Shown here one piece after another: positions 1 through 64,000 of a stretch of DNA of 64,000 nt. The stretch spans positions 186,001-250,000 of the forward strand of contig NW_026929981.1 in NCBI RefSeq assembly GCF_032062105.1, read 5' to 3'. The notes under the pieces were generated by a model. The model was not told where the DNA came from. It saw nothing but the letters and a program-made list of their open reading frames with translations, and searched no databases. Made by a program: the position numbers and the translations under genes. Within the stretch, counting starts at the first letter, position 1. Every line of letters starts with the position of its first letter. The DNA is from Saccostrea cucullata. Taxonomy: Eukaryota.

Positions 1-239
1 CATAGTAAATTTGACATATGAAACCTGTAAATGTGCATGGACATAACAAAGTTTTTAACAATTTTCAGATTATGTACGTAAAACAAGTACCGGTAGAAGC
101 GAACTTGGCAAAAATTCTTCTGCTTCCTTTATGCTATACTTGTAGCACAGTTTATTTTATGAGAAGGGTATTTTCATTTTTTTTTTTCAGTCAAATACTA
201 GTATAATTTGTTTTACTTGAATACATCTTGATGGAAAGA

Positions 240-1470
240 TGCGTGGTTCCATTCTCAGGTAGATCCTCCTTCATCGGCTGTTTCAGCGCTGTCCAGAGGT
301 GCGCCGACTGGGGTTATTCGGTCCCAGTCTGGAACCACTTGGCTCTCAACACTGCTGTTCTATTTTACTGTCTTTTCCACTACTGTTTATTGTATTTCTA
401 CTTCTTTGCTCTTCTTCTCCACTACTATATGGGCGCTGATTCTGTCTCCCTGCACTGACTCCCTCTCAATCTCCTTCTCGCTGCTCCCGTTATGACAATG
501 ACTCTCAGTGCCCTCCACACAGACTGTCCCACGAATCCTCTACAACCCATTTCCACTGCAAAAAACGATCTTTCATCCATTCTGCTGACAATCCTTCAGA
601 AAGTCATGGTACTTTAGATTTTTCCTTTCGTACGCATCCTCCAACCTATCTTCCCATGGCACTGTTAATTCCAAAATAATTGTTTGTGTTCTATCCACTG
701 ATTAAATGACTATATCCTGCTCTCGTTTGTATCTATTATTTCAGATGGAAATACTAATCTTTCCTTGAGGTCTGCCCGCATCTGCGCGCCAAACTGTTGA
801 TGTTCCCTGCAGTCCACTTTCTTTAACACTTACTTTATAACCTTTTCACCTTCTTTCAAAAAGTTGAAAAATCGGAGGCCCTCTGCGGTCTTCTCTGGCT
901 TTTTGGTACTTTTCTCCAAGGTGTCAGCTATACTGGCTAGGGTTCTTTCATGTCTCAAAGGGTATCTCCCATCTTTCAAAGCCTCTGAACAAGCTGATAA
1001 TATGTGCTTGAAGTTTGCCGGTTTACCACAGAAGACACACTTTGGATCATCTGTCACCCACCCCCCGCCCATGTTACCAGATTAGTTGGGCCGGGAAGAA
1101 CAATATAAACCGATTTCAGTTTAAACTAAAGTCTGAATGGTCCCATCTTCCAAATATCATTCCATCCCAACTTTACTTGACATGCATTTTCCCAGTTCAA
1201 CCGGCTACCTTGTTTTTTTCATTCCAACTGCTTTTACAGTTCTTGAATCTTTCTCCAATGCATGTACTTCTCTCTGCACCGAACTGCGCTTCTCTTCTCC
1301 TGAAGCTTTTCCCCATCTTGCTGTTGCTGTGACACCAAGCCCTTGCCTTCCTATTGCCAGTTTTTCCATAATGTCACCGTGTCTCAATTGGGATTCTGCT
1401 TCTTCAATAGTTTTCTGTACTGACCACTTTCTCCTCGTGTCCTTATATCTACTTTTGCTGTCCAGGCCTT
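240..1470 (-). mobile_element. Degenerate 3' part of an RLE-type non-LTR retrotransposon (Hero/NeSL-like)
   Basis: Fragmented minus-strand frames give LAIGRQGLG, a CCHC knuckle (CVFCGKPANFKHILSAC...GRYPLRH) and a restriction-like endonuclease segment (IILELTVPWEDRLEDAYERK, ~620-680). Multiple frameshifts. Confidence 0.75.
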
Positions 1471-1814
1471 GAAATTATCCTTTTTTCTGTTGAAAAATAT
1501 GAAGCAAGGATCCACTGTATTTTAAAAATGTTTTTTTAGGACACGATATTTGTATCTTTTAGGGAAGTACTAGTATTTGGACTTCAGTTATAAAAGAGTC
1601 GTCTTACAAATGTCACATGAGTTATGAATTACTAGTATGTGGTTTGGTTGATAAAGTAACTTTCTCTGACACATGAGATTTTTTGGCCTTGGTTAAACCC
1701 CCACCGAACTCACCGAAAAGTTGTTGCCTAAAATATTTTCTGTTATAAGTTATCTTAGTCTTACTTACATATCATTTGATGAAACATATAGATATAACGA
1801 ACAGTATTGAATAT

Positions 1815-2470
1815 CAAAAGTCCATAAAACAATACAAAATAGGAGCAGAGCAAACACGGACCTTCAAAACATCAGCTGTTTGATCAAGTGCCATTGACGA
1901 GTGAGCATCCGCTGCCGACCTGTCACATCCACCGTGTGCTCCTTGTCATGATCGGAAAATAACGGGAAAATCCGTCGATATCAGAACTTTTCTCTTAATA
2001 CTACACAATGGCAAACGCGATGACGTCGACTTTTCTTTTTTTTTTTCAGTACATGTATATACATGTAGTAATATTCCGTTTTCGTTTTCATCTGCGATTT
2101 ACTAGTATGTTAATGTTTTCCAATTCATTTAATACTCAAGAGCTTGCTGTTGGTACGATTAATTTCCTTTTGACTGAGACTGGCTACTGGTGGATAAGTT
2201 GATGCTAAAGAAATTTCAACAATTGCGTATAAAGGCAGTTTTTCGTATTTCATGATCATGGTCGTTAATGGCAAATAGAACTATGTACAATTGGGTTGAA
2301 ATTGAATTGATGTGTTTCATACTAAATACTATACTAGATTTTTGAGTTTCACTAAATTATGGAATGCTCCGTCTACTTGATGTATACTTAAGGTTTGCGG
2401 TGGGTAAAACTGGTCAACAGGGAATTCTTACTCCCTCTAGGCCTCTGACTCCACCTCTGGAATTTCCAGG
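1815..2470. mobile_element. Penelope-like retroelement fragments
   Basis: AAGTCCATAAAACAATACAAAATAGGAGCAGAGCAAACAC end segment shared with the remnants at ~3335 and ~49990; decayed sequence similar to 6400-6640. Confidence 0.45.
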
Positions 2471-3334
2471 TTCCTTATTTCATACAGTCTATCATTGTTA
2501 TCTTCGTCTTTTTATTGACTCTAAATAAAACAGAGTGAAAAAAAATGTAAAAGTGGAATATGTTACGGTGTTTTTAATTTCCTTATATTCGCGATTTAAG
2601 AATTTTAACTTTTAACTTTAAACAATTGTGATTATTATTTCACTTCATTTCTACCTAAAACAGGCATGGCACTTGAATACATGTATTTATAAACGTTTCT
2701 CCGTGAAATTAAAGCCACCGTAAAAGGTGACTTTCTAACAAAATGTGAAATTTTAGACACGTGCAATTAAAGACGTCTACAATAACTTGGATAAAATTAG
2801 TCTGGAAATATATTATGCAACAAAGGACAACATAAAATCAACTTTGTAATAACTTTTAAACAAAATTGACAGAATTAAAATTATGCAGGGGAATGACATG
2901 TACAAATCCTATTTTGAACGATTTATCACAGTAGAATGTATTTAAATGATAGAAATTTTATCACTCTTTAATTACAACTTACTTGACATAAGTCAACTTT
3001 TGATTTTGAATTGACTTTCATGTCAATCAAGGATCTTATTGCTTATTACCACTATGAGGAATTTCAAATATTTCACATTACTTGGATAGTATAGTAGAAA
3101 TATGCCATCATTGTGATACCAACCTGAACGTGCAAAATCTTTTGAAAAGGCAGACGAAGTAATATGAACGCAGGCAAAGGTTACGAAATTTTACAAAAAA
3201 CATCGGTTTACATAAAAGAATGCTCTCAGAATTGCTTTCCTTTACATAACCAAGAAATATCACTATTTAGTGTTAGAAATTTTATGTTTTATTTTTCTTG
3301 ATGACTAAATTTTGTAGTAATATGGTAAAATTAA

Positions 3335-4020
3335 ACAATACAAAATAGGAGCAGAGCAAACATGAACCTCCATAATAGGTGGGAACAGGTGTCATGGAGG
3401 AGAGAAGGTGTCATGGAGGAGAGAGCGTCCCCTGTAGTCCAATAACACCCGCCCGGTGCTCCTTGTCATGAATGGAAAGTAACGGAAAAATCATTCGACA
3501 ATTCAGTGCGTTAATAATGATGAAAAACGTCAGTCATCATTTGACTAAATGATACTTATAAATTGTATTTCCTGACAAAGTCATTGTATCGATCATGGAA
3601 TGATGACTTTAAATGAGACTACTGATATTCTTGTTTCATCAACTTCTTTGACACTAATTTACCTAGTTTTAGAAATTGTACATACATGTAGCATGCTCTT
3701 GCTAAAAAATATAAGTGAGAGAAGGTGACGATTGAAAAGTTAAAGTCATCACGTTTATCATAGAGCTTGGATGTTAGAATACCAGTAAAGTCTTTTTCAA
3801 GTAAAATATTCAAATATGAAACAGATGTGTCAGACTGTGATATCATTCATCTCAAGCTAACTGGGATATATAGTATCAAAATTAGAATTGAAATAACTAT
3901 TGTGAATAAACAATATATCGTCAATATATCTACATATCGAGTTAACGGCCACAGCAAGTGTCTTCTTCTTTTCACGTATAAGATTCTGGACAAATTCTAC
4001 TTCGTATGAATACAAATATA
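3335..4020 (-). mobile_element. Penelope-like retroelement RT remnant
   Basis: ORF 3619-3846 has SYLNILLEKDFTGILTSKLYDKRDDFNFSIV, typical of the PLE RT C-terminal region; decayed YIDD-like motif near 3925. Confidence 0.7.
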
Positions 4021-5659
4021 TCTATGCTAAAAAGCAACACCAACAATTAAAGCATTATTATCAGTGCATGCTCAGTGTTGTTTGTACAGCTGAGTTTACA
4101 AATCGAACACACTCAGTAAATCATAAACATTTAAAATTAAATTTTATTTTGTTATGAATAATGTTTTTGTCATTTGATTTTTTTTTTTTTTTTTTTTTTT
4201 GATGTTAATTAAACTCATTAAACTGAGATATTTAAACTATGTCCGGTCTCTCGAAGGATGAGTACCATATTTGTCCTACTCTACTCCTAAAACGTTCAAT
4301 TAAGTGTGAAAATTTTCGAATAAAAATACCTTGCACAGTATTCAAATATCTATAAATGTGGTTGGTAATTGACAGATACGTGATGATTTATTAATAAACC
4401 GAGAGTTTTTATTAATTGTTTAATTGATTTTTTGGCCAGAATAATTGATTGGGTGGTGGGTCGTTTTGGGACTGACATAAGTGAACCACTTCCTGTGAAA
4501 TGTCACCAAGAACGCACTGAAAAAGAAAGTCCTACGCCCTAGAATAATTCTGTACTACATGTATATTTATAATTTATTTTTCAGCCCAATCCTCAGCAGA
4601 CGTGACTTTTAACCACGTATACATTTCATTTGTCGCCGCATTAGTTGTGGTCGTAACCTTCTAAATTTTTCGTTTACAGGTGAAAATTTTGATTCTTTAA
4701 ATGACTTAATTGATTTTTCATGAATATTGTTCTGCATGTTTATTTGATTGATTTGTGTGGTAAATTGTGGATTGGTTTGTGCAAACCTGATTGGAATGCC
4801 ACTGTGAAAACAAAGATAATATTCACTGATAAACCTCTGGCTGTAAACTTTGACTTAATAAAAGCAAAAAATCTTTTACTCGTAAAGCCCACAGCTCCAA
4901 TTTTTTTGGAAACAGTCAGTTCAGAGGGACACATGCTAATAAATTCGAGTAACCATAAATAAAAAATAATGAACTCTGAAAAATAACACTTCTGACAGTC
5001 TCTGTCATTAAATTTGATTGCTACTTTGATTAATGTGAACCGATCACTTCATGTATATGATTGACATTTGCTTAGCAATATTTTCATTGAGTTAGAATCA
5101 TATAATTAAAATATTTTTTTTCGAGCATTGTCTATTCCAATCATTGTGTCTGAATAATAATGTTAAAAACTGAATCTTAGATGCTCTATATGTAAGCGTT
5201 TGTTTCATTTCACTTCAGCCACTCTAGTTATGGACACAGAGCACTTTTGACGAAGACAAATTTATTGTCCTTTAATAAAAATATTTATTATATCTTAAGA
5301 CTGTGGTGTCATCGAAGACATTCAAACTACTACTAGAATTTAAAAAATATGTAGTCGACTTTTCAAATGCTCTAGATTTCATTTCCATTTCACTAAATTT
5401 AAATGTAATATTTTATAATCATGATACCTTTTGAAGAGCGACATTTTCTATCATAAGTGTTAAAAATAACGCATTTTATAAAGGACTTTTGCACTATTAA
5501 TCTTTTACAGAGGTATAGATTTAGAGACCATTAAAATCACTCTGAATCAAAAACATTTTTGTAGCCTTTGAGGGCCATCATCACAGTCTTCCAGCAAATT
5601 GTTGGAATCCTGATGACAATATCTATATTTATTAATTAGCCGCCCTGGCTTTTCTGATC

Positions 5660-6640
5660 TTGTGAAAAGAATTTATTCAAAATCTTCTACGCGAGAAGAG
5701 ACTATTTGTAGCAGGTTGCCCTCAACTCAACATTCAGGTATATCGACGACGTTTTATCAATTAACAACATATATTTCCATTTATATGGTGGCATTTTTAT
5801 GCCATCCACATAATTTTTTTTTTGTTTAACATAGCATATCATTCAAGTCAAGCTAACTATTTCGTCAAATGATGAAAACTTTCAGGTTTGTCGTCAAATA
5901 CCGACTTTTATCTTGTACAGTCAAGATAAGTATCGTATTTTTGCGATAGCTATTTCGACAAAAACAGATCATATTTATCTTGGATCGCGACTAAAAGTTA
6001 TCTTGTCATGTCAAGATAGCTATTGCAACAAATTGTGATAGCTTATCTTGACTGAACAAGATATAAAGTCGGTGTTTGTCGAAAACCAGAAAGTTATCAT
6101 GACTTGAAGAGATAGTTACTAGTATCTTGACTTGACATGAAATGCTATGTTGACAAAAAATTATGTGGATGGCATAAATATGCCATCACACATTTATGTG
6201 TTGACTCGATTTATTCCATTGCAAACACTATGTACAGAGTCAACCACAATAATTATGCTTCATAGTTGGTTCTGCTGACTAGAGACCACAAAGAGAAGCT
6301 GACGACTTAATTGTATGACAAACGAGATAACTTCGGCTTTCCCATCGTCAACTTTTCTTTTTATTATGTATATGTTACTGTAGTTATATCACCTACTTAT
6401 GGTGTATGTGTATGTGCGTGTCTCCAACCTATTTGCTACGTAAAATTATGCCCTCAGTATGGTCGATTTTTAACCGAGACAGGATATTCACAGATATGTT
6501 GACGTTACAGAAATTTCAACAACCCAGTATATTTTGTAAATTCTATGGTCGTTATAGATGTAATGATCTTATTTGCCAACAGAACCTATCATTTGGTCGT
6601 ATTTTGGCTTGCTCGTTCCATACCAATTGTTAAAACTTTG
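5660..6640 (+). mobile_element. Penelope-like RT remnant interrupted by a MITE
   Basis: TFRYIDDVLSINN at ~5730-5770, then LYDKRDNFGFPIVNF at 6311; split by the insertion at 5784-6190. Confidence 0.7.
5784..6190. mobile_element. Palindromic MITE with 6-bp TSD (CATTTA)
   Basis: Long imperfect inverted arms TATGGTGGCATTTTTATGCCATCCACATAATTTTT...AAAAATTATGTGGATGGCATAAATATGCCATCACA; CATTTA at 5778-5783 and 6191-6196. Confidence 0.75.
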
Positions 6641-9535
6641 TTTTTGTTCTTTTGACAAAGGAATTTTTCGACCATCAGCGACATACCCAGGGGTCGATCT
6701 ACCATTTGTATAAGTGTGCAATATGCTCATTTAGTTTTGACTTTGATTCAATGCCTGGCCTCGTTGACTACTGACATCACTTGCTGACTACTGTTTTTCT
6801 GAAAACTGTTGAAAACCAAGCTGGATCTGACCATTAGATTGTTTTAAATAATTTATTGACTATAAATTTAATGAAGAAAATGTAAACGTCCTTCAAATTT
6901 GGTGTATTTTTTTTTATGATAAGATTTTAAATTTCAGAACGACAGTTCTTCAGTCTTATTAATTACAAAGATACAAGTCTGCGGTTTTGTTCTTTTCATA
7001 ACATGCCTTTTTAGCAAGTTCTAGAAAGGCGGTGGCGGCAAATAAGCCATTTTTTGAAAAATCAAACTCAATTCGTTGACCTACTAACATATTTTTGAAT
7101 AAAGCAGTACAGAAAACAGAAATTTTTTTTCCAAATCATTTTAATTCGTTAATTTAGGGGGAAATGCACATATGCAAAATTTTTTTGGAACCGAATGCAT
7201 GTTTTCTGTCAAAATAATGATTGTTTATTAATAAGGAAATGCATAACAAAACTGAATAAGTTATGAAATATGCAAAGAATTATATAAATTAATAGCTATA
7301 AACCTATCAATTGAAGAGATATTGAAGGGATAAAAATCTGTATTGTATTTTGTCTTTATCCTAGTTTAGCTGTTCGAAATTATCATGAAATATTTTGATT
7401 TGAAATGTATAGCATCAACTTTGATTATCAAGGAAATAAACAAGAAATATATGTGTCTCAAAATATGATTTATATCACCTAGAAGTAATTCAAATTCAGT
7501 CATTGTAATTTATTTGCTAGATTTGCAGTTAATAAGTCATATAGCATCGTTCTCTAAGAATTTAAATCAGACGACTTCGAAAAAAATGAAATTATTTCAT
7601 ATGATCATCAGCTGATTATTTATTAATTAGAAAGTTGTTTCATATGATTATCAGCTGAATATTTTGCTTTTGTGATATTGAAGTGTTGACTAAGCGTTTA
7701 GAATTGCTAAATTATCCATATATTACTTAAATGTCATTATGGTACATTTCGTGTTTATATTTTATTTCTTTTAAACTTTTCGGTAAGTTTTATATATCAA
7801 TTTTTTACGCAAAAAAGATCACATATTTATATTTCTTTATCTTCACTTTTTTTGTTAACATGAACATAAAATTCACCAATTTTCAATCATTTGTATATTG
7901 CAGTTTTATACAGTAGACAGGGTCTGTCAAAAATATTAAACTTAACAATCTGATAAATAAAATCATGTTTTCTCTCACTAATATATATCGTTCGTAGCAT
8001 TAAACCTTTAAGAAACTTAATTTGTAATGATTAGCATATTTAATTCGTGATCTAGAGGTATTACGGCCTATCAAAGGGTCAATTTAGTCTATGCGGACGA
8101 AACATTTCGATTATGTCAGATTTTCACTAGTATTTACATAATCTACAGAAGCCTGAAACACAGCACATATGGAATTAATATTTATGATATTTGCAATATT
8201 CATCATTGTTTTAACCAATTTGAAAGCTCTACGTGTTTGAATTTGCTGATTGAATGAAAACGTCACTTTCTTCATTCCATTTACAAAATAAAATGTGCAT
8301 ATTAAAGACTAGTGCATAAAAATGCATTTCAGATTTAAACTTTAAAATTTCCAGGAAGCGATTCTTTTTGATTATCAAATATATATATACTAGTATATCA
8401 AAGCATGGATAAATTTCATTGACAAATGATCTCCGACAATGCTTTAATCGGAATAAGAAATTTGGAGAGTTAACAATTATTGTGAATGCAGTTTTATTCA
8501 TCAATTATAGGTTTACTTTGAGCAACTCTATTGACGTGATTGATACAGTTGGTCTATTTCTAAAAAAAAATAACATAGAGACAAAATACACTTAAAAACA
8601 TTTTTACTAGGTGTTTAAGAGTGGTTAACACCCCTTGTTTAATTTGTTGCCATTTACAATAAGGAAGAAACCTCAAATTGTGTTGATTTTTTTGTTTGAA
8701 ATTGAAACTTTTCGTTTGTGTCAAATCAAATTAATACATGCGCCAAATGGGACGTAAAACACTGTGATAAAATAACTGCACGACTCAGATTATTTATCTT
8801 ATATATCGCAAATTCAATACCAAACCTAAATTGGTATTTTAGTCTACTTTCTGCACAGGAAGAGCATTGATTTGGTAATTGTAGATTTTTTTTTATTTTT
8901 AAAATACTATTAAACTCCTTATTTTTTGAAAAAAAAAATCAAATCAGATGCGTTAAAATTTTCCTTTTCGAAAACCATCTATATAGAACGACTTTTGAAG
9001 AGTTTTTTTTCCCCAATCTCTCAGGAAAATGTGCTTTTCTATTTAATTGCCTTGAAGTTGAAATAAAGAGAAATATACAGTATAACGTTAGGACTTCAGC
9101 CTTTCTTTAATTTTTTTCTTTTAACTTATTTTGAATCTGTAGCATTTTTAAATCCGCTGGTTAGTCAAATAACCCTTTTCTTGTATCTAATTTTGTCAAG
9201 TACAGTATCGTCTCTATGAGCTGAGGAGAACAAACATTCAGTCTGTATATTTCAAGGATCGTCTCCTCGAGTCTGAAAGGCTTTAAAAACAATCAAAATG
9301 TATGTATAATCTTTGGTATTCTTTTTAATATGTCACAGGAATAACAACAGTCAAACTGTCTGAATTATGAAAATGACAATTTAAAGAATGGAGGTGTACA
9401 AGGCGAGGGCAATCCCCCGCTCTGAAAAAAGACATTTCTCAATTCTAAAAGATATATTTTTTAAAAATTTTATGGTTTATATCATATTTTACATATCAAA
9501 TTCTATTTCATTGTTTTAATAATTTATTAATAATT

Positions 9536-11070
9536 TCACTATATAATCAATACGTCCCACCCTAACACCAGAACCCCTGACCCTGGGGCCATAAAATTAA
9601 TTATTTTGGCATAGGCACTTTTGCTCATCATAACTATGCACTTAGTTAGTTTATTTAATACCCAGGTGAAGAAAAGATGATTTTCAAAGAATTCATGTAT
9701 TTTCACTATATAATCAATAGAGCCCTGCTCTAACACCAGAACCCCTGACCCTGGGGCCATAAAATTCACAATTTTGGTAGAAGCACTCTTGCTCATCATA
9801 ACTATGCACTTAGTTTATTTAATATCCAGGAGCAGAAAAGAAGATTTTCAAAGAATTCATGTATTTTCACTATATAATCAATAGAGCCCCGCCCTAACAC
9901 CAGAACTCCTGACCCTGGGGCCAAACAAATTCACAATTTTGGTAGATGCACTCTTGCTCATCATAACTTTGCACTTAGTTTATTTAATACCCTGGAGCAG
10001 AGAAGAAGACTTCAAAGAATTCATGTATTTTCACTATATAATCAATAGAGCCCCGCCCTAACACCAGAAACCCTGACCCGGGGGCCATAAAATTCACAAT
10101 TTTGGCAGAGGCACTCTTGCTCATCATAACTATGCACTTCGTTAGTTTATTTAATATCCAGGAGCAGAAAAGAAGATTTTCAAAGAATTCATGTATTTTC
10201 ACTATATAATCTATAGAGCCCCGCCCTAACACTAGAACCCCTGACCCTGGGGCCATAAAATTCAAAATTTTGGTAGAGGCACTCTTGCTCATCATAACTA
10301 TGTACTTAGTTGGTTTATTTAATACCCAGGAGCAGAGAAGAAGACTTCAAAGAATTCATGTATTTTCACTATATAATCAATAGAGCCCCGCCCTAACACC
10401 AGAAACCCTGACCCGGGGGCCATAAAATTCACAATTTTGGTAGAGGCACTCTTGCTCATCATAACTATGCACTTCGTTAGTTTATTTAATACCCAGGAGC
10501 AGAGAAGAAGATTTTCAAAGAATTCATGTATTTTCACTATATAATCAATAGAGCCCCGCCCTAACACCAGAACCCCTGACCCTGGGGCCATTTATTCACA
10601 ATTTTGGTAGAGGCACTCTTGCTCATCATAACTATGTGCTTATAGTTGGTTTATTTAATACCCAGGAGCAGAGAAGAAGATTTTCACAGAAATAATGCAT
10701 TTTCACCACCTACTTATTTAGCCCCGCCCTAGCACTAGAACCCCTGATCCCAGGGCCATGAATTTCACAATTTTGGTAGAGGACTCATTGCTGATTACAA
10801 TCATGCAAACAGTTTGACTGCTTGATGTCCAGAAAGTAAAGAAGAAGATTTTTAAAGATTGCATTAATTTTAGTGGTTTTGGCCCCGCCCCTCAGGCCCC
10901 AGGGGGGCAGGGATCATGAAATTCACAACTTTAGTTCCCCTTCACCCATAGATGCTTTAGGCCAAATTTGGTTGAAATTGGTTCAGTGGTTGCAGAGAAA
11001 ACGCTGAAAATGTTCAAATGTTAACGCACAATGCACAACGACGGACGAAAACAGATAGCAATAGGTCACC
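9536..11070. repeat. ~166-bp satellite array (about 8 copies) inside a Helentron/HINE-type element
   Basis: Monomer CTATATAATCAATAGAGCCCCGCCCTAACACCAGAACCCCTGACCCTGGGGCC... recurs about every 166 bp; element ends ...GACGGACG...GCAATAGGTCACCT. Accounts for the repetitive ORFs at 9539-10591. Confidence 0.85.
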
Positions 11071-12221
11071 TAAAAATGACTTTTAAATATATTTAGGACT
11101 AACTTTCCCCTAATCGTGGACTTGAAGCATGTGCTAATGGATAACAATTTTACAATTTCGGAAGAGGGCGAGGTGTTAAATTTGAGGATAATCGTATAAA
11201 GAGATGACACGACACATGTATACCTCTCTGGTTGTTCAATCTAATTTTTTTTCAGAACAGCAAGCTAACAGATTTGCAGCTAGCACTGAACTAGATTTTA
11301 GGAAACATTCCCCTCTACAGATTTTTTTCTAGGAATTATACAGAAAAAAACTTGTCATTCACCAAAATTTTAATCATATATCAAAGGAATAAAATTAATT
11401 TATAACATTCTTAGAAGCATACAAAGAGCAAAGCATGTAGGAACCTTAACCTCAAATGAATAAACAATTCAAGCCAGCTTAGGGAAAAAATACCATAAGA
11501 ATATTCACAGTTGCTTTTGTGCAACATACATGTAATGTACAGTAGATTCCAATTAACAAAACAAATCATTTTACGCAGCAACATAATGTACTAGTACGAC
11601 TAGTATTTAAAAATGTTTAATTCTTGTCATAGTTATTTGACCATCTCATTTATTACGTTCAGTACAAAATCAAAATAATTATACAGAATTGAAAATCATT
11701 AGGTATCTGATTATTAAAAATTTTACATTAATAAATTGACAAAGAGCTTAAATTATTTAATCAATAAATAATTAATAAATTTTTATCACAGGCAAATACA
11801 AGTATTTCTTACATTATATACACAAACAGCAATGCTTAATGACAATTAACTGAAAGCGTGCTGAAATTCGACAAATATATAATTTACATTGGAAATATAT
11901 CAATCTACAAAAAAAATTAATATTCTTATTACCATCGATATATAACGACAATTCAATTTTAATCAACTTTACAAGCTGAATATTCAAGTAACTTGTTATG
12001 TAAATTCTTTTCCCTATGATGCAAAAATCATTTTTTTTTTAAATAAAATCTAGAAAAGAATTTTTTTGCAAAATTTTACAATTAAAGGAACCGTATTTGC
12101 AACCACAAGATGCTTAAAAATCTTAACAATTTTTTCCCGTTAAAAAATGCTGACACAACTGTATATCAAACAAAATTGTTCAAGTATTCTGTTAATGAAC
12201 ATATTTTAAACTGTTTCCACT

Positions 12222-15200
12222 TTAAACAAAAGTATTGTGCTCTCTATTCATATGTCCATAACACTCAGGGCTAGTCTTGAAAAACTCCATGCATATCCAG
12301 CAGATGTGGCTCTTACAATCTCGGCATTCCATGTGCTGACATCCGCCATTTTTTTCAATTCCAGCAAAACAGTTCGGGCACAATTTCCTGTTTTGTGGGT
12401 CTTGTCGCATCCATTCTCGAAGTCCTGTTTCATCATTTCCATTTTCCATCTGGTACATGGCACAAGATATACCACTATGGTATTCAACGTGGCACTTACT
12501 GCACACACTAGTTTTGCAGGCACTGCATACAACTCTCCCTCCAACTTTGCTGACTTTGTATACCATAGGGCAATCTGGAGTTATGCAGTATCGAATTTTG
12601 TCTTTGTTTTCCATGGCAAAATTCGATACAGATGAATTCAAAATGTTTTGAAGACTGCAGAATCCATATCTCGTCATATTCAAAAAATCTTTCCAAGCCC
12701 AGAGCATGTCGCATTGATTATGACAACATTTAACAGGAAAGTCCTTACTTCGAATAGCAGATTCTATATTCATCTTCATGCAATCCCTACAGTATGGATG
12801 GCCACAGGACTCCAGTCTGTAAATTTCACTTTCAGCAATTTCACAGAAACATATTCCACATTCTGGCTGATCAGAAGCTGCAGTAACGCTTTTTTCACGC
12901 AAACAATCCATGATCTCAGAAATGTTTTGGACAGCTTTTTCAACTGCAGCATCTGATCCCAACATTTTAATTCTGTGGTTTCTGTGATCAAGTTCCACTG
13001 TTGACAAATTTGAAGAAACTTTCAAACCGTTAAGATCTACACCATGCATTAGAATAACTGCTTTCATTAATCCTGGTGGTTTAGATTCCCCTTTCAGATC
13101 GATCACCCTCAGTTTGGAAGAGGACAATTTCTCGACATATTTTCTAATCTTTCCTACAGCTATTCTCCGGTCCCCCGCCCGACCATGCACGGATAATGAC
13201 GAATTTCTATGATCCAGCAAAATTAACGTTCCAGTCTTTTTCATAATCTTCTCAACCTTTTCTTGGCCGTCTCGGGTAAACAGATATCGAAGAGCAGGAA
13301 TCTTTTCCATATCAACAGTTTCACCCTCAAGCAATTCCTGTACCTTATTTCTTGTGCGGACCATGCTTTCAATGCTATCTGCATCAATATCTATCACATA
13401 GTTTTCATTTCTCTGAAGAGTAATAGTCAATCTTCTGTCAGTATTCTCATTCTTTAGTTTCTCCTGATACTTTTCAATATCACTCTGTACTCGTTTGTAG
13501 ACCTGGGATAGTACAAATATCCGAGTGTGTATTTCTGGGGTAACAGAAACGGCATGCTCCCCAATGAACATTCTGTTCCGTACCTTAGTACAAGCATCAA
13601 ATCCTTCCTCTGGGTCCTTGAATGTGACAAAAGCTTGATATATGAAGGAACCAGGCTTTGGCTCAATAAGAGTGACATTAAATTTATTCTGCCGAATTCC
13701 TGTGCACTCTCTAAATTGTCTCTCTATTCTTGTTCTCAGACTATACAATATTTGAGGTGTTGTGTTCACCTTTTCCCGTATAATGATGACTTTTCCTATT
13801 TCATTTTCTGAAATGTCAAATGTGTTCAAAAAACTTTCACGCAAGACATCCTCATTAACAAGATCTCCAAGACCCGTAACAAATAGTTCATTTGTTTCTT
13901 CATCCTCATCTCTTCCATTTTTATTTCCTCGTTTCACTCTTACTCGTTTTCCCCCAACCAAGAATTGATTGAATGCACTGTACATTACGATGTGGTCGAT
14001 TTTTTCTTGATCATGAATCTCAACAAATCCAAAACCTCTAGACTTCCGTCGGCACCAAACAAGCTTGGCTCTAAGTAAATCGTCTTCTTCACTTTTCCCA
14101 AAGCCCTTTGGTGGTTTTGCAGTAAATTCAAAATCACATTTTCCTTTTCTAGTAGCAATTACTGCAGTTTTTGCAAATTCAGGTTTTTCAAATATAATCT
14201 GTCCAAGGTAATTCTGATTACTGTTCTTAGAAGATTTGGGTATAAATGATTGAATGGATCCAAAACGTCTAAACCACTCCACCATATCTTCTTCAGAATC
14301 GAAAACTTGTGCCTCGCCGAAAATAAATACATTTTTATACTCATCTTGATATAACAAATCCTGGACTTGTCCACCTGCTCCAATGGATATTCTAACATTG
14401 AAAAACTCTGGAAGTAATGGATGTTCCACTGCTTCATTCCTTATTTTTTCTCTGATTGGATCTATCGCAGTTTTTAAAGTGTGTGATGAAATATCTGAAT
14501 CACCAATTGGCGCATAAATTGAAATTTCTCCCCTCTCACGATCTGCATCTATCACAAATATGGAATCTTCGCACTCCATCTTCAGATTATCTTGCATGGC
14601 TCTCACCTTGCTATATCGAGGTCCAACAAATTCTCTGTGAACTTGGACACCTACATATTCAGTCAAAACTGGTGCAACTTTTCGTCTTTCCACGGCATTA
14701 ATGTCAAAGTCCATGGAGCCCTCGGTTAACGCTTCCTCAACATCTTCATCTGCCACTGCTGTTATATTTAAAGCAAAGTCACGCGAGGTTTGCATTACCT
14801 TCTCAACTATAACCCAGTTAGGACAAGATGCAAGTGACTGAAATGCAGATGAAGGATGCATAATGACCTGCTGATTCTTGTCTATGAAGAAGTAACCAGC
14901 TTTTTCGTGTCCAAGAAAATGGCAAAGATTACTCTGAAATGATCTGAACAGCAGTTTCTGTAATTTTCTTTCCACGTCTTCAGCATCTGTAAATTCAAAT
15001 TTTATGTTGATGGATAAATCTCTCTTCAATATGAATAAAATTTCATTTGCAGCATCTCGAATGACTTCGCATTGCTTTTCCATTAATTGAATTGTCTTTG
15101 CACCATTTACCCTTTTGCTTTTCTGTAACATTGTGCCATTTTTTGTAAACCTCAAGGTTTGTAAAGTGGTCTCCATATCTGTGGCAAAATGGAACTTTAA

Positions 15201-18200
15201 GTTTGTCTGACTTTTCCTTTTCTTCTTTTGTACCCCCGCGATAAAATAAGGATCCAGAAACTGTGCATGACGCTGCGATGATAATTCCCTCTAACCCAAC
15301 ATTTGAGTCAATTGCATCATGGGTAAGAACTCCTAAACTTGGTTCAAATGGAAGTTTTGCAATCCACTTTCCCAATGGAGATATTTTTCCATCTTCAATA
15401 GCTCCAAGTTTATTCAGGTGTTGAAAAGCATTTGTCATTGACACTTTCTCTGGAGCCTGCACAAAGTCAAATTCTAATGGATCAACATTTAGTTGCAAGA
15501 GCTTCAGAATTGCATGACCCAAATGTATTTTCAAAATTTCTGGCACAGATGTTGGGCACATGATGTCGTAATCTTCCTTTGAATAAAGTCGATAACATTT
15601 ACCAGGGCCTGTTCTTCCAGCTCTACCTTTCCTCTGGTCAGCAGAACTTTTGGTAACTTTCACAACACGCAAGGAACTTACTTTCTTCTTTGGATCATAC
15701 AAAAGTTCTTTCACAGCCCCGGTATCAACTACATATTTTACACCAGGTATTGTTACTGATGTTTCAGCTACATTGGTGGCAAGCACAATTTTTCTCTTCC
15801 CTTTAGGAGGATCCTTAAATACTAAATTCTGCTCCTCTGTTTGAAGCTTACCATGTAGAGGCAAAATCCAGTGATCTTTTCTTCCCTTCAACAAGACATC
15901 CAGTTTCTCTGCACACTGTTCGATTTCTGCTTGGGATGTTAGGAAAACTAAAATGTCCCCAGATGGTTCCTTTCTGTGAATTTCTGCCGCTTTCTCGATA
16001 GCTTTGATCTCATAATCATCAACTACTTCTGCACCTGATGAAGGAATTAACCAATCAATTTCAACTGGAAACATCCTTCCAGAAACTTTAAGGACTGGAC
16101 AGAATTCGGGTCCTCCAAAATATTGCACAAAAACATCAGGAACAATTGTTGCAGAGGTAATAACCACTCTAAGTTCTGGTCTCTGTGGCAAACACTTTTT
16201 TATCATTCCAAGCAAAAGATCAGTATATACACTCCTTTCATGAGCTTCATCAATCACAATACAGGAGAAATTCATCAGTAGTGGGTCTTTTAGACACTCA
16301 TTCAAAAGCATATGATCAGTCATGTATAATACTTTTGTTTGCTTGTTCAGCTTTGCTTTCATACCAGTTTGATAACCAACAAGATCTCCTACATTTACCT
16401 TTAATTCAGATGCTACTCTTTGTGCCAGGCTCATTGCTGCTACCTTACGTGGCTGTGTACAGATGATTTTTCCAAGTGAACTTAGCTCAGACTCCAAAAT
16501 GTACTGCGTTATTTGTGTACTTTTGCCAGAGCCAGTTTCTCCAAGAATAACAGAAACTTGATTATTAAGAATTGTATCAATAATTTGAGTTCTTTTTGCA
16601 TAAATTGGCAATGCCTGTTCTAGTCTTGTACATTCCACATCAAACTGTTTCAATAATGAATCTAATTCTTTTTGTTGCATGTTTCCAGCTTTTAGACACT
16701 CAATTTTTTGGATAGTTCCAGACAGGAATGATTTGAACTCATTCTGTTGTTGCTCAAGTTCTGTGATTTTATCATTCAGAGCTTTTTTCTCGGCCTCTCT
16801 TTGTTCGTGAAGAGAAAAGTTGGTAAATTTTACTTTTTTCTTTGATGGTGCTTTGCATAAACTGGATATTTGGCCCTGTGTTTTTCTTTCTTTATCCTGG
16901 TGTTTTCCTAATACTTCAACAGTTTTTTCTTTGATATATTGCATCTTTTTGCTTATGTCCACTAGCTTTACTTTGGGAACAGTTTCTTTTTTAAAGTGGT
17001 ATCTAAAGTTTAACTGCAAACTATTTCTTCTCAAGCAACTTTCAAAGCTTTTGGCATTTACATCGCTTTTGAAAACCAAAACAACAGTCGTAATCTTCGT
17101 TTTAGGATTATTTTCAAATGAATCAATTCGAAATTGAACATCTGACACAATGCCAACGAGATGAGACAACAAATCATTCTCACCCTCTAATTGTTTCAAA
17201 ATGGTGAAGATGTATTTGACTGTTTCCTTGTCAGAATTTTGCTTACAAGCAACTGTTTCCACAGATTTACCATCTGTTTGATTACCACTCTCTCTTTTTT
17301 CTTCCTTATAGCCTTCCTCAGCTACTTGTTCTCCCATTTCTGTTTTTCTTCCTTTTAACTCTTTGTTCAAACTCGTTCGTGTTTTAACCTTGCTAATCTT
17401 GTCACATTTAGATTTCTGTTTAGTATTTGACTCCTTTGAGAAATTGGTATCTTTCAATGTGATAATTTCGCCTTCAAGGAGACAATTCCGCTTGGTTTTC
17501 TCTAGTTCCTTTCCTGGGTAAGGCGATATAACCTCTTTAACTCCTCTTGTTTCATTTTGTTTGCTGATATCTTGGGCTACTTCTATATCTTTGGCATGTA
17601 GTACTGTCTTACTTTCTTCAAAGTTATAAGTTGAAGTCCCTGCTCTTTCTTTGCTTGCATCACTAACTGGTGCATCCCCTTTGTCAATATTATCCATTAC
17701 TTCCTCTACATCATTAGATCTTTCGAATGAATTTTCATTCTTAGTTGCAGCTCTTGCAGTCAAAGTGCCATCATTAAATACGACAGGACTTTGATCCATT
17801 CCTACAGGGTGTTTCTCAGTCAAACTGATGGTATGTAAATCTGTTTCCATATCATGTTGGAATATCCATTCTGGTTTGTGAGCACTTGCAATTTTGGTTT
17901 TGCTTTCTTTGCATTTCTCTTTTATGTTAGCATTTCTACTTTCCTGCATTGCCCGTCTAAATTTCAGTTTTGATTCTTCTACCTCAATAGGTGACATGTT
18001 TGTTTCAAAATCAGAATTTCTTTTTTTAATTTCTCTTACTTTGCTGCTCATTTTTTCAATGTATTTGAATGAATTTTTCTTCTCTTGTTGCTCAACTTTA
18101 CTTTCTTTGTTTTCACTCTCATTAGCAACAGTTTTATTTGCATTCCCATCTTTTAACGTAATATCATCATGTCTTTTACCATAAGTATTTTTAGCTATTC

Positions 18201-20236
18201 CAGTCGCCTTTGGCATATCCTGACATTCAAAATCTTCTACTTTTTCTAAATTGGCTTCTTTTGTGGTGGATGACTGTTGCCTCCCTTTATATATGTCCAT
18301 TTCTTCTTTGTCCTCTGAAGATTTTTCTCTTGCTACCCTGTAAACCATTGGAATGATTGTGTCTCTTTGAGAAAGTTTGTTTTCTTTAATCTCTTGTAGC
18401 TGACCAATGAATAGAGGTGCAACAAATTCCACATGGTTTCTGCTGTCAGATCTTCTTTCATCACTTGAGTTGCTAAGGGGTAAGTCCTTCTTGTCTGATG
18501 TTTTCATATGATCATCATGAGATTCCTTCATTTCTAATAATGTTTTCTTCTCATCAAGTTTCTCAATAGATAGCATTTTGCCCAGATCTCTATATCCTTT
18601 TTCATCTTTTGACTCAGTTGTAAGTCTTTCCTTCAGCTCTTTAACTTCTTTGAAAAGAAAGCCTTGATGGTTTTCTTTCTTCTTTGACATTGTTTCCTCT
18701 CTTTTGTCAGACTGAGGTAAACACTTACTTTCCTTTTTTGTTTTACTGTTCCTTGCCATTGCAATACAAGCTCCTTCATTCCCAGTTTTGTGTCCTTCTT
18801 CTGTTACAAGTTTGCTTTCAGTTGTCTCTTTTACATCCATCCATTTTATTGTAACCTTTGGGAAATCTTTCCAACCATCACAGTTTCTTTGACCATCTTC
18901 ACTCCAGTATTTAGTCTCTGATTGTTTTTCTTCAACATCTTTATTTGTAGGCCTACCTTTCATTGAATATCTGAAATGAACATTTTCATTTGGGAATATG
19001 TGTACTTGTTTTTCATTTTCTTCATATGAACCATTAATTTTTCTCTCTTTTTCATTGTAACTTACAACTTTGCCATTTGATCTAAGATCATCTTGAAATG
19101 AACTGATTCTAGTACTTTGGGATCTTTCTTTTTTTTCAGTAGATTCATATATCCCATTGTCTTTCCTATGTAAACCTTGCATAAGGGACACAGATTCTGT
19201 AGCTGTATTTCCTTCTATAACATTTGAAAAAGCTCGAGGCTTCCTTGTGTGAAATGTAGTTTGGTCACAAGGAAATTTATTACATTTATCTTCAGAGCTT
19301 TGGATGGACGAAGGCTCAGATAACTGTTTTTCATACTTCTTATAAGGTTTATTCAAATTATCTACTTTCTCTGTGTTTCTACAAGGTATCTCTGACAGTT
19401 CGGATCTATACTTGGAAGAAAGAAATACATCTGCATTTTTTTGGCTACAATTAGATTTTCTCAGAATTTCCTTTTCTTCCAATTTTTCAATTGCTCCTGT
19501 TGTTTGCTCATTTGGTTTGATAAAATGTCTGTCACTTAATCTCCTTCTTTCCCTCAATGGGTAGGCTGGATACCCTGTTGAGTATTTCAGATTTGGTGAG
19601 TGTTGTGCTGATGATTTATACACATTACTTGGATTATAAGCAATCTTTACTCTCTTCAACTGTTGGAGATATTTTCAAAACAGTTCCATCTCTTTGCCAA
19701 GTTCTAATCATTCCTTTTGTAGATTGAAATGTACTTTTATCACCAGAAGGAGTGCTTTCTCTAAGTTTATCTTCTATGCTTTGAAGTTTGGAGGAAGAAT
19801 GTTCAGGTTTCTGTATTCCATACTTCTTGGAACAATTTTCATAAAAATTATTTACTATCTCTGTGTCCTCACCAGATCTCCTTAAAAAATCTGATCTGTA
19901 TCGAGAGGAAAGTAATACACTGGCATCTTTTTGGCTATAATATGATTTTCTGAGAATTTCTTTTTCATCCCAATTTCCAGTAGCTCCTGTTGCTTGCCTT
20001 TTGGACTCCATTAAACTATTATCATTTGTACTCTTTCTTTCCCTAAGTAAAGAGTCTGAATACCTTGATGTGTGTTCCACAGCTAATGTAGGAGATGAGG
20101 GCAATCCATGCACATTCCTTGATTTATAAGAATCCATGCTTCTTCTTTCTACTGAAGGAATCCTCACATCAGTACCAATTCTTTTTGTTGGATCTACTGG
20201 TCTTGCTGCCTCTTCTTTTGTTGTAGTTTGGCCCAT
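12222..20236 (-). CDS. Paralogue A: DEAH-box RNA helicase-RRM/KH-RBR E3 ligase (DEAH11/12-like), ~2670 aa after correcting two 1-nt insertions (~19641, ~15065)
   Basis: Helicase motifs GETGSGKST, CTQPRKVAA, DEAHER, SAT, LATNVAETSVTIPG, QRKGRAGR; OB-like MHPSS; RNP1 RGFGFVEI and RNP2 LFVTGL; RING1 CGIC...CGHPYCRDC, IBR CITPDC, RING2 CPNC...GGCQHMECRDC. Three ORFs join in register (8015 nt minus 2 = 2671 codons). May instead be a recent pseudogene. Confidence 0.88.
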
Positions 20237-20389
20237 TCTGTTTACTCTACAATAATTAAATTGTCAACTGATACAAATTCATCTGAAAAATTTTATTAGA
20301 CTTTTAAAACATTTGAATAAAATTATATTACAATGCTTCAAATAATGGTATTTCAAATTTCTTTGGTCATGCCATAAACTTAAAGTGAA

Positions 20390-21408
20390 ACAAGATGTGT
20401 TTGTGAAACACTATGCGCCCGGCGGCAACAAAGTTCAAAAAATCTATTTTTAGCATATTGATCACAGTCAAGGTCACAAGGTCATTGATCATAGTGTCAT
20501 TCGAAAGAACTTAATCAGTGGAGTATGCATACTAAATATGAAGTCCCTATCTCCTATGGTTCAAAAGTTATGGCAAAAAGTGGAAAAAGCTATTTTTAGC
20601 ATATAGGTCACAGTCAAGGTCACAAGATCATTGACCTTGCCGTCGTTTGAAAGGACTTTATCGGTGGAGTATGCATACCAAATATGAAGTCCCTATCTCC
20701 TATGGTTCAAAAGTTATGACAAACAGTGGAAAAAGCTATTTTTAGCATATAGGTCACAGTCAAGGTCACAAGGTCATTGACCTTGATGTCATTTGAAAGG
20801 ACTCTATTAGTGGAGTATGCATACCAAATATGAAGTCCCTATCTCCTATGGTTCAAAAGTTATGACAAACAGTGGAAAAAGCTATTTTTAGCATATAGGT
20901 CACAGTCAAGGTCACAAGGTCATTGACCATGGTGTCATTTGAAAGAACTTAATCGGTGGAGTATGCATACCAAATATGAAGTCCCTATCTCCTATGGTTC
21001 AAAAGTTATGGCAAAAAGTGTAAAAAGCTATTTTTAGCATATAGGTCACAGTCAAGGTCACAAGATCATTGACCTTGATGTCATTTGAAAGGACTCTATT
21101 AGTGGAGTATGCATACCAAATATGAAGTCCCTATCTCCTATGGTTCAAAAGTTATGACAAACAGTGGAAAAAGCTATTTTTAGCATATAGGTCACAGTCA
21201 AGGTCACAAGGTCATTGACCTTGATGTCATTTGAAAGGACTTTATTAGTGGAGTATGCATACCAAATATGAAGTCTCTATCTTTTATTGTTCAAAAGTTA
21301 TGGCCAAGGTTAAAGTTGACAACAGACAAACAGACAAACAGATAAACAGACAAACAGACAGGACAAAAACAATATACGCCCGGGATCTATCGATCCGGGC
21401 GCATAAAA
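20390..21408. repeat. Helentron-associated element with ~6 tandem 146-bp units
   Basis: GCTATTTTTAGCATATAGGTCACAGTCAAGGTCAC at 20589, 20735, 20881, 21027, 21173; (GACA)-rich tract and terminal hairpin CCCGGGATCTATCGATCCGGG. Confidence 0.85.
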
Positions 21409-22316
21409 AGACCAAATGTCATCACATACCCTTTTGTCATCAATAAAATTTGTACTTTTGTCTAAATCTCATTTTATCAAATGAATGTCATATCTACCGG
21501 TTGTGCGGTTTCTCATTAGTACTACCTAATAGACAGAACAAAATATCTCTAAAATTCGAATTATTTCCTTAACATATCCTAATACTATCTGTTGACATAA
21601 TGGTTTCTCATTGACAGCAAATATTCTAGTAATCGGTGATATTTAAGAGCAATGAAAATAAAAATTTACAATAGATATTTGTAATACACATTTGCCCCCC
21701 CCCCCCCCCCCTTGTATACCACATTTCATTTCTGTATGGGCAATCTCTGCAAAGAAAATGAATGGAAACTGTTAATAATTGAAATTTCCAAGTCCAAGGG
21801 GAATAACTGTCAAAAATTGCTTCATCATACCCAAAACAAAACCTGTTCTGGATATTCTCATGATAATAAGTATGTCAAATTTCATTTCAGTATGTGCAAC
21901 CTTTTACAAAGAAAATGAATGGAAACTGCTAATAATTGGAAAATTTCAAAGTCCAAGGGGCATAACTCTGTCAAAAATTGCTTAATTGATCCCAGACCTT
22001 GAATTAGACATTCTCATGAAAAGTCTGAATACAAAATTTCATTTCAGTATGGTACAACCTCTAACATGACCAAGAAAAAAAATTCACAGAACCTGATGGT
22101 GGACATCAGGTGTACCAACAGAGAGACAGACAGAAGCAAAGCAACATGCCCTCCCTTCTTTAAAGGGAGCAAAAGAGGGGCTTAATGTCATTTGTTGAAT
22201 GTCAATATCTATACCCTCTGGTATCATAAAAACTTTATTTCAAGATGGTAAATCAATGATTAATGAAGCACTTCAAAAAATTCTTGTATATCAATATCAC
22301 ATTATCATAATTTGTC

Positions 22317-22317
<1 letters not shown>

Positions 22318-22378
<61 letters not shown>

Positions 22379-22433
22379 TGTCGTCGTTGTCGTCGTCGTC
22401 GGCGTAAACTTTTCACATTTTCATCTTCTTCTT

Positions 22434-22471
<38 letters not shown>

Positions 22472-23281
22472 AGTATCCTTAGGTGAAGGGGATTCAAATT
22501 TGTTAAAATAAAGGGCCACACCCACTTCCAAGGGGAGATAATTATGAATTAGTGAAAAATTAATGGCATTTTTAAAAAATCTTCTTCTCAAGAACCACTG
22601 GGCCTAGAGAGATGAAACTCATGTGGAAGCATCCTCAGTTAGTGTAGATTCAAGTTTGTTCAAATCATGACCTCTGGGGCTAGGGTGGGGCCAAAATGGC
22701 CGACCAAAGTTTTACATATGAATAAATAGGAAAAATCTTTAAAAATCTTCTTCTCAAGAACCACTGGGCAAGAAAGATAAAACTCATGTGGAAGCATCCT
22801 CAGGTAGTGTAGATTTAAGTTTGTTCAAATTATGACCCCCGGGGCTAGGATGGGGCCAAAATGGCCAACCAAAGTTTTACATAGGAATATTTAGGAAAAA
22901 TCTTTAAAAATCTTCTTCTCAAGAACCACTGGGCCAGAAAAGATGAAACTCATGTGAAATCATTCTTAGGTAGTGTAGATTCAAGTTTGTTCAAATCATG
23001 ACCCCAGGGGGTAGGGTGGGGCCGAAATGGCCGACCAAAGTTTATATTGGAATATATATTGTAACCTTTGTAAATCTTCTTTTCAAGTACTTCAAAGCCA
23101 TGATTAGTGATATTTATATGGAATTATCCTCAGCTAGTGTAGATTCTAGTTTGTTCAAATCATAACCCCCTACAACCCCCCCCCCCCCCCCCACTTCAGT
23201 AAACTTTCAGTTCTGATCTGATATGTGACTTTTCCTAGCCAATGTTCTCAGGTGAGCGCTGTGGCCCCTGGGCCTCTTGTT
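22318..23281 (+). mobile_element. CvA/pearl-like Helentron-associated element with ~166-bp internal repeats
   Basis: Starts TTTTAGCTCACCTGAGCCGAAGGCTCAAGTGAGC, (GTC)n tract, repeated AAAATCTTCTTCTCAAGAACCACTGGG, ends CAGGTGAGCGCTGTGGCCCCTGGGCCTCTTGTT. Confidence 0.85.
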
Positions 23282-23976
23282 TTTATTATTATTGTTCTTG
23301 AAAAAATGTTTTAAACTACATATACTTCTTGCAATAAACTGATCTTAACCTTCTTATATAACAACAAAAAGTACATCTATAATACATGATGTCTACTGCA
23401 TCAACATTTATTTTACAGACATGTACTCATAGAGTATATACCAGGGTAAGTAAAATTAATGTCAAAGGATGATAATGTTTGGAATATATTATAGACAAAA
23501 TGTCTGAAAATCATGCCAATATAATCAGTCTTATTACAAACTGAATTTCAAAAATATCAACCTTTCATTTTGAACTTTTAATCATGTTTATGTGGGGAAA
23601 TACTCTGCAACTGATACAGGGATACTGGACCAAAACAGTATGGATGATTTGCAAAGCTTAATTTATAGATTTGCAACATTCCAATACATGTACTTTTTTC
23701 AATGAATTAAAACTATTTACTGAAATTTGTTTCAGATCAAAATAAATTAATATTTACATTTCCAAAAGATTTCCCCTATGATTCTTTACAAAATAAAATG
23801 CAGTTCATTTTCTCATGAACTACATCACATATTTACCACAATAAGCATGAATATCTCCATTATTACATCATAATACCGCACTTGACGTCAAAAAATACAG
23901 TGCAGACTGTTTTGCTTTAAAAATGACAGTTGACTGGCGAAAATTTACAGCAAGTCATCAGAAAAATAATGTAATA

Positions 23977-24139
23977 TAAGAAATGAATTTAATTTTTGAC
24001 GATTCATAAGGTATATGAACTACAACGCTTCATGACGGCATATTTATCATGAAGTGCTAACGCGCTTCATGAAAATTTGCCGGCGTGAAGCATCGTAGTT
24101 CATGACCTATGAAACTTCAAAAATTAAATTCATTTCTTA
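23977..24139. mobile_element. ~160-bp palindromic MITE
   Basis: TAAGAAATGAATTTAATTTTTGA...TCAAAAATTAAATTCATTTCTTA; arms pair nearly to the centre. Confidence 0.75.
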
Positions 24140-24256
24140 AATAACACTTACTTAATACATTGACTGGTGATGAAAACAGGAACTCAGTAAGGAATATTCA
24201 AACAAATGTTTGCCTTGTACAACCATAACTGAAAATAAATTAGGTATACATTAAAG

Positions 24257-24821
24257 CAGGGTTCGACATTAACGTTAGTCCGTTAGTCTCAGTCTAACAC
24301 ATTTTCATTCGGACTAATAAAAATTATAGCTAATCAGTCCGAACGGACTAATAAAGTTTTCTTGGAAGAAAAAAAGAATTTACCGATGTTCAAATCTTTG
24401 ACAACTTTCTCTGGAAAACCCCATATTTATTTTTAGCTTTCTAGCTTCTTGGCGGGAAGTTAATTAATTCTGAGTCAATTTGGAGCTTAATTTAAGGACT
24501 CATCGGTATGAAATTAAACATTTTAGTGATCATGATTTAGTATGTCACATAAATAAAGAAAGATGTCGGATGTTTACATGTAATCATGTAAAGAGAAAAC
24601 GAATGAGATCGGGAATATGATCGTAGTTCCTGATTGTGCGATTTCAACGAATTCTTGGTATTAACATTTCATGCTTTGTTTATTTCAAAAAAGTACATTG
24701 CAACATTAATTCTGTTTATTTTTATTTTTGACGGACTAATAAAATTGCCCACGGACTAGTAAAAGTAAAGAAGCACTAGTCCGGCCGGACCAAAGCCTAA
24801 AAATGTTAGTGTCGAACCCTG
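24257..24821. mobile_element. Non-autonomous TIR DNA transposon, 5-bp TSD TAAAG
   Basis: TIRs CAGGGTTCGACATTAAC / GTTAGTGTCGAACCCTG; TAAAG at 24252-24256 and 24822-24826; subterminal CGGACTA repeats. Confidence 0.85.
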
Positions 24822-25333
24822 TAAAGAGAAGAAAGTTAAGATCTCTATCAAATGATAAACATAACAAAATATTTATTATGCAGATAAGATAATCATTTGC
24901 TCTATTTGAGGATGCTTAAAATTATATTTATATTTAGATTATATTAGAGTACTAAGGCTAAAACAATTCACCAAAATATAAATACTATTCTATATAATTC
25001 CTCAATTTAATTTTTCAATTTACAATCTACATTTTTGGTGTGATACTTTTTTTTAAAACATAATCAGGTTTGATTACCTCTTGAAATAGATTGGGTTTGA
25101 CCTCATTTTAATTATTTTAACATTCACAAGGGAGAAAATCATGACCAACCTAGATGGAGATCGAGTGTTTCAGAGCACTACTAGTATTGACATGAACAGA
25201 GTGCTTGTTTAAACTACAGAAGCAAATTTTCAAATAGTGGTCTTCATTGAATCACCATCTTTTACTTGCCTTTTGAAGAATGAAGACATAATCTTTTTAA
25301 CCTTTACCAAAACGTACCCACTCTTACCACGGT

Positions 25334-25443
25334 TACTTGGGTCTTGGTTTATTAAATATGTATATGTACCTTATTGTTATGTAAAAAAAAACAATTAACA
25401 TATCAATAAGGTACATACATATTTAAAAAACAAGACCCAAGTA
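25334..25443. repeat. 110-bp inverted repeat (hairpin)
   Basis: TACTTGGGTCTTG...TAAATATGTATATGTACCTTATTG pairs with CAATAAGGTACATACATATTTA...CAAGACCCAAGTA. Confidence 0.8.
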
Positions 25444-25494
25444 GTCAGGTAGTATACCTGTGACCCGAACTTGTGAACAAATTTACTATTTTAC

Positions 25495-25745
25495 CTGTTT
25501 ACGTCCATCGGCATTGTTTTTACATCAATTATTTCATCACTTGGTCTATGAACAACTGCAGTTGTCATTTGAAGACAATATGTTTCATGTTTTCTGAAAT
25601 ATATATTTACGATTCTACGAAAATGGCGTACTTTCGGTTTCTCTTCCAACGGCCAAATTCAATCGGCAATCCTCGGCTGACTCCGCTCCGCTCCAGAGGC
25701 ACGAGTCATCCGAGGAACTCCGAGTCATAAATTTGGCGGGAAACG
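25495..25745 (-). promoter_or_regulatory. Putative promoter and first exon of paralogue A with ISRE/IRF-E
   Basis: Donor CAG|GTAAAA after 25495; GAAACCGAAAGT on the minus strand at 25630-25641; locally CpG-rich; E2F-like TTTGGCGGGAAA at ~25732 and YY1-like AAAATGGCG at ~25620. Confidence 0.55.
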
Positions 25746-26944
25746 TCACGGAAAATTGCTGGGCGCGGATCAAAAATACTTAACATCTATCCTTATGACT
25801 GTTATAAATAAAATCGCACTTGCATGTTGTCATTTACCTGTATCAATTTTATTTTAAAATATTAAAATGTTTAAAAACATATACCTATAGGCAGCCACTC
25901 GAAGTTATTTATCTTTTTTTTCAGAATAGGAGATCCATCACTTGAGACCAACAAAAAAAAAATCAGTTTTATAAACCGTGACATTAAGCTTTGCTGGCAT
26001 CATTTTTCTGCCCTCTATATTCGGAGATAAATTATGTTAGCATGCAAAAAAAAATATCAACACATAAGACAAAAATGTCTACATGCAAGAATATATTATG
26101 TTAGTATGCAAGTCACAAGTCTTAGATCAGAGAATATAATTTTAAGTTGGACAAAGTATACTTACTTCCAGGGTCCGATCGAGATCATACATTCAAGATG
26201 TAACAATTATATTGACATTTATTTAAACATGCAAATTATTTATGTCAATATACATGTACAAGATATAATAAGTTGCATGTCAACATATAGATATCTCGCA
26301 TGCTGAAGTTAACATAATTACATCTGTACATGTATCTAAGATATCCTGGGCTTTTATGCATCAGTTAATCGTGACTTATAATTACATGTAGATTATTTAT
26401 CATTCTGTTTATTATAACTTCACGAACTGTGCAGTTGAATATTTCGTACCTGTCCTGTGTTAAATTAATTCTTTGGTAAAATATGTTTACAGGAACTTCG
26501 ACAGATATTCGCCCAAATGCACTCGCAATCTATATATATATATACGTATTTATAAACAAAATTAAAGTGATTATGAGTAACACAAAGACACGTTCTATTC
26601 TCTAAAATTAAATGCTTACTTTTCTGTATATTATTGTAGTTCTCCGGACATGACCACAGTCACATTTTGATGTTAATGACTTCCGCCCTTCCCGTTTTTT
26701 TTTTTTTTTTAAAGAAGCTGTATTATGCATATAACAAAGCTTTTCACACAACTTTTAATGCTACTAGCTGTTCACTTGCATAGAGAGTTCTAAAGAATTT
26801 TCTCTCCATTTACCTGTGATATCCGAATCTTTCATCCTACGATTCCCCTGAAGAACATTTTAAAAATCCAATTCTACACGAATGTCCATGTCAAAATGTT
26901 CACATAATTTTTTTCTGGTCCAGAGTTCAGAGATTTCATTTTGT

Positions 26945-27370
26945 TTGTATGTTGTTTGACGTCCCCTTCGAGTATTTTTCACTCATGTGGAGACGCCACC
27001 ACTTGCCGATGGAGAGCTGCAAAGTTTGTCCACAGGCACCTGACGTTACTAATTTATATTTAAATAAAAAATATACCCCCTATATATGATAATAAACTAG
27101 GTAGGGGTATATTTTTTTTATTAAAAGAAAAATAAGTAATGTCAGGTGCCTGTGATTTTGTCCTATATTCGGCACTTACGACCATTGAACACTGAGGGAT
27201 CTTTTTCACGCCAACATCTACTGCAATATAGGACCTCGGTTTATACGGTCTCATCCGAAGGACCGGTCTCCACGTCCCACAGTGGAATTCGAACCCGCGA
27301 CGTAAGGATCAACTCCTTTCTCCGGGACTCTAGATCGAGCGGACGCTATACACGTAACCACTGCGCCATA
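26945..27370 (-). mobile_element. tRNA-derived SINE
   Basis: Minus-strand A box TGGCGCAGTGG (~27358-27368) and B box GGTTCGAATTCC (~27283-27294); (AAAC)-like tail at ~26945; interrupted by the insert at 27031-27154. Confidence 0.7.
27031..27154. mobile_element. 124-bp palindromic MITE nested in the SINE
   Basis: CACAGGCACCTGACGTTAC...GTAATGTCAGGTGCCTGTG; near-TSD AGTTTGTC/ATTTTGTC. Confidence 0.75.
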
Positions 27371-27965
27371 CTGGCGACTTCAGAGACTTTAAAATTATCT
27401 TTAATTTACCTATGTTTGTTTTCTTGATTATTTCCACCTATGATGAAGGACAGACCAAACCATATTCCCTTTACCAAAGGACACACTGTACCATGTTTTT
27501 TGAAATGTTAACAGAATTAGAGATAACAACGACAACAGAGTATACAAAAGACATTTCATTCAGAAAAGCTTTTGGGCAATAAATTTGAGCAATAAAGCAA
27601 AGTTACAATGGTCAATTCATTGCAATACCGCAAAATGCATCACTTTGAAAATCATGAAGATACATTTTAATATGCTTTATTTTTAAATGTTTACTCATAT
27701 TTACAAGTGCATACAGCATGCTTTCTCGCTTACAAGTACATCTTAAGAAAAGTTTTTGCTGTTATCACACCACAATAACAAAACACTCATATGAACCCTC
27801 TATTTTACAGCAACCTGTTCAAAAGATTATTTAAGAATAAAACTTTTTCATCAACATGATGTGTAATTAAATTTCTTACATCTCACATCAACATTTTTAA
27901 CACATTCATTCATAATTTTTGAGCTGTGTTTATAGATTTAATAACACACCGAAATGTGTTTGTTG

Positions 27966-30900
27966 CTAATCCTGAAGTACACGTGAACTTCTAACTCTGC
28001 AGAGCAAACCAAAATGAAACATGGTATCCAAAATTTCTTCTCGATCCTTTTTCACTAAAAAGTTATAAGGTTTTGAGTAATGAATTCTACTTCTCAGATC
28101 TTCCACCTTTGAACCTTCAACCAAGTGTGTAAGATGTGTTTTATCCATATCCAAACGTGTGAAAATAATCTGCAATAAATAAAAATAATGTGCTCAGTAT
28201 GTTTATAAATTACCATCATAAGCAGTTCATTGCTTTTGTGCTGGTTATTAATTACATTAATTTTAGTTTTTTTTGTGATTACTGTATATTAATAAATGTC
28301 ACATTAATTATTGCCAATTAAACACGTTCGCTGCGTTTGTTTGTGTTGTGTGTCTGGTGTGAATGTTTTGAGAGGTCATGTGACATTGGTTATTCTTGTA
28401 TTTACACGTGCTTCCGGTTAGGTGACCTAATGTGACCTTACTGCTGACCAATAACTGACCGTTTTTATCTAATTAATATGCATGTTTTAATATCTGCGCT
28501 CAGTATATAAGCACTGTACCCGCCAAATTCTTGACCCCCACGATTTTTGCCTTTATGGTAGAAGACAGATTTACATTATATTATGTCAAAGATTTACTTG
28601 GTTTAATATTTAACTGGATTCCAATTTCCTTTATTATAATCATTATGTAAACGTATTTTTTATTTTATTAATTAATTCCGACAGCAAACAATCATATAAT
28701 TTATGTTTTGTTAATGTCTGTTCTTAAATGTAAAGTATTCGTCTTATGTGTGTATTGTGTTGTGAGAGTGTGTTTGATTTATACTTTGTAGGTTTATTAC
28801 TATATGCACATAAATAAATACAAAACTACTCCTACAAAAGACCCAAATTTGAGAGAAACACCAAGACCCCTTCTACTCTTATAATGTCCCTTAGTATTCC
28901 AATGAGTATTCTACGTGTACATGACTAGTTTTTCCCCTTTATTTCAAAGTAAAAGATTATAGAGATCAGTTGCAACAGGCTAGCGGCATAGGTTTATGAA
29001 CAGCATCTTTGTGGACCTTAAAACAAATTTTTTATTTCAAAGCGACATTTTTGTCAGTTGAAGCAGTCAATTTTGCCGGTCACCGGTTCTTAGGGAAAAC
29101 ACTGAGTCAGTCATCCAAAAAGATTGACTGACAACTCACTAATTATGATCAGAAAAGGACACAGAATCTTTACAGTAATAAAATAAAATAGAAATACTAA
29201 CCATGGTCTTCACACAAATTATTCCTAAACATGTAGTTCCTATGACAGATTTCTTGGTTTCCAGAAGAAGCTCTCCCCCATGTCGTCCCAGCAGTGTCTC
29301 TACAGATTGACCTGTTAACATCAAGTCTCTGATATTGAAATCAGTCGCAGTGTGTCCAGCATGTGCATGTGACCATATCTTTACCTGAAATCATATATTT
29401 TGAATGTGCTTATACTTCTAAAATCTTAAAACTGTATAAATTTGATAAACGAAAAGTCTGTGATGACAAAGTTAATTTACAGTGTACTTTATATTTTGTA
29501 ATAACAACAGAATTAAAATGCAAACCAAAAAGGTTGAATTACTACAGGGTCATGAAATTTCTTAAGATTAGAGAAAATTTTATTACAAACTGAATATTCC
29601 AAAATGTGCTCCATATAAACATACAGAGATGTTTTAAAAGTGATGACTTTGATTTAGCTGAAGCATTTTTTCACAAAATAAATAGAATATACAATGTTAC
29701 TGTTTACAGCTAGCAAATATTCAAAATTTTTATCAAAAATATATACCACTTAGAACTTCCATACGAACCTCTCCAACAGAAACTGTAATAAGAGATGCTC
29801 CTGCTTTTTCCATTGTTGAGTCTCCCTGCAGGCTGTATCTTAGATCAGGAACACTAGCTGTTTCTGTTCTATTAAGTGTCATTTGTACGGTCTGTGAAGC
29901 ATCTCCTCTCCTGCAAAATTTAAGTTAACTCTCAAACTTCATTTAAAAAAAAAAATTCTTTCAGAATTATGATATAAAGAAATAATATTCAGCTGATATT
30001 TAAATAAATTAAATGTGCTTCAAATAAGTGGGGTGAATTTCATTTTTTTCTCATTATATCTGATTCATAATAAAGATTGCCATGAAATATTTGGGGAAAC
30101 ACAACTTTTCTTGTTTTTATTTTAAAATTATTATGAAAACAATAGAACTGAAAATAGTAAAACATCATGCTGTCCTAGAGTTTCTTTCTTGAATTGACAT
30201 TTAAAAAAGAAGACGAAGCAATACAAGAAATATATCTAAACAAAGTTTGATTAATTTTTGAATTTGTTTCAAGCATAAAATAAAAACTCACACAGCATTT
30301 ATCAGGAAAATCTTGCTGAATAAAGTCAAAAGCTGACAGAATTCTCCTTTTACTCCAATTCTTCTTTCAGAAAACAACTCTTTTATAAAGTCAGAATAAT
30401 ACTGAACATACTCCAAGATCCCTGCATGCCAAAGACTGAAAAGATGCCTAAAAAATTAAAATAATTTTTTTAAAATTAGTGTTGTAACGCTAGCTGCAGA
30501 GTATCAAAAATCGTTGCTAAAAGTACATGTAGCATGTCAGTGACAATGGATAGAAAATTTTAAAATTTATAGCAATAATTTTTTTAAAATATGTATTTTA
30601 ACAAATAGTGTGTCTTTCAACATTAAAAAGGACATTCCTGGACCTCTATTTTTCTTACAAATAGCACTCAAATTTCCTCACTAAACATATTAAAATGAAG
30701 CTGGTCCCACAGATTTTTACTGACATATCAAATTTATTTCTGAGGGTGAGTGAGGATATCTGAATATTTCATAATTAACCTTTAGTCCTTATTTAAATTA
30801 CAGATGTACTGATCATATAATGGATTGTAAGCTACAATTTGATAATTGAATCAGATAATAAAATTGGGCCGATTTGCAACACTAGTCATTTAGCATTGTT

Positions 30901-31666
30901 ATGTTTCAGTAAATACAGAAGGAAATGCAAGATTTTAATGACTTTTCCTTGGGTTGAAATTATTCTGTGTTTGATCTCATATCTCAGATATCAACTACAA
31001 CAAGAATAGTTAATAGATGTCTAGGGCCTGTCAGTATTTTATTTCTGGAGAGCTACAGTTCTGCAGCTGGTCCATACCTAGCTTTAATTCTCTTATGACC
31101 CCTATAATTTGAAACAAAGACTTGACATAAAAACCATACCAGGAAAGATCATCTAAAGATGATGCTGATTCAATTTCCACTTTGATTTTTGCTATTGATT
31201 GTGCACATTTTTTGGTTTCTTCTAAAACATCCCCCGAACTCAATTGTTCCATTTTAGCCAACCCTTCATCAGCATCTAAACTATGTAAACACTTTTTCGT
31301 TAATTCAACCAGAAATCCCTTTATCTGAAGAAGTTTCGTCCAAAATGTTGCATCGTTTACTAACACAGAATACGTGTACATATTTTTCAGGACTGAGTTG
31401 TATAACTCTGATAGTTCTGTTGCTTTTTCATCATAAAAGAGTCCATACGATTCTAATGTAAGAATATCCCAGTTTGCTACATGATCATGCCTCGGACATT
31501 TCACTCCTGCAGAACTGTAACTGTCATCGCTTTCACGAGAAGATGGAGATTGTGTTCGAGGGCTTGGGGTTAAATTTCTTTTTCGCTTTCGTCGAACTGA
31601 AGGGTATAATAATGGTGATCGTGTAGAGGAGCTTGTAGCACTACTATCTGAAAAATCCTGTTCCAT
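27966..31666 (-). CDS. Five-exon, 403-aa uncharacterised protein with a predicted PD-(D/E)XK restriction-endonuclease-like domain
   Basis: Exons 31666-31140, 30447-30292, 29910-29769, 29384-29202, 28169-27966. All introns GT-AG with matching phases 2,2,0,0; 1212 nt with no internal stop. Spliced protein has a Ser-rich N-terminus with RRKRKR, then SVPDLRY...ITVSVGE|VK...LLGRHGGELLLE...CLGIICVKTM|IIFTRL. Confidence 0.8.
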
Positions 31667-31736
31667 TTCTTTGCATCTACATGGTATAAGATGTTTGAAT
31701 TGTTTCTGAACTTTGATTACTTTCTCAATCTAGTTT

Positions 31737-31747
31737 ACTTTCACTTT
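31737..31747 (-). promoter_or_regulatory. IRF-E-like site AAAGTGAAAGT ~70 bp upstream of the nuclease-like gene ATG
   Basis: Plus-strand ACTTTCACTTT; matches the IRF1-type AAGTGAAAGT core. Confidence 0.5.
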
Positions 31748-32118
31748 GTCGTGGATACGCGTTTATCAGTAGAGCACGCCCGATTGAAATTAATATACAT
31801 TTTGAATTTCTTAAAGTAATATACGCTATAACGTGCGCCATTTTAAAATACGGCTGGAAATTTATATATTTTGTTAACCAATAAAAGTTACGAAAATGCT
31901 GTAAATTACACCATTTAAATAAAATTCGTTATAAAGTTATCAAATTATAATTATTTATTACCCTGCAAGGAGAATAATGTCTATTTTTAAGTAAATCCAC
32001 CACGTGACGCCGTCGCTGCTTTTAGATTGATAAACAAACACGGCGTCAAGAAAGCGAGGTAAGCCCTTTGAGATACAACTCACTTTTGACATGGATGGCG
32101 TGTTACTATTAATATAAC

Positions 32119-33089
32119 CAGGCGCGTAGCTGCCTATACGCAAGTACGCAAGTGCGTACACATCATTTTCCAAAAAAGAAAGAAAGAAAGAGGGATAAAA
32201 GAAAAGAAGGAAAAAAAGAAAGAGAATTTTATTCGGGGAAAAGAGGCACTACCCATGTTTCAAATTATTTTGCGTCTTATTGTTTCGATTCAATTATTTT
32301 TTCAGCATGTCTGCACATTCAAATTTAGTCCTTTATAAAATTAATTCCAAAAACATCTTCAACATTCTTGAGGGAAAAGAATTGTTGAACCAAAATGTTC
32401 AACTGTTAATCCGCGTAATCATGATTATCCAGACAAATATTTGATAAGGAAAGCGATCTAAGGGACTTTGATCGAAAGAAAAAGTTACAAAGGTCTTGGA
32501 CGACTATCCAAGATATTTAATGTCCGTAGAGGTAATGAATAAATGTCGTTAAACAATTTAAATTATGGCGAACAAAATAAATAATAATATAGCTTCTTTT
32601 ACTGATGTTACCAATTTAAAGAATTATATTATAATTGAAGCATTCTCGAATCGTTTCAGCTATCAAATACATGTATGAAGGTAATCAAAAGACAACAACA
32701 CCCCCGTTTATATTTTGTAATATCTAAACTCCAACTGATGATAACGATATTGAAATTGCTACTCTGTTTTATCTTGATACACTTGGAAACTTTTTTCTAA
32801 TACCTATATGTGCGTAAATTAATTTGATAAATTATCGTTCTCTTCCCGAAGTATCAATGGAAGCAGTATAACTTATAGCTAAGTGTTTGCTCGAGAAAAG
32901 TGATATAATCGTGATTTCTTTTACGAGAAAATGACTGAAAATTTTCTTAAAATCCAGGAGCTTCCGGGGGCTTCGCCCCCTGGGCCCCCACCAGGCCTTT
33001 GCCCTGGACCCACTGGGGGCCTCAGGGCGGCCCCCAGACCCCCGACCGTTTTCTGAGTACACTTCATTTCCATGCTGGCTACGCGCCTG
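32119..33089. mobile_element. Non-autonomous TIR DNA transposon, 5-bp TSD ATAAC
   Basis: TIRs CAGGCGCGTAGC / GCTACGCGCCTG; ATAAC on both flanks; GC-rich hairpin-like block at 32955-33045. Confidence 0.8.
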
Positions 33090-33638
33090 ATAACTTATCT
33101 TTAAATGTAATCAGTATCAACCATCTATACTCTGTTATGACGCATATTAACCTTTTATTAATAATCGTTGTCAAAATGCAACGTGCCTCGTTGTCTATAA
33201 TTTCCCGTGGACATACGTGTCTATATTTAGACCTACTGTTTACGCACTTCCTTTTTCAATATTCATGAAAAGACTGAATTCTTGATTGCAGATATTGCTT
33301 TATTGTTCTGTTATTACAACGAGTTTTATAGTTAAATTTTGTGGAAATATTATTTTTTCATTACACTTTATGTGTTTCAAATCATTTAATCATTTTGTTT
33401 CACATACAAATCGGCATCCATACGGCGTATATTACTTTAAATTGCAAAACTTTAATTAATGTAACACATGTAATATATGGGAGTATACCAATATTTGATT
33501 TAAAATATCTTGGTTTGCTATAAAAGATGTATTTCTTGTTCATCATGTTAACTGTTCACATGTTTACTTGTTCTATTTGTACTAACATACCCCATGTGGG
33601 GGCTTTAGGGAAAAAAAGTTTCAAAGTTTATTAATATT

Positions 33639-33799
33639 CACTGGCGGATTTAGAGGGGGCAGGGAGCCCGGGTCCCCTTTTGTGTTAAAAAATAATACAC
33701 AAGATTTGATAAATAGTTTGTTGGTTTGTCTGTGGATCCCTACCCTGATCCCAAACTGGTCACCCCCCCTTCTTTTCAAGATTTCTGGATCCGTCACTG
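33639..33799. mobile_element. Short MITE (CAGTGGCGGAT-type ends)
   Basis: CACTGGCGGATTTAGA...TCTGGATCCGTCACTG imperfect TIRs. Confidence 0.55.
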
Positions 33800-34785
33800 A
33801 CATTTATATTGAAAAAATGATCGGAAAAGTCATATATCAAAATGACACTGGAATTAAATAAGTATCTATAAGCTAAAAACTGTAGTAATCTTAAATAAAA
33901 ATGATAACGCTTTTCCGATTCACTATTACATAATTGTTTTCATCAAATGTTAAGAAAATAAACTCGGTGAACATTCCAAAAATTAAAGATTTTTAAAAAA
34001 ATTACTGCAAGTTTAATTAAATAAGATTTGTTTTAGCTATAAATTTTCTTTTTTAAAAACCAATCATGGATCTTTAGGTTTAAGGTCTAACTAGCAGGGA
34101 AAAGATTCACAAGTGAGTTTTTATATCATGTTTTTTCAAAACATTTCTGAATCCGATCTATGACAGTTTTAATGCAACACTTTAAAAAGGCTAAAGCGTG
34201 AATAAAATACTGGCCATTTATAATTTGATAATATAATAATGTTGCATTGAACATATTTTTAATATGAATTTATTATATGGAATCAAAAAAGAATCTACAG
34301 CCACCAATAGGTCCGTGTCCACAAAACTCACCTGCTGAATAACTTATGTTCTAGCCCCGTTTACTTCATGGTAGTAGAATGCAGTAGTGGTTAATTTTTT
34401 ACAGATTTTTTAACAATATACCTTACTTTTATCTATATATAGGCGATGCCATGCTAAAAAAATTTATTGAAATTTATTTTTTAAAATTTTTGTTACTGGT
34501 CACCTTCTAGGTATAAAGGGAAGAAATGGATATATTCAAATGTACTGAACGACATTTTGTCCATCACATGTACAGTACCTCTAGGAAACCGGCGGCATTT
34601 AGCAGGATTTCAACCACAGTACTTCTGGTTTGTCAGTAGCATTGGGCGGCAAATGCTAAAAACCACGGACGTCATCAGAAGCATTGTCAACAAAATGTCT
34701 CTCAATGCAAATGGCATTACAAAAAGAACTGTCTTTGACAAATGCCGTTCAATGCTGCGTGCTGACATTACTAGAAGCTATTTAA

Positions 34786-35730
34786 GGTAGGACCAAATAG
34801 ATAGGTGAAATTTTTCCTCAAATTCAATTTTTCTGAAACTTTGATATTTTGTTCTTGGATACAAAATCTCTCTTTATACATGATATGAAAGAAATTCAAC
34901 CGCACATTTTTTGCCCACATAGTCTGAAATATGGCCTATCAGACCCCTGTAAGAAGATTGCAAAATCAGACATTCGACTTGAGAATGAGCCTTATTTTAG
35001 AATTTTCAATTGATCTATTGCAAATTTGTGTAATACTTTCAATAAAGATAACCTTTTTGTTACTTTAAATCAGTAAGTCACATTGATACTGGAAAATTTG
35101 GGTAAAATATTAAGTAAAATAGAACATACATTGTATCAGAAACTGAAAATTCACATGTAAATATCCGACAGTTTATGTTTTCTTAAGAGAAAATGTATAA
35201 TTCAATTTTTACAAAAAATCAACAGAATGATTCAAACGGGTCCTAGAATAAAATGTGTAAAAATAAAGAAAATTGAACCGGTGGTTTAAGATATTTTGGC
35301 GATTAAAAAAAATTCAATGGCAAAAAAAATGAAAGATTCAGAAGATGACGTCACAATATTTGACCTTTGACCTCGTGATATGACCTTGACATTTGTAGTA
35401 CATGAAGAATAGAGACTCCTTATATATGTGTCCAAATATCTCCCCTCTACTATTTATGGAACAAAAGTTGCATTGCATTTTATAACAGACTGTTACATGT
35501 TTGTTTATTGCACTTAGATAGCGTAAACACATTCCAAAATGTAAGCTCCCAAGTGACCAATATATAGGATTCTCTGATTTTTTCACAAAATATAACGCAA
35601 ATATGCCAAAACTTATTATTTTTCTTTCAGGGATCATTCATTGTTGTCAATATAGTAATATTATTCTTTTTTCCTCCAGTAATTTTTAAGAAATGGGTTA
35701 AAATAGAATTCTCGGGTGTTTTGTCCTACC
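34786..35730. mobile_element. Non-autonomous Kolobok-like element (TTAA TSD)
   Basis: TTAA|GGTAGGAC...GTCCTACC|TTAA; purine-purine termini with a TTAA target fit Kolobok. Confidence 0.75.
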
Positions 35731-37049
35731 TTAATTCTATGACAAATGCAACTGGTATTTCGGGTACACTTTCTTGAACAAATTTAGTTTCCACTACAAC
35801 CAATTTTTTTAGGATTTGCATGACAATTTAGTTGAAGCATAGGGACAGGAAACCAGGCTAATGGCCTTCGTGCTTGCACTTCGGAAGGCCTCAGGTACCA
35901 GGCTACAAGCCCTTAAAATAAATAAATGTTATGAACGTTGATTCAAATTTAATTATGAAATATACTAGATACAGTATTCATTACGTACAATGTACATAGC
36001 AAACATTTCTCTTGTTAATAGATAGAAACGTACAATTAGAATAAAGTTACATGTATAATTTGTAATATTTATTTTCGTCGGACAACAAATTATCTTTAAA
36101 GCTGACATGAACTCTTAAAAAGGCATTAGTTTTCATCTTTGTACGATTTACTACATTCCTGTACGCCCTTGTCCGCCATATTTCTTCGATTCCGCCATAT
36201 TTTGTCGAAGATTTTTGGCCACCCGTACCTGCTATATATAGCCTTGTAGAATTGTTTCACCTGAGTGATTTTCTAGCCTGGCTGTTGACATGTTCACATC
36301 TCCGATAGCATAGTTTTTAGAAGTCCATAAACTGAATAAACTGACCAAATACATGAATTCAACAAAAAAAATAGAACTAAACCGAGAATTAAATTATTTT
36401 TGAATGTATTTGCTGCAATATAGAAAATACACTAACACGGAATACATTCATGTACAGCAAAAATCCATACAGGTCGAGAAAACGCGTCAAATGCAGTGAT
36501 AAAACATTTACCTGAATTTACTGCTATCGTTACAGGGATGTGCACATGTCGAAAGAATTATCCTACTTTACTTTTATTGAAAAATGCATCTCAGAAGTCA
36601 TGTAATCCATTGCTAACTCAACAGTAAAAGATGCTTGGACACACGTGGCCCATGCCGATCATTTTATTTGGTCAGGGAAAATATCAAAGGTTGAAAGCTC
36701 AGTGGGGTTGATTGAAAAAAATGCAAGTAATTTTTTTCAAAACTAAACATTACTCTTGTCTGTAAATGTTGCAAATAGAATTTATGATTACATGGTTTAA
36801 CTTCATTAAATTTATAATAAAGCATGCGTTATTACGAATCATTTACCTTTTGAAGATATTTTCCTGTGATAGGGGGGGGGGTGTAATAAAACATGCATAT
36901 TAACACTCTCATAAAAATAATTTAAGAAAAACGTCTGAAACAGATTGATTTCTTTATGATCAATTATTATCAAATAAATACTGTGTATTGGCTTTATTAG
37001 ACCTAATATAATTTGATTTAAAGTTATTTATAATTTTATGCACAATGAA

Positions 37050-37475
37050 TGAAAACATACCCCACGCTCCCCCCAAAGTCGAAGTGCTGAAATTCCCAGA
37101 AAAAAATAAAGGAATCGTAATTTCCTTGTTATATGCACATCTATGCACATTGTTTTCTAAATATCTGCTAAGTTTGAAGAAATTGTGTGCAGCGGTTTAT
37201 GAGGAATTGCGCTGAGAAAAAACTGCTCATCTTTATATTGAAGACATGGCCAAAATCTAGATGTAAAAGTGCGGAAATTCCCGAAAAAATAAAGAATTCG
37301 GAATTTCCTGGTGATGTGCAAATCTAGACACACATTGACTCCTATAAATATCTCGAAAGATCGACAAATCTCTGTGCAGTGGTTTATAAGAAGTTGCGCT
37401 GACCAAAAAAAAAAAGGGACTGACTGATGGGTCCAAAACATTATATCTCACGCAACTTGTTGCGAGGGGTATAAT
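37050..37475. mobile_element. Helentron-associated short element nested in the Kolobok-like element
   Basis: Two ~180-bp internal repeats (TGTGCAGCGGTTTATGAGGAATTGCGCTGA) and a terminal hairpin CTCACGCAACTTGTTGCGAG followed by GGGTATAAT. Confidence 0.55.
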
Positions 37476-38087
37476 AAACGAGTTTGATTCTGTGGTACAA
37501 TGATAATGAAAATAGAATTTAATGTGAATTAAATTTCTAGGCATAAAAAATTAATGATTACTAGAAAAAGCAGATAGAAAGAGAGAGCAAACCCCCGTGA
37601 GAATTCCACATTTTACCTACAATTAGCTTTTTAAAAATTCTCTTGTCTGTTGTCCAGGTCCAGGTTCGACTCGTACGTTTGAATATAGGTGTCGGAACCG
37701 GGGGTGGCTTTTTTTACAAATATATACTTAGTATAGACATTGAACATTGCTGCGTAGGTTTAGCCCCCCCCCCCCCCACTTTCCACAGACAAGTCGCAGT
37801 ATAGATTAAAAAAGAGGAAAGTGTTGGTGTTTGGAGAAAAATTTTGTTTCTGAAGTTCGAACCTACCTCCCCCCCCCTTTCCCCCACACGAAATAAGATA
37901 TTCGTGTTTTGGAAAAGGACATTTCCCCCTTTTTCTTAAGTTTGTCAGATTTTTTGAATGTATAAAAAATATTCTTTGCACTTAGCCCCCACCCCCACTT
38001 TCAATTTGCTTCCGAGGCCAATGCGTTTGAGAAGGTATTTGAAAAAGTTCCCATTGTACCCATTCCTGTGATGTATGTTTCACGTTT

Positions 38088-38394
38088 ATTATATCCCCCG
38101 CTTGAAAAGTGGAAGGGTATATAGTAATAGTTATGTCCGTCCGTCGGTCTGTTACGCTTTGGGGTACCCATCTCTTATTCGCAAATCCTCTTATACCACT
38201 AAGTGAAATTTAATAAAACTTTCACAGAATCTTAGGTTTATTACATATTACCATTGTGCACCTCCTTTTTTACTTTTTGATCCGACACGTATTTTGGGTT
38301 TAGCGACAACAGCAAAATATGGACTTTGCCATTATAACCATATGGGAGGCGGGGATATCATTTAGTGAGCTCATTGCTCACAATACCTCTAGTT
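38088..38394. mobile_element. HINE-like short element
   Basis: TTATATCCCCCGCTTGAAAAGTGGAAGGGTATA, (GTCC) tract, ends CTCACAATACCTCTAGTT; a related inverted copy lies at ~55240-55500. Confidence 0.5.
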
Positions 38395-40469
38395 TATCTT
38401 TCAATTTGGCCGTTTGGATTAACTTCTTGTCCAAATTAAAATTATTATTCAATTTATGAAGTTTTGACATCCCGCCTGAAAAAAAAATCCTTGATCTGTC
38501 CTAAGGCTTAATAATGGTACAGCACAAAGTGCGTAGGATCTTATACCTATTATTGCCCTAAGGGATGATTACAGAGAGAGAGAGAGAGAGAGAGTTCAGT
38601 ATACAAGAGAGTAAATAAAAATTATCCGTATTCAACCAGTGTCAAGAATCCCTACCCTAGCTTTTAAAATTATCTCCCAAATACTGCTACAGAAATTATT
38701 TTTATATAAAAAAAAATAGCTAGACTATCAGGCAGGGATACTGAAATATCGAAAGACTCTCTAAAACAACATAATTATAAAACATTTATACATTCCTCAA
38801 AATGCACATACTTTGTGGTCGGAGTGACACATTTAAAAAAAAAATTTCAAAATTGAATTCGGCAGAGATGTCTGTCTTCCAAGAATATTTAGATAACGGT
38901 CATGTCAATTATTTTTGCACCCCCCCTCCCCCCCCCCCCCCGCCTAAAAAATCAAATGCCTAAATGTCAATCTGAACAGGAGATGGCATTTCTTCGTGTG
39001 TTTGTGTGTTAAAGAACGTATAGATCTATGTACACATAAAAAAATAGTATTCTGGTTAACTGCTTTTAAGATTTGAAGTAAATAATTACCGTACATCAAA
39101 TTACCTGGTTTAGATTTGAGATTACTACTAAAATAATCAGTTATAATTGACAAATTAATTTTGCGACGCAAACCAACTGCAGACTACTAGTATATTCATG
39201 ACTTTGTATAGAATGAATATTAGAACTACATGTAGATAGACAATTCACAATTATAGCACAATTAACCCCCCCCTTTCAGCCGCGCAAATACCAAATAATT
39301 TCTCTTTCCACTTGTGATATTTTCCCCGACCAAAATCTGATCAGCATGCACGGACTAAGTGTATCGACGTGCTAGTCTGTGCGGAGTAATGACAGTGTGT
39401 TTACTATTGAGCTTTTGTGGAGTTTATTTCTTTTTTGTGATGCATATTTCAATAAATGGAATTCAGGGTGTATATCACTTGACTTGTGCACATCTTCGAA
39501 CCGATGCAGTAACCTTATTACCAGGTATGGGTACGTTTACAGCGTTCGAGGCGTTTTCTCGATATGCATCGATTGCATAGGGGCTGCAAATCAAAGACGT
39601 TGGTTGTTTTGTTCCATTCAAATGATATAATTTCAAATTGTGTTTGCAGATTTTACTGCTTTTTATTTCAAGTTTATTCTGCATAAATTGGCGCACTGTA
39701 AAAATACGTACTCGTGCATCTAAATTTCTCACCAAACTTGCATAATTTTGATTCAAATCAATAATTATTCAGAAATATGATTATTGTGTTGTTTATTGTG
39801 GTTTTGAAATGTCTTGATGTCCTCATGTGTTCTCATATGCTTTACGGTTACCATCGGAGATGTGCACAAGTCGATACCCAAACCAAAAAATCATTCAAGT
39901 GTAACGAGCGCATTTGGGTATATATCGTTACAATGATACAAGGTCTCTGAAAGAAATATGGCGGAATACGGCTAAAGTTGGTATGAAACAAGTCGTACAT
40001 AGATGAACATGTTGCGTTTTTAAGAATTCATGTCAGCTTTAACTTTTAACTATAACAGTTTTTCCATGCTCTTAGTGCATATGATGGTAACACTATTCGC
40101 ATTGTCTGTTAAAAAAACGATAATAAAAAATTATTCCCAAAAATATCATTATATTATTAACATATAATTAAAAACAATTCAATTATAATCAACAACATTA
40201 GTAATTATAAAAAGAACAAGATATACAAATCAAGTAACATTTCTTTTCCTTATTCTTTTTATATGCAAAGATCATAATTTTATATCTTTAAAGATGAAGT
40301 TTATAAATACAAGATACTTCATTTAAAAAACACGCAGTTTGAAAAAAAAATGCATTTTTTGCTACAGAATAATTTAAATCTTTACCATTTCATTTTTTCC
40401 TTAAAAATTATTCGATATCGTTATGACAGAGAAAAACGTTCAAAAATTGTGAATGTTAGTGTTTCAACT

Positions 40470-43400
40470 CTAAACAAGAGTACCATGCTTTTTATACAGA
40501 TGTCCATAACACTCGCGGCTAGTCTTGAAAAACTCCATGCATATCCAGCAAATGTGGCTCTTGCAATCGCGACATTCAATGCGCTGACAACCGCCATTTT
40601 TCTCTATTCCAGCAAAACAGTTCGGGCACAATTTCCTGTTTTGAGGGTCCCGGCGCATCCATTCTTTAAGTCCCGTTTCATCATTTCCATTTTCCATCTG
40701 GTACATGGCACATGATACTCCATTGTGGTACTCAATGTGGCATTTGTTGCACATACCAGTTCTACAAACACTGCATACAATTCTCCTCCCTTCTTTGCTG
40801 ACTTTGTATACCATTGGGCAATCTGGAGTTATGCAATATCGAACTTTGTCCTTGTTTTCTGCAACAAAACTGGACACAGACGAATGCAGGATACTTTGAA
40901 GACGACAGAATCCATGTTTTGTCATGTTCACAAAATCCTTCCATGCCCAAAGCATATCACAATCAATGTGACAACATTTGAGTGGGAATTGTTTGTTTTT
41001 GATAGAAGATTCTATGTGGAATTTTATACAATCTCTACAGTACGGATGGCCACAGGATTCCAGTCGGTATATTTCGCTGTCCGCTATTTCGGTAAAACAT
41101 ACGCCACAATTCGGTTGCTCAGTACCTACAACTGAGCATTTTTTTCTCAAACAATCAGTAAGCTCTTCAATGCATTGGACAGCTTTCTCAACCGCTTCAT
41201 CTCGACCTAACATTTTAATTCGATGACTCCTGTGATCAAGTTCCACCGTTGACAAACCGCACTCTTTCTTCAGGCCACTAAGGTCTACACTATGCATTAA
41301 TACAACTGTCTTCATTAAACCTGGTGGTTTGGATTCCCCTTTCAAGTCAATTACACGGAGTTTGGAGGAAGTCATTTTTTCAACATACTTTTTTATCTTC
41401 TCTTTAGCTATTCCTCGGTCTTCACTTTGACCATGGACAGAAACAGACGTATTTCTGTGATCAAACAAGATTAATGTGTTTGTCTTTCTCATTACTTTTT
41501 CTACCTTTTCTTGACCGTCGGAAGTGAACAGATACCGAAGTGCTGGCATGTTTTCCAAGTCAATTGTCTCACCTTGAAGCATTCTTTGTACTTTGTTTCT
41601 TGTGTTTACCATACTTTCAATGCAATCTGCATCAATATCTATCATGTAGTTTCCATTTTTGAGTAAAGTTACAGTCAATTGCCTTCCACCGTCTTCATTC
41701 TGTATTTCTTCACAGTATCTTTCAATATTTATTGCCACTCGTTTGAAGACCGGCGCCAAAACAAAGATTCGAGTATGTATTTCTGGCGTGATAGTTACTG
41801 GATCATTTCCAATGGATATTCTATTGTGTAGTCTTGAGCATGCTCCAAATCCTTCCTCTGGGTCTTTAAATGTAACATAAGCCTCATAAGTAATTGCAGC
41901 AGGTTTGGGCTCAATGACAGTGACATTGAATCTATTTTTCTTTATATTAGTTTCCTGTGTAAACTGACTCTCTAATCTAGTTTTCAGACTGTACAACATT
42001 TCTGGTGTTGTATTGACTTTTTCCCGTATAACAACAACTTTTAAAATGTCATTTTCAGAAATGTCAAAAGAATTCAGAAAACTTTCGTGTAAAACATCTT
42101 CATTAACAAGTTCACCCAAGCCTGCTACATGCAGTTCTTTATTTGGATTATTTTTACTTCGCTGTATCTTTACTCGTTTCCCTGCAACAACCATGTTGCT
42201 GAACAATCTTGATCTTATGACGTCGTCTATTTTGTGTTTGTCACGCATCTCAACAAAAGCAAATCCTTTTGACTTTCTTCTACACCAACTCAGCCTTGCC
42301 TTAAGTAGATCGGCTTCTTCACATTTCCCAATCCCTTTCGGTGGTTTTGCAGAAATTTCTGATGTTTTCCCACGTGTTTCCATTACTGCCGCTTTAGCGA
42401 ATTCAGATTTATCATATACGATCTGGCCAAGATATTTAGGATTAGTGTTGTTTGGAGATTTAGGTATGAAAGCTCGGATTGATCCAAAACGTTCAAACCA
42501 ATGTACCATTTCGTCGTCAGAATAGAAAGCATTTGCATTACCGAAAATAAACACATTTTTGTATTCATCCTGATATAACAGGTCATGGATTAGCCCTCCT
42601 GCTCCTATGGAGATCCTTACTCCGTGAAACTCTGAAACCAAAGGATGTTCCACCGTTTCATTCCTTACTTTTTCTCTGATAGGATCAACTGCTAATTGCA
42701 GAGTCTTAAAGGAAATTTCTTGGTCAGCCAGTGGCGCAAAAATTGAAATTTCTCCTTTATCACGATTTGCATCAATCACGAACACGGAGTTCTTGCATTT
42801 TGTCGTTAGATTTTCTTGCATTGCTTTTACTTTGCTATATCTTGGACCAACAATTTCTCTGTGAACTTGAACACCAACATACTCCGTCAAAACTTGTGTA
42901 ACCTTTCTCTTTTCCACGGCATCAATATCAAAGTCCAGAGAACCATCATTCAGTGCTTCTTCGACATCTTCATCCGCTACAGCTGTGATATTTAGGGCAA
43001 AATCACGTGAAGTTTGCATCACCCTCTCGACAATAACCCAGTTAGGGTAAGAAGCAAGAGACTGAAAGGCAGACGATGGATGAACAATCACCTGTTGTCC
43101 TTTGTCTATAAAGAAGTAGCCAGCTTTTTCATGTCCAAGAAAAAAGCAGACATTGCATTGAAATGATTTAAACAGTAGTTTCTGCAAAATTCTATCTCTA
43201 TCTACAGCATCTGTAAATTTATATTTTATGTTGATGGACAGGTCTCTCCTAAGAGTATATAAAAGTTCCTCTGTAGCATCGTCAATGTTTCTCATAGCTT
43301 TTCCATTTATTGAATTATCTCTACACCATTTACCTCTCTGTCTTGCGGGAACTTTGTGCCATTCTTTGAAAACACTAAGATTGGTAAAGTGATCTCCAAA

Positions 43401-46400
43401 CTTATGACAAAATTGGATTTTCAGCTTGTCCGATAATTCTTTCTGTGACGTTGTCCCGCCTCGATAAAACAAAGACCCTGGTACTGTGCAGGAGGCCGCT
43501 ATAATGATTCCCTCTAAGCCAACATTACGATCTATGCCGTCATGTACAAGAACTCCTAAACTTGGTTCAAATGGAAGTTTTGCAATCCACCTTCCTAAAG
43601 GAGATATTTTCCCATTTTCAATGGCTCCAAGTTTATTGAGGTGCTGGAAAGCGTTTTCCATAGAAACTTTCTCTGGAGCTTGTACAAAGTCAAATTCTAA
43701 TGGATCAACATCCAGTTGCAAAAGCTTAAGAATTGCATGACCTAAGTGTATCTTCAGAATTTCTGGTATAGATGTCGGGTACATTATGTCGTAATCTTCC
43801 TTTGAATAAAGTCTATAACATTTACCAGGTCCGGTTCTTCCAGCCCTTCCTTTCCTCTGGTCAGCAGAACTTTTGGTAACTTTCACAACACGCAATGCAC
43901 TTATTTTCTTCCTTGGATCATACGATAATTCTTTAACAGCCCCGGTATCAACTACATACTTTACACCAGGTATTGTCACTGATGTTTCGGCTACATTTGT
44001 AGCAAGCACAATTTTTCGTGTTCCTTTTGGTGATTCCCTAAATACTAAATTCTGTTCTTCAGTTTGAAGTTTACCATGTAAAGGTAAAATCCAATGATCT
44101 TTCCGCCCTCTCAGTAATACATTTATTTTTTCCGCACACTGCTCAATTTCGAGTTGGGATGTTAAAAACACTAATATATCTCCAGGTGGTTTCTTTCTGT
44201 GAATTTCTGCTGCTTTTTCGATAGCTTTAATTTCATAGTTATCAGCCACATCAGCACCAGTTGACATAGTTAACCATTCAATATCAACAGGAAACATTCT
44301 TCCAGAAACTCTTAAGACCGGGCAAATATCGGATCCTCCAAAGTATTGCACAAATACGTCTGGATCTATTGTTGCAGAAGTGACCACAACACGAAGCTTT
44401 GGTCGTTGTGGTAAACACTTTTTGATCATTCCCAGCAGGAGGTCAGTATAAACACTTCTTTCGTGAGCTTCATCAATCACAACACAGGAAAACTCCACCA
44501 GCAAAGGATCTTTGAGACACTCATTCAAAAGCATGTGGTCAGTCATGTACAATACCTTAGACTGATTACTCAGCTTTGATTTCATTCCAGCTTGATAACC
44601 CACAAGGTCACCTACTTTTGTCTTCTGTTCAATTGCAACTCTTTCAGCAAGGCTAATCGCTGCTACTTTTCGTGGCTGTGTACAAATGATTTTTCCAAGG
44701 GAACTTAATTCTGACTCCAATATGTATTGAGTTATTTGAGTACTTTTTCCGGATCCAGTTTCTCCTAGAATGATAGATACCTGGTTTTCAAGAATCGTGT
44801 CGACAATTTGGGTTCTTCTTGCATAAATAGGCAATGCTTGTTCTAGTCTTGTGCATTCAATTTCATATCTCTTCAGTAAGTAATCAGTATCCTTCTGCGT
44901 TACGTGTTGTGTTTAGCAGACTCTATTTTCTGTATAACATTTGATGAACATAATTCAAATTCACTCTGTTGTTGAATAAGCTCTCTGTTTTTATCATTTA
45001 ACGCTTTTCGTTGAGCTTCTCTTTGCTCATGAAGTGACATATCAATGAATTTTTTCTTCTTCTTTGAACAGACCTCATCTAAAATGTGTGTTTCTTTTTC
45101 AACCTCTTTAAGTTTACCTTGGTGTCTTTGTAATATTTTCTCAGCCTTTTCTTTCAAGTTTTGCAGTTTTTTATTATTCCCCATTAACTTTGTATTTGGA
45201 TTATTTTCTTCGGAAGTTCCTTTTTTCAATTGGTACCCAAAACCCAACTCTTTATCATTTTGTTCCAAGCATCTTTGAAATGACGAGGCATCTGCATCGG
45301 TTTTAAAATCAAAAACAACAGTTGTTGTCCTGTTTACGGGATTGGTGTCAAAAGATGTAACACGAAATCTAACATCTGAAACAATACCAATGAGATGTGA
45401 CCACAAATCATTTTCATCTTCTAATGTCTTAGAAATAATCAAGGCACGAGTTAAAGTGTCTTTATTGCAATTCTGACCAAAAGCACTTTGGGCAAGATGT
45501 GCAGGTAATTTTTCTCTTGGTGTTAAACTGTACATTTTCTCCTTAACTCTTCCGCATTGATCCTTGTTTTCAGTTGTACTAAGTCTCTCTTTATCTTCTT
45601 TTACTCTTTCATTTGCCTCAGTCTTCTCATTAAATTTAATCACATTGTCTCTCTTTGACTCTTTAATCAAAACAGCATCATTCAAAGATTCGGTGCTCTG
45701 CTTTGAAGTCACCCTCTGCTTTGACATCTTCTCTGAAAAATCCAAGATATCTTTAACCTCTTCTTTCACAGTTGTACACGGCTTCTGTACCGTCATTTCA
45801 GATTCTGTACCTGTTGTAAATGGTTTGTCTATTCGTGGACTAGATTCTTCTATTACCAAATTGGAAACACTTATGTTTTGTTCATCGATGGCATCGTTTG
45901 AAATGGTATCTTGAAATGCCGATTTCCTTTTTTCTGACGTCGACGGTTTTGATTTAGTAGCCTTTCTCTCTTCAGTATTAGATATTCTTTTATTGCTGAC
46001 ATGCTGAACAACGACTGCTTTTTTCAATGGCATTTGCATTTCTGTAGAAGCTTGACTTCTTTTGATATTTGACACCTCCTTGTTATAATGTTGGTTGTTT
46101 GTAACTTCTACATTTGCATGAACATTCCCTTTTTGGAGATTTTGTGGATTTAGGATTTTATGCACTATTTTACCTCTGTATTCTTCTCCACTGACGTCTA
46201 TCTGTTTGGAATTATCTTCTTTAATTTTTGTGCAAGTAGTAATACTTTCTTTGCTTAGTCTTGGTTCTTTTGCTTTCAACAAAGAAGAATCTGAACATTG
46301 GACAATTTTAACGACAGAAACCTTTTTCTGTTTCGACTCCTTTGCTTTGACCGGAGTATCCTTTGATCTTGCGGATACCGGTATTGTGTGTTCATTTCCT

Positions 46401-48688
46401 TTAATACGTCCCTTTTGCTCACCGAAGGTTTCCTTTCTTGTTTTACATTTTTCATTTCTTTCCTCTTTATGATGGCTTTGTCGACTGGGGTTCCGATCAG
46501 TTTGGTATTCAAATACACAATCTTGGGCTGCAGTGTTGCAAGAATTGATAGGTTTGCATGTACTTTTTTCACCTTGCTGTTTGACTTTTGTTTCCATTCG
46601 TTCTCCTGAATCAACATTCGGTTTACTTATGTCTTTATCCTGAATGATATTGTGTAACTTTTGAGTGGTTATTTTTACCATACCAGTGTTTCCTTTTATT
46701 TTGGAATCAATTTTTCCATCACAACTCGATTTACATAGTGATTGTACCACATTTGTAAGTGATTTTTCTGGTTTTTCATCAGTCTTTTTAAAATATTTGT
46801 CTTCTTCTTCCTTTGTTTCTGTGTTTTTGCATTTCTTGTCTCTATTTTCTTCAACAGCAACCTCCACTTTTTCATCATGCTTAAAACTGCCTTGTACAGA
46901 ACATTTATTGCTGTCTTTTGACTCCTTTTTCGTAGAATGTGAACTTGTTACGGCGCTTCCTACGGGAAATGACATGGGTTTAAATTTGTGTTTATCTTGT
47001 TTAACACTGGCTACATTTTGTCTTCCATTTGTTGACTTGTCTTTTGGTTCAAAGTGACTTTGAATTACTCTTGAAGATTTAGCATTTGTTTCTTCAATCC
47101 GTTGGATCAATTGATCTGTTTTAAAATCAGAGATCTCGTTAGTTTTACCTGTACTGCCACCCTGTTCTTGAGGTTTTGTTGGATTACACTCTTTCAGATT
47201 TCCCTCTACTGATCTGACGTTTCTATTTTGAACTAAATCTGGTTCTTGTTCTATATTTTTAACTTTTATGAAATCTTGCCATTTTTTAAACTCTGGATCT
47301 ACTTTTTTCCAACCACATCCGTCGGCATATACTCCTCTGCAATGATATGTGGGGCTTTTCTCTCTGGATTGTTGAAATCTTTTTCTTGTTTGGTTTTCAA
47401 TAGGTTGTATGTCTTCTTCCTCTACATCTCGAAACTTGATTTTTCTTTTATCTGCTTTACTACTTCCACCAGGTAATTCTTTGGACTTCTTGTAATATCC
47501 AGAAAAATCACTGGTTTGGTTTGATTCTTCTGAATAGTTCATATCTGCTTGTTGTACAATTCTTTCCACTGCAAATTCATTTTGCTTCACTGCATTCTGT
47601 GAGACTACAAATGGATTAGCAGAGGCACTGTTTTTGTCTGGCTCAAGGTTTTCACTTCGTTTCATATCTTTCATGTCACTTTCTAATTTTATTTCCCAAG
47701 TAGGAGGGGTTCGCGGTTCCCATTTCATACCATACTGTGGAAAATGAGGAACTTCTTTGGTTGCATTGTCAGATAATGTGCAAGATGTACTATTTTCATC
47801 TGGTTTTATGCTTTTATTTTCCTTAATGTCATTTAAAGCAACTATAGAGTATTTGCCTCCATGTTGGATAACTGAAGTATTTTTCAGCTCATTTTTGTCT
47901 TTTCTTACCGAAACTACAGAGTTATAATTACTTAAACCTTCTTCCTTAAGACATTTTTGACCATATAAAGGTTTAGGTGAATTAAAACTCATTTTTGCTT
48001 GGTTTTCCACATAGTGATCTTCTCCCATCACATCTCCAGAATCTGAATTTCTAACATATTTGGAGCTTAAACTAGGCATTGTACAATCATTCTGCACACC
48101 TAAGATAGGATTTCCTTGACTACATTTTGCAGAAAATTCAGTTTCATATTTTTTATCCCTCATCTGAAATCTCGAATTTTTACTTGAAAGCATGTTATAT
48201 TGAATTTTTTCATGGGATGGTATGTTTGAAACATCCATGCGAGGATTATTATCATTGTCCTCAACAGTTTTCACCCTCAAACATGCATTTCGATAGTTTT
48301 CTACTGTAGGAACCAAAGGATTCGAGCAAGTCTTTGTATCTTTCCTTACAGTCGGTGGATATACCTCAAAATCCATGTAGGAAATATTTTCAGTGCCTGT
48401 TACTTGTTTATTTGGTATTAGTGTTATTTCATCACTTGTAAGACCCTCTTCCCACGTTGTACAGGAGGGATACCCTGGTGATTTAACCTCCTCCAGTTCT
48501 CTAGCTGGGGGCGATGGCGATATTTTCAGATGCGCATTATTTGATTTATAAGAATGAAAATCCTCCCTTAATGTAGCCAAATTATTCGTGTACGACTCGT
48601 CTGTGGTCCCAGTTGATACTTTAGCCACTCTTTCATTGACTTGGCCTTCTGACTTAGTCGCTTTCTTTTTTGTTGAGCTTTGGCCCAT
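40470..48688 (-). CDS. Paralogue B: DEAH helicase-RRM/KH-RBR E3 ligase, ~2739 aa after correcting a 1-nt deletion at ~44905
   Basis: ORFs 48688-44900 and 44834-40470 join as IQKIESAKHN/VTQKDTDYLLKRYEIECTRLEQALPIYARR, colinear with paralogue A. Full helicase motifs I-VI, RNP1 KGFAFVEM, RING1-IBR-RING2. 8219 + 1 nt = 2740 codons. Confidence 0.88.
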
Positions 48689-49984
48689 TCTTTATATTCT
48701 ACAACAAATTAAACAAAATTTAAACACAAAACTGTTTTCAACAGAACAAGCAGTCTGGGAACATTGCATTAGCAATACACACCTCCTACCGAATGTTATC
48801 TGGTTCCCAAGACAAAACGAAAATGCCATAGTTCCGTTCAAAATTCATTTATGAAGCAGATTTAAAATGCAGTATATTTCATCGAGATAAATTCATGTAC
48901 CAAAGATCAGCTCAACATTTGCAAGTGTTCAGAAAATGCAGGAAAACATTGAAATTTAAAATTGAAACTGAAGTGGAACGAAATTTAAACTTATCTGTAA
49001 CGTATCAAGATTAATTCGCATACCAGTTCTGAAAGCATTTAGAAAAAAACAGAGTGCATGGAAAACCAAATGCATGGGGCAGACTGACAGACAAAGTCAA
49101 GTTCCATCTAATCTCTCTAGAGAAGCGGCGAAGCTTTCGTCCATTTCTCAAAGAGAATAGGTTCCATCGTGTATCACTAAGGCAATATTTATAGTTTTTA
49201 AACATTTACATAGCAAAAAGGAAAATGCAGTGTTGTTAAAGGTAGGCTTATGGTCATCTAAATTTCTATACATTTTTATGGTGTCTTGATTTCGTTTAAG
49301 AAGTTTTTGTGATTTACATGTGCATGTTTATTAATCATATACTGATGGTCATAGTGAATTCAAATACATGTACATTAAAAATGATGAATACAAAAGTAAC
49401 TTAAAAAGAAGTTAAGAACATCAATTAAATGTTTTTCCATACATGTGTTTTGATAGCTGATTTAAGAAAAAAATGTAATAAAAAAAATAGGTACTGAGTA
49501 TTTAATAAAACCTGGTAGAATTTCAAATCTGGTTCGTTTCACCGGAAACATTGTTATCCACTTAAACATGCAAATGTTTTAGCTGCATTTATAATATACT
49601 TGTTATTGCATTTTTGTATAACATCAGCATTTTATAAAGACACTATAATTTACAACATAATTTCAAATTAAATAATAACAAAATATTTCAAAACATAGCT
49701 AAAAAAATTTTGAAAATGATTAGTCACAGATTATTCTCTTTGTGCTTTGAAAATCATCTGGATATTTTTAATCAATTTTTAAATGTTGTACATGAACTTC
49801 CGGATACAGTTTTTATTTACGATTTACGTCTTCTTCTGAAAATTGCATGTACATGTATATGTATAAAACATGTAGATGGATTATGATGAGGAAACGAACA
49901 TTTAAACTACATGTATGTCCTTTAAAATTAGTGCTCAGTTTTTACCTTTTGAAATATGTGGAGATAACAAACAGAATTCAAGCT

Positions 49985-50900
49985 GAAAAGTCCATAAAAC
50001 TATGCAAAATTGGAGCAGAGAAAACACAGACCTCCAAACAAATATCGGAAAATCCGTCGACAATTCAGTGTGTAAATAATGGCCTAACAATTTGTATGAA
50101 AAACATCAGTCAGCATTTAACTTAATGATAGATTGTACTTTCCGACAAGGTCATTGTTTCGATCATATATGTAGCACTTACGAAATAATGAATTTAGACG
50201 AGACTGCTAATACTCTTGTTTCATTAACTTGTTTGTCAATATTTACCTCGTTTTATATATAGCCATACATGGAGCATGCTCTTGCGTATCGAGTCACCTG
50301 AGACAAATAAACTCCGTGTGCAGGTGATGAAGGTATATTGCTGCATAAATAACGGAAGTTGACGAATGAAAAGTTAAAGTCATCATGTTTATCATAAAAC
50401 TTGTTTGTTAGATTCCAGATATAAAACAAATGTTCAGACTCTGTGGTATCTTTTATAACAAGCTCAACAGGATATATCGTATCGACATAAAAACGAAAAA
50501 AAAACATTGCTAATTGACAATAGATATATCTAAATGTAGAGTTGAAGGCCAGAACAAGTGTTTTCTTCTTTCCATGTACATGTATAAGACTTTGGACAAA
50601 TTCTGTTCATATTAATATAAAAATAGGACTGCTGATATAGGAGGCGCAATTGGTACCCTTGGGAATTCCAATGGATTGTTGGAAGACCTTACTTCAAAAA
50701 CACAAAGATATTGTCGATCAGAAACTCAAGCATCTTTTAAATATTAAAGTACTTTTTTGTACACATTGGGGTCGCTCAATGTATACAAGGGAGATCTTAA
50801 CTTTTAATATTTTGAAAATGTTTCAATTTCTAAAATAAATTTGCAAGAACTAGGTATACGATAAAATTGTTGATTCAATGTGCACAATCAGTCTAGTCCT
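49985..50900 (-). mobile_element. Penelope-like RT remnant in the predicted intron of paralogue B
   Basis: IYPVELVIKDTTES...FYDKHDDFNFSFVNF..LCSNIPSSPAHGVYLSQVTRYARACS; GIP.GTNCAP-like motif at ~50655-50680. Confidence 0.75.
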
Positions 50901-51039
50901 GCTGTGACCATGAATTTTTTTACACAGATTATATGACAAGTTTATAAATTTAATCTACACAACACATGGCAACAGATATGATATAAAGGTATTCGCTTTG
51001 GTCTCAATCAATATTCTGTAAAAAAAAAATACCCCACTG

Positions 51040-51901
51040 ATCATAATTTAGACATTTTGAAATCTACACTACATCATGATCCTTCCACGGGCACATATGT
51101 TTCAGCTTTTTTGGCCCAGTGGTTCCTGAGAAGAAGATTTTCAAAGATTTTTCCTATATATTTCTATGTAAAACTTTGATTCCCTATAATGGCCCCGCCC
51201 TTCCCTGGGGGTCATGATTCCTACAATTTAGAATTTACACTACCCCAGAATGCTTCCACATAAGTTTCACTTTTTCTGGCCCATGAGAAGAAGATTTTCA
51301 AAGATTTTTCCTATATATTTCTATATAAAACTTTGATTCCCCATTGTGCCCCGCCCTTCCCCGGGGGTATTATTTGAACAATTTAGAATCTACATTATGT
51401 GCTTCCCATAAGTTTCAGCTTTTCTGGCCCATGAGAAGAAGATTTTCAAAGATTTTTCCTATATATTTCTATGTAAAACTTTGATTCCCCATTGTGGCCC
51501 CGCCCTTCCCTCGGGGGTCACATGATGTGAACAATTTAGAATCTACACTATACCTGGATGCTTCCACATAAGTTTCAGCTTTTCTGGCCCAGTGGTTCTT
51601 GAGAAGAAGATTTTCAAAGATTTTTCCTATATATTTCTATGTAAAACTTTGATTCCCCATTGTGGCCCCGCCCTTCCCCCAGGGGTCATGATTTGAACAA
51701 TTTAGAATCTACATTATACCAGAATGCTTTCACATAAGTTTCAGCTTTTCTGGCCCAGTGGTTCTTGAGAAGAAGATTTTTTAATGACCCAACCCTATTT
51801 TTGTCTTTTCTTGATTATCTCCCCTTGCGAGGGGACAGTTCCTTTATTTTAACAATTTAGATTCCCCATCACCCAAGAATGCTTTGTACCAAGTTTGGTC
51901 A

Positions 51902-51938
<37 letters not shown>

Positions 51939-52028
51939 GTGAAAAGTTTACAGACGGACAGACAGACGGACAGACAGACAGACGGACAGACGGACGGACA
52001 GACAGACGGACGGACGACGGACAAAATG

Positions 52029-52059
<31 letters not shown>

Positions 52060-52072
52060 GAGGTGAGCTAAA
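51040..52072 (-). mobile_element. CvA-like Helentron-associated element with ~150-166-bp repeats and (GACA/GACG)n
   Basis: Repeated GAGAAGAAGATTTTCAAAGATTTTTCCTATATATTTCTAT; ends GCTCACTTGAGCCTTCGGCTGAGGTGAGCTAAAA, the reverse complement of the 22318 start. Confidence 0.85.
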
Positions 52073-52520
52073 AATGTTAAATTAAATAATACATGTGATA
52101 TTAAAAGATGTCCCATTCATTAAAGAAGAAAATCATAGTTCGGTCCAATTTGAATGATTTTTTCAATAACAAAGCTTAGTTTTTCGCATTTCGAGACGAG
52201 GGTGTGTGAGGTTATCGTCATTATTTAAGCAAATGTATATCATTTACTAGACCGGAAAAGACTGAAAACAACATTTTTGCTGTACCTACATAATTATGCA
52301 CTCCTCAAACTAAATCGATAAAGAAACAAACCTTGCCATAATACCAGGGTAGGCATGAATATAAAATAAGCAGAATAAAATCATGTCCCAAAAATTCTTG
52401 TAATGATTTTATAGTCTAATAAAAGAGGCATATTTACCCTATAATGTTTCCTTTGCGTTTATGGAGAGTAGTTCCAATATCAATGTAAATGTCATCATGC
52501 CTGTTGTTTAAATATCCTAC

Positions 52521-52631
52521 CTCAACAAATAGGTGATCTGACTAAACTTATGCATTTTACACAGTCTGATAATTTCTTGCATTGGTTGCACTTTGCTCCT
52601 CAATTCATTGAAAATAATTACTTTCACTTTC
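52521..52631 (-). promoter_or_regulatory. Putative first (5'UTR) exon of paralogue B with IRF-E GAAAGTGAAAGT
   Basis: Donor GAG|GTAGGA after 52521; ACTTTCACTTTC at 52620-52631. Confidence 0.55.
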
Positions 52632-53243
52632 TGTTCTGACTTCCGAATAGCAGTGAAAAAAAAACTCAATAATTAAAACCTCATGATCAGCTCGTCTCAA
52701 AACCAAACATATAAAGTCTGGTTTATTGTGATCCCTATTAAGGAGGCTGTGTGTCAACAAATTAACCATCATTTATAACTTAATTTTTAGATATGATATA
52801 TCTTAAGGTGTCAGCTATCATTTTGCAAAGAAAAAAATTCATATATTTTTGTTTTAAGAAAATTATCATTTTTTTATAGTTTATATACAGATTTCTACGA
52901 AAGCCCAGAAGGCTCATTCGAGATTCGAGTTTCAAAGTACGAGATTCGAAATTCGAGATTCGAAATTGATCCAAACTAACCAATCAGAAGCTCAATTCAT
53001 TGAAAATAATTATTCGAAATTCAAGATCCAAACTAGCCAATCAAAAGTGGGTTCAACAAATGATTACTCCCCTTTATTATGTTTTTACTATGAAGAAATT
53101 GTTTAAAATAATTATAACAAATTTCATTTAATTATATTACAATGCAAGAAAGTGTGTAATATAAGGAAAAACAATTTTTAATTTAAAAGAAAGATATATC
53201 AATCTATATTATAGCTCGTCTTAAAATTAAAAAGATGGTTTAT

Positions 53244-53247
<4 letters not shown>

Positions 53248-53290
<43 letters not shown>
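53248..53290. repeat. (TA)n microsatellite
   Basis: About 21 TA units. Confidence 0.95.
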
Positions 53291-53295
<5 letters not shown>

Positions 53296-53847
53296 GGATC
53301 AAATACACTTATTCATCGTGTGGCCAAAAAAATCGTAAAAACCCAGAATAATCGCTCAACTGTGTGTCAACATTTTAACTTATTAACCATCATTTATAAC
53401 TTAATTTTTAGATATCGTTAAAAAAAATATCTTATCCACAAGTACCTGTGGTTTTCCTATGCGCGGAAATACAAAAAAAAAATAAGTGTAGAAGATAATA
53501 CAAAAGTATATATACTCCTGATACATGTAATCTATTTAATATTTAAGAAGCTATAATATAAATTGAAGTATATCTTGCTGCAAAAATCCAATAATTATTA
53601 AATTTCCTTCTAATATATATAAAACAGGTAATTTGTCAACTATCATTTTGCAAAGAAAAAAAATTCATGTATTTTTGTTTCAAGAAAATTATCATTTTTG
53701 TATAGTTTATATACAGATTTCCTCTTCTTAAGGAGATCAATTTAGTCTAAAAATGCCCCAACCCCCCTTTAACACGTGAAAATATTTGTTTTTCTTTAAA
53801 GTTGACTTTACGTCCATTTGAACCTAAATTGTACTCAGCTATAATTT

Positions 53848-53850
<3 letters not shown>

Positions 53851-53884
<34 letters not shown>

Positions 53885-54327
53885 CAACCTTTGACCATTC
53901 TGCTCTTCACCAGATTTCCCCTGATAATACATATTGTGACCCCACCCTACCCAACTGATCATAATTAAGATAATTTAAAAAAATCTACACTACCCCCAGG
54001 ATGCTTCCACATAATTTTCAGCTTTTCTGGCCCAGTGGTTCTTGAGAAGGAGATTTTCAAAGATTTTTCCTATGTTTTTCTACGTAAAACTTTGATTCCC
54101 CATTGTGGCTCCGCCCTACCCCCGGGCATCATGATTTGAACAATTTAGAATCTACACTACCCCAAGATGCTTCCACATAAGTTTCAGCTTTTCTGGCCCA
54201 GATGCTTTGTACCAAGTTTGGTCAAAATTGGCCCAGTGGTTCTTGAGAAGAAGACAAAAATGTGGAAAGTTAACAGACGGACGGACAGACAGACAGGCAA
54301 GCAGACGGACGGACGACGGACAAAATG

Positions 54328-54360
<33 letters not shown>

Positions 54361-54370
54361 TGTGAGCTAA
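53851..54370 (-). mobile_element. Short complete CvA-like element
   Basis: AACAAGAGGCCCATGGGCCACATCGCTCACCTG...GAGCCTTCGGCTCATGTGAGCTAA; both termini present. Confidence 0.85.
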
Positions 54371-54798
54371 AAATTGATGCCTCATACATTTATTTTCTAG
54401 AGATATATTCCAAGTTCTAGGGATTATGTGTTAGAGCTCTACTATCATTTTCATTTATTTGATTGAAATTAAAATACGCGATATTTTTACAATATCACTG
54501 TGATTATTCTTAAATTGTGTTATTTCATAACCCATACTTATTAGACTTTCAACTTTTTGTCTATTGTGAGTCCAGGCCCCAGGACCATACATTTTATGCT
54601 TCCTTCAAAATCTTTATTTTATAATAATATGTTGTACAAGTGGAGCAGACCAAAATTAAAATATTTTTCAATATTGTTCCACTGAGGTGTTATGTGCAAA
54701 TTTAGAACTAAATTCTATCCTTAATAAATATTTTTCTTGGCGATTAAAAATATAAAAAAAAAATGACTTAAGTCAGTTTGTTTCATGATCCTGTGGCC

Positions 54799-55005
54799 AG
54801 GCCTGGGGGCCATAAAGCTTAGACGAAGAGCTCACTTTTGATCTCAATTTCACTTTTTCCAAAGGATTATATAGTGGAAAAGTGAGACTGAGATCATAAG
54901 TAAGCTCGTCGTCTAAGTTTTATGGTCCCCAGGCCTATATATTCCTTTGGTAAAAGAGAGACTGAGATCAAAAGTAAGCTCGTTTTCTAAGTTTTATGGC
55001 CCCTA
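54799..55005. repeat. Palindrome with a partially duplicated right arm
   Basis: AGGCCTGGGGGCCATAAAGCTTAGACGA...TCGTCTAAGTTTTATGGTCCCCAGGCCT, then a second GAGACTGAGATCA...CTAAGTTTTATGG. Confidence 0.7.
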
Positions 55006-56548
55006 TACAAGGCCCCATAAACTAAAAAATAGACAAAATTTTGATTCTGAATAACTTAGATTTTATTCAACATATGTTTTTAAAATACTGCGTATTACAT
55101 GTATATTCAGATTCCAACAAATGATGCAAATTTAGTTTCATTATAATTTTTTTTTCCAAAAGTTATATTGATTTGAAATTTCGACTCGAAGTTAACTCTC
55201 AGTTTATGGTCATGGGTCCAGGTAAAAACTAAAGGTACTGTGAGCAATGCGCTTACAGAATGATACCCCTGCCTCCTTCATGTCCATCTCCCGCAGTGTC
55301 CAAGTTTTGCTTTGGGGAAACCCAAAATATGTGTCAGATCAAAGAGTAAAATAGCCAGTCACAATGGCAATTATATGTAATAAAGATTCTGGGAAAGTCT
55401 TATGAGAGGAGTTGCGGATAAGAGATGGGTACCCCAAAGCATAACAGGCGGACGAACGTACAGAGAGACGGATGGACAGACCTTTTCAAGCGGGGGTGTA
55501 ATGATATATATTATAGAACGGTCTATAGACATTGCAGAAATATGGAAGCAATACTCAAAAATTGCAACTGTAGTTTTATTCAGCTAAACCAATTTTATTG
55601 GATTAAAATGCAATCAGAAAAGCAATATATTACAAATTAATAACATGATAATATTTGTAAATATACGTTCAGTTTTATCACAATTATCACAATTATTAGG
55701 TTTTTAAAAGCATTTTTATATTACAATAGCAATGAATAAAAGAAGCCATAATACAAGTTGTATTAGACCTAACTTAATATTTGAAAAATGCTCATACTGT
55801 AGTTCTATATCAACCTATTGAAAACCTAAATCACTAAATAGAAAATTCTGTTGTTAAAACATTCAACAATAAATTTATCAAATATGAACATATAAACTAA
55901 CCAGTGTCAAAATACTTATAAATGGAACCCAGCTACCATGTACATGTAGTAGGATTATCAAAAGATTTTAAAGCAACGTATTGTTGATTTATGAAAAAAA
56001 TAATGCAGATAATCTATAAATCTACTTTCTGGAGACCTCTGAGAAAAATGAGTGAAATGTGTGGTAAAGATGTGTTGTAAGATTACAAGTAACTATTGAG
56101 TTATTTTACAATGATAATCAGGTTATATACATGTATAAAATCTTTAAAAGTCATTTTAATAAGACATCTTGCAATTGTCAAGAAACAAAATCAATAAGAA
56201 CACCACTACTTAAATATTCCCATTAAAGCACACATTTTATAAATCATTGTCTTAAGATTTCCCATTACAAGTGTCATATATTACATGTAACCATTGAGTT
56301 ATTTTACATTGATGATCAAGTTATACACATTTAAAGCTACTTTAATATGACATCTTGCAATTGTCAAGAAAAAAAAATTGTAAATAACAACACCGCTACT
56401 TAAATAATCGCATTAAAGCGCACAGATAAAATCAAGATTTCCTATTATAATTGTTATAGATAAAAGCCAACTAATAAATTGTTTGAATATATACTATCAA
56501 AAAGCTAGTAACACTGTTTTCCCCAGGATCTTCAACAAAAACATTTTT

Positions 56549-59500
56549 CTAACCGTATGTGTAATGAGTTTGGGCCATATGGCTATAACAATCGGTACTT
56601 GTTTTGAAATAAGCTTTGCAAAACCAACAAATATGACATTTACACTGAGAACATGTCATATGATTACAGCCATCATATTTTTCTATACCTGTATAGCATT
56701 TTGGACAAAGATCTCTATTCAAAGTATCACGACGCATCCATTCACCAAGCCCAGTCTCGTCTAGCTGCTTTTCTTTCTGAAACACTGCACAGGATTTGCC
56801 CGTGTGGTATTCGACGTGGCACTTGCTACACAGTGCTGTGTGGCAGAGGAAGCACACAAACCTGCCTCCTCCCTGACTGACCTTGTACACCATCTGACAA
56901 TCAGGTGTGATGCAGTACCTAGCTTTATCTGTATTCTGGGCGGCGTAGCAGGAAACCGAAACATCTATCAACGTTTGAGTCGTACAGAATCCGAATTCCT
57001 TCATGTTATTAAAATCACTCCAAGCCCAGAGCATATCACAACCTTCATAACAGCAACGTAGGGGAAACTCTTTTGTGCTTATAGCAGAATCCAAATGCAA
57101 CCTCACACAATCCCTGCAGTATGCGTGACCACAAGATTCTAGTCGGTAGAGATCACATTCGGATATGGAGCAGAAACAAATTCCACATTCTGGATCGGTG
57201 GATGGTATTTGGTGTTGATTGTCTTCCATCAACACTTTCGTAAGTGCGTCAATGTCATTAATTGCCAACTGTATTGCTCCATCGGAGCCTAACATTTTAA
57301 TCTTATGTCTTCTATGGTCAAGTTCTACGCTGGACAAATGTGATTCCACTTTCAATCCTTGAAGGTCTACACCATGCATCTGTATAATTCGTTTCATCAA
57401 TCCAGGAGGCTTGGTTTCGCCCTTCAAATCAATCCACCTAATCTTTGAGGAGGCCAGTTTTTTAATATATTTTTGGATTTTTGAAATTGCTGAAGCCCGA
57501 TCATTCTCTTTGCCATGAACGGAAATAGTCGTATTTCTGTCGTTCAAAATTACAAGAGTGTGGGTTTTCTCCATTATTTTCTCAGCTTTGCTCCGTCCGT
57601 CCCTTGTGAACATATATCTTATACTTGGATTATCTTCCATTTTTAAGATTTGACCTTGAAGAAGATTTTGTATCTTGTCCTTATCATATTGTCTACGCTT
57701 TCAGCTTCTATATTCAGAATATAGTTACCCGTTGTGTTCTGCTTTATATCAACAGTTACTTGATCTTTCTTAGCTTTAACACAAAAATCTTTGATATCTT
57801 TACTAACCCGTTTGAATACCCGTTCCAGTACATATAAACGAGTGCGAATTTCTGGAATAACAGTAACGACATTGCCAGTGATGAACAACTGGTTTTCGCT
57901 TTGCAATTTAGCGCAGACCTCATCACCTTGTTCTGCGTCAGTAAAGGTTATAAAACCGCTGAAGTTATAGTCTTGCGGTCTGGGTTCTCTTATATGTACA
58001 TTGAATCTGTTTGGATTCACGATTTGTGAAATATGCCGTTCAATTCTTCTCTTATGTGTGTCCATTATTTCCCTTGTTGTAATTACCCTCTCGCGTGGTA
58101 CAAAGATTTTTCCAATTTGATTTTCGGGTATCTTGAAGGCCTCCACAATTCCTTCTCTCAAAATGCCTTCATTGACAAGATGATCGAAACCTTGAACGTA
58201 CAATTGGTCAGCGTTCTCTCTACTTCGACTAATTTTAACATTTGATCTACCAACTGAGACTTGTATCATCGTACTTAAAGTCAAAACGGTTTCCAGTGTT
58301 TCCGAATGCATAATTTGCACGAACCCAAATCCTCGAGATTGTCTGCGACACCACATTATTTTGGCTTTAAAAGCATCAGAATCCTCTGTTTTCCAACCTG
58401 GGGGTTTAATGTGAACTTTAGAAGCACTGTGACCTGATACAGTATACGTAACTGCTTTCTTCGCAGATTCGCTATTCTCAAACACTACTTCACCACGGTA
58501 TCTTTGAGTAGTATTTGCTGGAGATTTCTTTTGAAACTTTCGAATTTCGCCAAACTGTTTCATCCATTCCACTAATTCTCCGTCAGATTCAAATTCATCT
58601 GCTGAGCAGTATACATAAACATTGTTATAATCATCTTCACACAACAAATCTTGTATTAATCCACCTGGTCCAATGGATAGTTTGACATTATAACACCTAG
58701 GATAGATAGGAATGATAATCTTCTCCTTTCTTACATTTTCTCTAATCTGATCAAGTTCCATTTTCAGCGTTTCTGTTGCCACTTCATCCTTATCTGCAGG
58801 TGCATAAATAGTAAGTTCGCCCTTATTTCTGTCTGCATCAATTACAAAGACTGAATCTGTATTTTCATTTTTTAGCTTAGTTTCGAGATCCTTTGCATGT
58901 TTCCACCCTTTACCCACAAATTTGTACAGAGTATGTGATCCAATGTATTCTGTATAAATTGGTTCAATTCTTTTCCTTTCAATTCCTGTTATGTCAAACT
59001 TTATTTCATTTCTTTTTAAGGCTTCATGTACGTCGTCTTCATTTACTTCTGTTACATTAACGGCAAACTCTCGAGATGTGTTCAAAACTTTTTCAATTAT
59101 AACCCATTTTGGATATAATGCAAGAGACTGGAAAGATGCAGACGGATGAACAGTCATTTGCTGGTCTTTGTCAATGGAATAATACCCAGCCTTTTCATGC
59201 CCAAGGAAGTAAGAAAGGTTGCTACGAAAAGCCTTGAAGATAAGCTTTTGTAAATTCCTCTCATTCCTGCCTACATCTTTTAATTCAAACTTTATTGTTA
59301 TATTCATTTGATTTTTCAAGATGAATCTGATCTCGTTTACAGTGTCTCGAATACTTCTCATGGCCCTTCCATTGATGGAGTTATCCAAGCACCATTGACC
59401 TTTCTCCTTCTCGGGAATGTAATGCCATGTCTTAAAGACACTTAAAAATGTGAAATGGTCACCTTTGCTATGACAGAAAGGAATTTTTAATTTGTCACAT

Positions 59501-61737
59501 CTATCTTTCTGTTCTTTAGTTCCAGCTCTGTAAAACAAGTTCCCACTCACTGTGCATGATGCCGCAATTATGATAGCATCTAAACCAACCTTCATCTCAA
59601 TTGCATCATGAACAAAAACTCCCAAATTTGGGTCCAAGGGTAGTTGAGCAATCCAGCGCCCTAGATCTGTAATTTTCCCATTTTTAACTGCTGCAAGATC
59701 GACCAATTGCTGAAAGGCTGTTTCCATTGAATTATTTGGTGGTGCCTCGACAAAATCGAAATCAAGAGGGTTCACATTCAGTTGCATCAATTTCAGAATG
59801 GCATGACCGATATGAATTCTCAAAATTTCTGGAATAGAACAGGCTGCCATGTTGTCATAAACTTCTTCGGAATAAAATCGGTAGCATTTCCCTGGGGCCG
59901 TTCTCCCCGCTCTTCCTTTCCTTTGATCTGCGGAACTTTTTGTTATTTTAATAACTCTTAAAGAGTTCACTTTTTTGTCGGGGTCATATTTCATTTCTTT
60001 TGCAAGCCCAGTGTCAATCACATATTTCACTCCAGGAATTGTTACAGAAGTTTCTGCCACATTAGTGCTAATTACAATTTTTCTTTTACCCAGTGGCGTT
60101 TCTTTGAAAATTTTGTTTTGTTCCTCTGTTTGAAGTTTACCATGAAGTGGCAATATCCAGTGATCAGTTCTACCCTCAAGTTCCCACTGCAGTCTTTCTA
60201 TACACTTTTCAATTTCCAACTGACCTGTGAGAAAAAGTAGAATATCACCAGGGGGTTCTTTATCATGGATTTCTAACGTCTTTTCAACTGCTTTTCTTTC
60301 ATATTCTTCCAAGTCTTCATCTTCAGAACATGTCTCCCATTCTATATCGACGGGATACATTCTGCCAGGTACTTTAATCACTGGACAGTCTTTAAAATAT
60401 CGAACAAAAAGTTCTGGATCAATTGTTGCAGACGTCACAATGACACGCATGTCATATCTCCGAGGTAAACACTTCTTTATCATGCCAAGCAAAAGGTCCG
60501 TGTATATGCTTCGCTCATGTGCCTCATCAATAATAATGCAGGAGTAATCATTTAACAAAGGATCTTTGATGCATTCATTTAACAGTGTATGGTCAGTCAT
60601 GTACACTACTTTTGTCTGGTCAGAAACTTTCTTCTGAATTCCACATTGATAGCCCACTATATCTGCAACAGTAGACTTCATTTCACTGGCGACCCGCTGT
60701 GCAAGACTTGCAGCTGCAACTTTTCTAGGCTGTGTGCAAACAATACGGCCATTGGAAGGCAGTTTAGACTGCAAAAGATATTGTGTTAATTGTGTGCTTT
60801 TCCCAGATCCTGTTTCGCCAAGAAGGATGCATACTTGATTTTGTAAAACAGAATTGACTATCTCTGAGCGCTTAGCATAAATAGGCAGTGCTTGCTCTAG
60901 CCTTGAAAACTCTATGTCAAATTCCCTGAGCAGTTGATCTATGTAGTCTTGTCTTACAGAAATTCCTTCAAACTCATTTAATCGTCTTTTGATATCTTCT
61001 ACAGAACTTTCAAACTCGAAAAGTTGATTTTTAAGTTCCAAAATTTTACTTTCAAGTGTTTTTGTCTGCATTTCTCTCTTTGTCTGCATTTGGAATTCAG
61101 GAACGGGAATATAATTTGTCTTTTTCTTGGTTTTCTTTGTTCCAAGAAAATCTGATAATTCTTGTTTGGTTTTCGTAATTTTTTCTTGATGCATTCCCAT
61201 TATATGGATACTACGTTCCTCAACATTCTGTAGATTTTTATCAATAAATTCTTTACTCACTTTTGCAACTTCCTCTCTTAAAAAACGGCAGCAAAAACCT
61301 AGACTTCTAGTTTGTCGCATCCACAGCTGAAACTGTTTATAGGCATTGTTGCTTGGGAAATGAATCCAGATGGAAGCAGATAATCCATTAGGATTTGTTG
61401 TGAAAAATTCAATGTTAAATTCGATACCTGATGGCAACTCTCTCTTTTTTAAGTGTTCCAAGAAAGTTTTTTCTTCTTTGAATGGGTGGTAAACAATGAG
61501 ATTGTATGTCGGCCCTGGTTCAGTTAGTAATCTTTCACTTTTCTTGTGCAGCATTTCTGACGGCTGTTCCTTGTTTTTGACATGTTTGGGTGTTGGTGTT
61601 GGTGTGTCTCTCGACTCCCCCTGAGGAGGTTGATCCTTTGTGTCTCTCGGTCTCTGATCTCTGTAATTTCTGCGCCCGCCACCACCTCGCCTCTGATTTC
61701 CTCTCCCTCTGTTACCACCGGAACGTCTTCCATCCAT
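56549..61737 (-). CDS. Paralogue C: DEAH helicase-RRM/KH-RBR E3 ligase with RGG N-terminus, ~1731 aa after restoring a 7-nt deletion at ~57672
   Basis: ORFs 61737-57643 and 57640-56549; all helicase motifs, RGFGFVQI, RING2 CPKC...DGCNHMTCSQC. The junction MIRTR/QNLLQGQILKMED aligns with paralogue MVRTRNKVQELLEG with 7 nt missing. Confidence 0.88.
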
Positions 61738-62465
61738 CGTTGTGTATCTATAATTTCAAAGAATTGTTCAGTATTTTAAAAAAGTTTAAGGACATACGCA
61801 AAGTATCCATGTACCTTATTTACTGATAATTTTTAAGATATTCTTGATTTATGATTATACATTGTAGTGCCATCAGATGTTCATAGGCAAAAAAAAGTCA
61901 GCATGCAACACCAGACGTTTTGAAAAGATATCAATTGAAAATTATTGTATAATTCAAAGAAAAATATATAAAAGATATTGAACATATATTCTATGTGTTT
62001 TGTTTATCCGAAATTGTTTTAGAATAAGTGTACAACAGCATTCATATACATTAAAATCTAGTACACTGTTCCTTTAAGTATTGGAACTCTTCAACTCAAG
62101 TGAAAAAGACAATAAAATTCAAACTACGTTGCATATGTCCTTAAAAACTTATTTTATCTGACAAAGTAATTCCTAGTGAAATACCTTTTGTTACTTGGAA
62201 CTTCTGTTGAATTTTATTTAAACATGCAGTATTGTTTAAGTCATCAAATAGGTTAGGTGTTCATTTATTTTTGGATTTACAGTTTCCAGTTCTATTTATA
62301 ATTTGATATAGATTCTTTAAATAAACCCTGGAAAATTGAGATTGCTATTTTTAAAATGTCATAAATATACAGCTGATTTCAGGTATTTATAAAGAAAATA
62401 GTAGATTTTTTTTATTTACTCTTTATACTGAACAATAAAATTTCGACAATATACATTGTTATAAT

Positions 62466-63069
62466 TAGGGATGTCAAAATTGTCAATAATTGAATATACG
62501 ATAAAATAAATATTGTTATAATAAAATCAGAATAAAAAATGTTCAAAAAATGCACTACTATTTTTCAACATATAAAATGTAATGATTGTTTGTTTTTTTT
62601 TGAAAATTCAAAAGATTCTTTAGTATGTTCCAAATTAATTGATCGTCTCACTAAAGCCTGCACTGATAACTCTTACAAATATATACCAAGCAGAACAAAA
62701 TATAGCAATTACCTTTTGCTAATTATAACATAATGATTTTTAATGATATTTAGATAAACAAGAATACTGTAAAACTGGGTCCTTACAACAATGAAAGTTG
62801 ATTGTTAGTACTGGACACTATTATACCACTAATCAAGTGAACAAATAAATAAACTACTCTTAAATACACACTTCACACCTTTGAGGTAATCCAAGAGAAG
62901 TGTTTTTTTTAAATTTGTACAAACTTGAATTTCTAATAAAACTTTCCAGGTTTTTCTCTCTTTTTAATGCTTGTATACTTAAAAACGAATATTCGAATCA
63001 TAAATTTATATTCGAATATCAACTCATCGAATGAATATTCGAATATTCGAATATTCGTTGACATCCCTA
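62466..63069. mobile_element. hAT-type MITE, 8-bp TSD GTTATAAT
   Basis: TIRs TAGGGATGTCAA / TTGACATCCCTA; TSD at 62458-62465 and 63070-63077; subterminal (GAATATTC)n. Confidence 0.85.
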
Positions 63070-63420
63070 GTTATAATAAAATCAGAATGTTAGCCTATTT
63101 TTCAACTCGATGTGATTTTAGAACGTTACAAAATATACTCCTTATACATATGGATTATCGATATAACATACTGGTATACCATAAATTAAATTTTACCGGG
63201 TCAAAATGTAACAGAGAATATAAAGGAGCTAAATAATTAATAAATCCCATCTTGATTTTCTACTGTAAATGTGTGGTATAATTTTGTAGATATTCAAAAG
63301 TTTTAAGACGTCAATTGCTAAAGATAAATGACGAATAGACTGTCATTTCAATATCTATACTTGATGATTATTGATTTTAATTTTTAAAGCTTATTTGTCA
63401 AATAAAAGCAATGCACATAC

Positions 63421-63580
63421 CCTAAATTGTCTTTTTGTCTATCAGAAGTCCATATATATTATCCGACAGATAGCAAGTAACTGTTGAAATACAGGTGATG
63501 ATGTCATTGGAAATCAATGTGCTTGTTTCGTTTTGAAAATAGAAGCATTGTGCGAATTTCAGAAAACTTGTTTCACTTTC
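63421..63580 (-). promoter_or_regulatory. Putative first (5'UTR) exon of paralogue C with IRF-E GAAAGTGAAAC
   Basis: Donor AGG|GTATGT after 63421; GTTTCACTTTC at 63570-63580; second weaker site AAAACGAAAC at ~63525. Confidence 0.55.
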
Positions 63581-64000
63581 TTTATACTTTCTTGAAAAGA
63601 CTTTTTATGAGGTCGGGTATATATAATGATGTTTTTATTTTCGTTTTTAAAACTTTATTTTACTTTCTCTTTTTCGAGTATAAATAATAAAGGTAGGATA
63701 TATTATAAAATCTACCTTTTTAAATGGGTGGGTGGGGTGTAGCGATATTGGAAATGTTCCTATGGTAGCTGATTTATAATTGATATAACTTTCAAAATGA
63801 TCCAGGTACCATGAAAAGAAAAATACCCCCATTTATTAATCATGTGTATGTTAAGCATATATATGATCTTTACACATTAAATACTTTTATTGATTTCTAT
63901 ACCAAAATTTGAATGATGGATACTTAAACGTAAATACATTTATCAGGCTTACACAAGTGATTCAGTGTTTAATATGGCCATTCATTGATGTTTTGGATTT

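What the first reader, a model, noticed from the sequence alone, without database searches (positions are those of the whole stretch)
12222..63580. Candidate IRF-inducible antiviral locus: tandem RNA helicase-RBR ubiquitin ligases plus an embedded PD-(D/E)XK-like gene
Seen: three co-oriented paralogues that fuse a DEAH helicase, RRM/KH modules and an RBR ligase; a fourth co-oriented gene with a nuclease-like motif; IRF-type sites at all four 5' ends; strongly diverged N-termini. Known: this architecture is that of plant DEAH11/DEAH12 and I know no vertebrate counterpart. Nucleic-acid-activated or ATPase-coupled ligases (ZNFX1, RNF213, TRIM25) are innate immune effectors, and oysters mount an IRF-dependent response to dsRNA. 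Inference: these are single-chain RNA sensor-ligases expanded as an interferon-stimulated-gene-like cluster. I am not aware of a functional description of such a system in animals.
Basis: partly seen in the sequence, partly recalled or inferred. Interest (0 to 1): 0.85.

Follow-up and report, generated by a model that had tools for sequence, protein, structure and literature searches.

The report
Oyster RNA helicase–ubiquitin ligase cluster
This stretch of hooded-oyster DNA holds three neighbouring genes that each fuse an RNA helicase to a ubiquitin ligase, plus a nuclease-like gene between them. All carry interferon-response-type promoter motifs, which makes them good but still unproven candidates for antiviral defence genes.

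Summary
The window is Saccostrea cucullata DNA. Three co-oriented minus-strand genes (A 12222-20236, B 40470-48688, C 56549-61737) each encode a DHX8-like DEAH helicase, RRM and DEAH11-type KH domains, and an ARIH-like RBR ligase with its catalytic Cys. They belong to the known "Helicase/Plant I" RBR subfamily (plant DEAH11/12). RefSeq already labels animal members "DEAH12-like", so the architecture itself is not new. The fourth gene, D, has five exons (27966-31666). Its family is undescribed, is found in bivalves and a nemertean, keeps a PD...EVK motif, and models as a PD-(D/E)XK-like fold. Each helicase gene has a conserved upstream block with an ISRE-type site 100-150 nt before a conserved splice donor. 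The A site is also kept in Magallana gigas. A RefSeq isoform of D starts in B's first exon. The order C-B-D is syntenic in S. echinata. The cores are under purifying selection (dN/dS about 0.15), and B's long polar N-terminal extension evolves almost neutrally (about 0.8). Each helicase gene has one frame break in this assembly. I found no expression data, so inducibility and an antiviral role remain inference.

The parts
12222..20236 (-). Gene A (RefSeq LOC134282661, 'LOW QUALITY PROTEIN', 2319 aa). It has a long polar N-terminal extension, a DEAH helicase, RRMs, two KH domains and an RBR. The coding sequence has no intron. It carries one frame change in the conserved core, and a possible second one in the 5' extension if the ATG at 20236 is the start.
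   Evidence: ORFs. Pfam. 100% identity to P0001 over 1373 aa. Locus L003 is identical to the window.
14739..16590 (-). Gene A helicase core (DEAD, Helicase_C, HA2, OB). Motifs GSGKS, DEAH, SAT and QRKGRAGR are intact.
12252..12884 (-). Gene A RBR (RING1-IBR-RING2). RING2 has the catalytic Cys and the His two residues after it.
25471..25656 (-). Conserved block upstream of A. An ISRE-type site lies at 25630-25641, and the putative non-coding exon 1 ends at a conserved GT donor near 25495.
   Evidence: 80% identity to S. echinata. Alignments (site and flank also in M. gigas, 5.1 kb upstream of its ATG). Coordinates.
27966..31666 (-). Gene D (RefSeq LOC134282663). Five coding exons at about 31666-31172, 30446-30291, 29909-29748, 29387-29184 and 28169-27966. 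N-terminal Ser-rich region with a basic patch, then long helices, then a C-terminal PD-(D/E)XK-like domain.
   Evidence: tblastn of relatives P0122 and P0138. Motif. Model and fold searches.
31734..31748 (-). IRF-type site about 70-80 nt upstream of D's ATG. It is not kept in the S. echinata orthologue. An identical 15-mer lies at -54 of a Pinctada family member.
40470..48688 (-). Gene B. It has a ~1068-aa polar, fast-evolving N-terminal extension, a conserved pre-helicase region, a DEAH helicase, RRMs, two KH domains and an RBR. The coding sequence has no intron and carries one frame change. In RING2 the catalytic Cys is kept, but the His two residues after it is Arg.
42963..44810 (-). Gene B helicase core. 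The nearest solved relatives are DHX8/Prp22 (E 1e-125 over residues 1-622).
40500..41130 (-). Gene B RBR
52287..52648 (-). Conserved block upstream of B. An ISRE-type site at 52620-52631 is identical in S. echinata. A first exon ends at a GT donor near 52521. RefSeq isoform X2 of gene D also uses this exon (residues 1-21 from 52582-52520).
56549..61737 (-). Gene C, the short-N-terminus type (~1727 aa). It is the 1:1 orthologue of S. echinata LOC133204662 (83% aa identity). The coding sequence has no intron. It carries one frame change, seen as a single 7-nt gap against the intact S. echinata gene.
59035..60867 (-). Gene C helicase core
56585..57217 (-). Gene C RBR. It aligns to ARIH2 residues 127-337 and keeps the catalytic Cys and His.
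63392..63659 (-). Conserved block upstream of C. An ISRE-type site lies at 63570-63580, and the putative non-coding exon 1 ends at a conserved GT donor near 63421.

Best explanation
The locus holds three old tandem paralogues of the eukaryotic "Helicase" subfamily of RBR ubiquitin ligases (the plant DEAH11/DEAH12 family). A gene of an undescribed PD-(D/E)XK-like nuclease family lies between them.

Shown here:
- Each helicase-ligase protein is one chain. It has a ferredoxin-like pre-helicase domain, a DHX8/Prp22-type DEAH helicase core with intact ATPase motifs, RRM and KH RNA-binding modules, and an ARIH-like RING1-IBR-RING2 with the catalytic Cys.
- Each gene has an ISRE-type site 100-150 nt upstream of a conserved splice donor. 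That donor ends a small first exon, which is followed by a 1.7-5 kb intron and one very large coding exon.
- Gene D can be transcribed from B's first exon, according to a RefSeq isoform model.

Inferred:
- The genes are driven by IRF-family factors as part of the oyster's interferon-like antiviral programme.
- The helicase and RNA-binding modules engage RNA. This is coupled to the RBR, which like other RBRs is probably autoinhibited until engaged. The ligase then ubiquitinates itself or RNA-bound proteins.
- D supplies a nucleic-acid-cutting activity from the same regulatory unit.

Identity of the genes: confidence above 0.95. The IRF-inducible antiviral role is the part rated below.
For: Domains and motifs.

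Family membership and wide spread in invertebrates. The subfamily is described in PMC2904391.

ISRE-type sites lie in the blocks conserved between S. cucullata and S. echinata upstream of C, B and A. A's site and its flank are also kept in M. gigas at a similar distance from the ATG. Outside the three blocks, the sense strand of about 38 kb of non-coding DNA has only 5 such sites. One site within 200 nt of each of three donors is therefore far above chance; my rough estimate is below 1e-4.

The first exon in B's block is used in a RefSeq model (P0138).

D: the PD...EVK motif is kept in 40-46 of 47 family members. The model has pLDDT 80.7. Fold hits are to mitoribosomal proteins that a review calls repurposed endonucleases, and to Dna2, Cas4, BbvCI and many viral PD-(D/E)XK, Cas4, YqaJ and alk-exo proteins. 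IRF-type sites lie close to the start codons of 3 of 4 D-family genes examined.

The order C-B-D is conserved in S. echinata.

Oyster IRFs activate ISRE reporters in mammalian cells (PMC5869526).
Against: - No expression data were available, so inducibility is untested.
- The catalytic cores evolve under plain purifying selection (dN/dS 0.08-0.17).
- The family is ancient and present in plants, where a cotton DEAH12 acts in fibre development rather than immunity (PMC13407882).
- C's ISRE block was not found upstream of an O. edulis C-type gene.
- D's own site is not kept in S. echinata.
- Two other D-family genes have no helicase-RBR gene within 10 kb.
- The fold matches for D are individually weak (E 1e-3 to 0.2, TM about 0.2).
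- Each helicase gene carries a frame change in this assembly.
- B lacks the RING2 His.
- No paper found links the animal family to immunity.
Confidence: 0.42

Rival explanations
1. The three genes are housekeeping RNA-metabolism or RNP-surveillance ligases, the conserved cellular role of the Helicase RBR subfamily. The GAAA-repeat promoter motifs serve basal or developmental transcription, not an antiviral response.
For: The subfamily is ancient and occurs in plants and unikonts. The cores are under strong purifying selection and orthology between Saccostrea species is 1:1. The helicase core is closest to the spliceosomal DHX8/Prp22. A plant member acts in development. Transcript contigs for the oyster C-type are seen in very many sequencing runs (469 member sequences in one cluster), which fits broad expression.
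Against: ISRE-type sites sit next to the first exon in all three paralogues and are conserved across species. Similar sites occur at D-family 5' ends. The subfamily has been lost repeatedly in animal lineages, which is unusual for a core housekeeping factor. Paralogues have multiplied in molluscs, and the N-terminal extension evolves almost neutrally.
Confidence: 0.35
2. In S. cucullata the cluster is decaying. The frame changes are real, and A, B and C are recent pseudogenes or null alleles.
For: Each gene has one frame change. In C it appears as a 7-nt gap against the intact S. echinata gene, and the break zones of B and C hold no long homopolymer, so simple homopolymer miscalls do not explain them. 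No S. cucullata protein for C came back although it falls within the searched length range. B has lost the RING2 His.
Against: Apart from one break each, all pieces stay open for 363-1538 codons in AT-rich DNA. dN/dS against S. echinata is 0.15-0.17 on both sides of the breaks. RefSeq treated A's break as a sequence-quality problem ('LOW QUALITY PROTEIN'). The assembly is fragmented into more than 12,000 contigs, judging by the contig number. The orthologues in S. echinata, O. edulis and M. gigas are intact single exons. Loss of the His is shared with S. echinata B and with about 30% of family members, so it is not decay specific to this copy.
Confidence: 0.12
3. Gene D is a bystander. It is a member of a dispersed, multi-copy bivalve gene family that happens to lie between two paralogues, and it has no functional tie to them.
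For: At least five D-family genes in S. cucullata and six or more in S. echinata lie on different contigs. The O. edulis and Pinctada members examined have no helicase-RBR gene within 10 kb.
Against: D's position between B and A is the same in S. echinata. A RefSeq isoform of D starts in B's ISRE-bearing first exon. D-family 5' ends carry IRF-type sites of their own.
Confidence: 0.45

Closest known systems
RBR 'Helicase / Plant I' subfamily (Arabidopsis DEAH11, DEAH12; cotton GbDEAH12)
   Same: Same order of parts in one chain: DEAH helicase core, RRM and KH modules, C-terminal RING1-IBR-RING2. The Pfam models built on DEAH11 (KH_DEAH11, KH_DEAH11_2nd, RRM_DEAH11) match. Sources name the relatives 'DEAH12-like'.
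   Different: These are animal members with intronless coding sequences. A and B carry 800-1070-aa polar, fast-evolving N-terminal extensions that have no relatives. B-type copies replace the RING2 His. They have ISRE-type promoters. The only functional work I found is on plant development.
ARIH1/ARIH2 (Ariadne RBR ligases)
   Same: Best solved relatives of the RBR part (E 2e-13). The alignment covers RING1 to RING2, including the catalytic Cys-x-His.
   Different: No Ariadne domain and no cullin-linked context. Here the RBR is fused to a helicase.
DHX8/Prp22, Prp43/DHX15 (DEAH/RHA helicases)
   Same: The helicase core aligns end to end (E 1e-125 to 1e-110) and has all ATPase motifs.
   Different: Those are spliceosome or ribosome-biogenesis factors activated by G-patch partners. 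They have no ligase domain.
ZNFX1, RNF213, RIG-I/TRIM25 (vertebrate NTPase-plus-ligase antiviral effectors); comparison from my own knowledge
   Same: They work alike on paper: an NTPase that engages nucleic acid or pathogen surfaces, coupled to ubiquitin transfer, and expressed as an interferon-stimulated gene.
   Different: No homology beyond generic helicase or RING folds. None came back as a hit in any search here, so this is an analogy only.
PD-(D/E)XK nucleases (Cas4, Dna2 nuclease domain, BbvCI, viral alkaline exonucleases) and mitoribosomal mL37/mL65
   Same: Gene D's family keeps a PD...(24 aa)...EVK motif on consecutive strands. Its model hits these proteins in both fold libraries. 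mL37 and mL65 are described as repurposed endonucleases (PMC8998825). That the top chains are mL37 and mL65 is from my memory of the entries.
   Different: No sequence-level match to any Pfam, PDB, PADLOC or PHROG family. The family has a long N-terminal helical region, and the fold scores are weak.

Membership tests
RBR Helicase/Plant I subfamily (DEAH11/12) | DEAH-box helicase and RBR supradomain in one polypeptide, with the helicase N-terminal to the RBR | tested here: met
   One uninterrupted 1454-aa ORF of gene B holds DEAD, Helicase_C, OB, RRM, KH and IBR/IBR_1 in that order. A and C show the same order across their pieces.
RBR Helicase/Plant I subfamily (DEAH11/12) | DEAH11-type KH domain (PF24471) above Pfam's gathering score | tested here: met
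   82.5, 83.9 and 82.7 bits in A, B and C against a cut-off of 27
DEAH/RHA helicases | Motifs I (GxGKS/T), II (DEAH), III (SAT) and VI (QRxGRxGR) | tested here: met
   GSGKS, DEAH, SAT and QRKGRAGR are present in A, B and C
DEAH/RHA helicases | C-terminal winged-helix, ratchet and OB extension | tested here: met
   The alignment to DHX8/Prp22 covers residues 1-622, E 1e-125. On its own, Pfam OB_NTP_bind reaches its cut-off only in A, and HA2_N is below cut-off in all three.
RBR E3 ligases | RING1-IBR-RING2 with the catalytic Cys in RING2 | tested here: met
   IBR scores 41-50 bits (cut-off 24.3). The alignment to ARIH2 covers residues 127-337. The Cys is present in A, B and C and in 114 of 120 relatives.
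RBR E3 ligases | His two residues after the catalytic Cys (the general base in Parkin, HOIP and HHARI; from my own knowledge) | tested here: inconclusive
   Present in A and C. It is Arg in B and Tyr in S. echinata B, and is replaced in 34 of 114 relatives.
RBR E3 ligases | Ubiquitin thioester formation and transfer | not testable with these tools
   Needs biochemistry
Interferon-stimulated-gene-like (IRF-driven) genes | ISRE/IRF-E site at the promoter | tested here: met
   Sites at 25630-25641, 52620-52631 and 63570-63580 lie in cross-species conserved blocks next to first-exon donors. D's site at 31734-31748 is not conserved in its orthologue.
Interferon-stimulated-gene-like (IRF-driven) genes | Induction by dsRNA, virus or IRF activity | not testable with these tools
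   No expression data are reachable, and no paper was found
PD-(D/E)XK nuclease superfamily (gene D) | Conserved D ... (D/E)-x-K on adjacent core strands | tested here: met
   P 46/47, D 41/47, E 40/47, K 41/47. The D lies at the start of one strand and E-x-K at the end of the next in the model. The window's D has PD in exon 3 and E|VK across intron 3.
PD-(D/E)XK nuclease superfamily (gene D) | Restriction-endonuclease-like alpha/beta fold | tested here: inconclusive
   Many named PD-(D/E)XK, Cas4, YqaJ, alk-exo, Dna2 and BbvCI hits, but at E 1e-3 to 0.2 and TM about 0.2, because the whole 359-aa model was searched
PD-(D/E)XK nuclease superfamily (gene D) | Metal-dependent nuclease activity | not testable with these tools
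   Needs biochemistry

The most novel reading that the evidence does not exclude
Oysters, and perhaps many invertebrates that kept the Helicase-RBR subfamily, use these proteins as IRF-induced, single-chain RNA-engaging ubiquitin ligases. That would be an antiviral effector or sensor class with no vertebrate counterpart. Paralogues would be specialised by fast-evolving N-terminal extensions and by loss of the RING2 His, and they would be co-regulated, partly from a shared promoter, with a previously undescribed PD-(D/E)XK nuclease family.
Probability: 0.3. Interest if true: 0.8.

Novelty: new member of a known kind. Interest (0 to 1): 0.58.

Why it matters
The Helicase subfamily of RBR ligases has been known from sequence for about two decades, but I found no described function for it in animals. 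Conserved ISRE-type promoters on three paralogues, and a nuclease-like neighbour that can share one of those promoters, give a concrete hypothesis that can be checked against expression data. The hypothesis is that part of the invertebrate interferon-like response uses a helicase-coupled ubiquitin ligase that vertebrates lost. This would widen the catalogue of nucleic-acid-linked ligases beyond ZNFX1, RNF213 and RIG-I/TRIM25. It is also relevant to viral disease in farmed oysters. Gene D's family is separately worth describing as a new PD-(D/E)XK-like family in lophotrochozoans.

Tried and rejected
- ISRE-type sites close to the start codons: none within 2 kb of the ATG of A, B or D, and the shorter AANNGAAA core is at background density. 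The simple "site just upstream of the ORF" reading was dropped in favour of distant first exons.
- Introns as the cause of the ORF splits: rejected. Paralogue and orthologue alignments run straight through with no intron-sized gap.
- Homopolymer miscalls as the cause: not supported for B and C. This stays open.
- Pfam, PDB sequence, PADLOC and PHROG searches for gene D's family: nothing significant.
- Pfam and PDB searches for the N-terminal extensions of A and B: nothing.
- Fold search for the pre-helicase domain: only generic ferredoxin-like matches.
- Linkage of D-family genes to helicase-RBR genes outside Saccostrea: not seen in the two loci examined. Two further look-ups failed because the proteins were minor isoforms.
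- Conservation of C's ISRE block in O. edulis: not found.
- A transcript to define splicing in M. gigas: the contig fetched was colinear with the genome, so it was uninformative.
- Literature links between DEAH11/12-like proteins and invertebrate immunity: none found in five searches. One of them was too broad to be useful.
- Rfam: no RNA family in the window.
- ORF fragments at 833-1474 looked to me like the tail of a retroelement, but Pfam gave no support.

Full report
**Source and make-up.** The window has 34% G+C, no N and a CpG observed/expected ratio of 0.62. Locus L003, fetched through the RefSeq protein LOC134282661 of Saccostrea cucullata (assembly GCA_032062105.1, contig JAVVLV010012118.1), is 100% identical to window 2222-29182. 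The window is therefore hooded-oyster nuclear DNA.

**The three large genes.** All long ORFs lie on the minus strand in three groups: A at 12222-20236, B at 40470-48688 and C at 56549-61737.
- Pfam finds the same series in each: DEAD, Helicase_C, (HA2_N), OB_NTP_bind, RRM_1/RRM_DEAH11, KH_DEAH11_2nd, KH_DEAH11 and IBR/IBR_1.
- KH_DEAH11 scores 82-84 bits against a cut-off of 27.
- One uninterrupted 1454-aa ORF of B runs from the helicase to the RBR, so the fusion is read directly.
- Helicase motifs I, II, III and VI are intact in all three.
- The helicase core aligns end to end with DHX8/Prp22 (E 1e-125).
- The RBR aligns with ARIH2 and ARIH1 from RING1 to RING2, including the catalytic Cys.
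- The His two residues after that Cys is present in A and C. It is Arg in B and Tyr in the S. echinata B orthologue. Among the 120 best relatives the Cys is kept in 114, and the His is replaced in 34 of those.
- The ~190 residues before the helicase are shared by all three genes. In C they model with pLDDT 82 as a ferredoxin-like beta-alpha-beta-beta-alpha-beta domain plus a long helical hairpin. No specific structural neighbour was found.

**Frame breaks.** Each gene is in more than one ORF piece.
- Paralogue and orthologue alignments run straight through the junctions with no intron-sized gap. The breaks are therefore frame changes, one in each conserved core.
- A may have a second break in its 5' extension. 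There, an old ~145-aa tandem duplication lies in two different frames.
- In C, the only gap against the intact S. echinata gene that is not a multiple of three is 7 nt long.
- The break zones hold no long homopolymer.
- RefSeq labels A "LOW QUALITY PROTEIN". The assembly is highly fragmented.
- The orthologues in S. echinata, O. edulis and M. gigas are intact single-exon coding sequences.
- dN/dS is equally low on both sides of the breaks.
- I cannot tell assembly error from a recent lesion.
Every search used single pieces by reference.

**Family and distribution.** The best relatives are oyster proteins: A itself; O. edulis at 75% identity; M. gigas at 72%; and S. echinata at 83% for C. After them come scallops, mussels, clams, gastropods, a chiton, decapods, krill, Lingula and corals. 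Many are named "ATP-dependent RNA helicase DEAH12, chloroplastic-like". No vertebrate protein is among the 120 best. Marín's classification already lists a "Helicase (Plant I)" RBR subfamily present in unikonts and bikonts, with several independent losses in animals (PMC2904391). The architecture is therefore known. What is missing is any functional description in animals. Five literature searches found none. The one functional paper found concerns cotton fibre development.

**N-terminal extensions.** The first ~800 residues of A and ~1068 of B resemble neither each other, nor C, nor any of the 40 best relatives. They have no Pfam or PDB match. They are polar: 58% K/E/S/T/N/D/Q, with 21-22% hydrophobic residues against 33-35% in the folded parts.

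**Selection and synteny.**
- In S. echinata the order is Metallophos gene, C orthologue (1733 aa), B orthologue (2768 aa), then D orthologue, all in one orientation as in the window.
- An A orthologue was not reached within the fetched DNA.
- Nei-Gojobori estimates, computed piece by piece, give dN/dS of 0.15-0.17 for C and for B's C-terminal third against S. echinata.
- A against B gives 0.08-0.15 over the helicase-to-RBR region.
- B's N-terminal extension gives 0.80, with window values from 0.49 to 1.21.
- The cluster is thus old and conserved. Only the extensions evolve fast.

**Gene D.** The 211-aa ORF at 31031-31666 is exon 1 read on into its intron.
- Relatives P0122 (359 aa) and P0138 map five exons between 31666 and 27966. 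P0138 is this gene's own RefSeq isoform X2 (LOC134282663).
I used natural full-length relatives instead and read the window's exons one at a time.
- The family has about 50 representatives at E below 1e-3. They come from oysters, Pinctada, Argopecten, Mytilus and the nemertean Lineus, and all are unnamed.
- There is no Pfam, PDB-sequence, PADLOC or PHROG match.
- A 47-sequence alignment gives an AlphaFold model with pLDDT 80.7 and pTM 0.80. It has a disordered Ser-rich start with a basic patch, long helices (residues 67-206) and a C-terminal alpha/beta domain.
- In the family, P234 is kept in 46 of 47 members, D235 in 41, E260 in 40 and K262 in 41. The D lies at the start of one strand and E-V-K at the end of the next. 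This is the classical PD-(D/E)XK arrangement.
- The window's D has PD in exon 3, and E|VK split by intron 3.
- Foldseek against the PDB puts two mitoribosomal chains first. From memory these are mL37 and mL65, which a review calls repurposed endonucleases (PMC8998825). Next come Dna2, Cas4 proteins and BbvCI.
- Against viral models, at least 15 of the top 50 hits are named PD-(D/E)XK, Cas4, YqaJ or alkaline exonuclease.
- Individual scores are weak (E 1e-3 to 0.2).

**IRF-type sites.**
- GAAANNGAAA occurs 24 times against 9.3 expected. Thirteen of these are in coding DNA rich in Lys and Glu codons.
- None lies within 2 kb upstream of the ATG of A, B or D. The short AANNGAAA core is at background density there.
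- Comparison with S. echinata shows one conserved non-coding block upstream of each helicase gene. Each block carries an ISRE-type site followed 100-150 nt later by a conserved GT donor.
  - C: site at 63570-63580, donor near 63421.
  - B: site at 52620-52631, identical in both species, donor near 52521.
  - A: site at 25630-25641, donor near 25495.
- A's site and its flank recur 5.1 kb upstream of the M. gigas A/B-type gene, again followed by a good donor.
- That the B block holds a real first exon follows from RefSeq isoform X2 of D. Its first 21 residues come from 52582-52520 before it joins D's exon 2, skipping B's coding exon.
- Outside these blocks the sense strand has five such sites in about 38 kb of non-coding DNA. 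One site within 200 nt of each of three donors is therefore far beyond chance.
- D's own 5' end has an IRF-type site at 31734-31748. Its S. echinata orthologue has a different, Rel-like motif there. However, an identical 15-mer lies at -54 of a Pinctada family member, and a similar site at -14 of an O. edulis member.
- Oyster IRFs are reported to activate ISRE reporters (PMC5869526).

**Reading.**
- Identity is settled. These are members of the Helicase RBR subfamily, plus a gene of a new PD-(D/E)XK-like family.
- The proposed mechanism has three parts: RNA engagement by the helicase, RRM and KH modules; coupling of that engagement to release of an autoinhibited RBR; and ubiquitination of the protein itself or of RNA-bound proteins. 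This is inferred from what the parts do in other proteins.
- The antiviral, IRF-induced role rests on cis-elements, on gene multiplication in molluscs, on repeated loss of the family elsewhere, and on the fast-evolving extensions.
- It is opposed by strong purifying selection on the cores, by the family's age, and by the plant member's developmental role.
- I put the antiviral role at about 0.4. The housekeeping alternative is close behind.
- Whether D belongs functionally to the cluster is about even.

**Limits.** No expression data could be reached. Transcription starts are inferred. The fold evidence for D used the whole model rather than the domain alone. The absence of vertebrate relatives was judged from the top 120 hits only.

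Noticed in passing
window 52520-52582 (-) and 27966-30455 (-): RefSeq isoform X2 of gene D (P0138) starts in the first exon that lies in B's ISRE-bearing block and splices over B's entire coding exon into D's exon 2. B and D can therefore share a promoter.
   Followed up: partly
window 40500-40640 (-), RING2 of gene B: The His two residues after the catalytic Cys is Arg in B and Tyr in the S. echinata orthologue. The same position is K, N, R or Y in 34 of 114 family members that keep the Cys. This is a recurrent change that may mark a functional subclass.
   Followed up: partly
window 19180-20236 (-): The 5' end of gene A holds an old tandem duplication of a ~145-aa unit (37% identity) whose two copies lie in different reading frames. 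RefSeq starts the protein downstream of both copies.
   Followed up: partly
window 9534-10792; 20438-21302; 22575-23169; 51127-51757: Four tandem arrays with units of 168, 146, 165 and 148 bp. The last two are related to each other and inverted, and similar arrays lie in the intergenic DNA of the S. echinata locus.
   Followed up: partly
window 833-1474 (-): Open fragments with a Cys/His knuckle. From memory they resemble the C-terminal tail of a non-LTR retroelement protein. Pfam gives no support.
   Followed up: partly
window 27155-27380 and 34782-35665: Two blocks with 77-81% identity to S. echinata but in inverted orientation relative to the surrounding synteny. They are probably shared mobile or repeated elements.
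   Followed up: no
L010 (M. gigas contig from SRR327420) against L009: In an older M. gigas contig the N-terminal extension of the A/B-type gene is called as two ORFs (612 aa and 1914 aa). The recent assembly gives one 2081-aa product. The extension may vary between individuals or assemblies.
   Followed up: no
L008, and O. edulis proteins P0204 and P0218: O. edulis has two C-type genes with nearby gene numbers (LOC125682926, LOC125682931) and an A/B-type gene on the same chromosome. Several linked paralogues therefore also occur outside Saccostrea.
   Followed up: no

What the first reader, a model, noticed from the sequence alone, without database searches (positions are those of the whole stretch)
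25630..63580. IRF-E/ISRE motif at an equivalent position ahead of all four genes
On the minus strand: GAAACCGAAAGT (25641-25630), GAAAGTGAAAGT (52631-52620) and GAAAGTGAAAC (63580-63570) lie ~135, ~100 and ~150 nt upstream of the candidate first donors of A, B and C. AAAGTGAAAGT (31747-31737) lies ~70 nt upstream of the nuclease-like gene ATG. All have the same orientation, and I could not align the surrounding sequences. IRFs are known to bind GAAANNGAAA. Caveats: AT-rich DNA gives chance hits (weaker ones at ~2075, ~20382, ~51265), and the first exons are predictions.
Basis: partly seen in the sequence, partly recalled or inferred. Interest (0 to 1): 0.72.

Follow-up and report, generated by a model that had tools for sequence, protein, structure and literature searches.

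The report
Interferon-type switches on oyster antiviral cluster
In a rock oyster, three neighbouring RNA-helicase/ubiquitin-ligase genes and an unstudied nuclease-like gene each have an upstream DNA word matching the binding site of interferon-regulatory factors, so the cluster is likely switched on together during the antiviral response, although binding and transcription starts are untested.

Summary
All four motifs are present at the stated positions and strand. The IRF1-type word AAA[CG][CT]GAAA[CG] occurs on the sense strand in all four upstream intervals (joint chance about 1e-4; only 0.02-0.09 with looser words). A, B and C are DEAH11/12-like helicase-RBR ligases; N is an uncharacterised PD-(D/E)xK-like protein (Saccostrea cucullata LOC134282663). 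New support: two RefSeq isoforms of N rebuild exactly from an exon just behind motif B, spliced over the whole of helicase B into N exon 2, so motif B precedes an annotated leader exon apparently shared by two genes. N's ATG, 70 nt behind its motif, is fixed by homology. A's first exon has partial RNA support and C's almost none. No TSS was measured. In Pacific oyster a DEAH12-like gene is among the top 30 poly(I:C)-induced genes, and oyster IRFs activate ISRE reporters. A, B and C also have a GAS-like word 7-8 nt from the motif. Best reading: IRF-driven promoters on an antiviral gene cluster (0.65). This is a new member of a known kind; the scan noted similar promoters on mollusc PARP14 genes. 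Cross-species conservation and binding remain untested.

The parts
25630..25641 (-). Motif A, GAAACCGAAAGT (ISRE-type), in a CpG-rich stretch
   Evidence: CpG o/e 1.2-1.3, 13-14 CpG per 200 nt against a window mean of 3.5
25613..25621 (-). GAS-like TTCGTAGAA, 8 nt downstream of motif A
25495..25629 (-). Predicted first exon of helicase A; ATG 25568 gives a 25-residue in-frame extension when spliced to 20246 or 20237
   Evidence: RNA depth in bin 25410-25644 in 3 of 4 runs; junction not seen
12222..20246 (-). Helicase A main coding exon, DEAH11/12-like helicase-RRM-KH-RBR, two frameshifts; S. cucullata LOC134282661
   Evidence: (100% over residues 1-1373 of P0005)
31737..31747 (-). Motif N, AAAGTGAAAGT (IRF-E/BLIMP1-overlap type), 70 nt upstream of ATG, CpG-rich surroundings
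31140..31666 (-). Gene N coding exon 1 (isoform X1 only)
27966..30447 (-). Gene N coding exons 2-5 (30447-30292, 29910-29769, 29384-29202, 28169-27966) with PD-(D/E)xK-like D250, E275, K277; LOC134282663
   Evidence: exact rebuild of P0280, P0171, P0279; 3 of 4 introns among the 15 listed joints, each in 4 of 4 RNA runs
52620..52631 (-). Motif B, GAAAGTGAAAGT (IRF-E/BLIMP1-overlap type)
52604..52612 (-). GAS-like TTCAATGAA, 7 nt downstream of motif B
52521..52582 (-). Leader exon behind motif B: ATG 52582 to GT donor 52521 encodes the N-terminus of RefSeq N isoform X2, spliced to N exon 2 across a 22-kb intron that contains gene B; presumed first exon of B too
52332..52339 (-). Second leader donor: ATG 52339 to donor 52332 rebuilds RefSeq N isoform X3; only candidate on the window's minus strand
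40470..48698 (-). Helicase B main coding exon, DEAH11/12-like helicase-RRM-KH-RBR, one frameshift
   Evidence: covered by RNA contigs over 46500-48835
63570..63580 (-). Motif C, GAAAGTGAAAC, with further AAANNGAAA[CG] words at 63672 and 63534
63589..63596 (-). GAS-like TTCAAGAA (N2), 8 nt upstream of motif C
63421..63569 (-). Predicted non-coding first exon of helicase C (weakly supported)
   Evidence: single donor-like site within 320 nt; depth 0.59 in 1 of 4 runs and 0 in 3
56549..61747 (-). Helicase C main coding exon, DEAH11/12-like helicase-RRM-KH-RBR, one frameshift
   Evidence: RNA contigs

Best explanation
Four IRF-consensus words lie upstream of three DEAH11/12-like helicase-RBR ligase genes and one nuclease-like gene of a rock oyster, and they likely act as promoter-proximal IRF sites that switch the cluster on in the double-stranded-RNA response. 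Steps: (1) shown in Pacific oyster by others: poly(I:C) induces IRFs, which activate ISRE reporters; (2) inferred: an oyster IRF1/IRF8-type factor binds the two GAAA half-sites at each promoter, possibly helped by STAT at the GAS-like word 7-8 nt away in A, B and C; (3) shown at annotation level for motif B: the exon right behind it is a spliced leader of N isoforms; inferred: the same leader also splices to B's own coding exon, and the exons behind motifs A and C are their first exons; (4) shown for the family in Pacific oyster, inferred for these copies: transcripts rise 2- to 7-fold after poly(I:C); (5) inferred: the products (RNA-binding helicase-E3 ligases and a PD-(D/E)xK-like nuclease) act as antiviral effectors.
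For: Joint chance 1.3e-4 for the strict word without assuming any TSS; 1 antisense match in the same 4 intervals and 0 on either strand of 1-12221, where I found no host gene. Two anchors independent of the motifs: B leader (exact rebuild of P0171 and P0279) and N ATG; a strict word within 250 nt of both has a chance of about 2e-5. The word persists although the flanks do not align and the A/B and C lineages split before Crassostrea, Ostrea and Saccostrea diverged (tree, support 98/98 and 99/97). Lafont 2020 (PMC7064767, Tables S3A and S5A): CGI_10021954 log2FC 1.72/2.79/2.13 at 0.5/1/10 days after poly(I:C), 26th and 18th by p-value at the first two times; CGI_10010105 1.07/1.93/2.12; both also rise after OsHV-1. 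The 3 Aplysia transcripts mapped to CGI_10021954 are named DEAH12, and 2 of 3 lie in the interferon-like module with IRF1/IRF8 (PMC8195618). CgIRF2 and CgIRF8 activate ISRE reporters (PMC5557890). B and N share AAAGTGAAAGT with the human BTN3A3 and SP110 EMSA probes (PMC2938208).
Against: No TSS, binding or conservation was measured. Significance falls to 0.02-0.085 with looser words, and the strict word was chosen after seeing the sites. An equally good match lies in a satellite at 51273. C's first exon has almost no RNA cover (0.59, 0, 0, 0); A's bin is empty in 1 of 4 runs and adjoins a repeat-like bin. One N contig (X6 record 20) stops aligning at 31685 with 76 5' letters unlike the window, and no X6 contig covers 31686-31754, so N's 5' end is unresolved and may lie elsewhere. 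No B leader-to-B exon 2 joint was seen. The C. gigas induced genes could not be assigned to A/B or C one to one, and there are no induction data for N. All three helicase ORFs are frameshifted in this sequence. Single IRF or STAT knock-downs did not blunt cGAMP-induced genes in Nematostella (PMC8713801). Two non-oyster DEAH12-like loci had no strict word upstream, although both are short.
Confidence: 0.65

Rival explanations
1. The words are chance AT-rich matches or inert leftovers copied with the gene duplications; the genes are induced through other elements (for example NF-kB) or from promoters elsewhere, and the first exons of A and C were in effect chosen because a motif was there.
For: Loose words give only 0.02-0.085; donor-like sites follow 43% of positions. 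A satellite copy gives an equally strict match. A and B are close paralogues (76% nucleotide identity), so they are not independent. Nematostella IRF knock-downs had no effect while NF-kB mattered.
Against: B and N are anchored independently of the motif. Flanks have diverged beyond alignment while the word remains. N is unrelated to the helicases.
Confidence: 0.17
2. The sites serve mainly BLIMP1/PRDM1 repression (or IRF/BLIMP1 competition) and set basal or cell-type expression, not antiviral induction.
For: B and N match the BLIMP1 consensus AAGTGAAAGT, and BLIMP1 and IRF1/2 compete on such sites; the paper calls the overlap probably ancient (PMC2938208).
Against: In that paper G-to-C changes at positions 3 and 9 together exclude BLIMP1 but keep IRF binding; A has C at position 3 and C has C at position 9, so the common denominator of all four is the IRF word. 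An oyster BLIMP1 was not examined here.
Confidence: 0.08
3. Only some sites work (B and N, perhaps A); motif C, or the assignment of motif B to helicase B, is wrong. The motif-B promoter would then belong to N alone and B would be transcribed from another start.
For: The only annotated use I could see of the B leader is in N isoforms. Spliced to B exon 2 its ATG would give a 22-codon upstream ORF ending 3 nt before B's ATG. C's exon is barely covered.
Against: B's coding exon starts with an acceptor similar to A's and so needs an upstream exon; the only annotated upstream exon in the 7.9-kb interval that I could see is this leader. C has three IRF-like words and a GAS-like word together.
Confidence: 0.1

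Closest known systems
Vertebrate IRF-E/ISRE promoters, including IRF-E/BLIMP1 overlap sites of BTN3A3 and SP110 (PMC2938208, passages; PMC7819612, passages)
   Same: AANNGAAA core with two GAAA half-sites (N has AAAG plus GAAA); B and N share AAAGTGAAAGT with the two human probes
   Different: No binding or reporter data here; oysters have no true interferon or ISGF3 (own knowledge); the target genes are not known vertebrate ISGs
Human ISRE+GAS composite promoters: APOL6, UBE2L6, TRIM69, PARP14 (PMC10287828, passages)
   Same: A TTCN2-3GAA word lies 7-8 nt from the IRF word in 3 of 4 genes; human spacing is 0 to 415 bp in either order
   Different: GAS matches here are weak-consensus words noticed after the fact (chance about 0.02 each for N3 within 30 nt, 0.10 for N2-4 within 60 nt); N has none
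[quoted passage not shown] 2018, seen only as cited in PMC13524488); CgIRF2/8 on mammalian ISRE reporters (PMC5557890, passages)
   Same: Same factor family and word, same animal family
   Different: Those concern a cytokine promoter or mammalian reporters; here the candidates are endogenous effector promoters in a tandem cluster
[quoted passage not shown]
   Same: Same DEAH11/12-like family (through the Aplysia mapping for CGI_10021954; by name only for CGI_10010105)
   Different: Known only as rows in supplements; no promoter analysis or function in the passages seen; orthology to A/B versus C not resolved
IRF/STAT motif enrichment in poly(I:C)-induced Nematostella promoters (PMC8476169, passages)
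   Same: Invertebrate dsRNA-induced genes carry IRF and STAT words near their starts
   Different: Genome-wide statistic in a cnidarian, not single sites

Membership tests
IRF-E/ISRE promoter element | AANNGAAA core, two GAAA-type half-sites 6 nt apart | tested here: met
   4 of 4 match AANNGAAA; 3 of 4 match GAAANNGAAA, N has AAAGTGAAA without the 5' G (consensus)
IRF-E/ISRE promoter element | Enriched over background at these genes | tested here: met
   1.3e-4 for the strict word, but 0.02-0.085 for looser words
IRF-E/ISRE promoter element | Lies at or near the transcription start | tested here: inconclusive
   B: 38 nt before the ATG of an annotated leader; N: 70 nt before ATG but 5' end unresolved; A partial, C weak; no TSS data
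IRF-E/ISRE promoter element | Bound by an IRF and required for induction | not testable with these tools
   Only indirect: oyster IRFs activate mammalian ISRE reporters
IRF-E/ISRE promoter element | Conserved at the orthologous position in related species | tested here: inconclusive
   No eukaryote genome held; metagenome and viral scans gave no oyster locus
Antiviral inducible (ISG-like) genes | Induced by dsRNA or virus | tested here: inconclusive
   Met for the helicase family in Pacific oyster from published tables; not for these copies; no data for N
ISRE+GAS composite promoter | TTCN2-4GAA close to the ISRE | tested here: met
   3 of 4 (A, B, C), 7-8 nt apart; none at N
ISRE+GAS composite promoter | STAT binding and contribution to induction | not testable with these tools
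   none
BLIMP1/PRDM1 site | AAGTGAAAGT with G at positions 3 and 9 | tested here: inconclusive
   Met at B and N; A and C each carry one of the two G-to-C changes
DEAH11/12-like helicase-RBR ligase | DEAH helicase, OB, RRM, KH_DEAH11 and IBR domains in one gene | tested here: met
   Pfam hits in A, B and C, e.g. KH_DEAH11 E about 1e-23, Helicase_C 1e-15 to 1e-17, IBR 1e-10 to 1e-13
DEAH11/12-like helicase-RBR ligase | Uninterrupted reading frame | tested here: not met
   Frameshifts in all three; RefSeq marks A 'LOW QUALITY PROTEIN'; assembly error versus real lesion not resolved
PD-(D/E)xK nuclease (gene N) | Conserved PD...E-x-K residues | tested here: met
   D in 46, E in 43, K in 40 of 51 aligned relatives; window protein D250, E275, K277
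PD-(D/E)xK nuclease (gene N) | Restriction-endonuclease-like fold | tested here: inconclusive
   Model of the S. echinata orthologue, pLDDT 84: VIA Z 10.6 and 10.4 to two mitoribosome chains, 7.2 to BpuSI, 7.1 to DrdV; Foldseek no hit at E 0.001; no Pfam family; Atlas HSDR_N cluster TM 0.46/0.71
PD-(D/E)xK nuclease (gene N) | Nuclease activity | not testable with these tools
   none

The most novel reading that the evidence does not exclude
The locus is an IRF-driven antiviral effector cassette in which one inducible promoter and leader exon is shared: it splices either into an 8-kb helicase-RBR ligase exon or, skipping that whole gene, into a shortened form of a mollusc-expanded PD-(D/E)xK nuclease. 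That would make the nuclease family a new class of interferon-like effector, and the DEAH11/12 helicase-ligases direct IRF targets lost from vertebrates.
Probability: 0.2. Interest if true: 0.72.

Novelty: new member of a known kind. Interest (0 to 1): 0.45.

Why it matters
Oysters mount an interferon-like response without interferon, and few native IRF target promoters are known. Four short, mutable sites in one cluster give a direct test of whether oyster IRFs drive effector genes. They nominate two unstudied effector classes: DEAH11/12-like helicase-RBR ligases, already strongly induced in published tables, and an uncharacterised nuclease-like family expanded in Saccostrea. The shared leader exon is an unusual way to couple two unrelated genes. 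IRF sites on invertebrate antiviral promoters are expected, so the surprise is moderate.

Tried and rejected
Own-genome search: none held, so no genome-wide background or paralogue promoters. Laying RNA on 46500-64000: joints and loose ends were swamped by repeats, and the B and C first-exon junctions were not among the 15 joints listed (816 not shown). Laying on 25410-32459 showed N introns but no TSS; 117 joints not shown. The runs are from a relative (mostly 85-95% alike) and contig depth is no measure of expression, so depth differences between runs were not used. Search for proteins carrying A's predicted exon-1 peptide: no homologue of A's N-terminal ORF among longer proteins; no meaningful match in stored homologues. 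Scans for related loci with N exon 1 found nothing (viral, metagenome). The helicase scan returned 80 loci, judged from identity and coverage to be mostly unrelated DEAH/HrpA-type helicases; I examined 2 of 80 (L001, L002), both non-oyster and short upstream, with no strict word. Promoter homology between A and B was not supported. Papers: 10 searches. 'DEAH12' gave 6 papers, none on immunity in the listing; 'DEAH12'+'oyster' 2; 'At4g01020/At5g10370/DEAH11' 11; DEAH11/DEAH12/antiviral/RBR; oyster+ISRE+IRF+promoter 22; ISRE+Nematostella. None showed an ISRE analysis of these genes, but main texts only are searched and subscription papers are missing. Supplements of PMC7488030 had no hit; bioRxiv supplements were closed and could hold promoter or induction data. 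PDB sequence search for N gave only weak coiled-coil matches. No complex prediction was run.
Full report
Observation. Their flanks do not align convincingly: 10 of 12 pairwise tests were unremarkable and 2 reached 2/300 and 4/300 shuffles. N's word lacks the 5' G and fits AANNGAAA, the consensus given in PMC7819612 (passages), not GAAANNGAAA.

Chance. The loose word AAANNGAAA occurs 86 times and says nothing. GAAANNGAAAS occurs 8 times against 3.27 (4 of 100 shuffles reach 8). AAA[CG][CT]GAAA[CG] occurs 8 times: the four sites, two coding, one antisense intronic, and one variant satellite copy; 6 non-coding against 1.4-1.6 expected. Without assuming any TSS, the chance that each of the four upstream intervals (2.3-8.8 kb) holds a sense-strand match is 1.3e-4 for this word, 0.02 for GAAANNGAAA and 0.085 for AAANNGAAAS. 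The strict spacer follows IRF matrices as I recall them and was chosen after seeing the sites, and A and B are paralogues, so 1e-4 is an upper bound on the strength. Donor-like sites follow 43% of positions within 60-200 nt, so predicted first donors need outside support.

The genes. A, B and C are DEAH11/12-like proteins with helicase, OB, RRM, KH and IBR (RBR ligase) domains in one large exon each. A equals Saccostrea cucullata LOC134282661 (100% over 1373 residues). A has two frameshifts, B and C one each; whether these are assembly errors is unresolved. In a 13-row tree (6 of 16 chosen homologues were dropped for lack of the anchor motif) A and B group with Ostrea and Crassostrea genes (98/98) and C with another set from the same genera (99/97), so the two lineages are older than those genera. 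N is LOC134282663: five coding exons rebuild the 403-residue X1 protein exactly, and 3 of its 4 introns are among the 15 listed joints, each in 4 of 4 RNA runs. It has no Pfam family. D, E and K of a PD-(D/E)xK-like motif are kept in 46, 43 and 40 of 51 relatives. A model of the S. echinata orthologue (pLDDT 84) gives Z 10.6/10.4 to two mitoribosome chains and about 7 to the restriction enzymes BpuSI and DrdV, with no significant Foldseek hit. 'Nuclease-like' is therefore fair but unproven.

Are the motifs at promoters? For B there is independent support. RefSeq isoform X2 of N begins with 20 residues encoded at 52582-52521, directly behind motif B, and is rebuilt letter for letter by splicing the donor at 52521 to N exon 2 at 30447. 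X3 is rebuilt from 52339-52332, the only candidate on the minus strand. I saw the protein sequences and names only; that such isoforms rest on RNA-seq junctions is my knowledge of the RefSeq pipeline. For N the ATG is fixed by homology and the region is CpG-rich, but one RNA contig of a relative stops aligning at 31685 with 76 further letters unlike the window, and no contig of that run covers the motif; divergence, a paralogue or another upstream exon could each explain it. For A the predicted exon gives an in-frame 25-residue extension, lies in a CpG-rich stretch and its bin is covered in 3 of 4 runs (18.1, 67.6, 2.9, 0), next to a repeat-like bin and without a junction. For C cover is 0.59 in one run and 0 in three. 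No TSS was measured.

Is the family antiviral-inducible? In Lafont et al. [quoted passage not shown] PMC8195618 (passages, one supplement) maps CGI_10021954 to three Aplysia transcripts named DEAH12, two of them in the module with IRF1, IRF8, RIG-I and ZNFX1. I could not assign these C. gigas genes to A/B or C, and found no data for N. Oyster IRF2 and IRF8 activate ISRE reporters (PMC5557890, passages), and CgIRF1 binds ISRE (cited in PMC13524488, passages). Against: single IRF or STAT knock-downs did not reduce cGAMP-induced genes in Nematostella (PMC8713801, passages), although IRF and STAT words are enriched in its poly(I:C)-induced promoters (PMC8476169, passages).

Further anatomy. TTCN3GAA lies 8 and 7 nt behind motifs A and B, and TTCN2GAA 8 nt before motif C; N has none. 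This resembles human ISRE+GAS composite promoters (PMC10287828, passages) but was noticed after the fact and each word has a chance of 0.02-0.10. B and N also match the BLIMP1 consensus, whereas A and C each carry one of the two G-to-C changes that together exclude BLIMP1 in human cells (PMC2938208, passages); the word common to all four is the IRF one.

Mechanism and verdict. Most likely (0.65) these are promoter-proximal IRF sites that co-induce the cluster in the dsRNA response. Shown: the words, the gene structures, the annotated leader behind motif B, and family-level induction in another oyster. Inferred: TSS positions, first exons of A and C, use of the leader by B, IRF and STAT binding, effector function. 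Rivals: chance or inert inheritance (0.17), only some sites functional (0.10), BLIMP1-dominated repression (0.08). It works like a vertebrate ISRE promoter; membership is met on sequence and untested on binding and function. It is a new member of a known kind, and earlier scan notes report similar IRF+STAT promoters on mollusc PARP14 genes (unchecked). My 10 paper searches found no promoter analysis of these genes; supplements I could not see may hold one. Other papers opened: PMC8765752, PMC5869526, PMC9437489, PMC8218723 (passages, little bearing) and PMC7488030 (supplement search, no hit). Interest 0.45, carried mainly by the shared leader exon and the nomination of an unstudied nuclease-like family.

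Noticed in passing
window 52582-52521 and 52339-52332 to 30447 (minus): RefSeq isoforms X2 and X3 of gene N start at the motif-B leader and skip all of helicase B in a 22-kb intron; they lack N's first 176 residues (three long predicted helices) but keep the PD-(D/E)xK-like residues.
   Followed up: partly
window about 19650, 15050-15290, 44900-44912, 57643-57700: Each of the three helicase genes has at least one frameshift in this sequence; assembly error or pseudogenisation not resolved.
   Followed up: no
window 52582-52521 joined to 48698: If the leader splices to B, its ATG forms a 22-codon upstream ORF that stops 3 nt before B's start codon.
   Followed up: no
gene N family: 109 representatives at E 0.001; many named members are Saccostrea paralogues, others from Magallana, Pinctada and Argopecten; no Pfam family. 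The S. echinata orthologues of N and C lie on contigs of the same length with close gene numbers, suggesting the neighbourhood is kept.
   Followed up: partly
window 44900-48691 and 17300-20246: A and B carry long, low-complexity, fast-diverging N-terminal extensions (about 1000 residues) absent from C; A has an internal duplication (19250-19589 against 19725-20079, 69%).
   Followed up: no
window 25645-25879: High RNA-contig depth just upstream of motif A suggests a repeat in or beside the CpG-rich promoter; whether the motif is repeat-derived was not tested.
   Followed up: no
window 31843-32115: A repeated element ends about 100 nt upstream of motif N.
   Followed up: no
window 830-1474: Broken ORFs that look like a non-LTR retrotransposon remnant (recalled resemblance; no Pfam hit).
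   Followed up: no
window 9531-10871, 20438-21307, 22293-23170, 51030-52102, 53933-54374: Arrays of 146-167-nt tandem repeats typical of oyster satellite/Helitron-like elements (recalled label); one copy yields an IRF-like word at 51273.
   Followed up: partly
window about 26970-27370: tRNA-headed SINE-like repeat, highly represented in RNA runs.
   Followed up: no
L001, L002: Metagenome contigs with DEAH11/12-like genes from other, probably non-mollusc, animals; L002 holds a complete 1.7-kaa single-exon ORF.
   Followed up: partly
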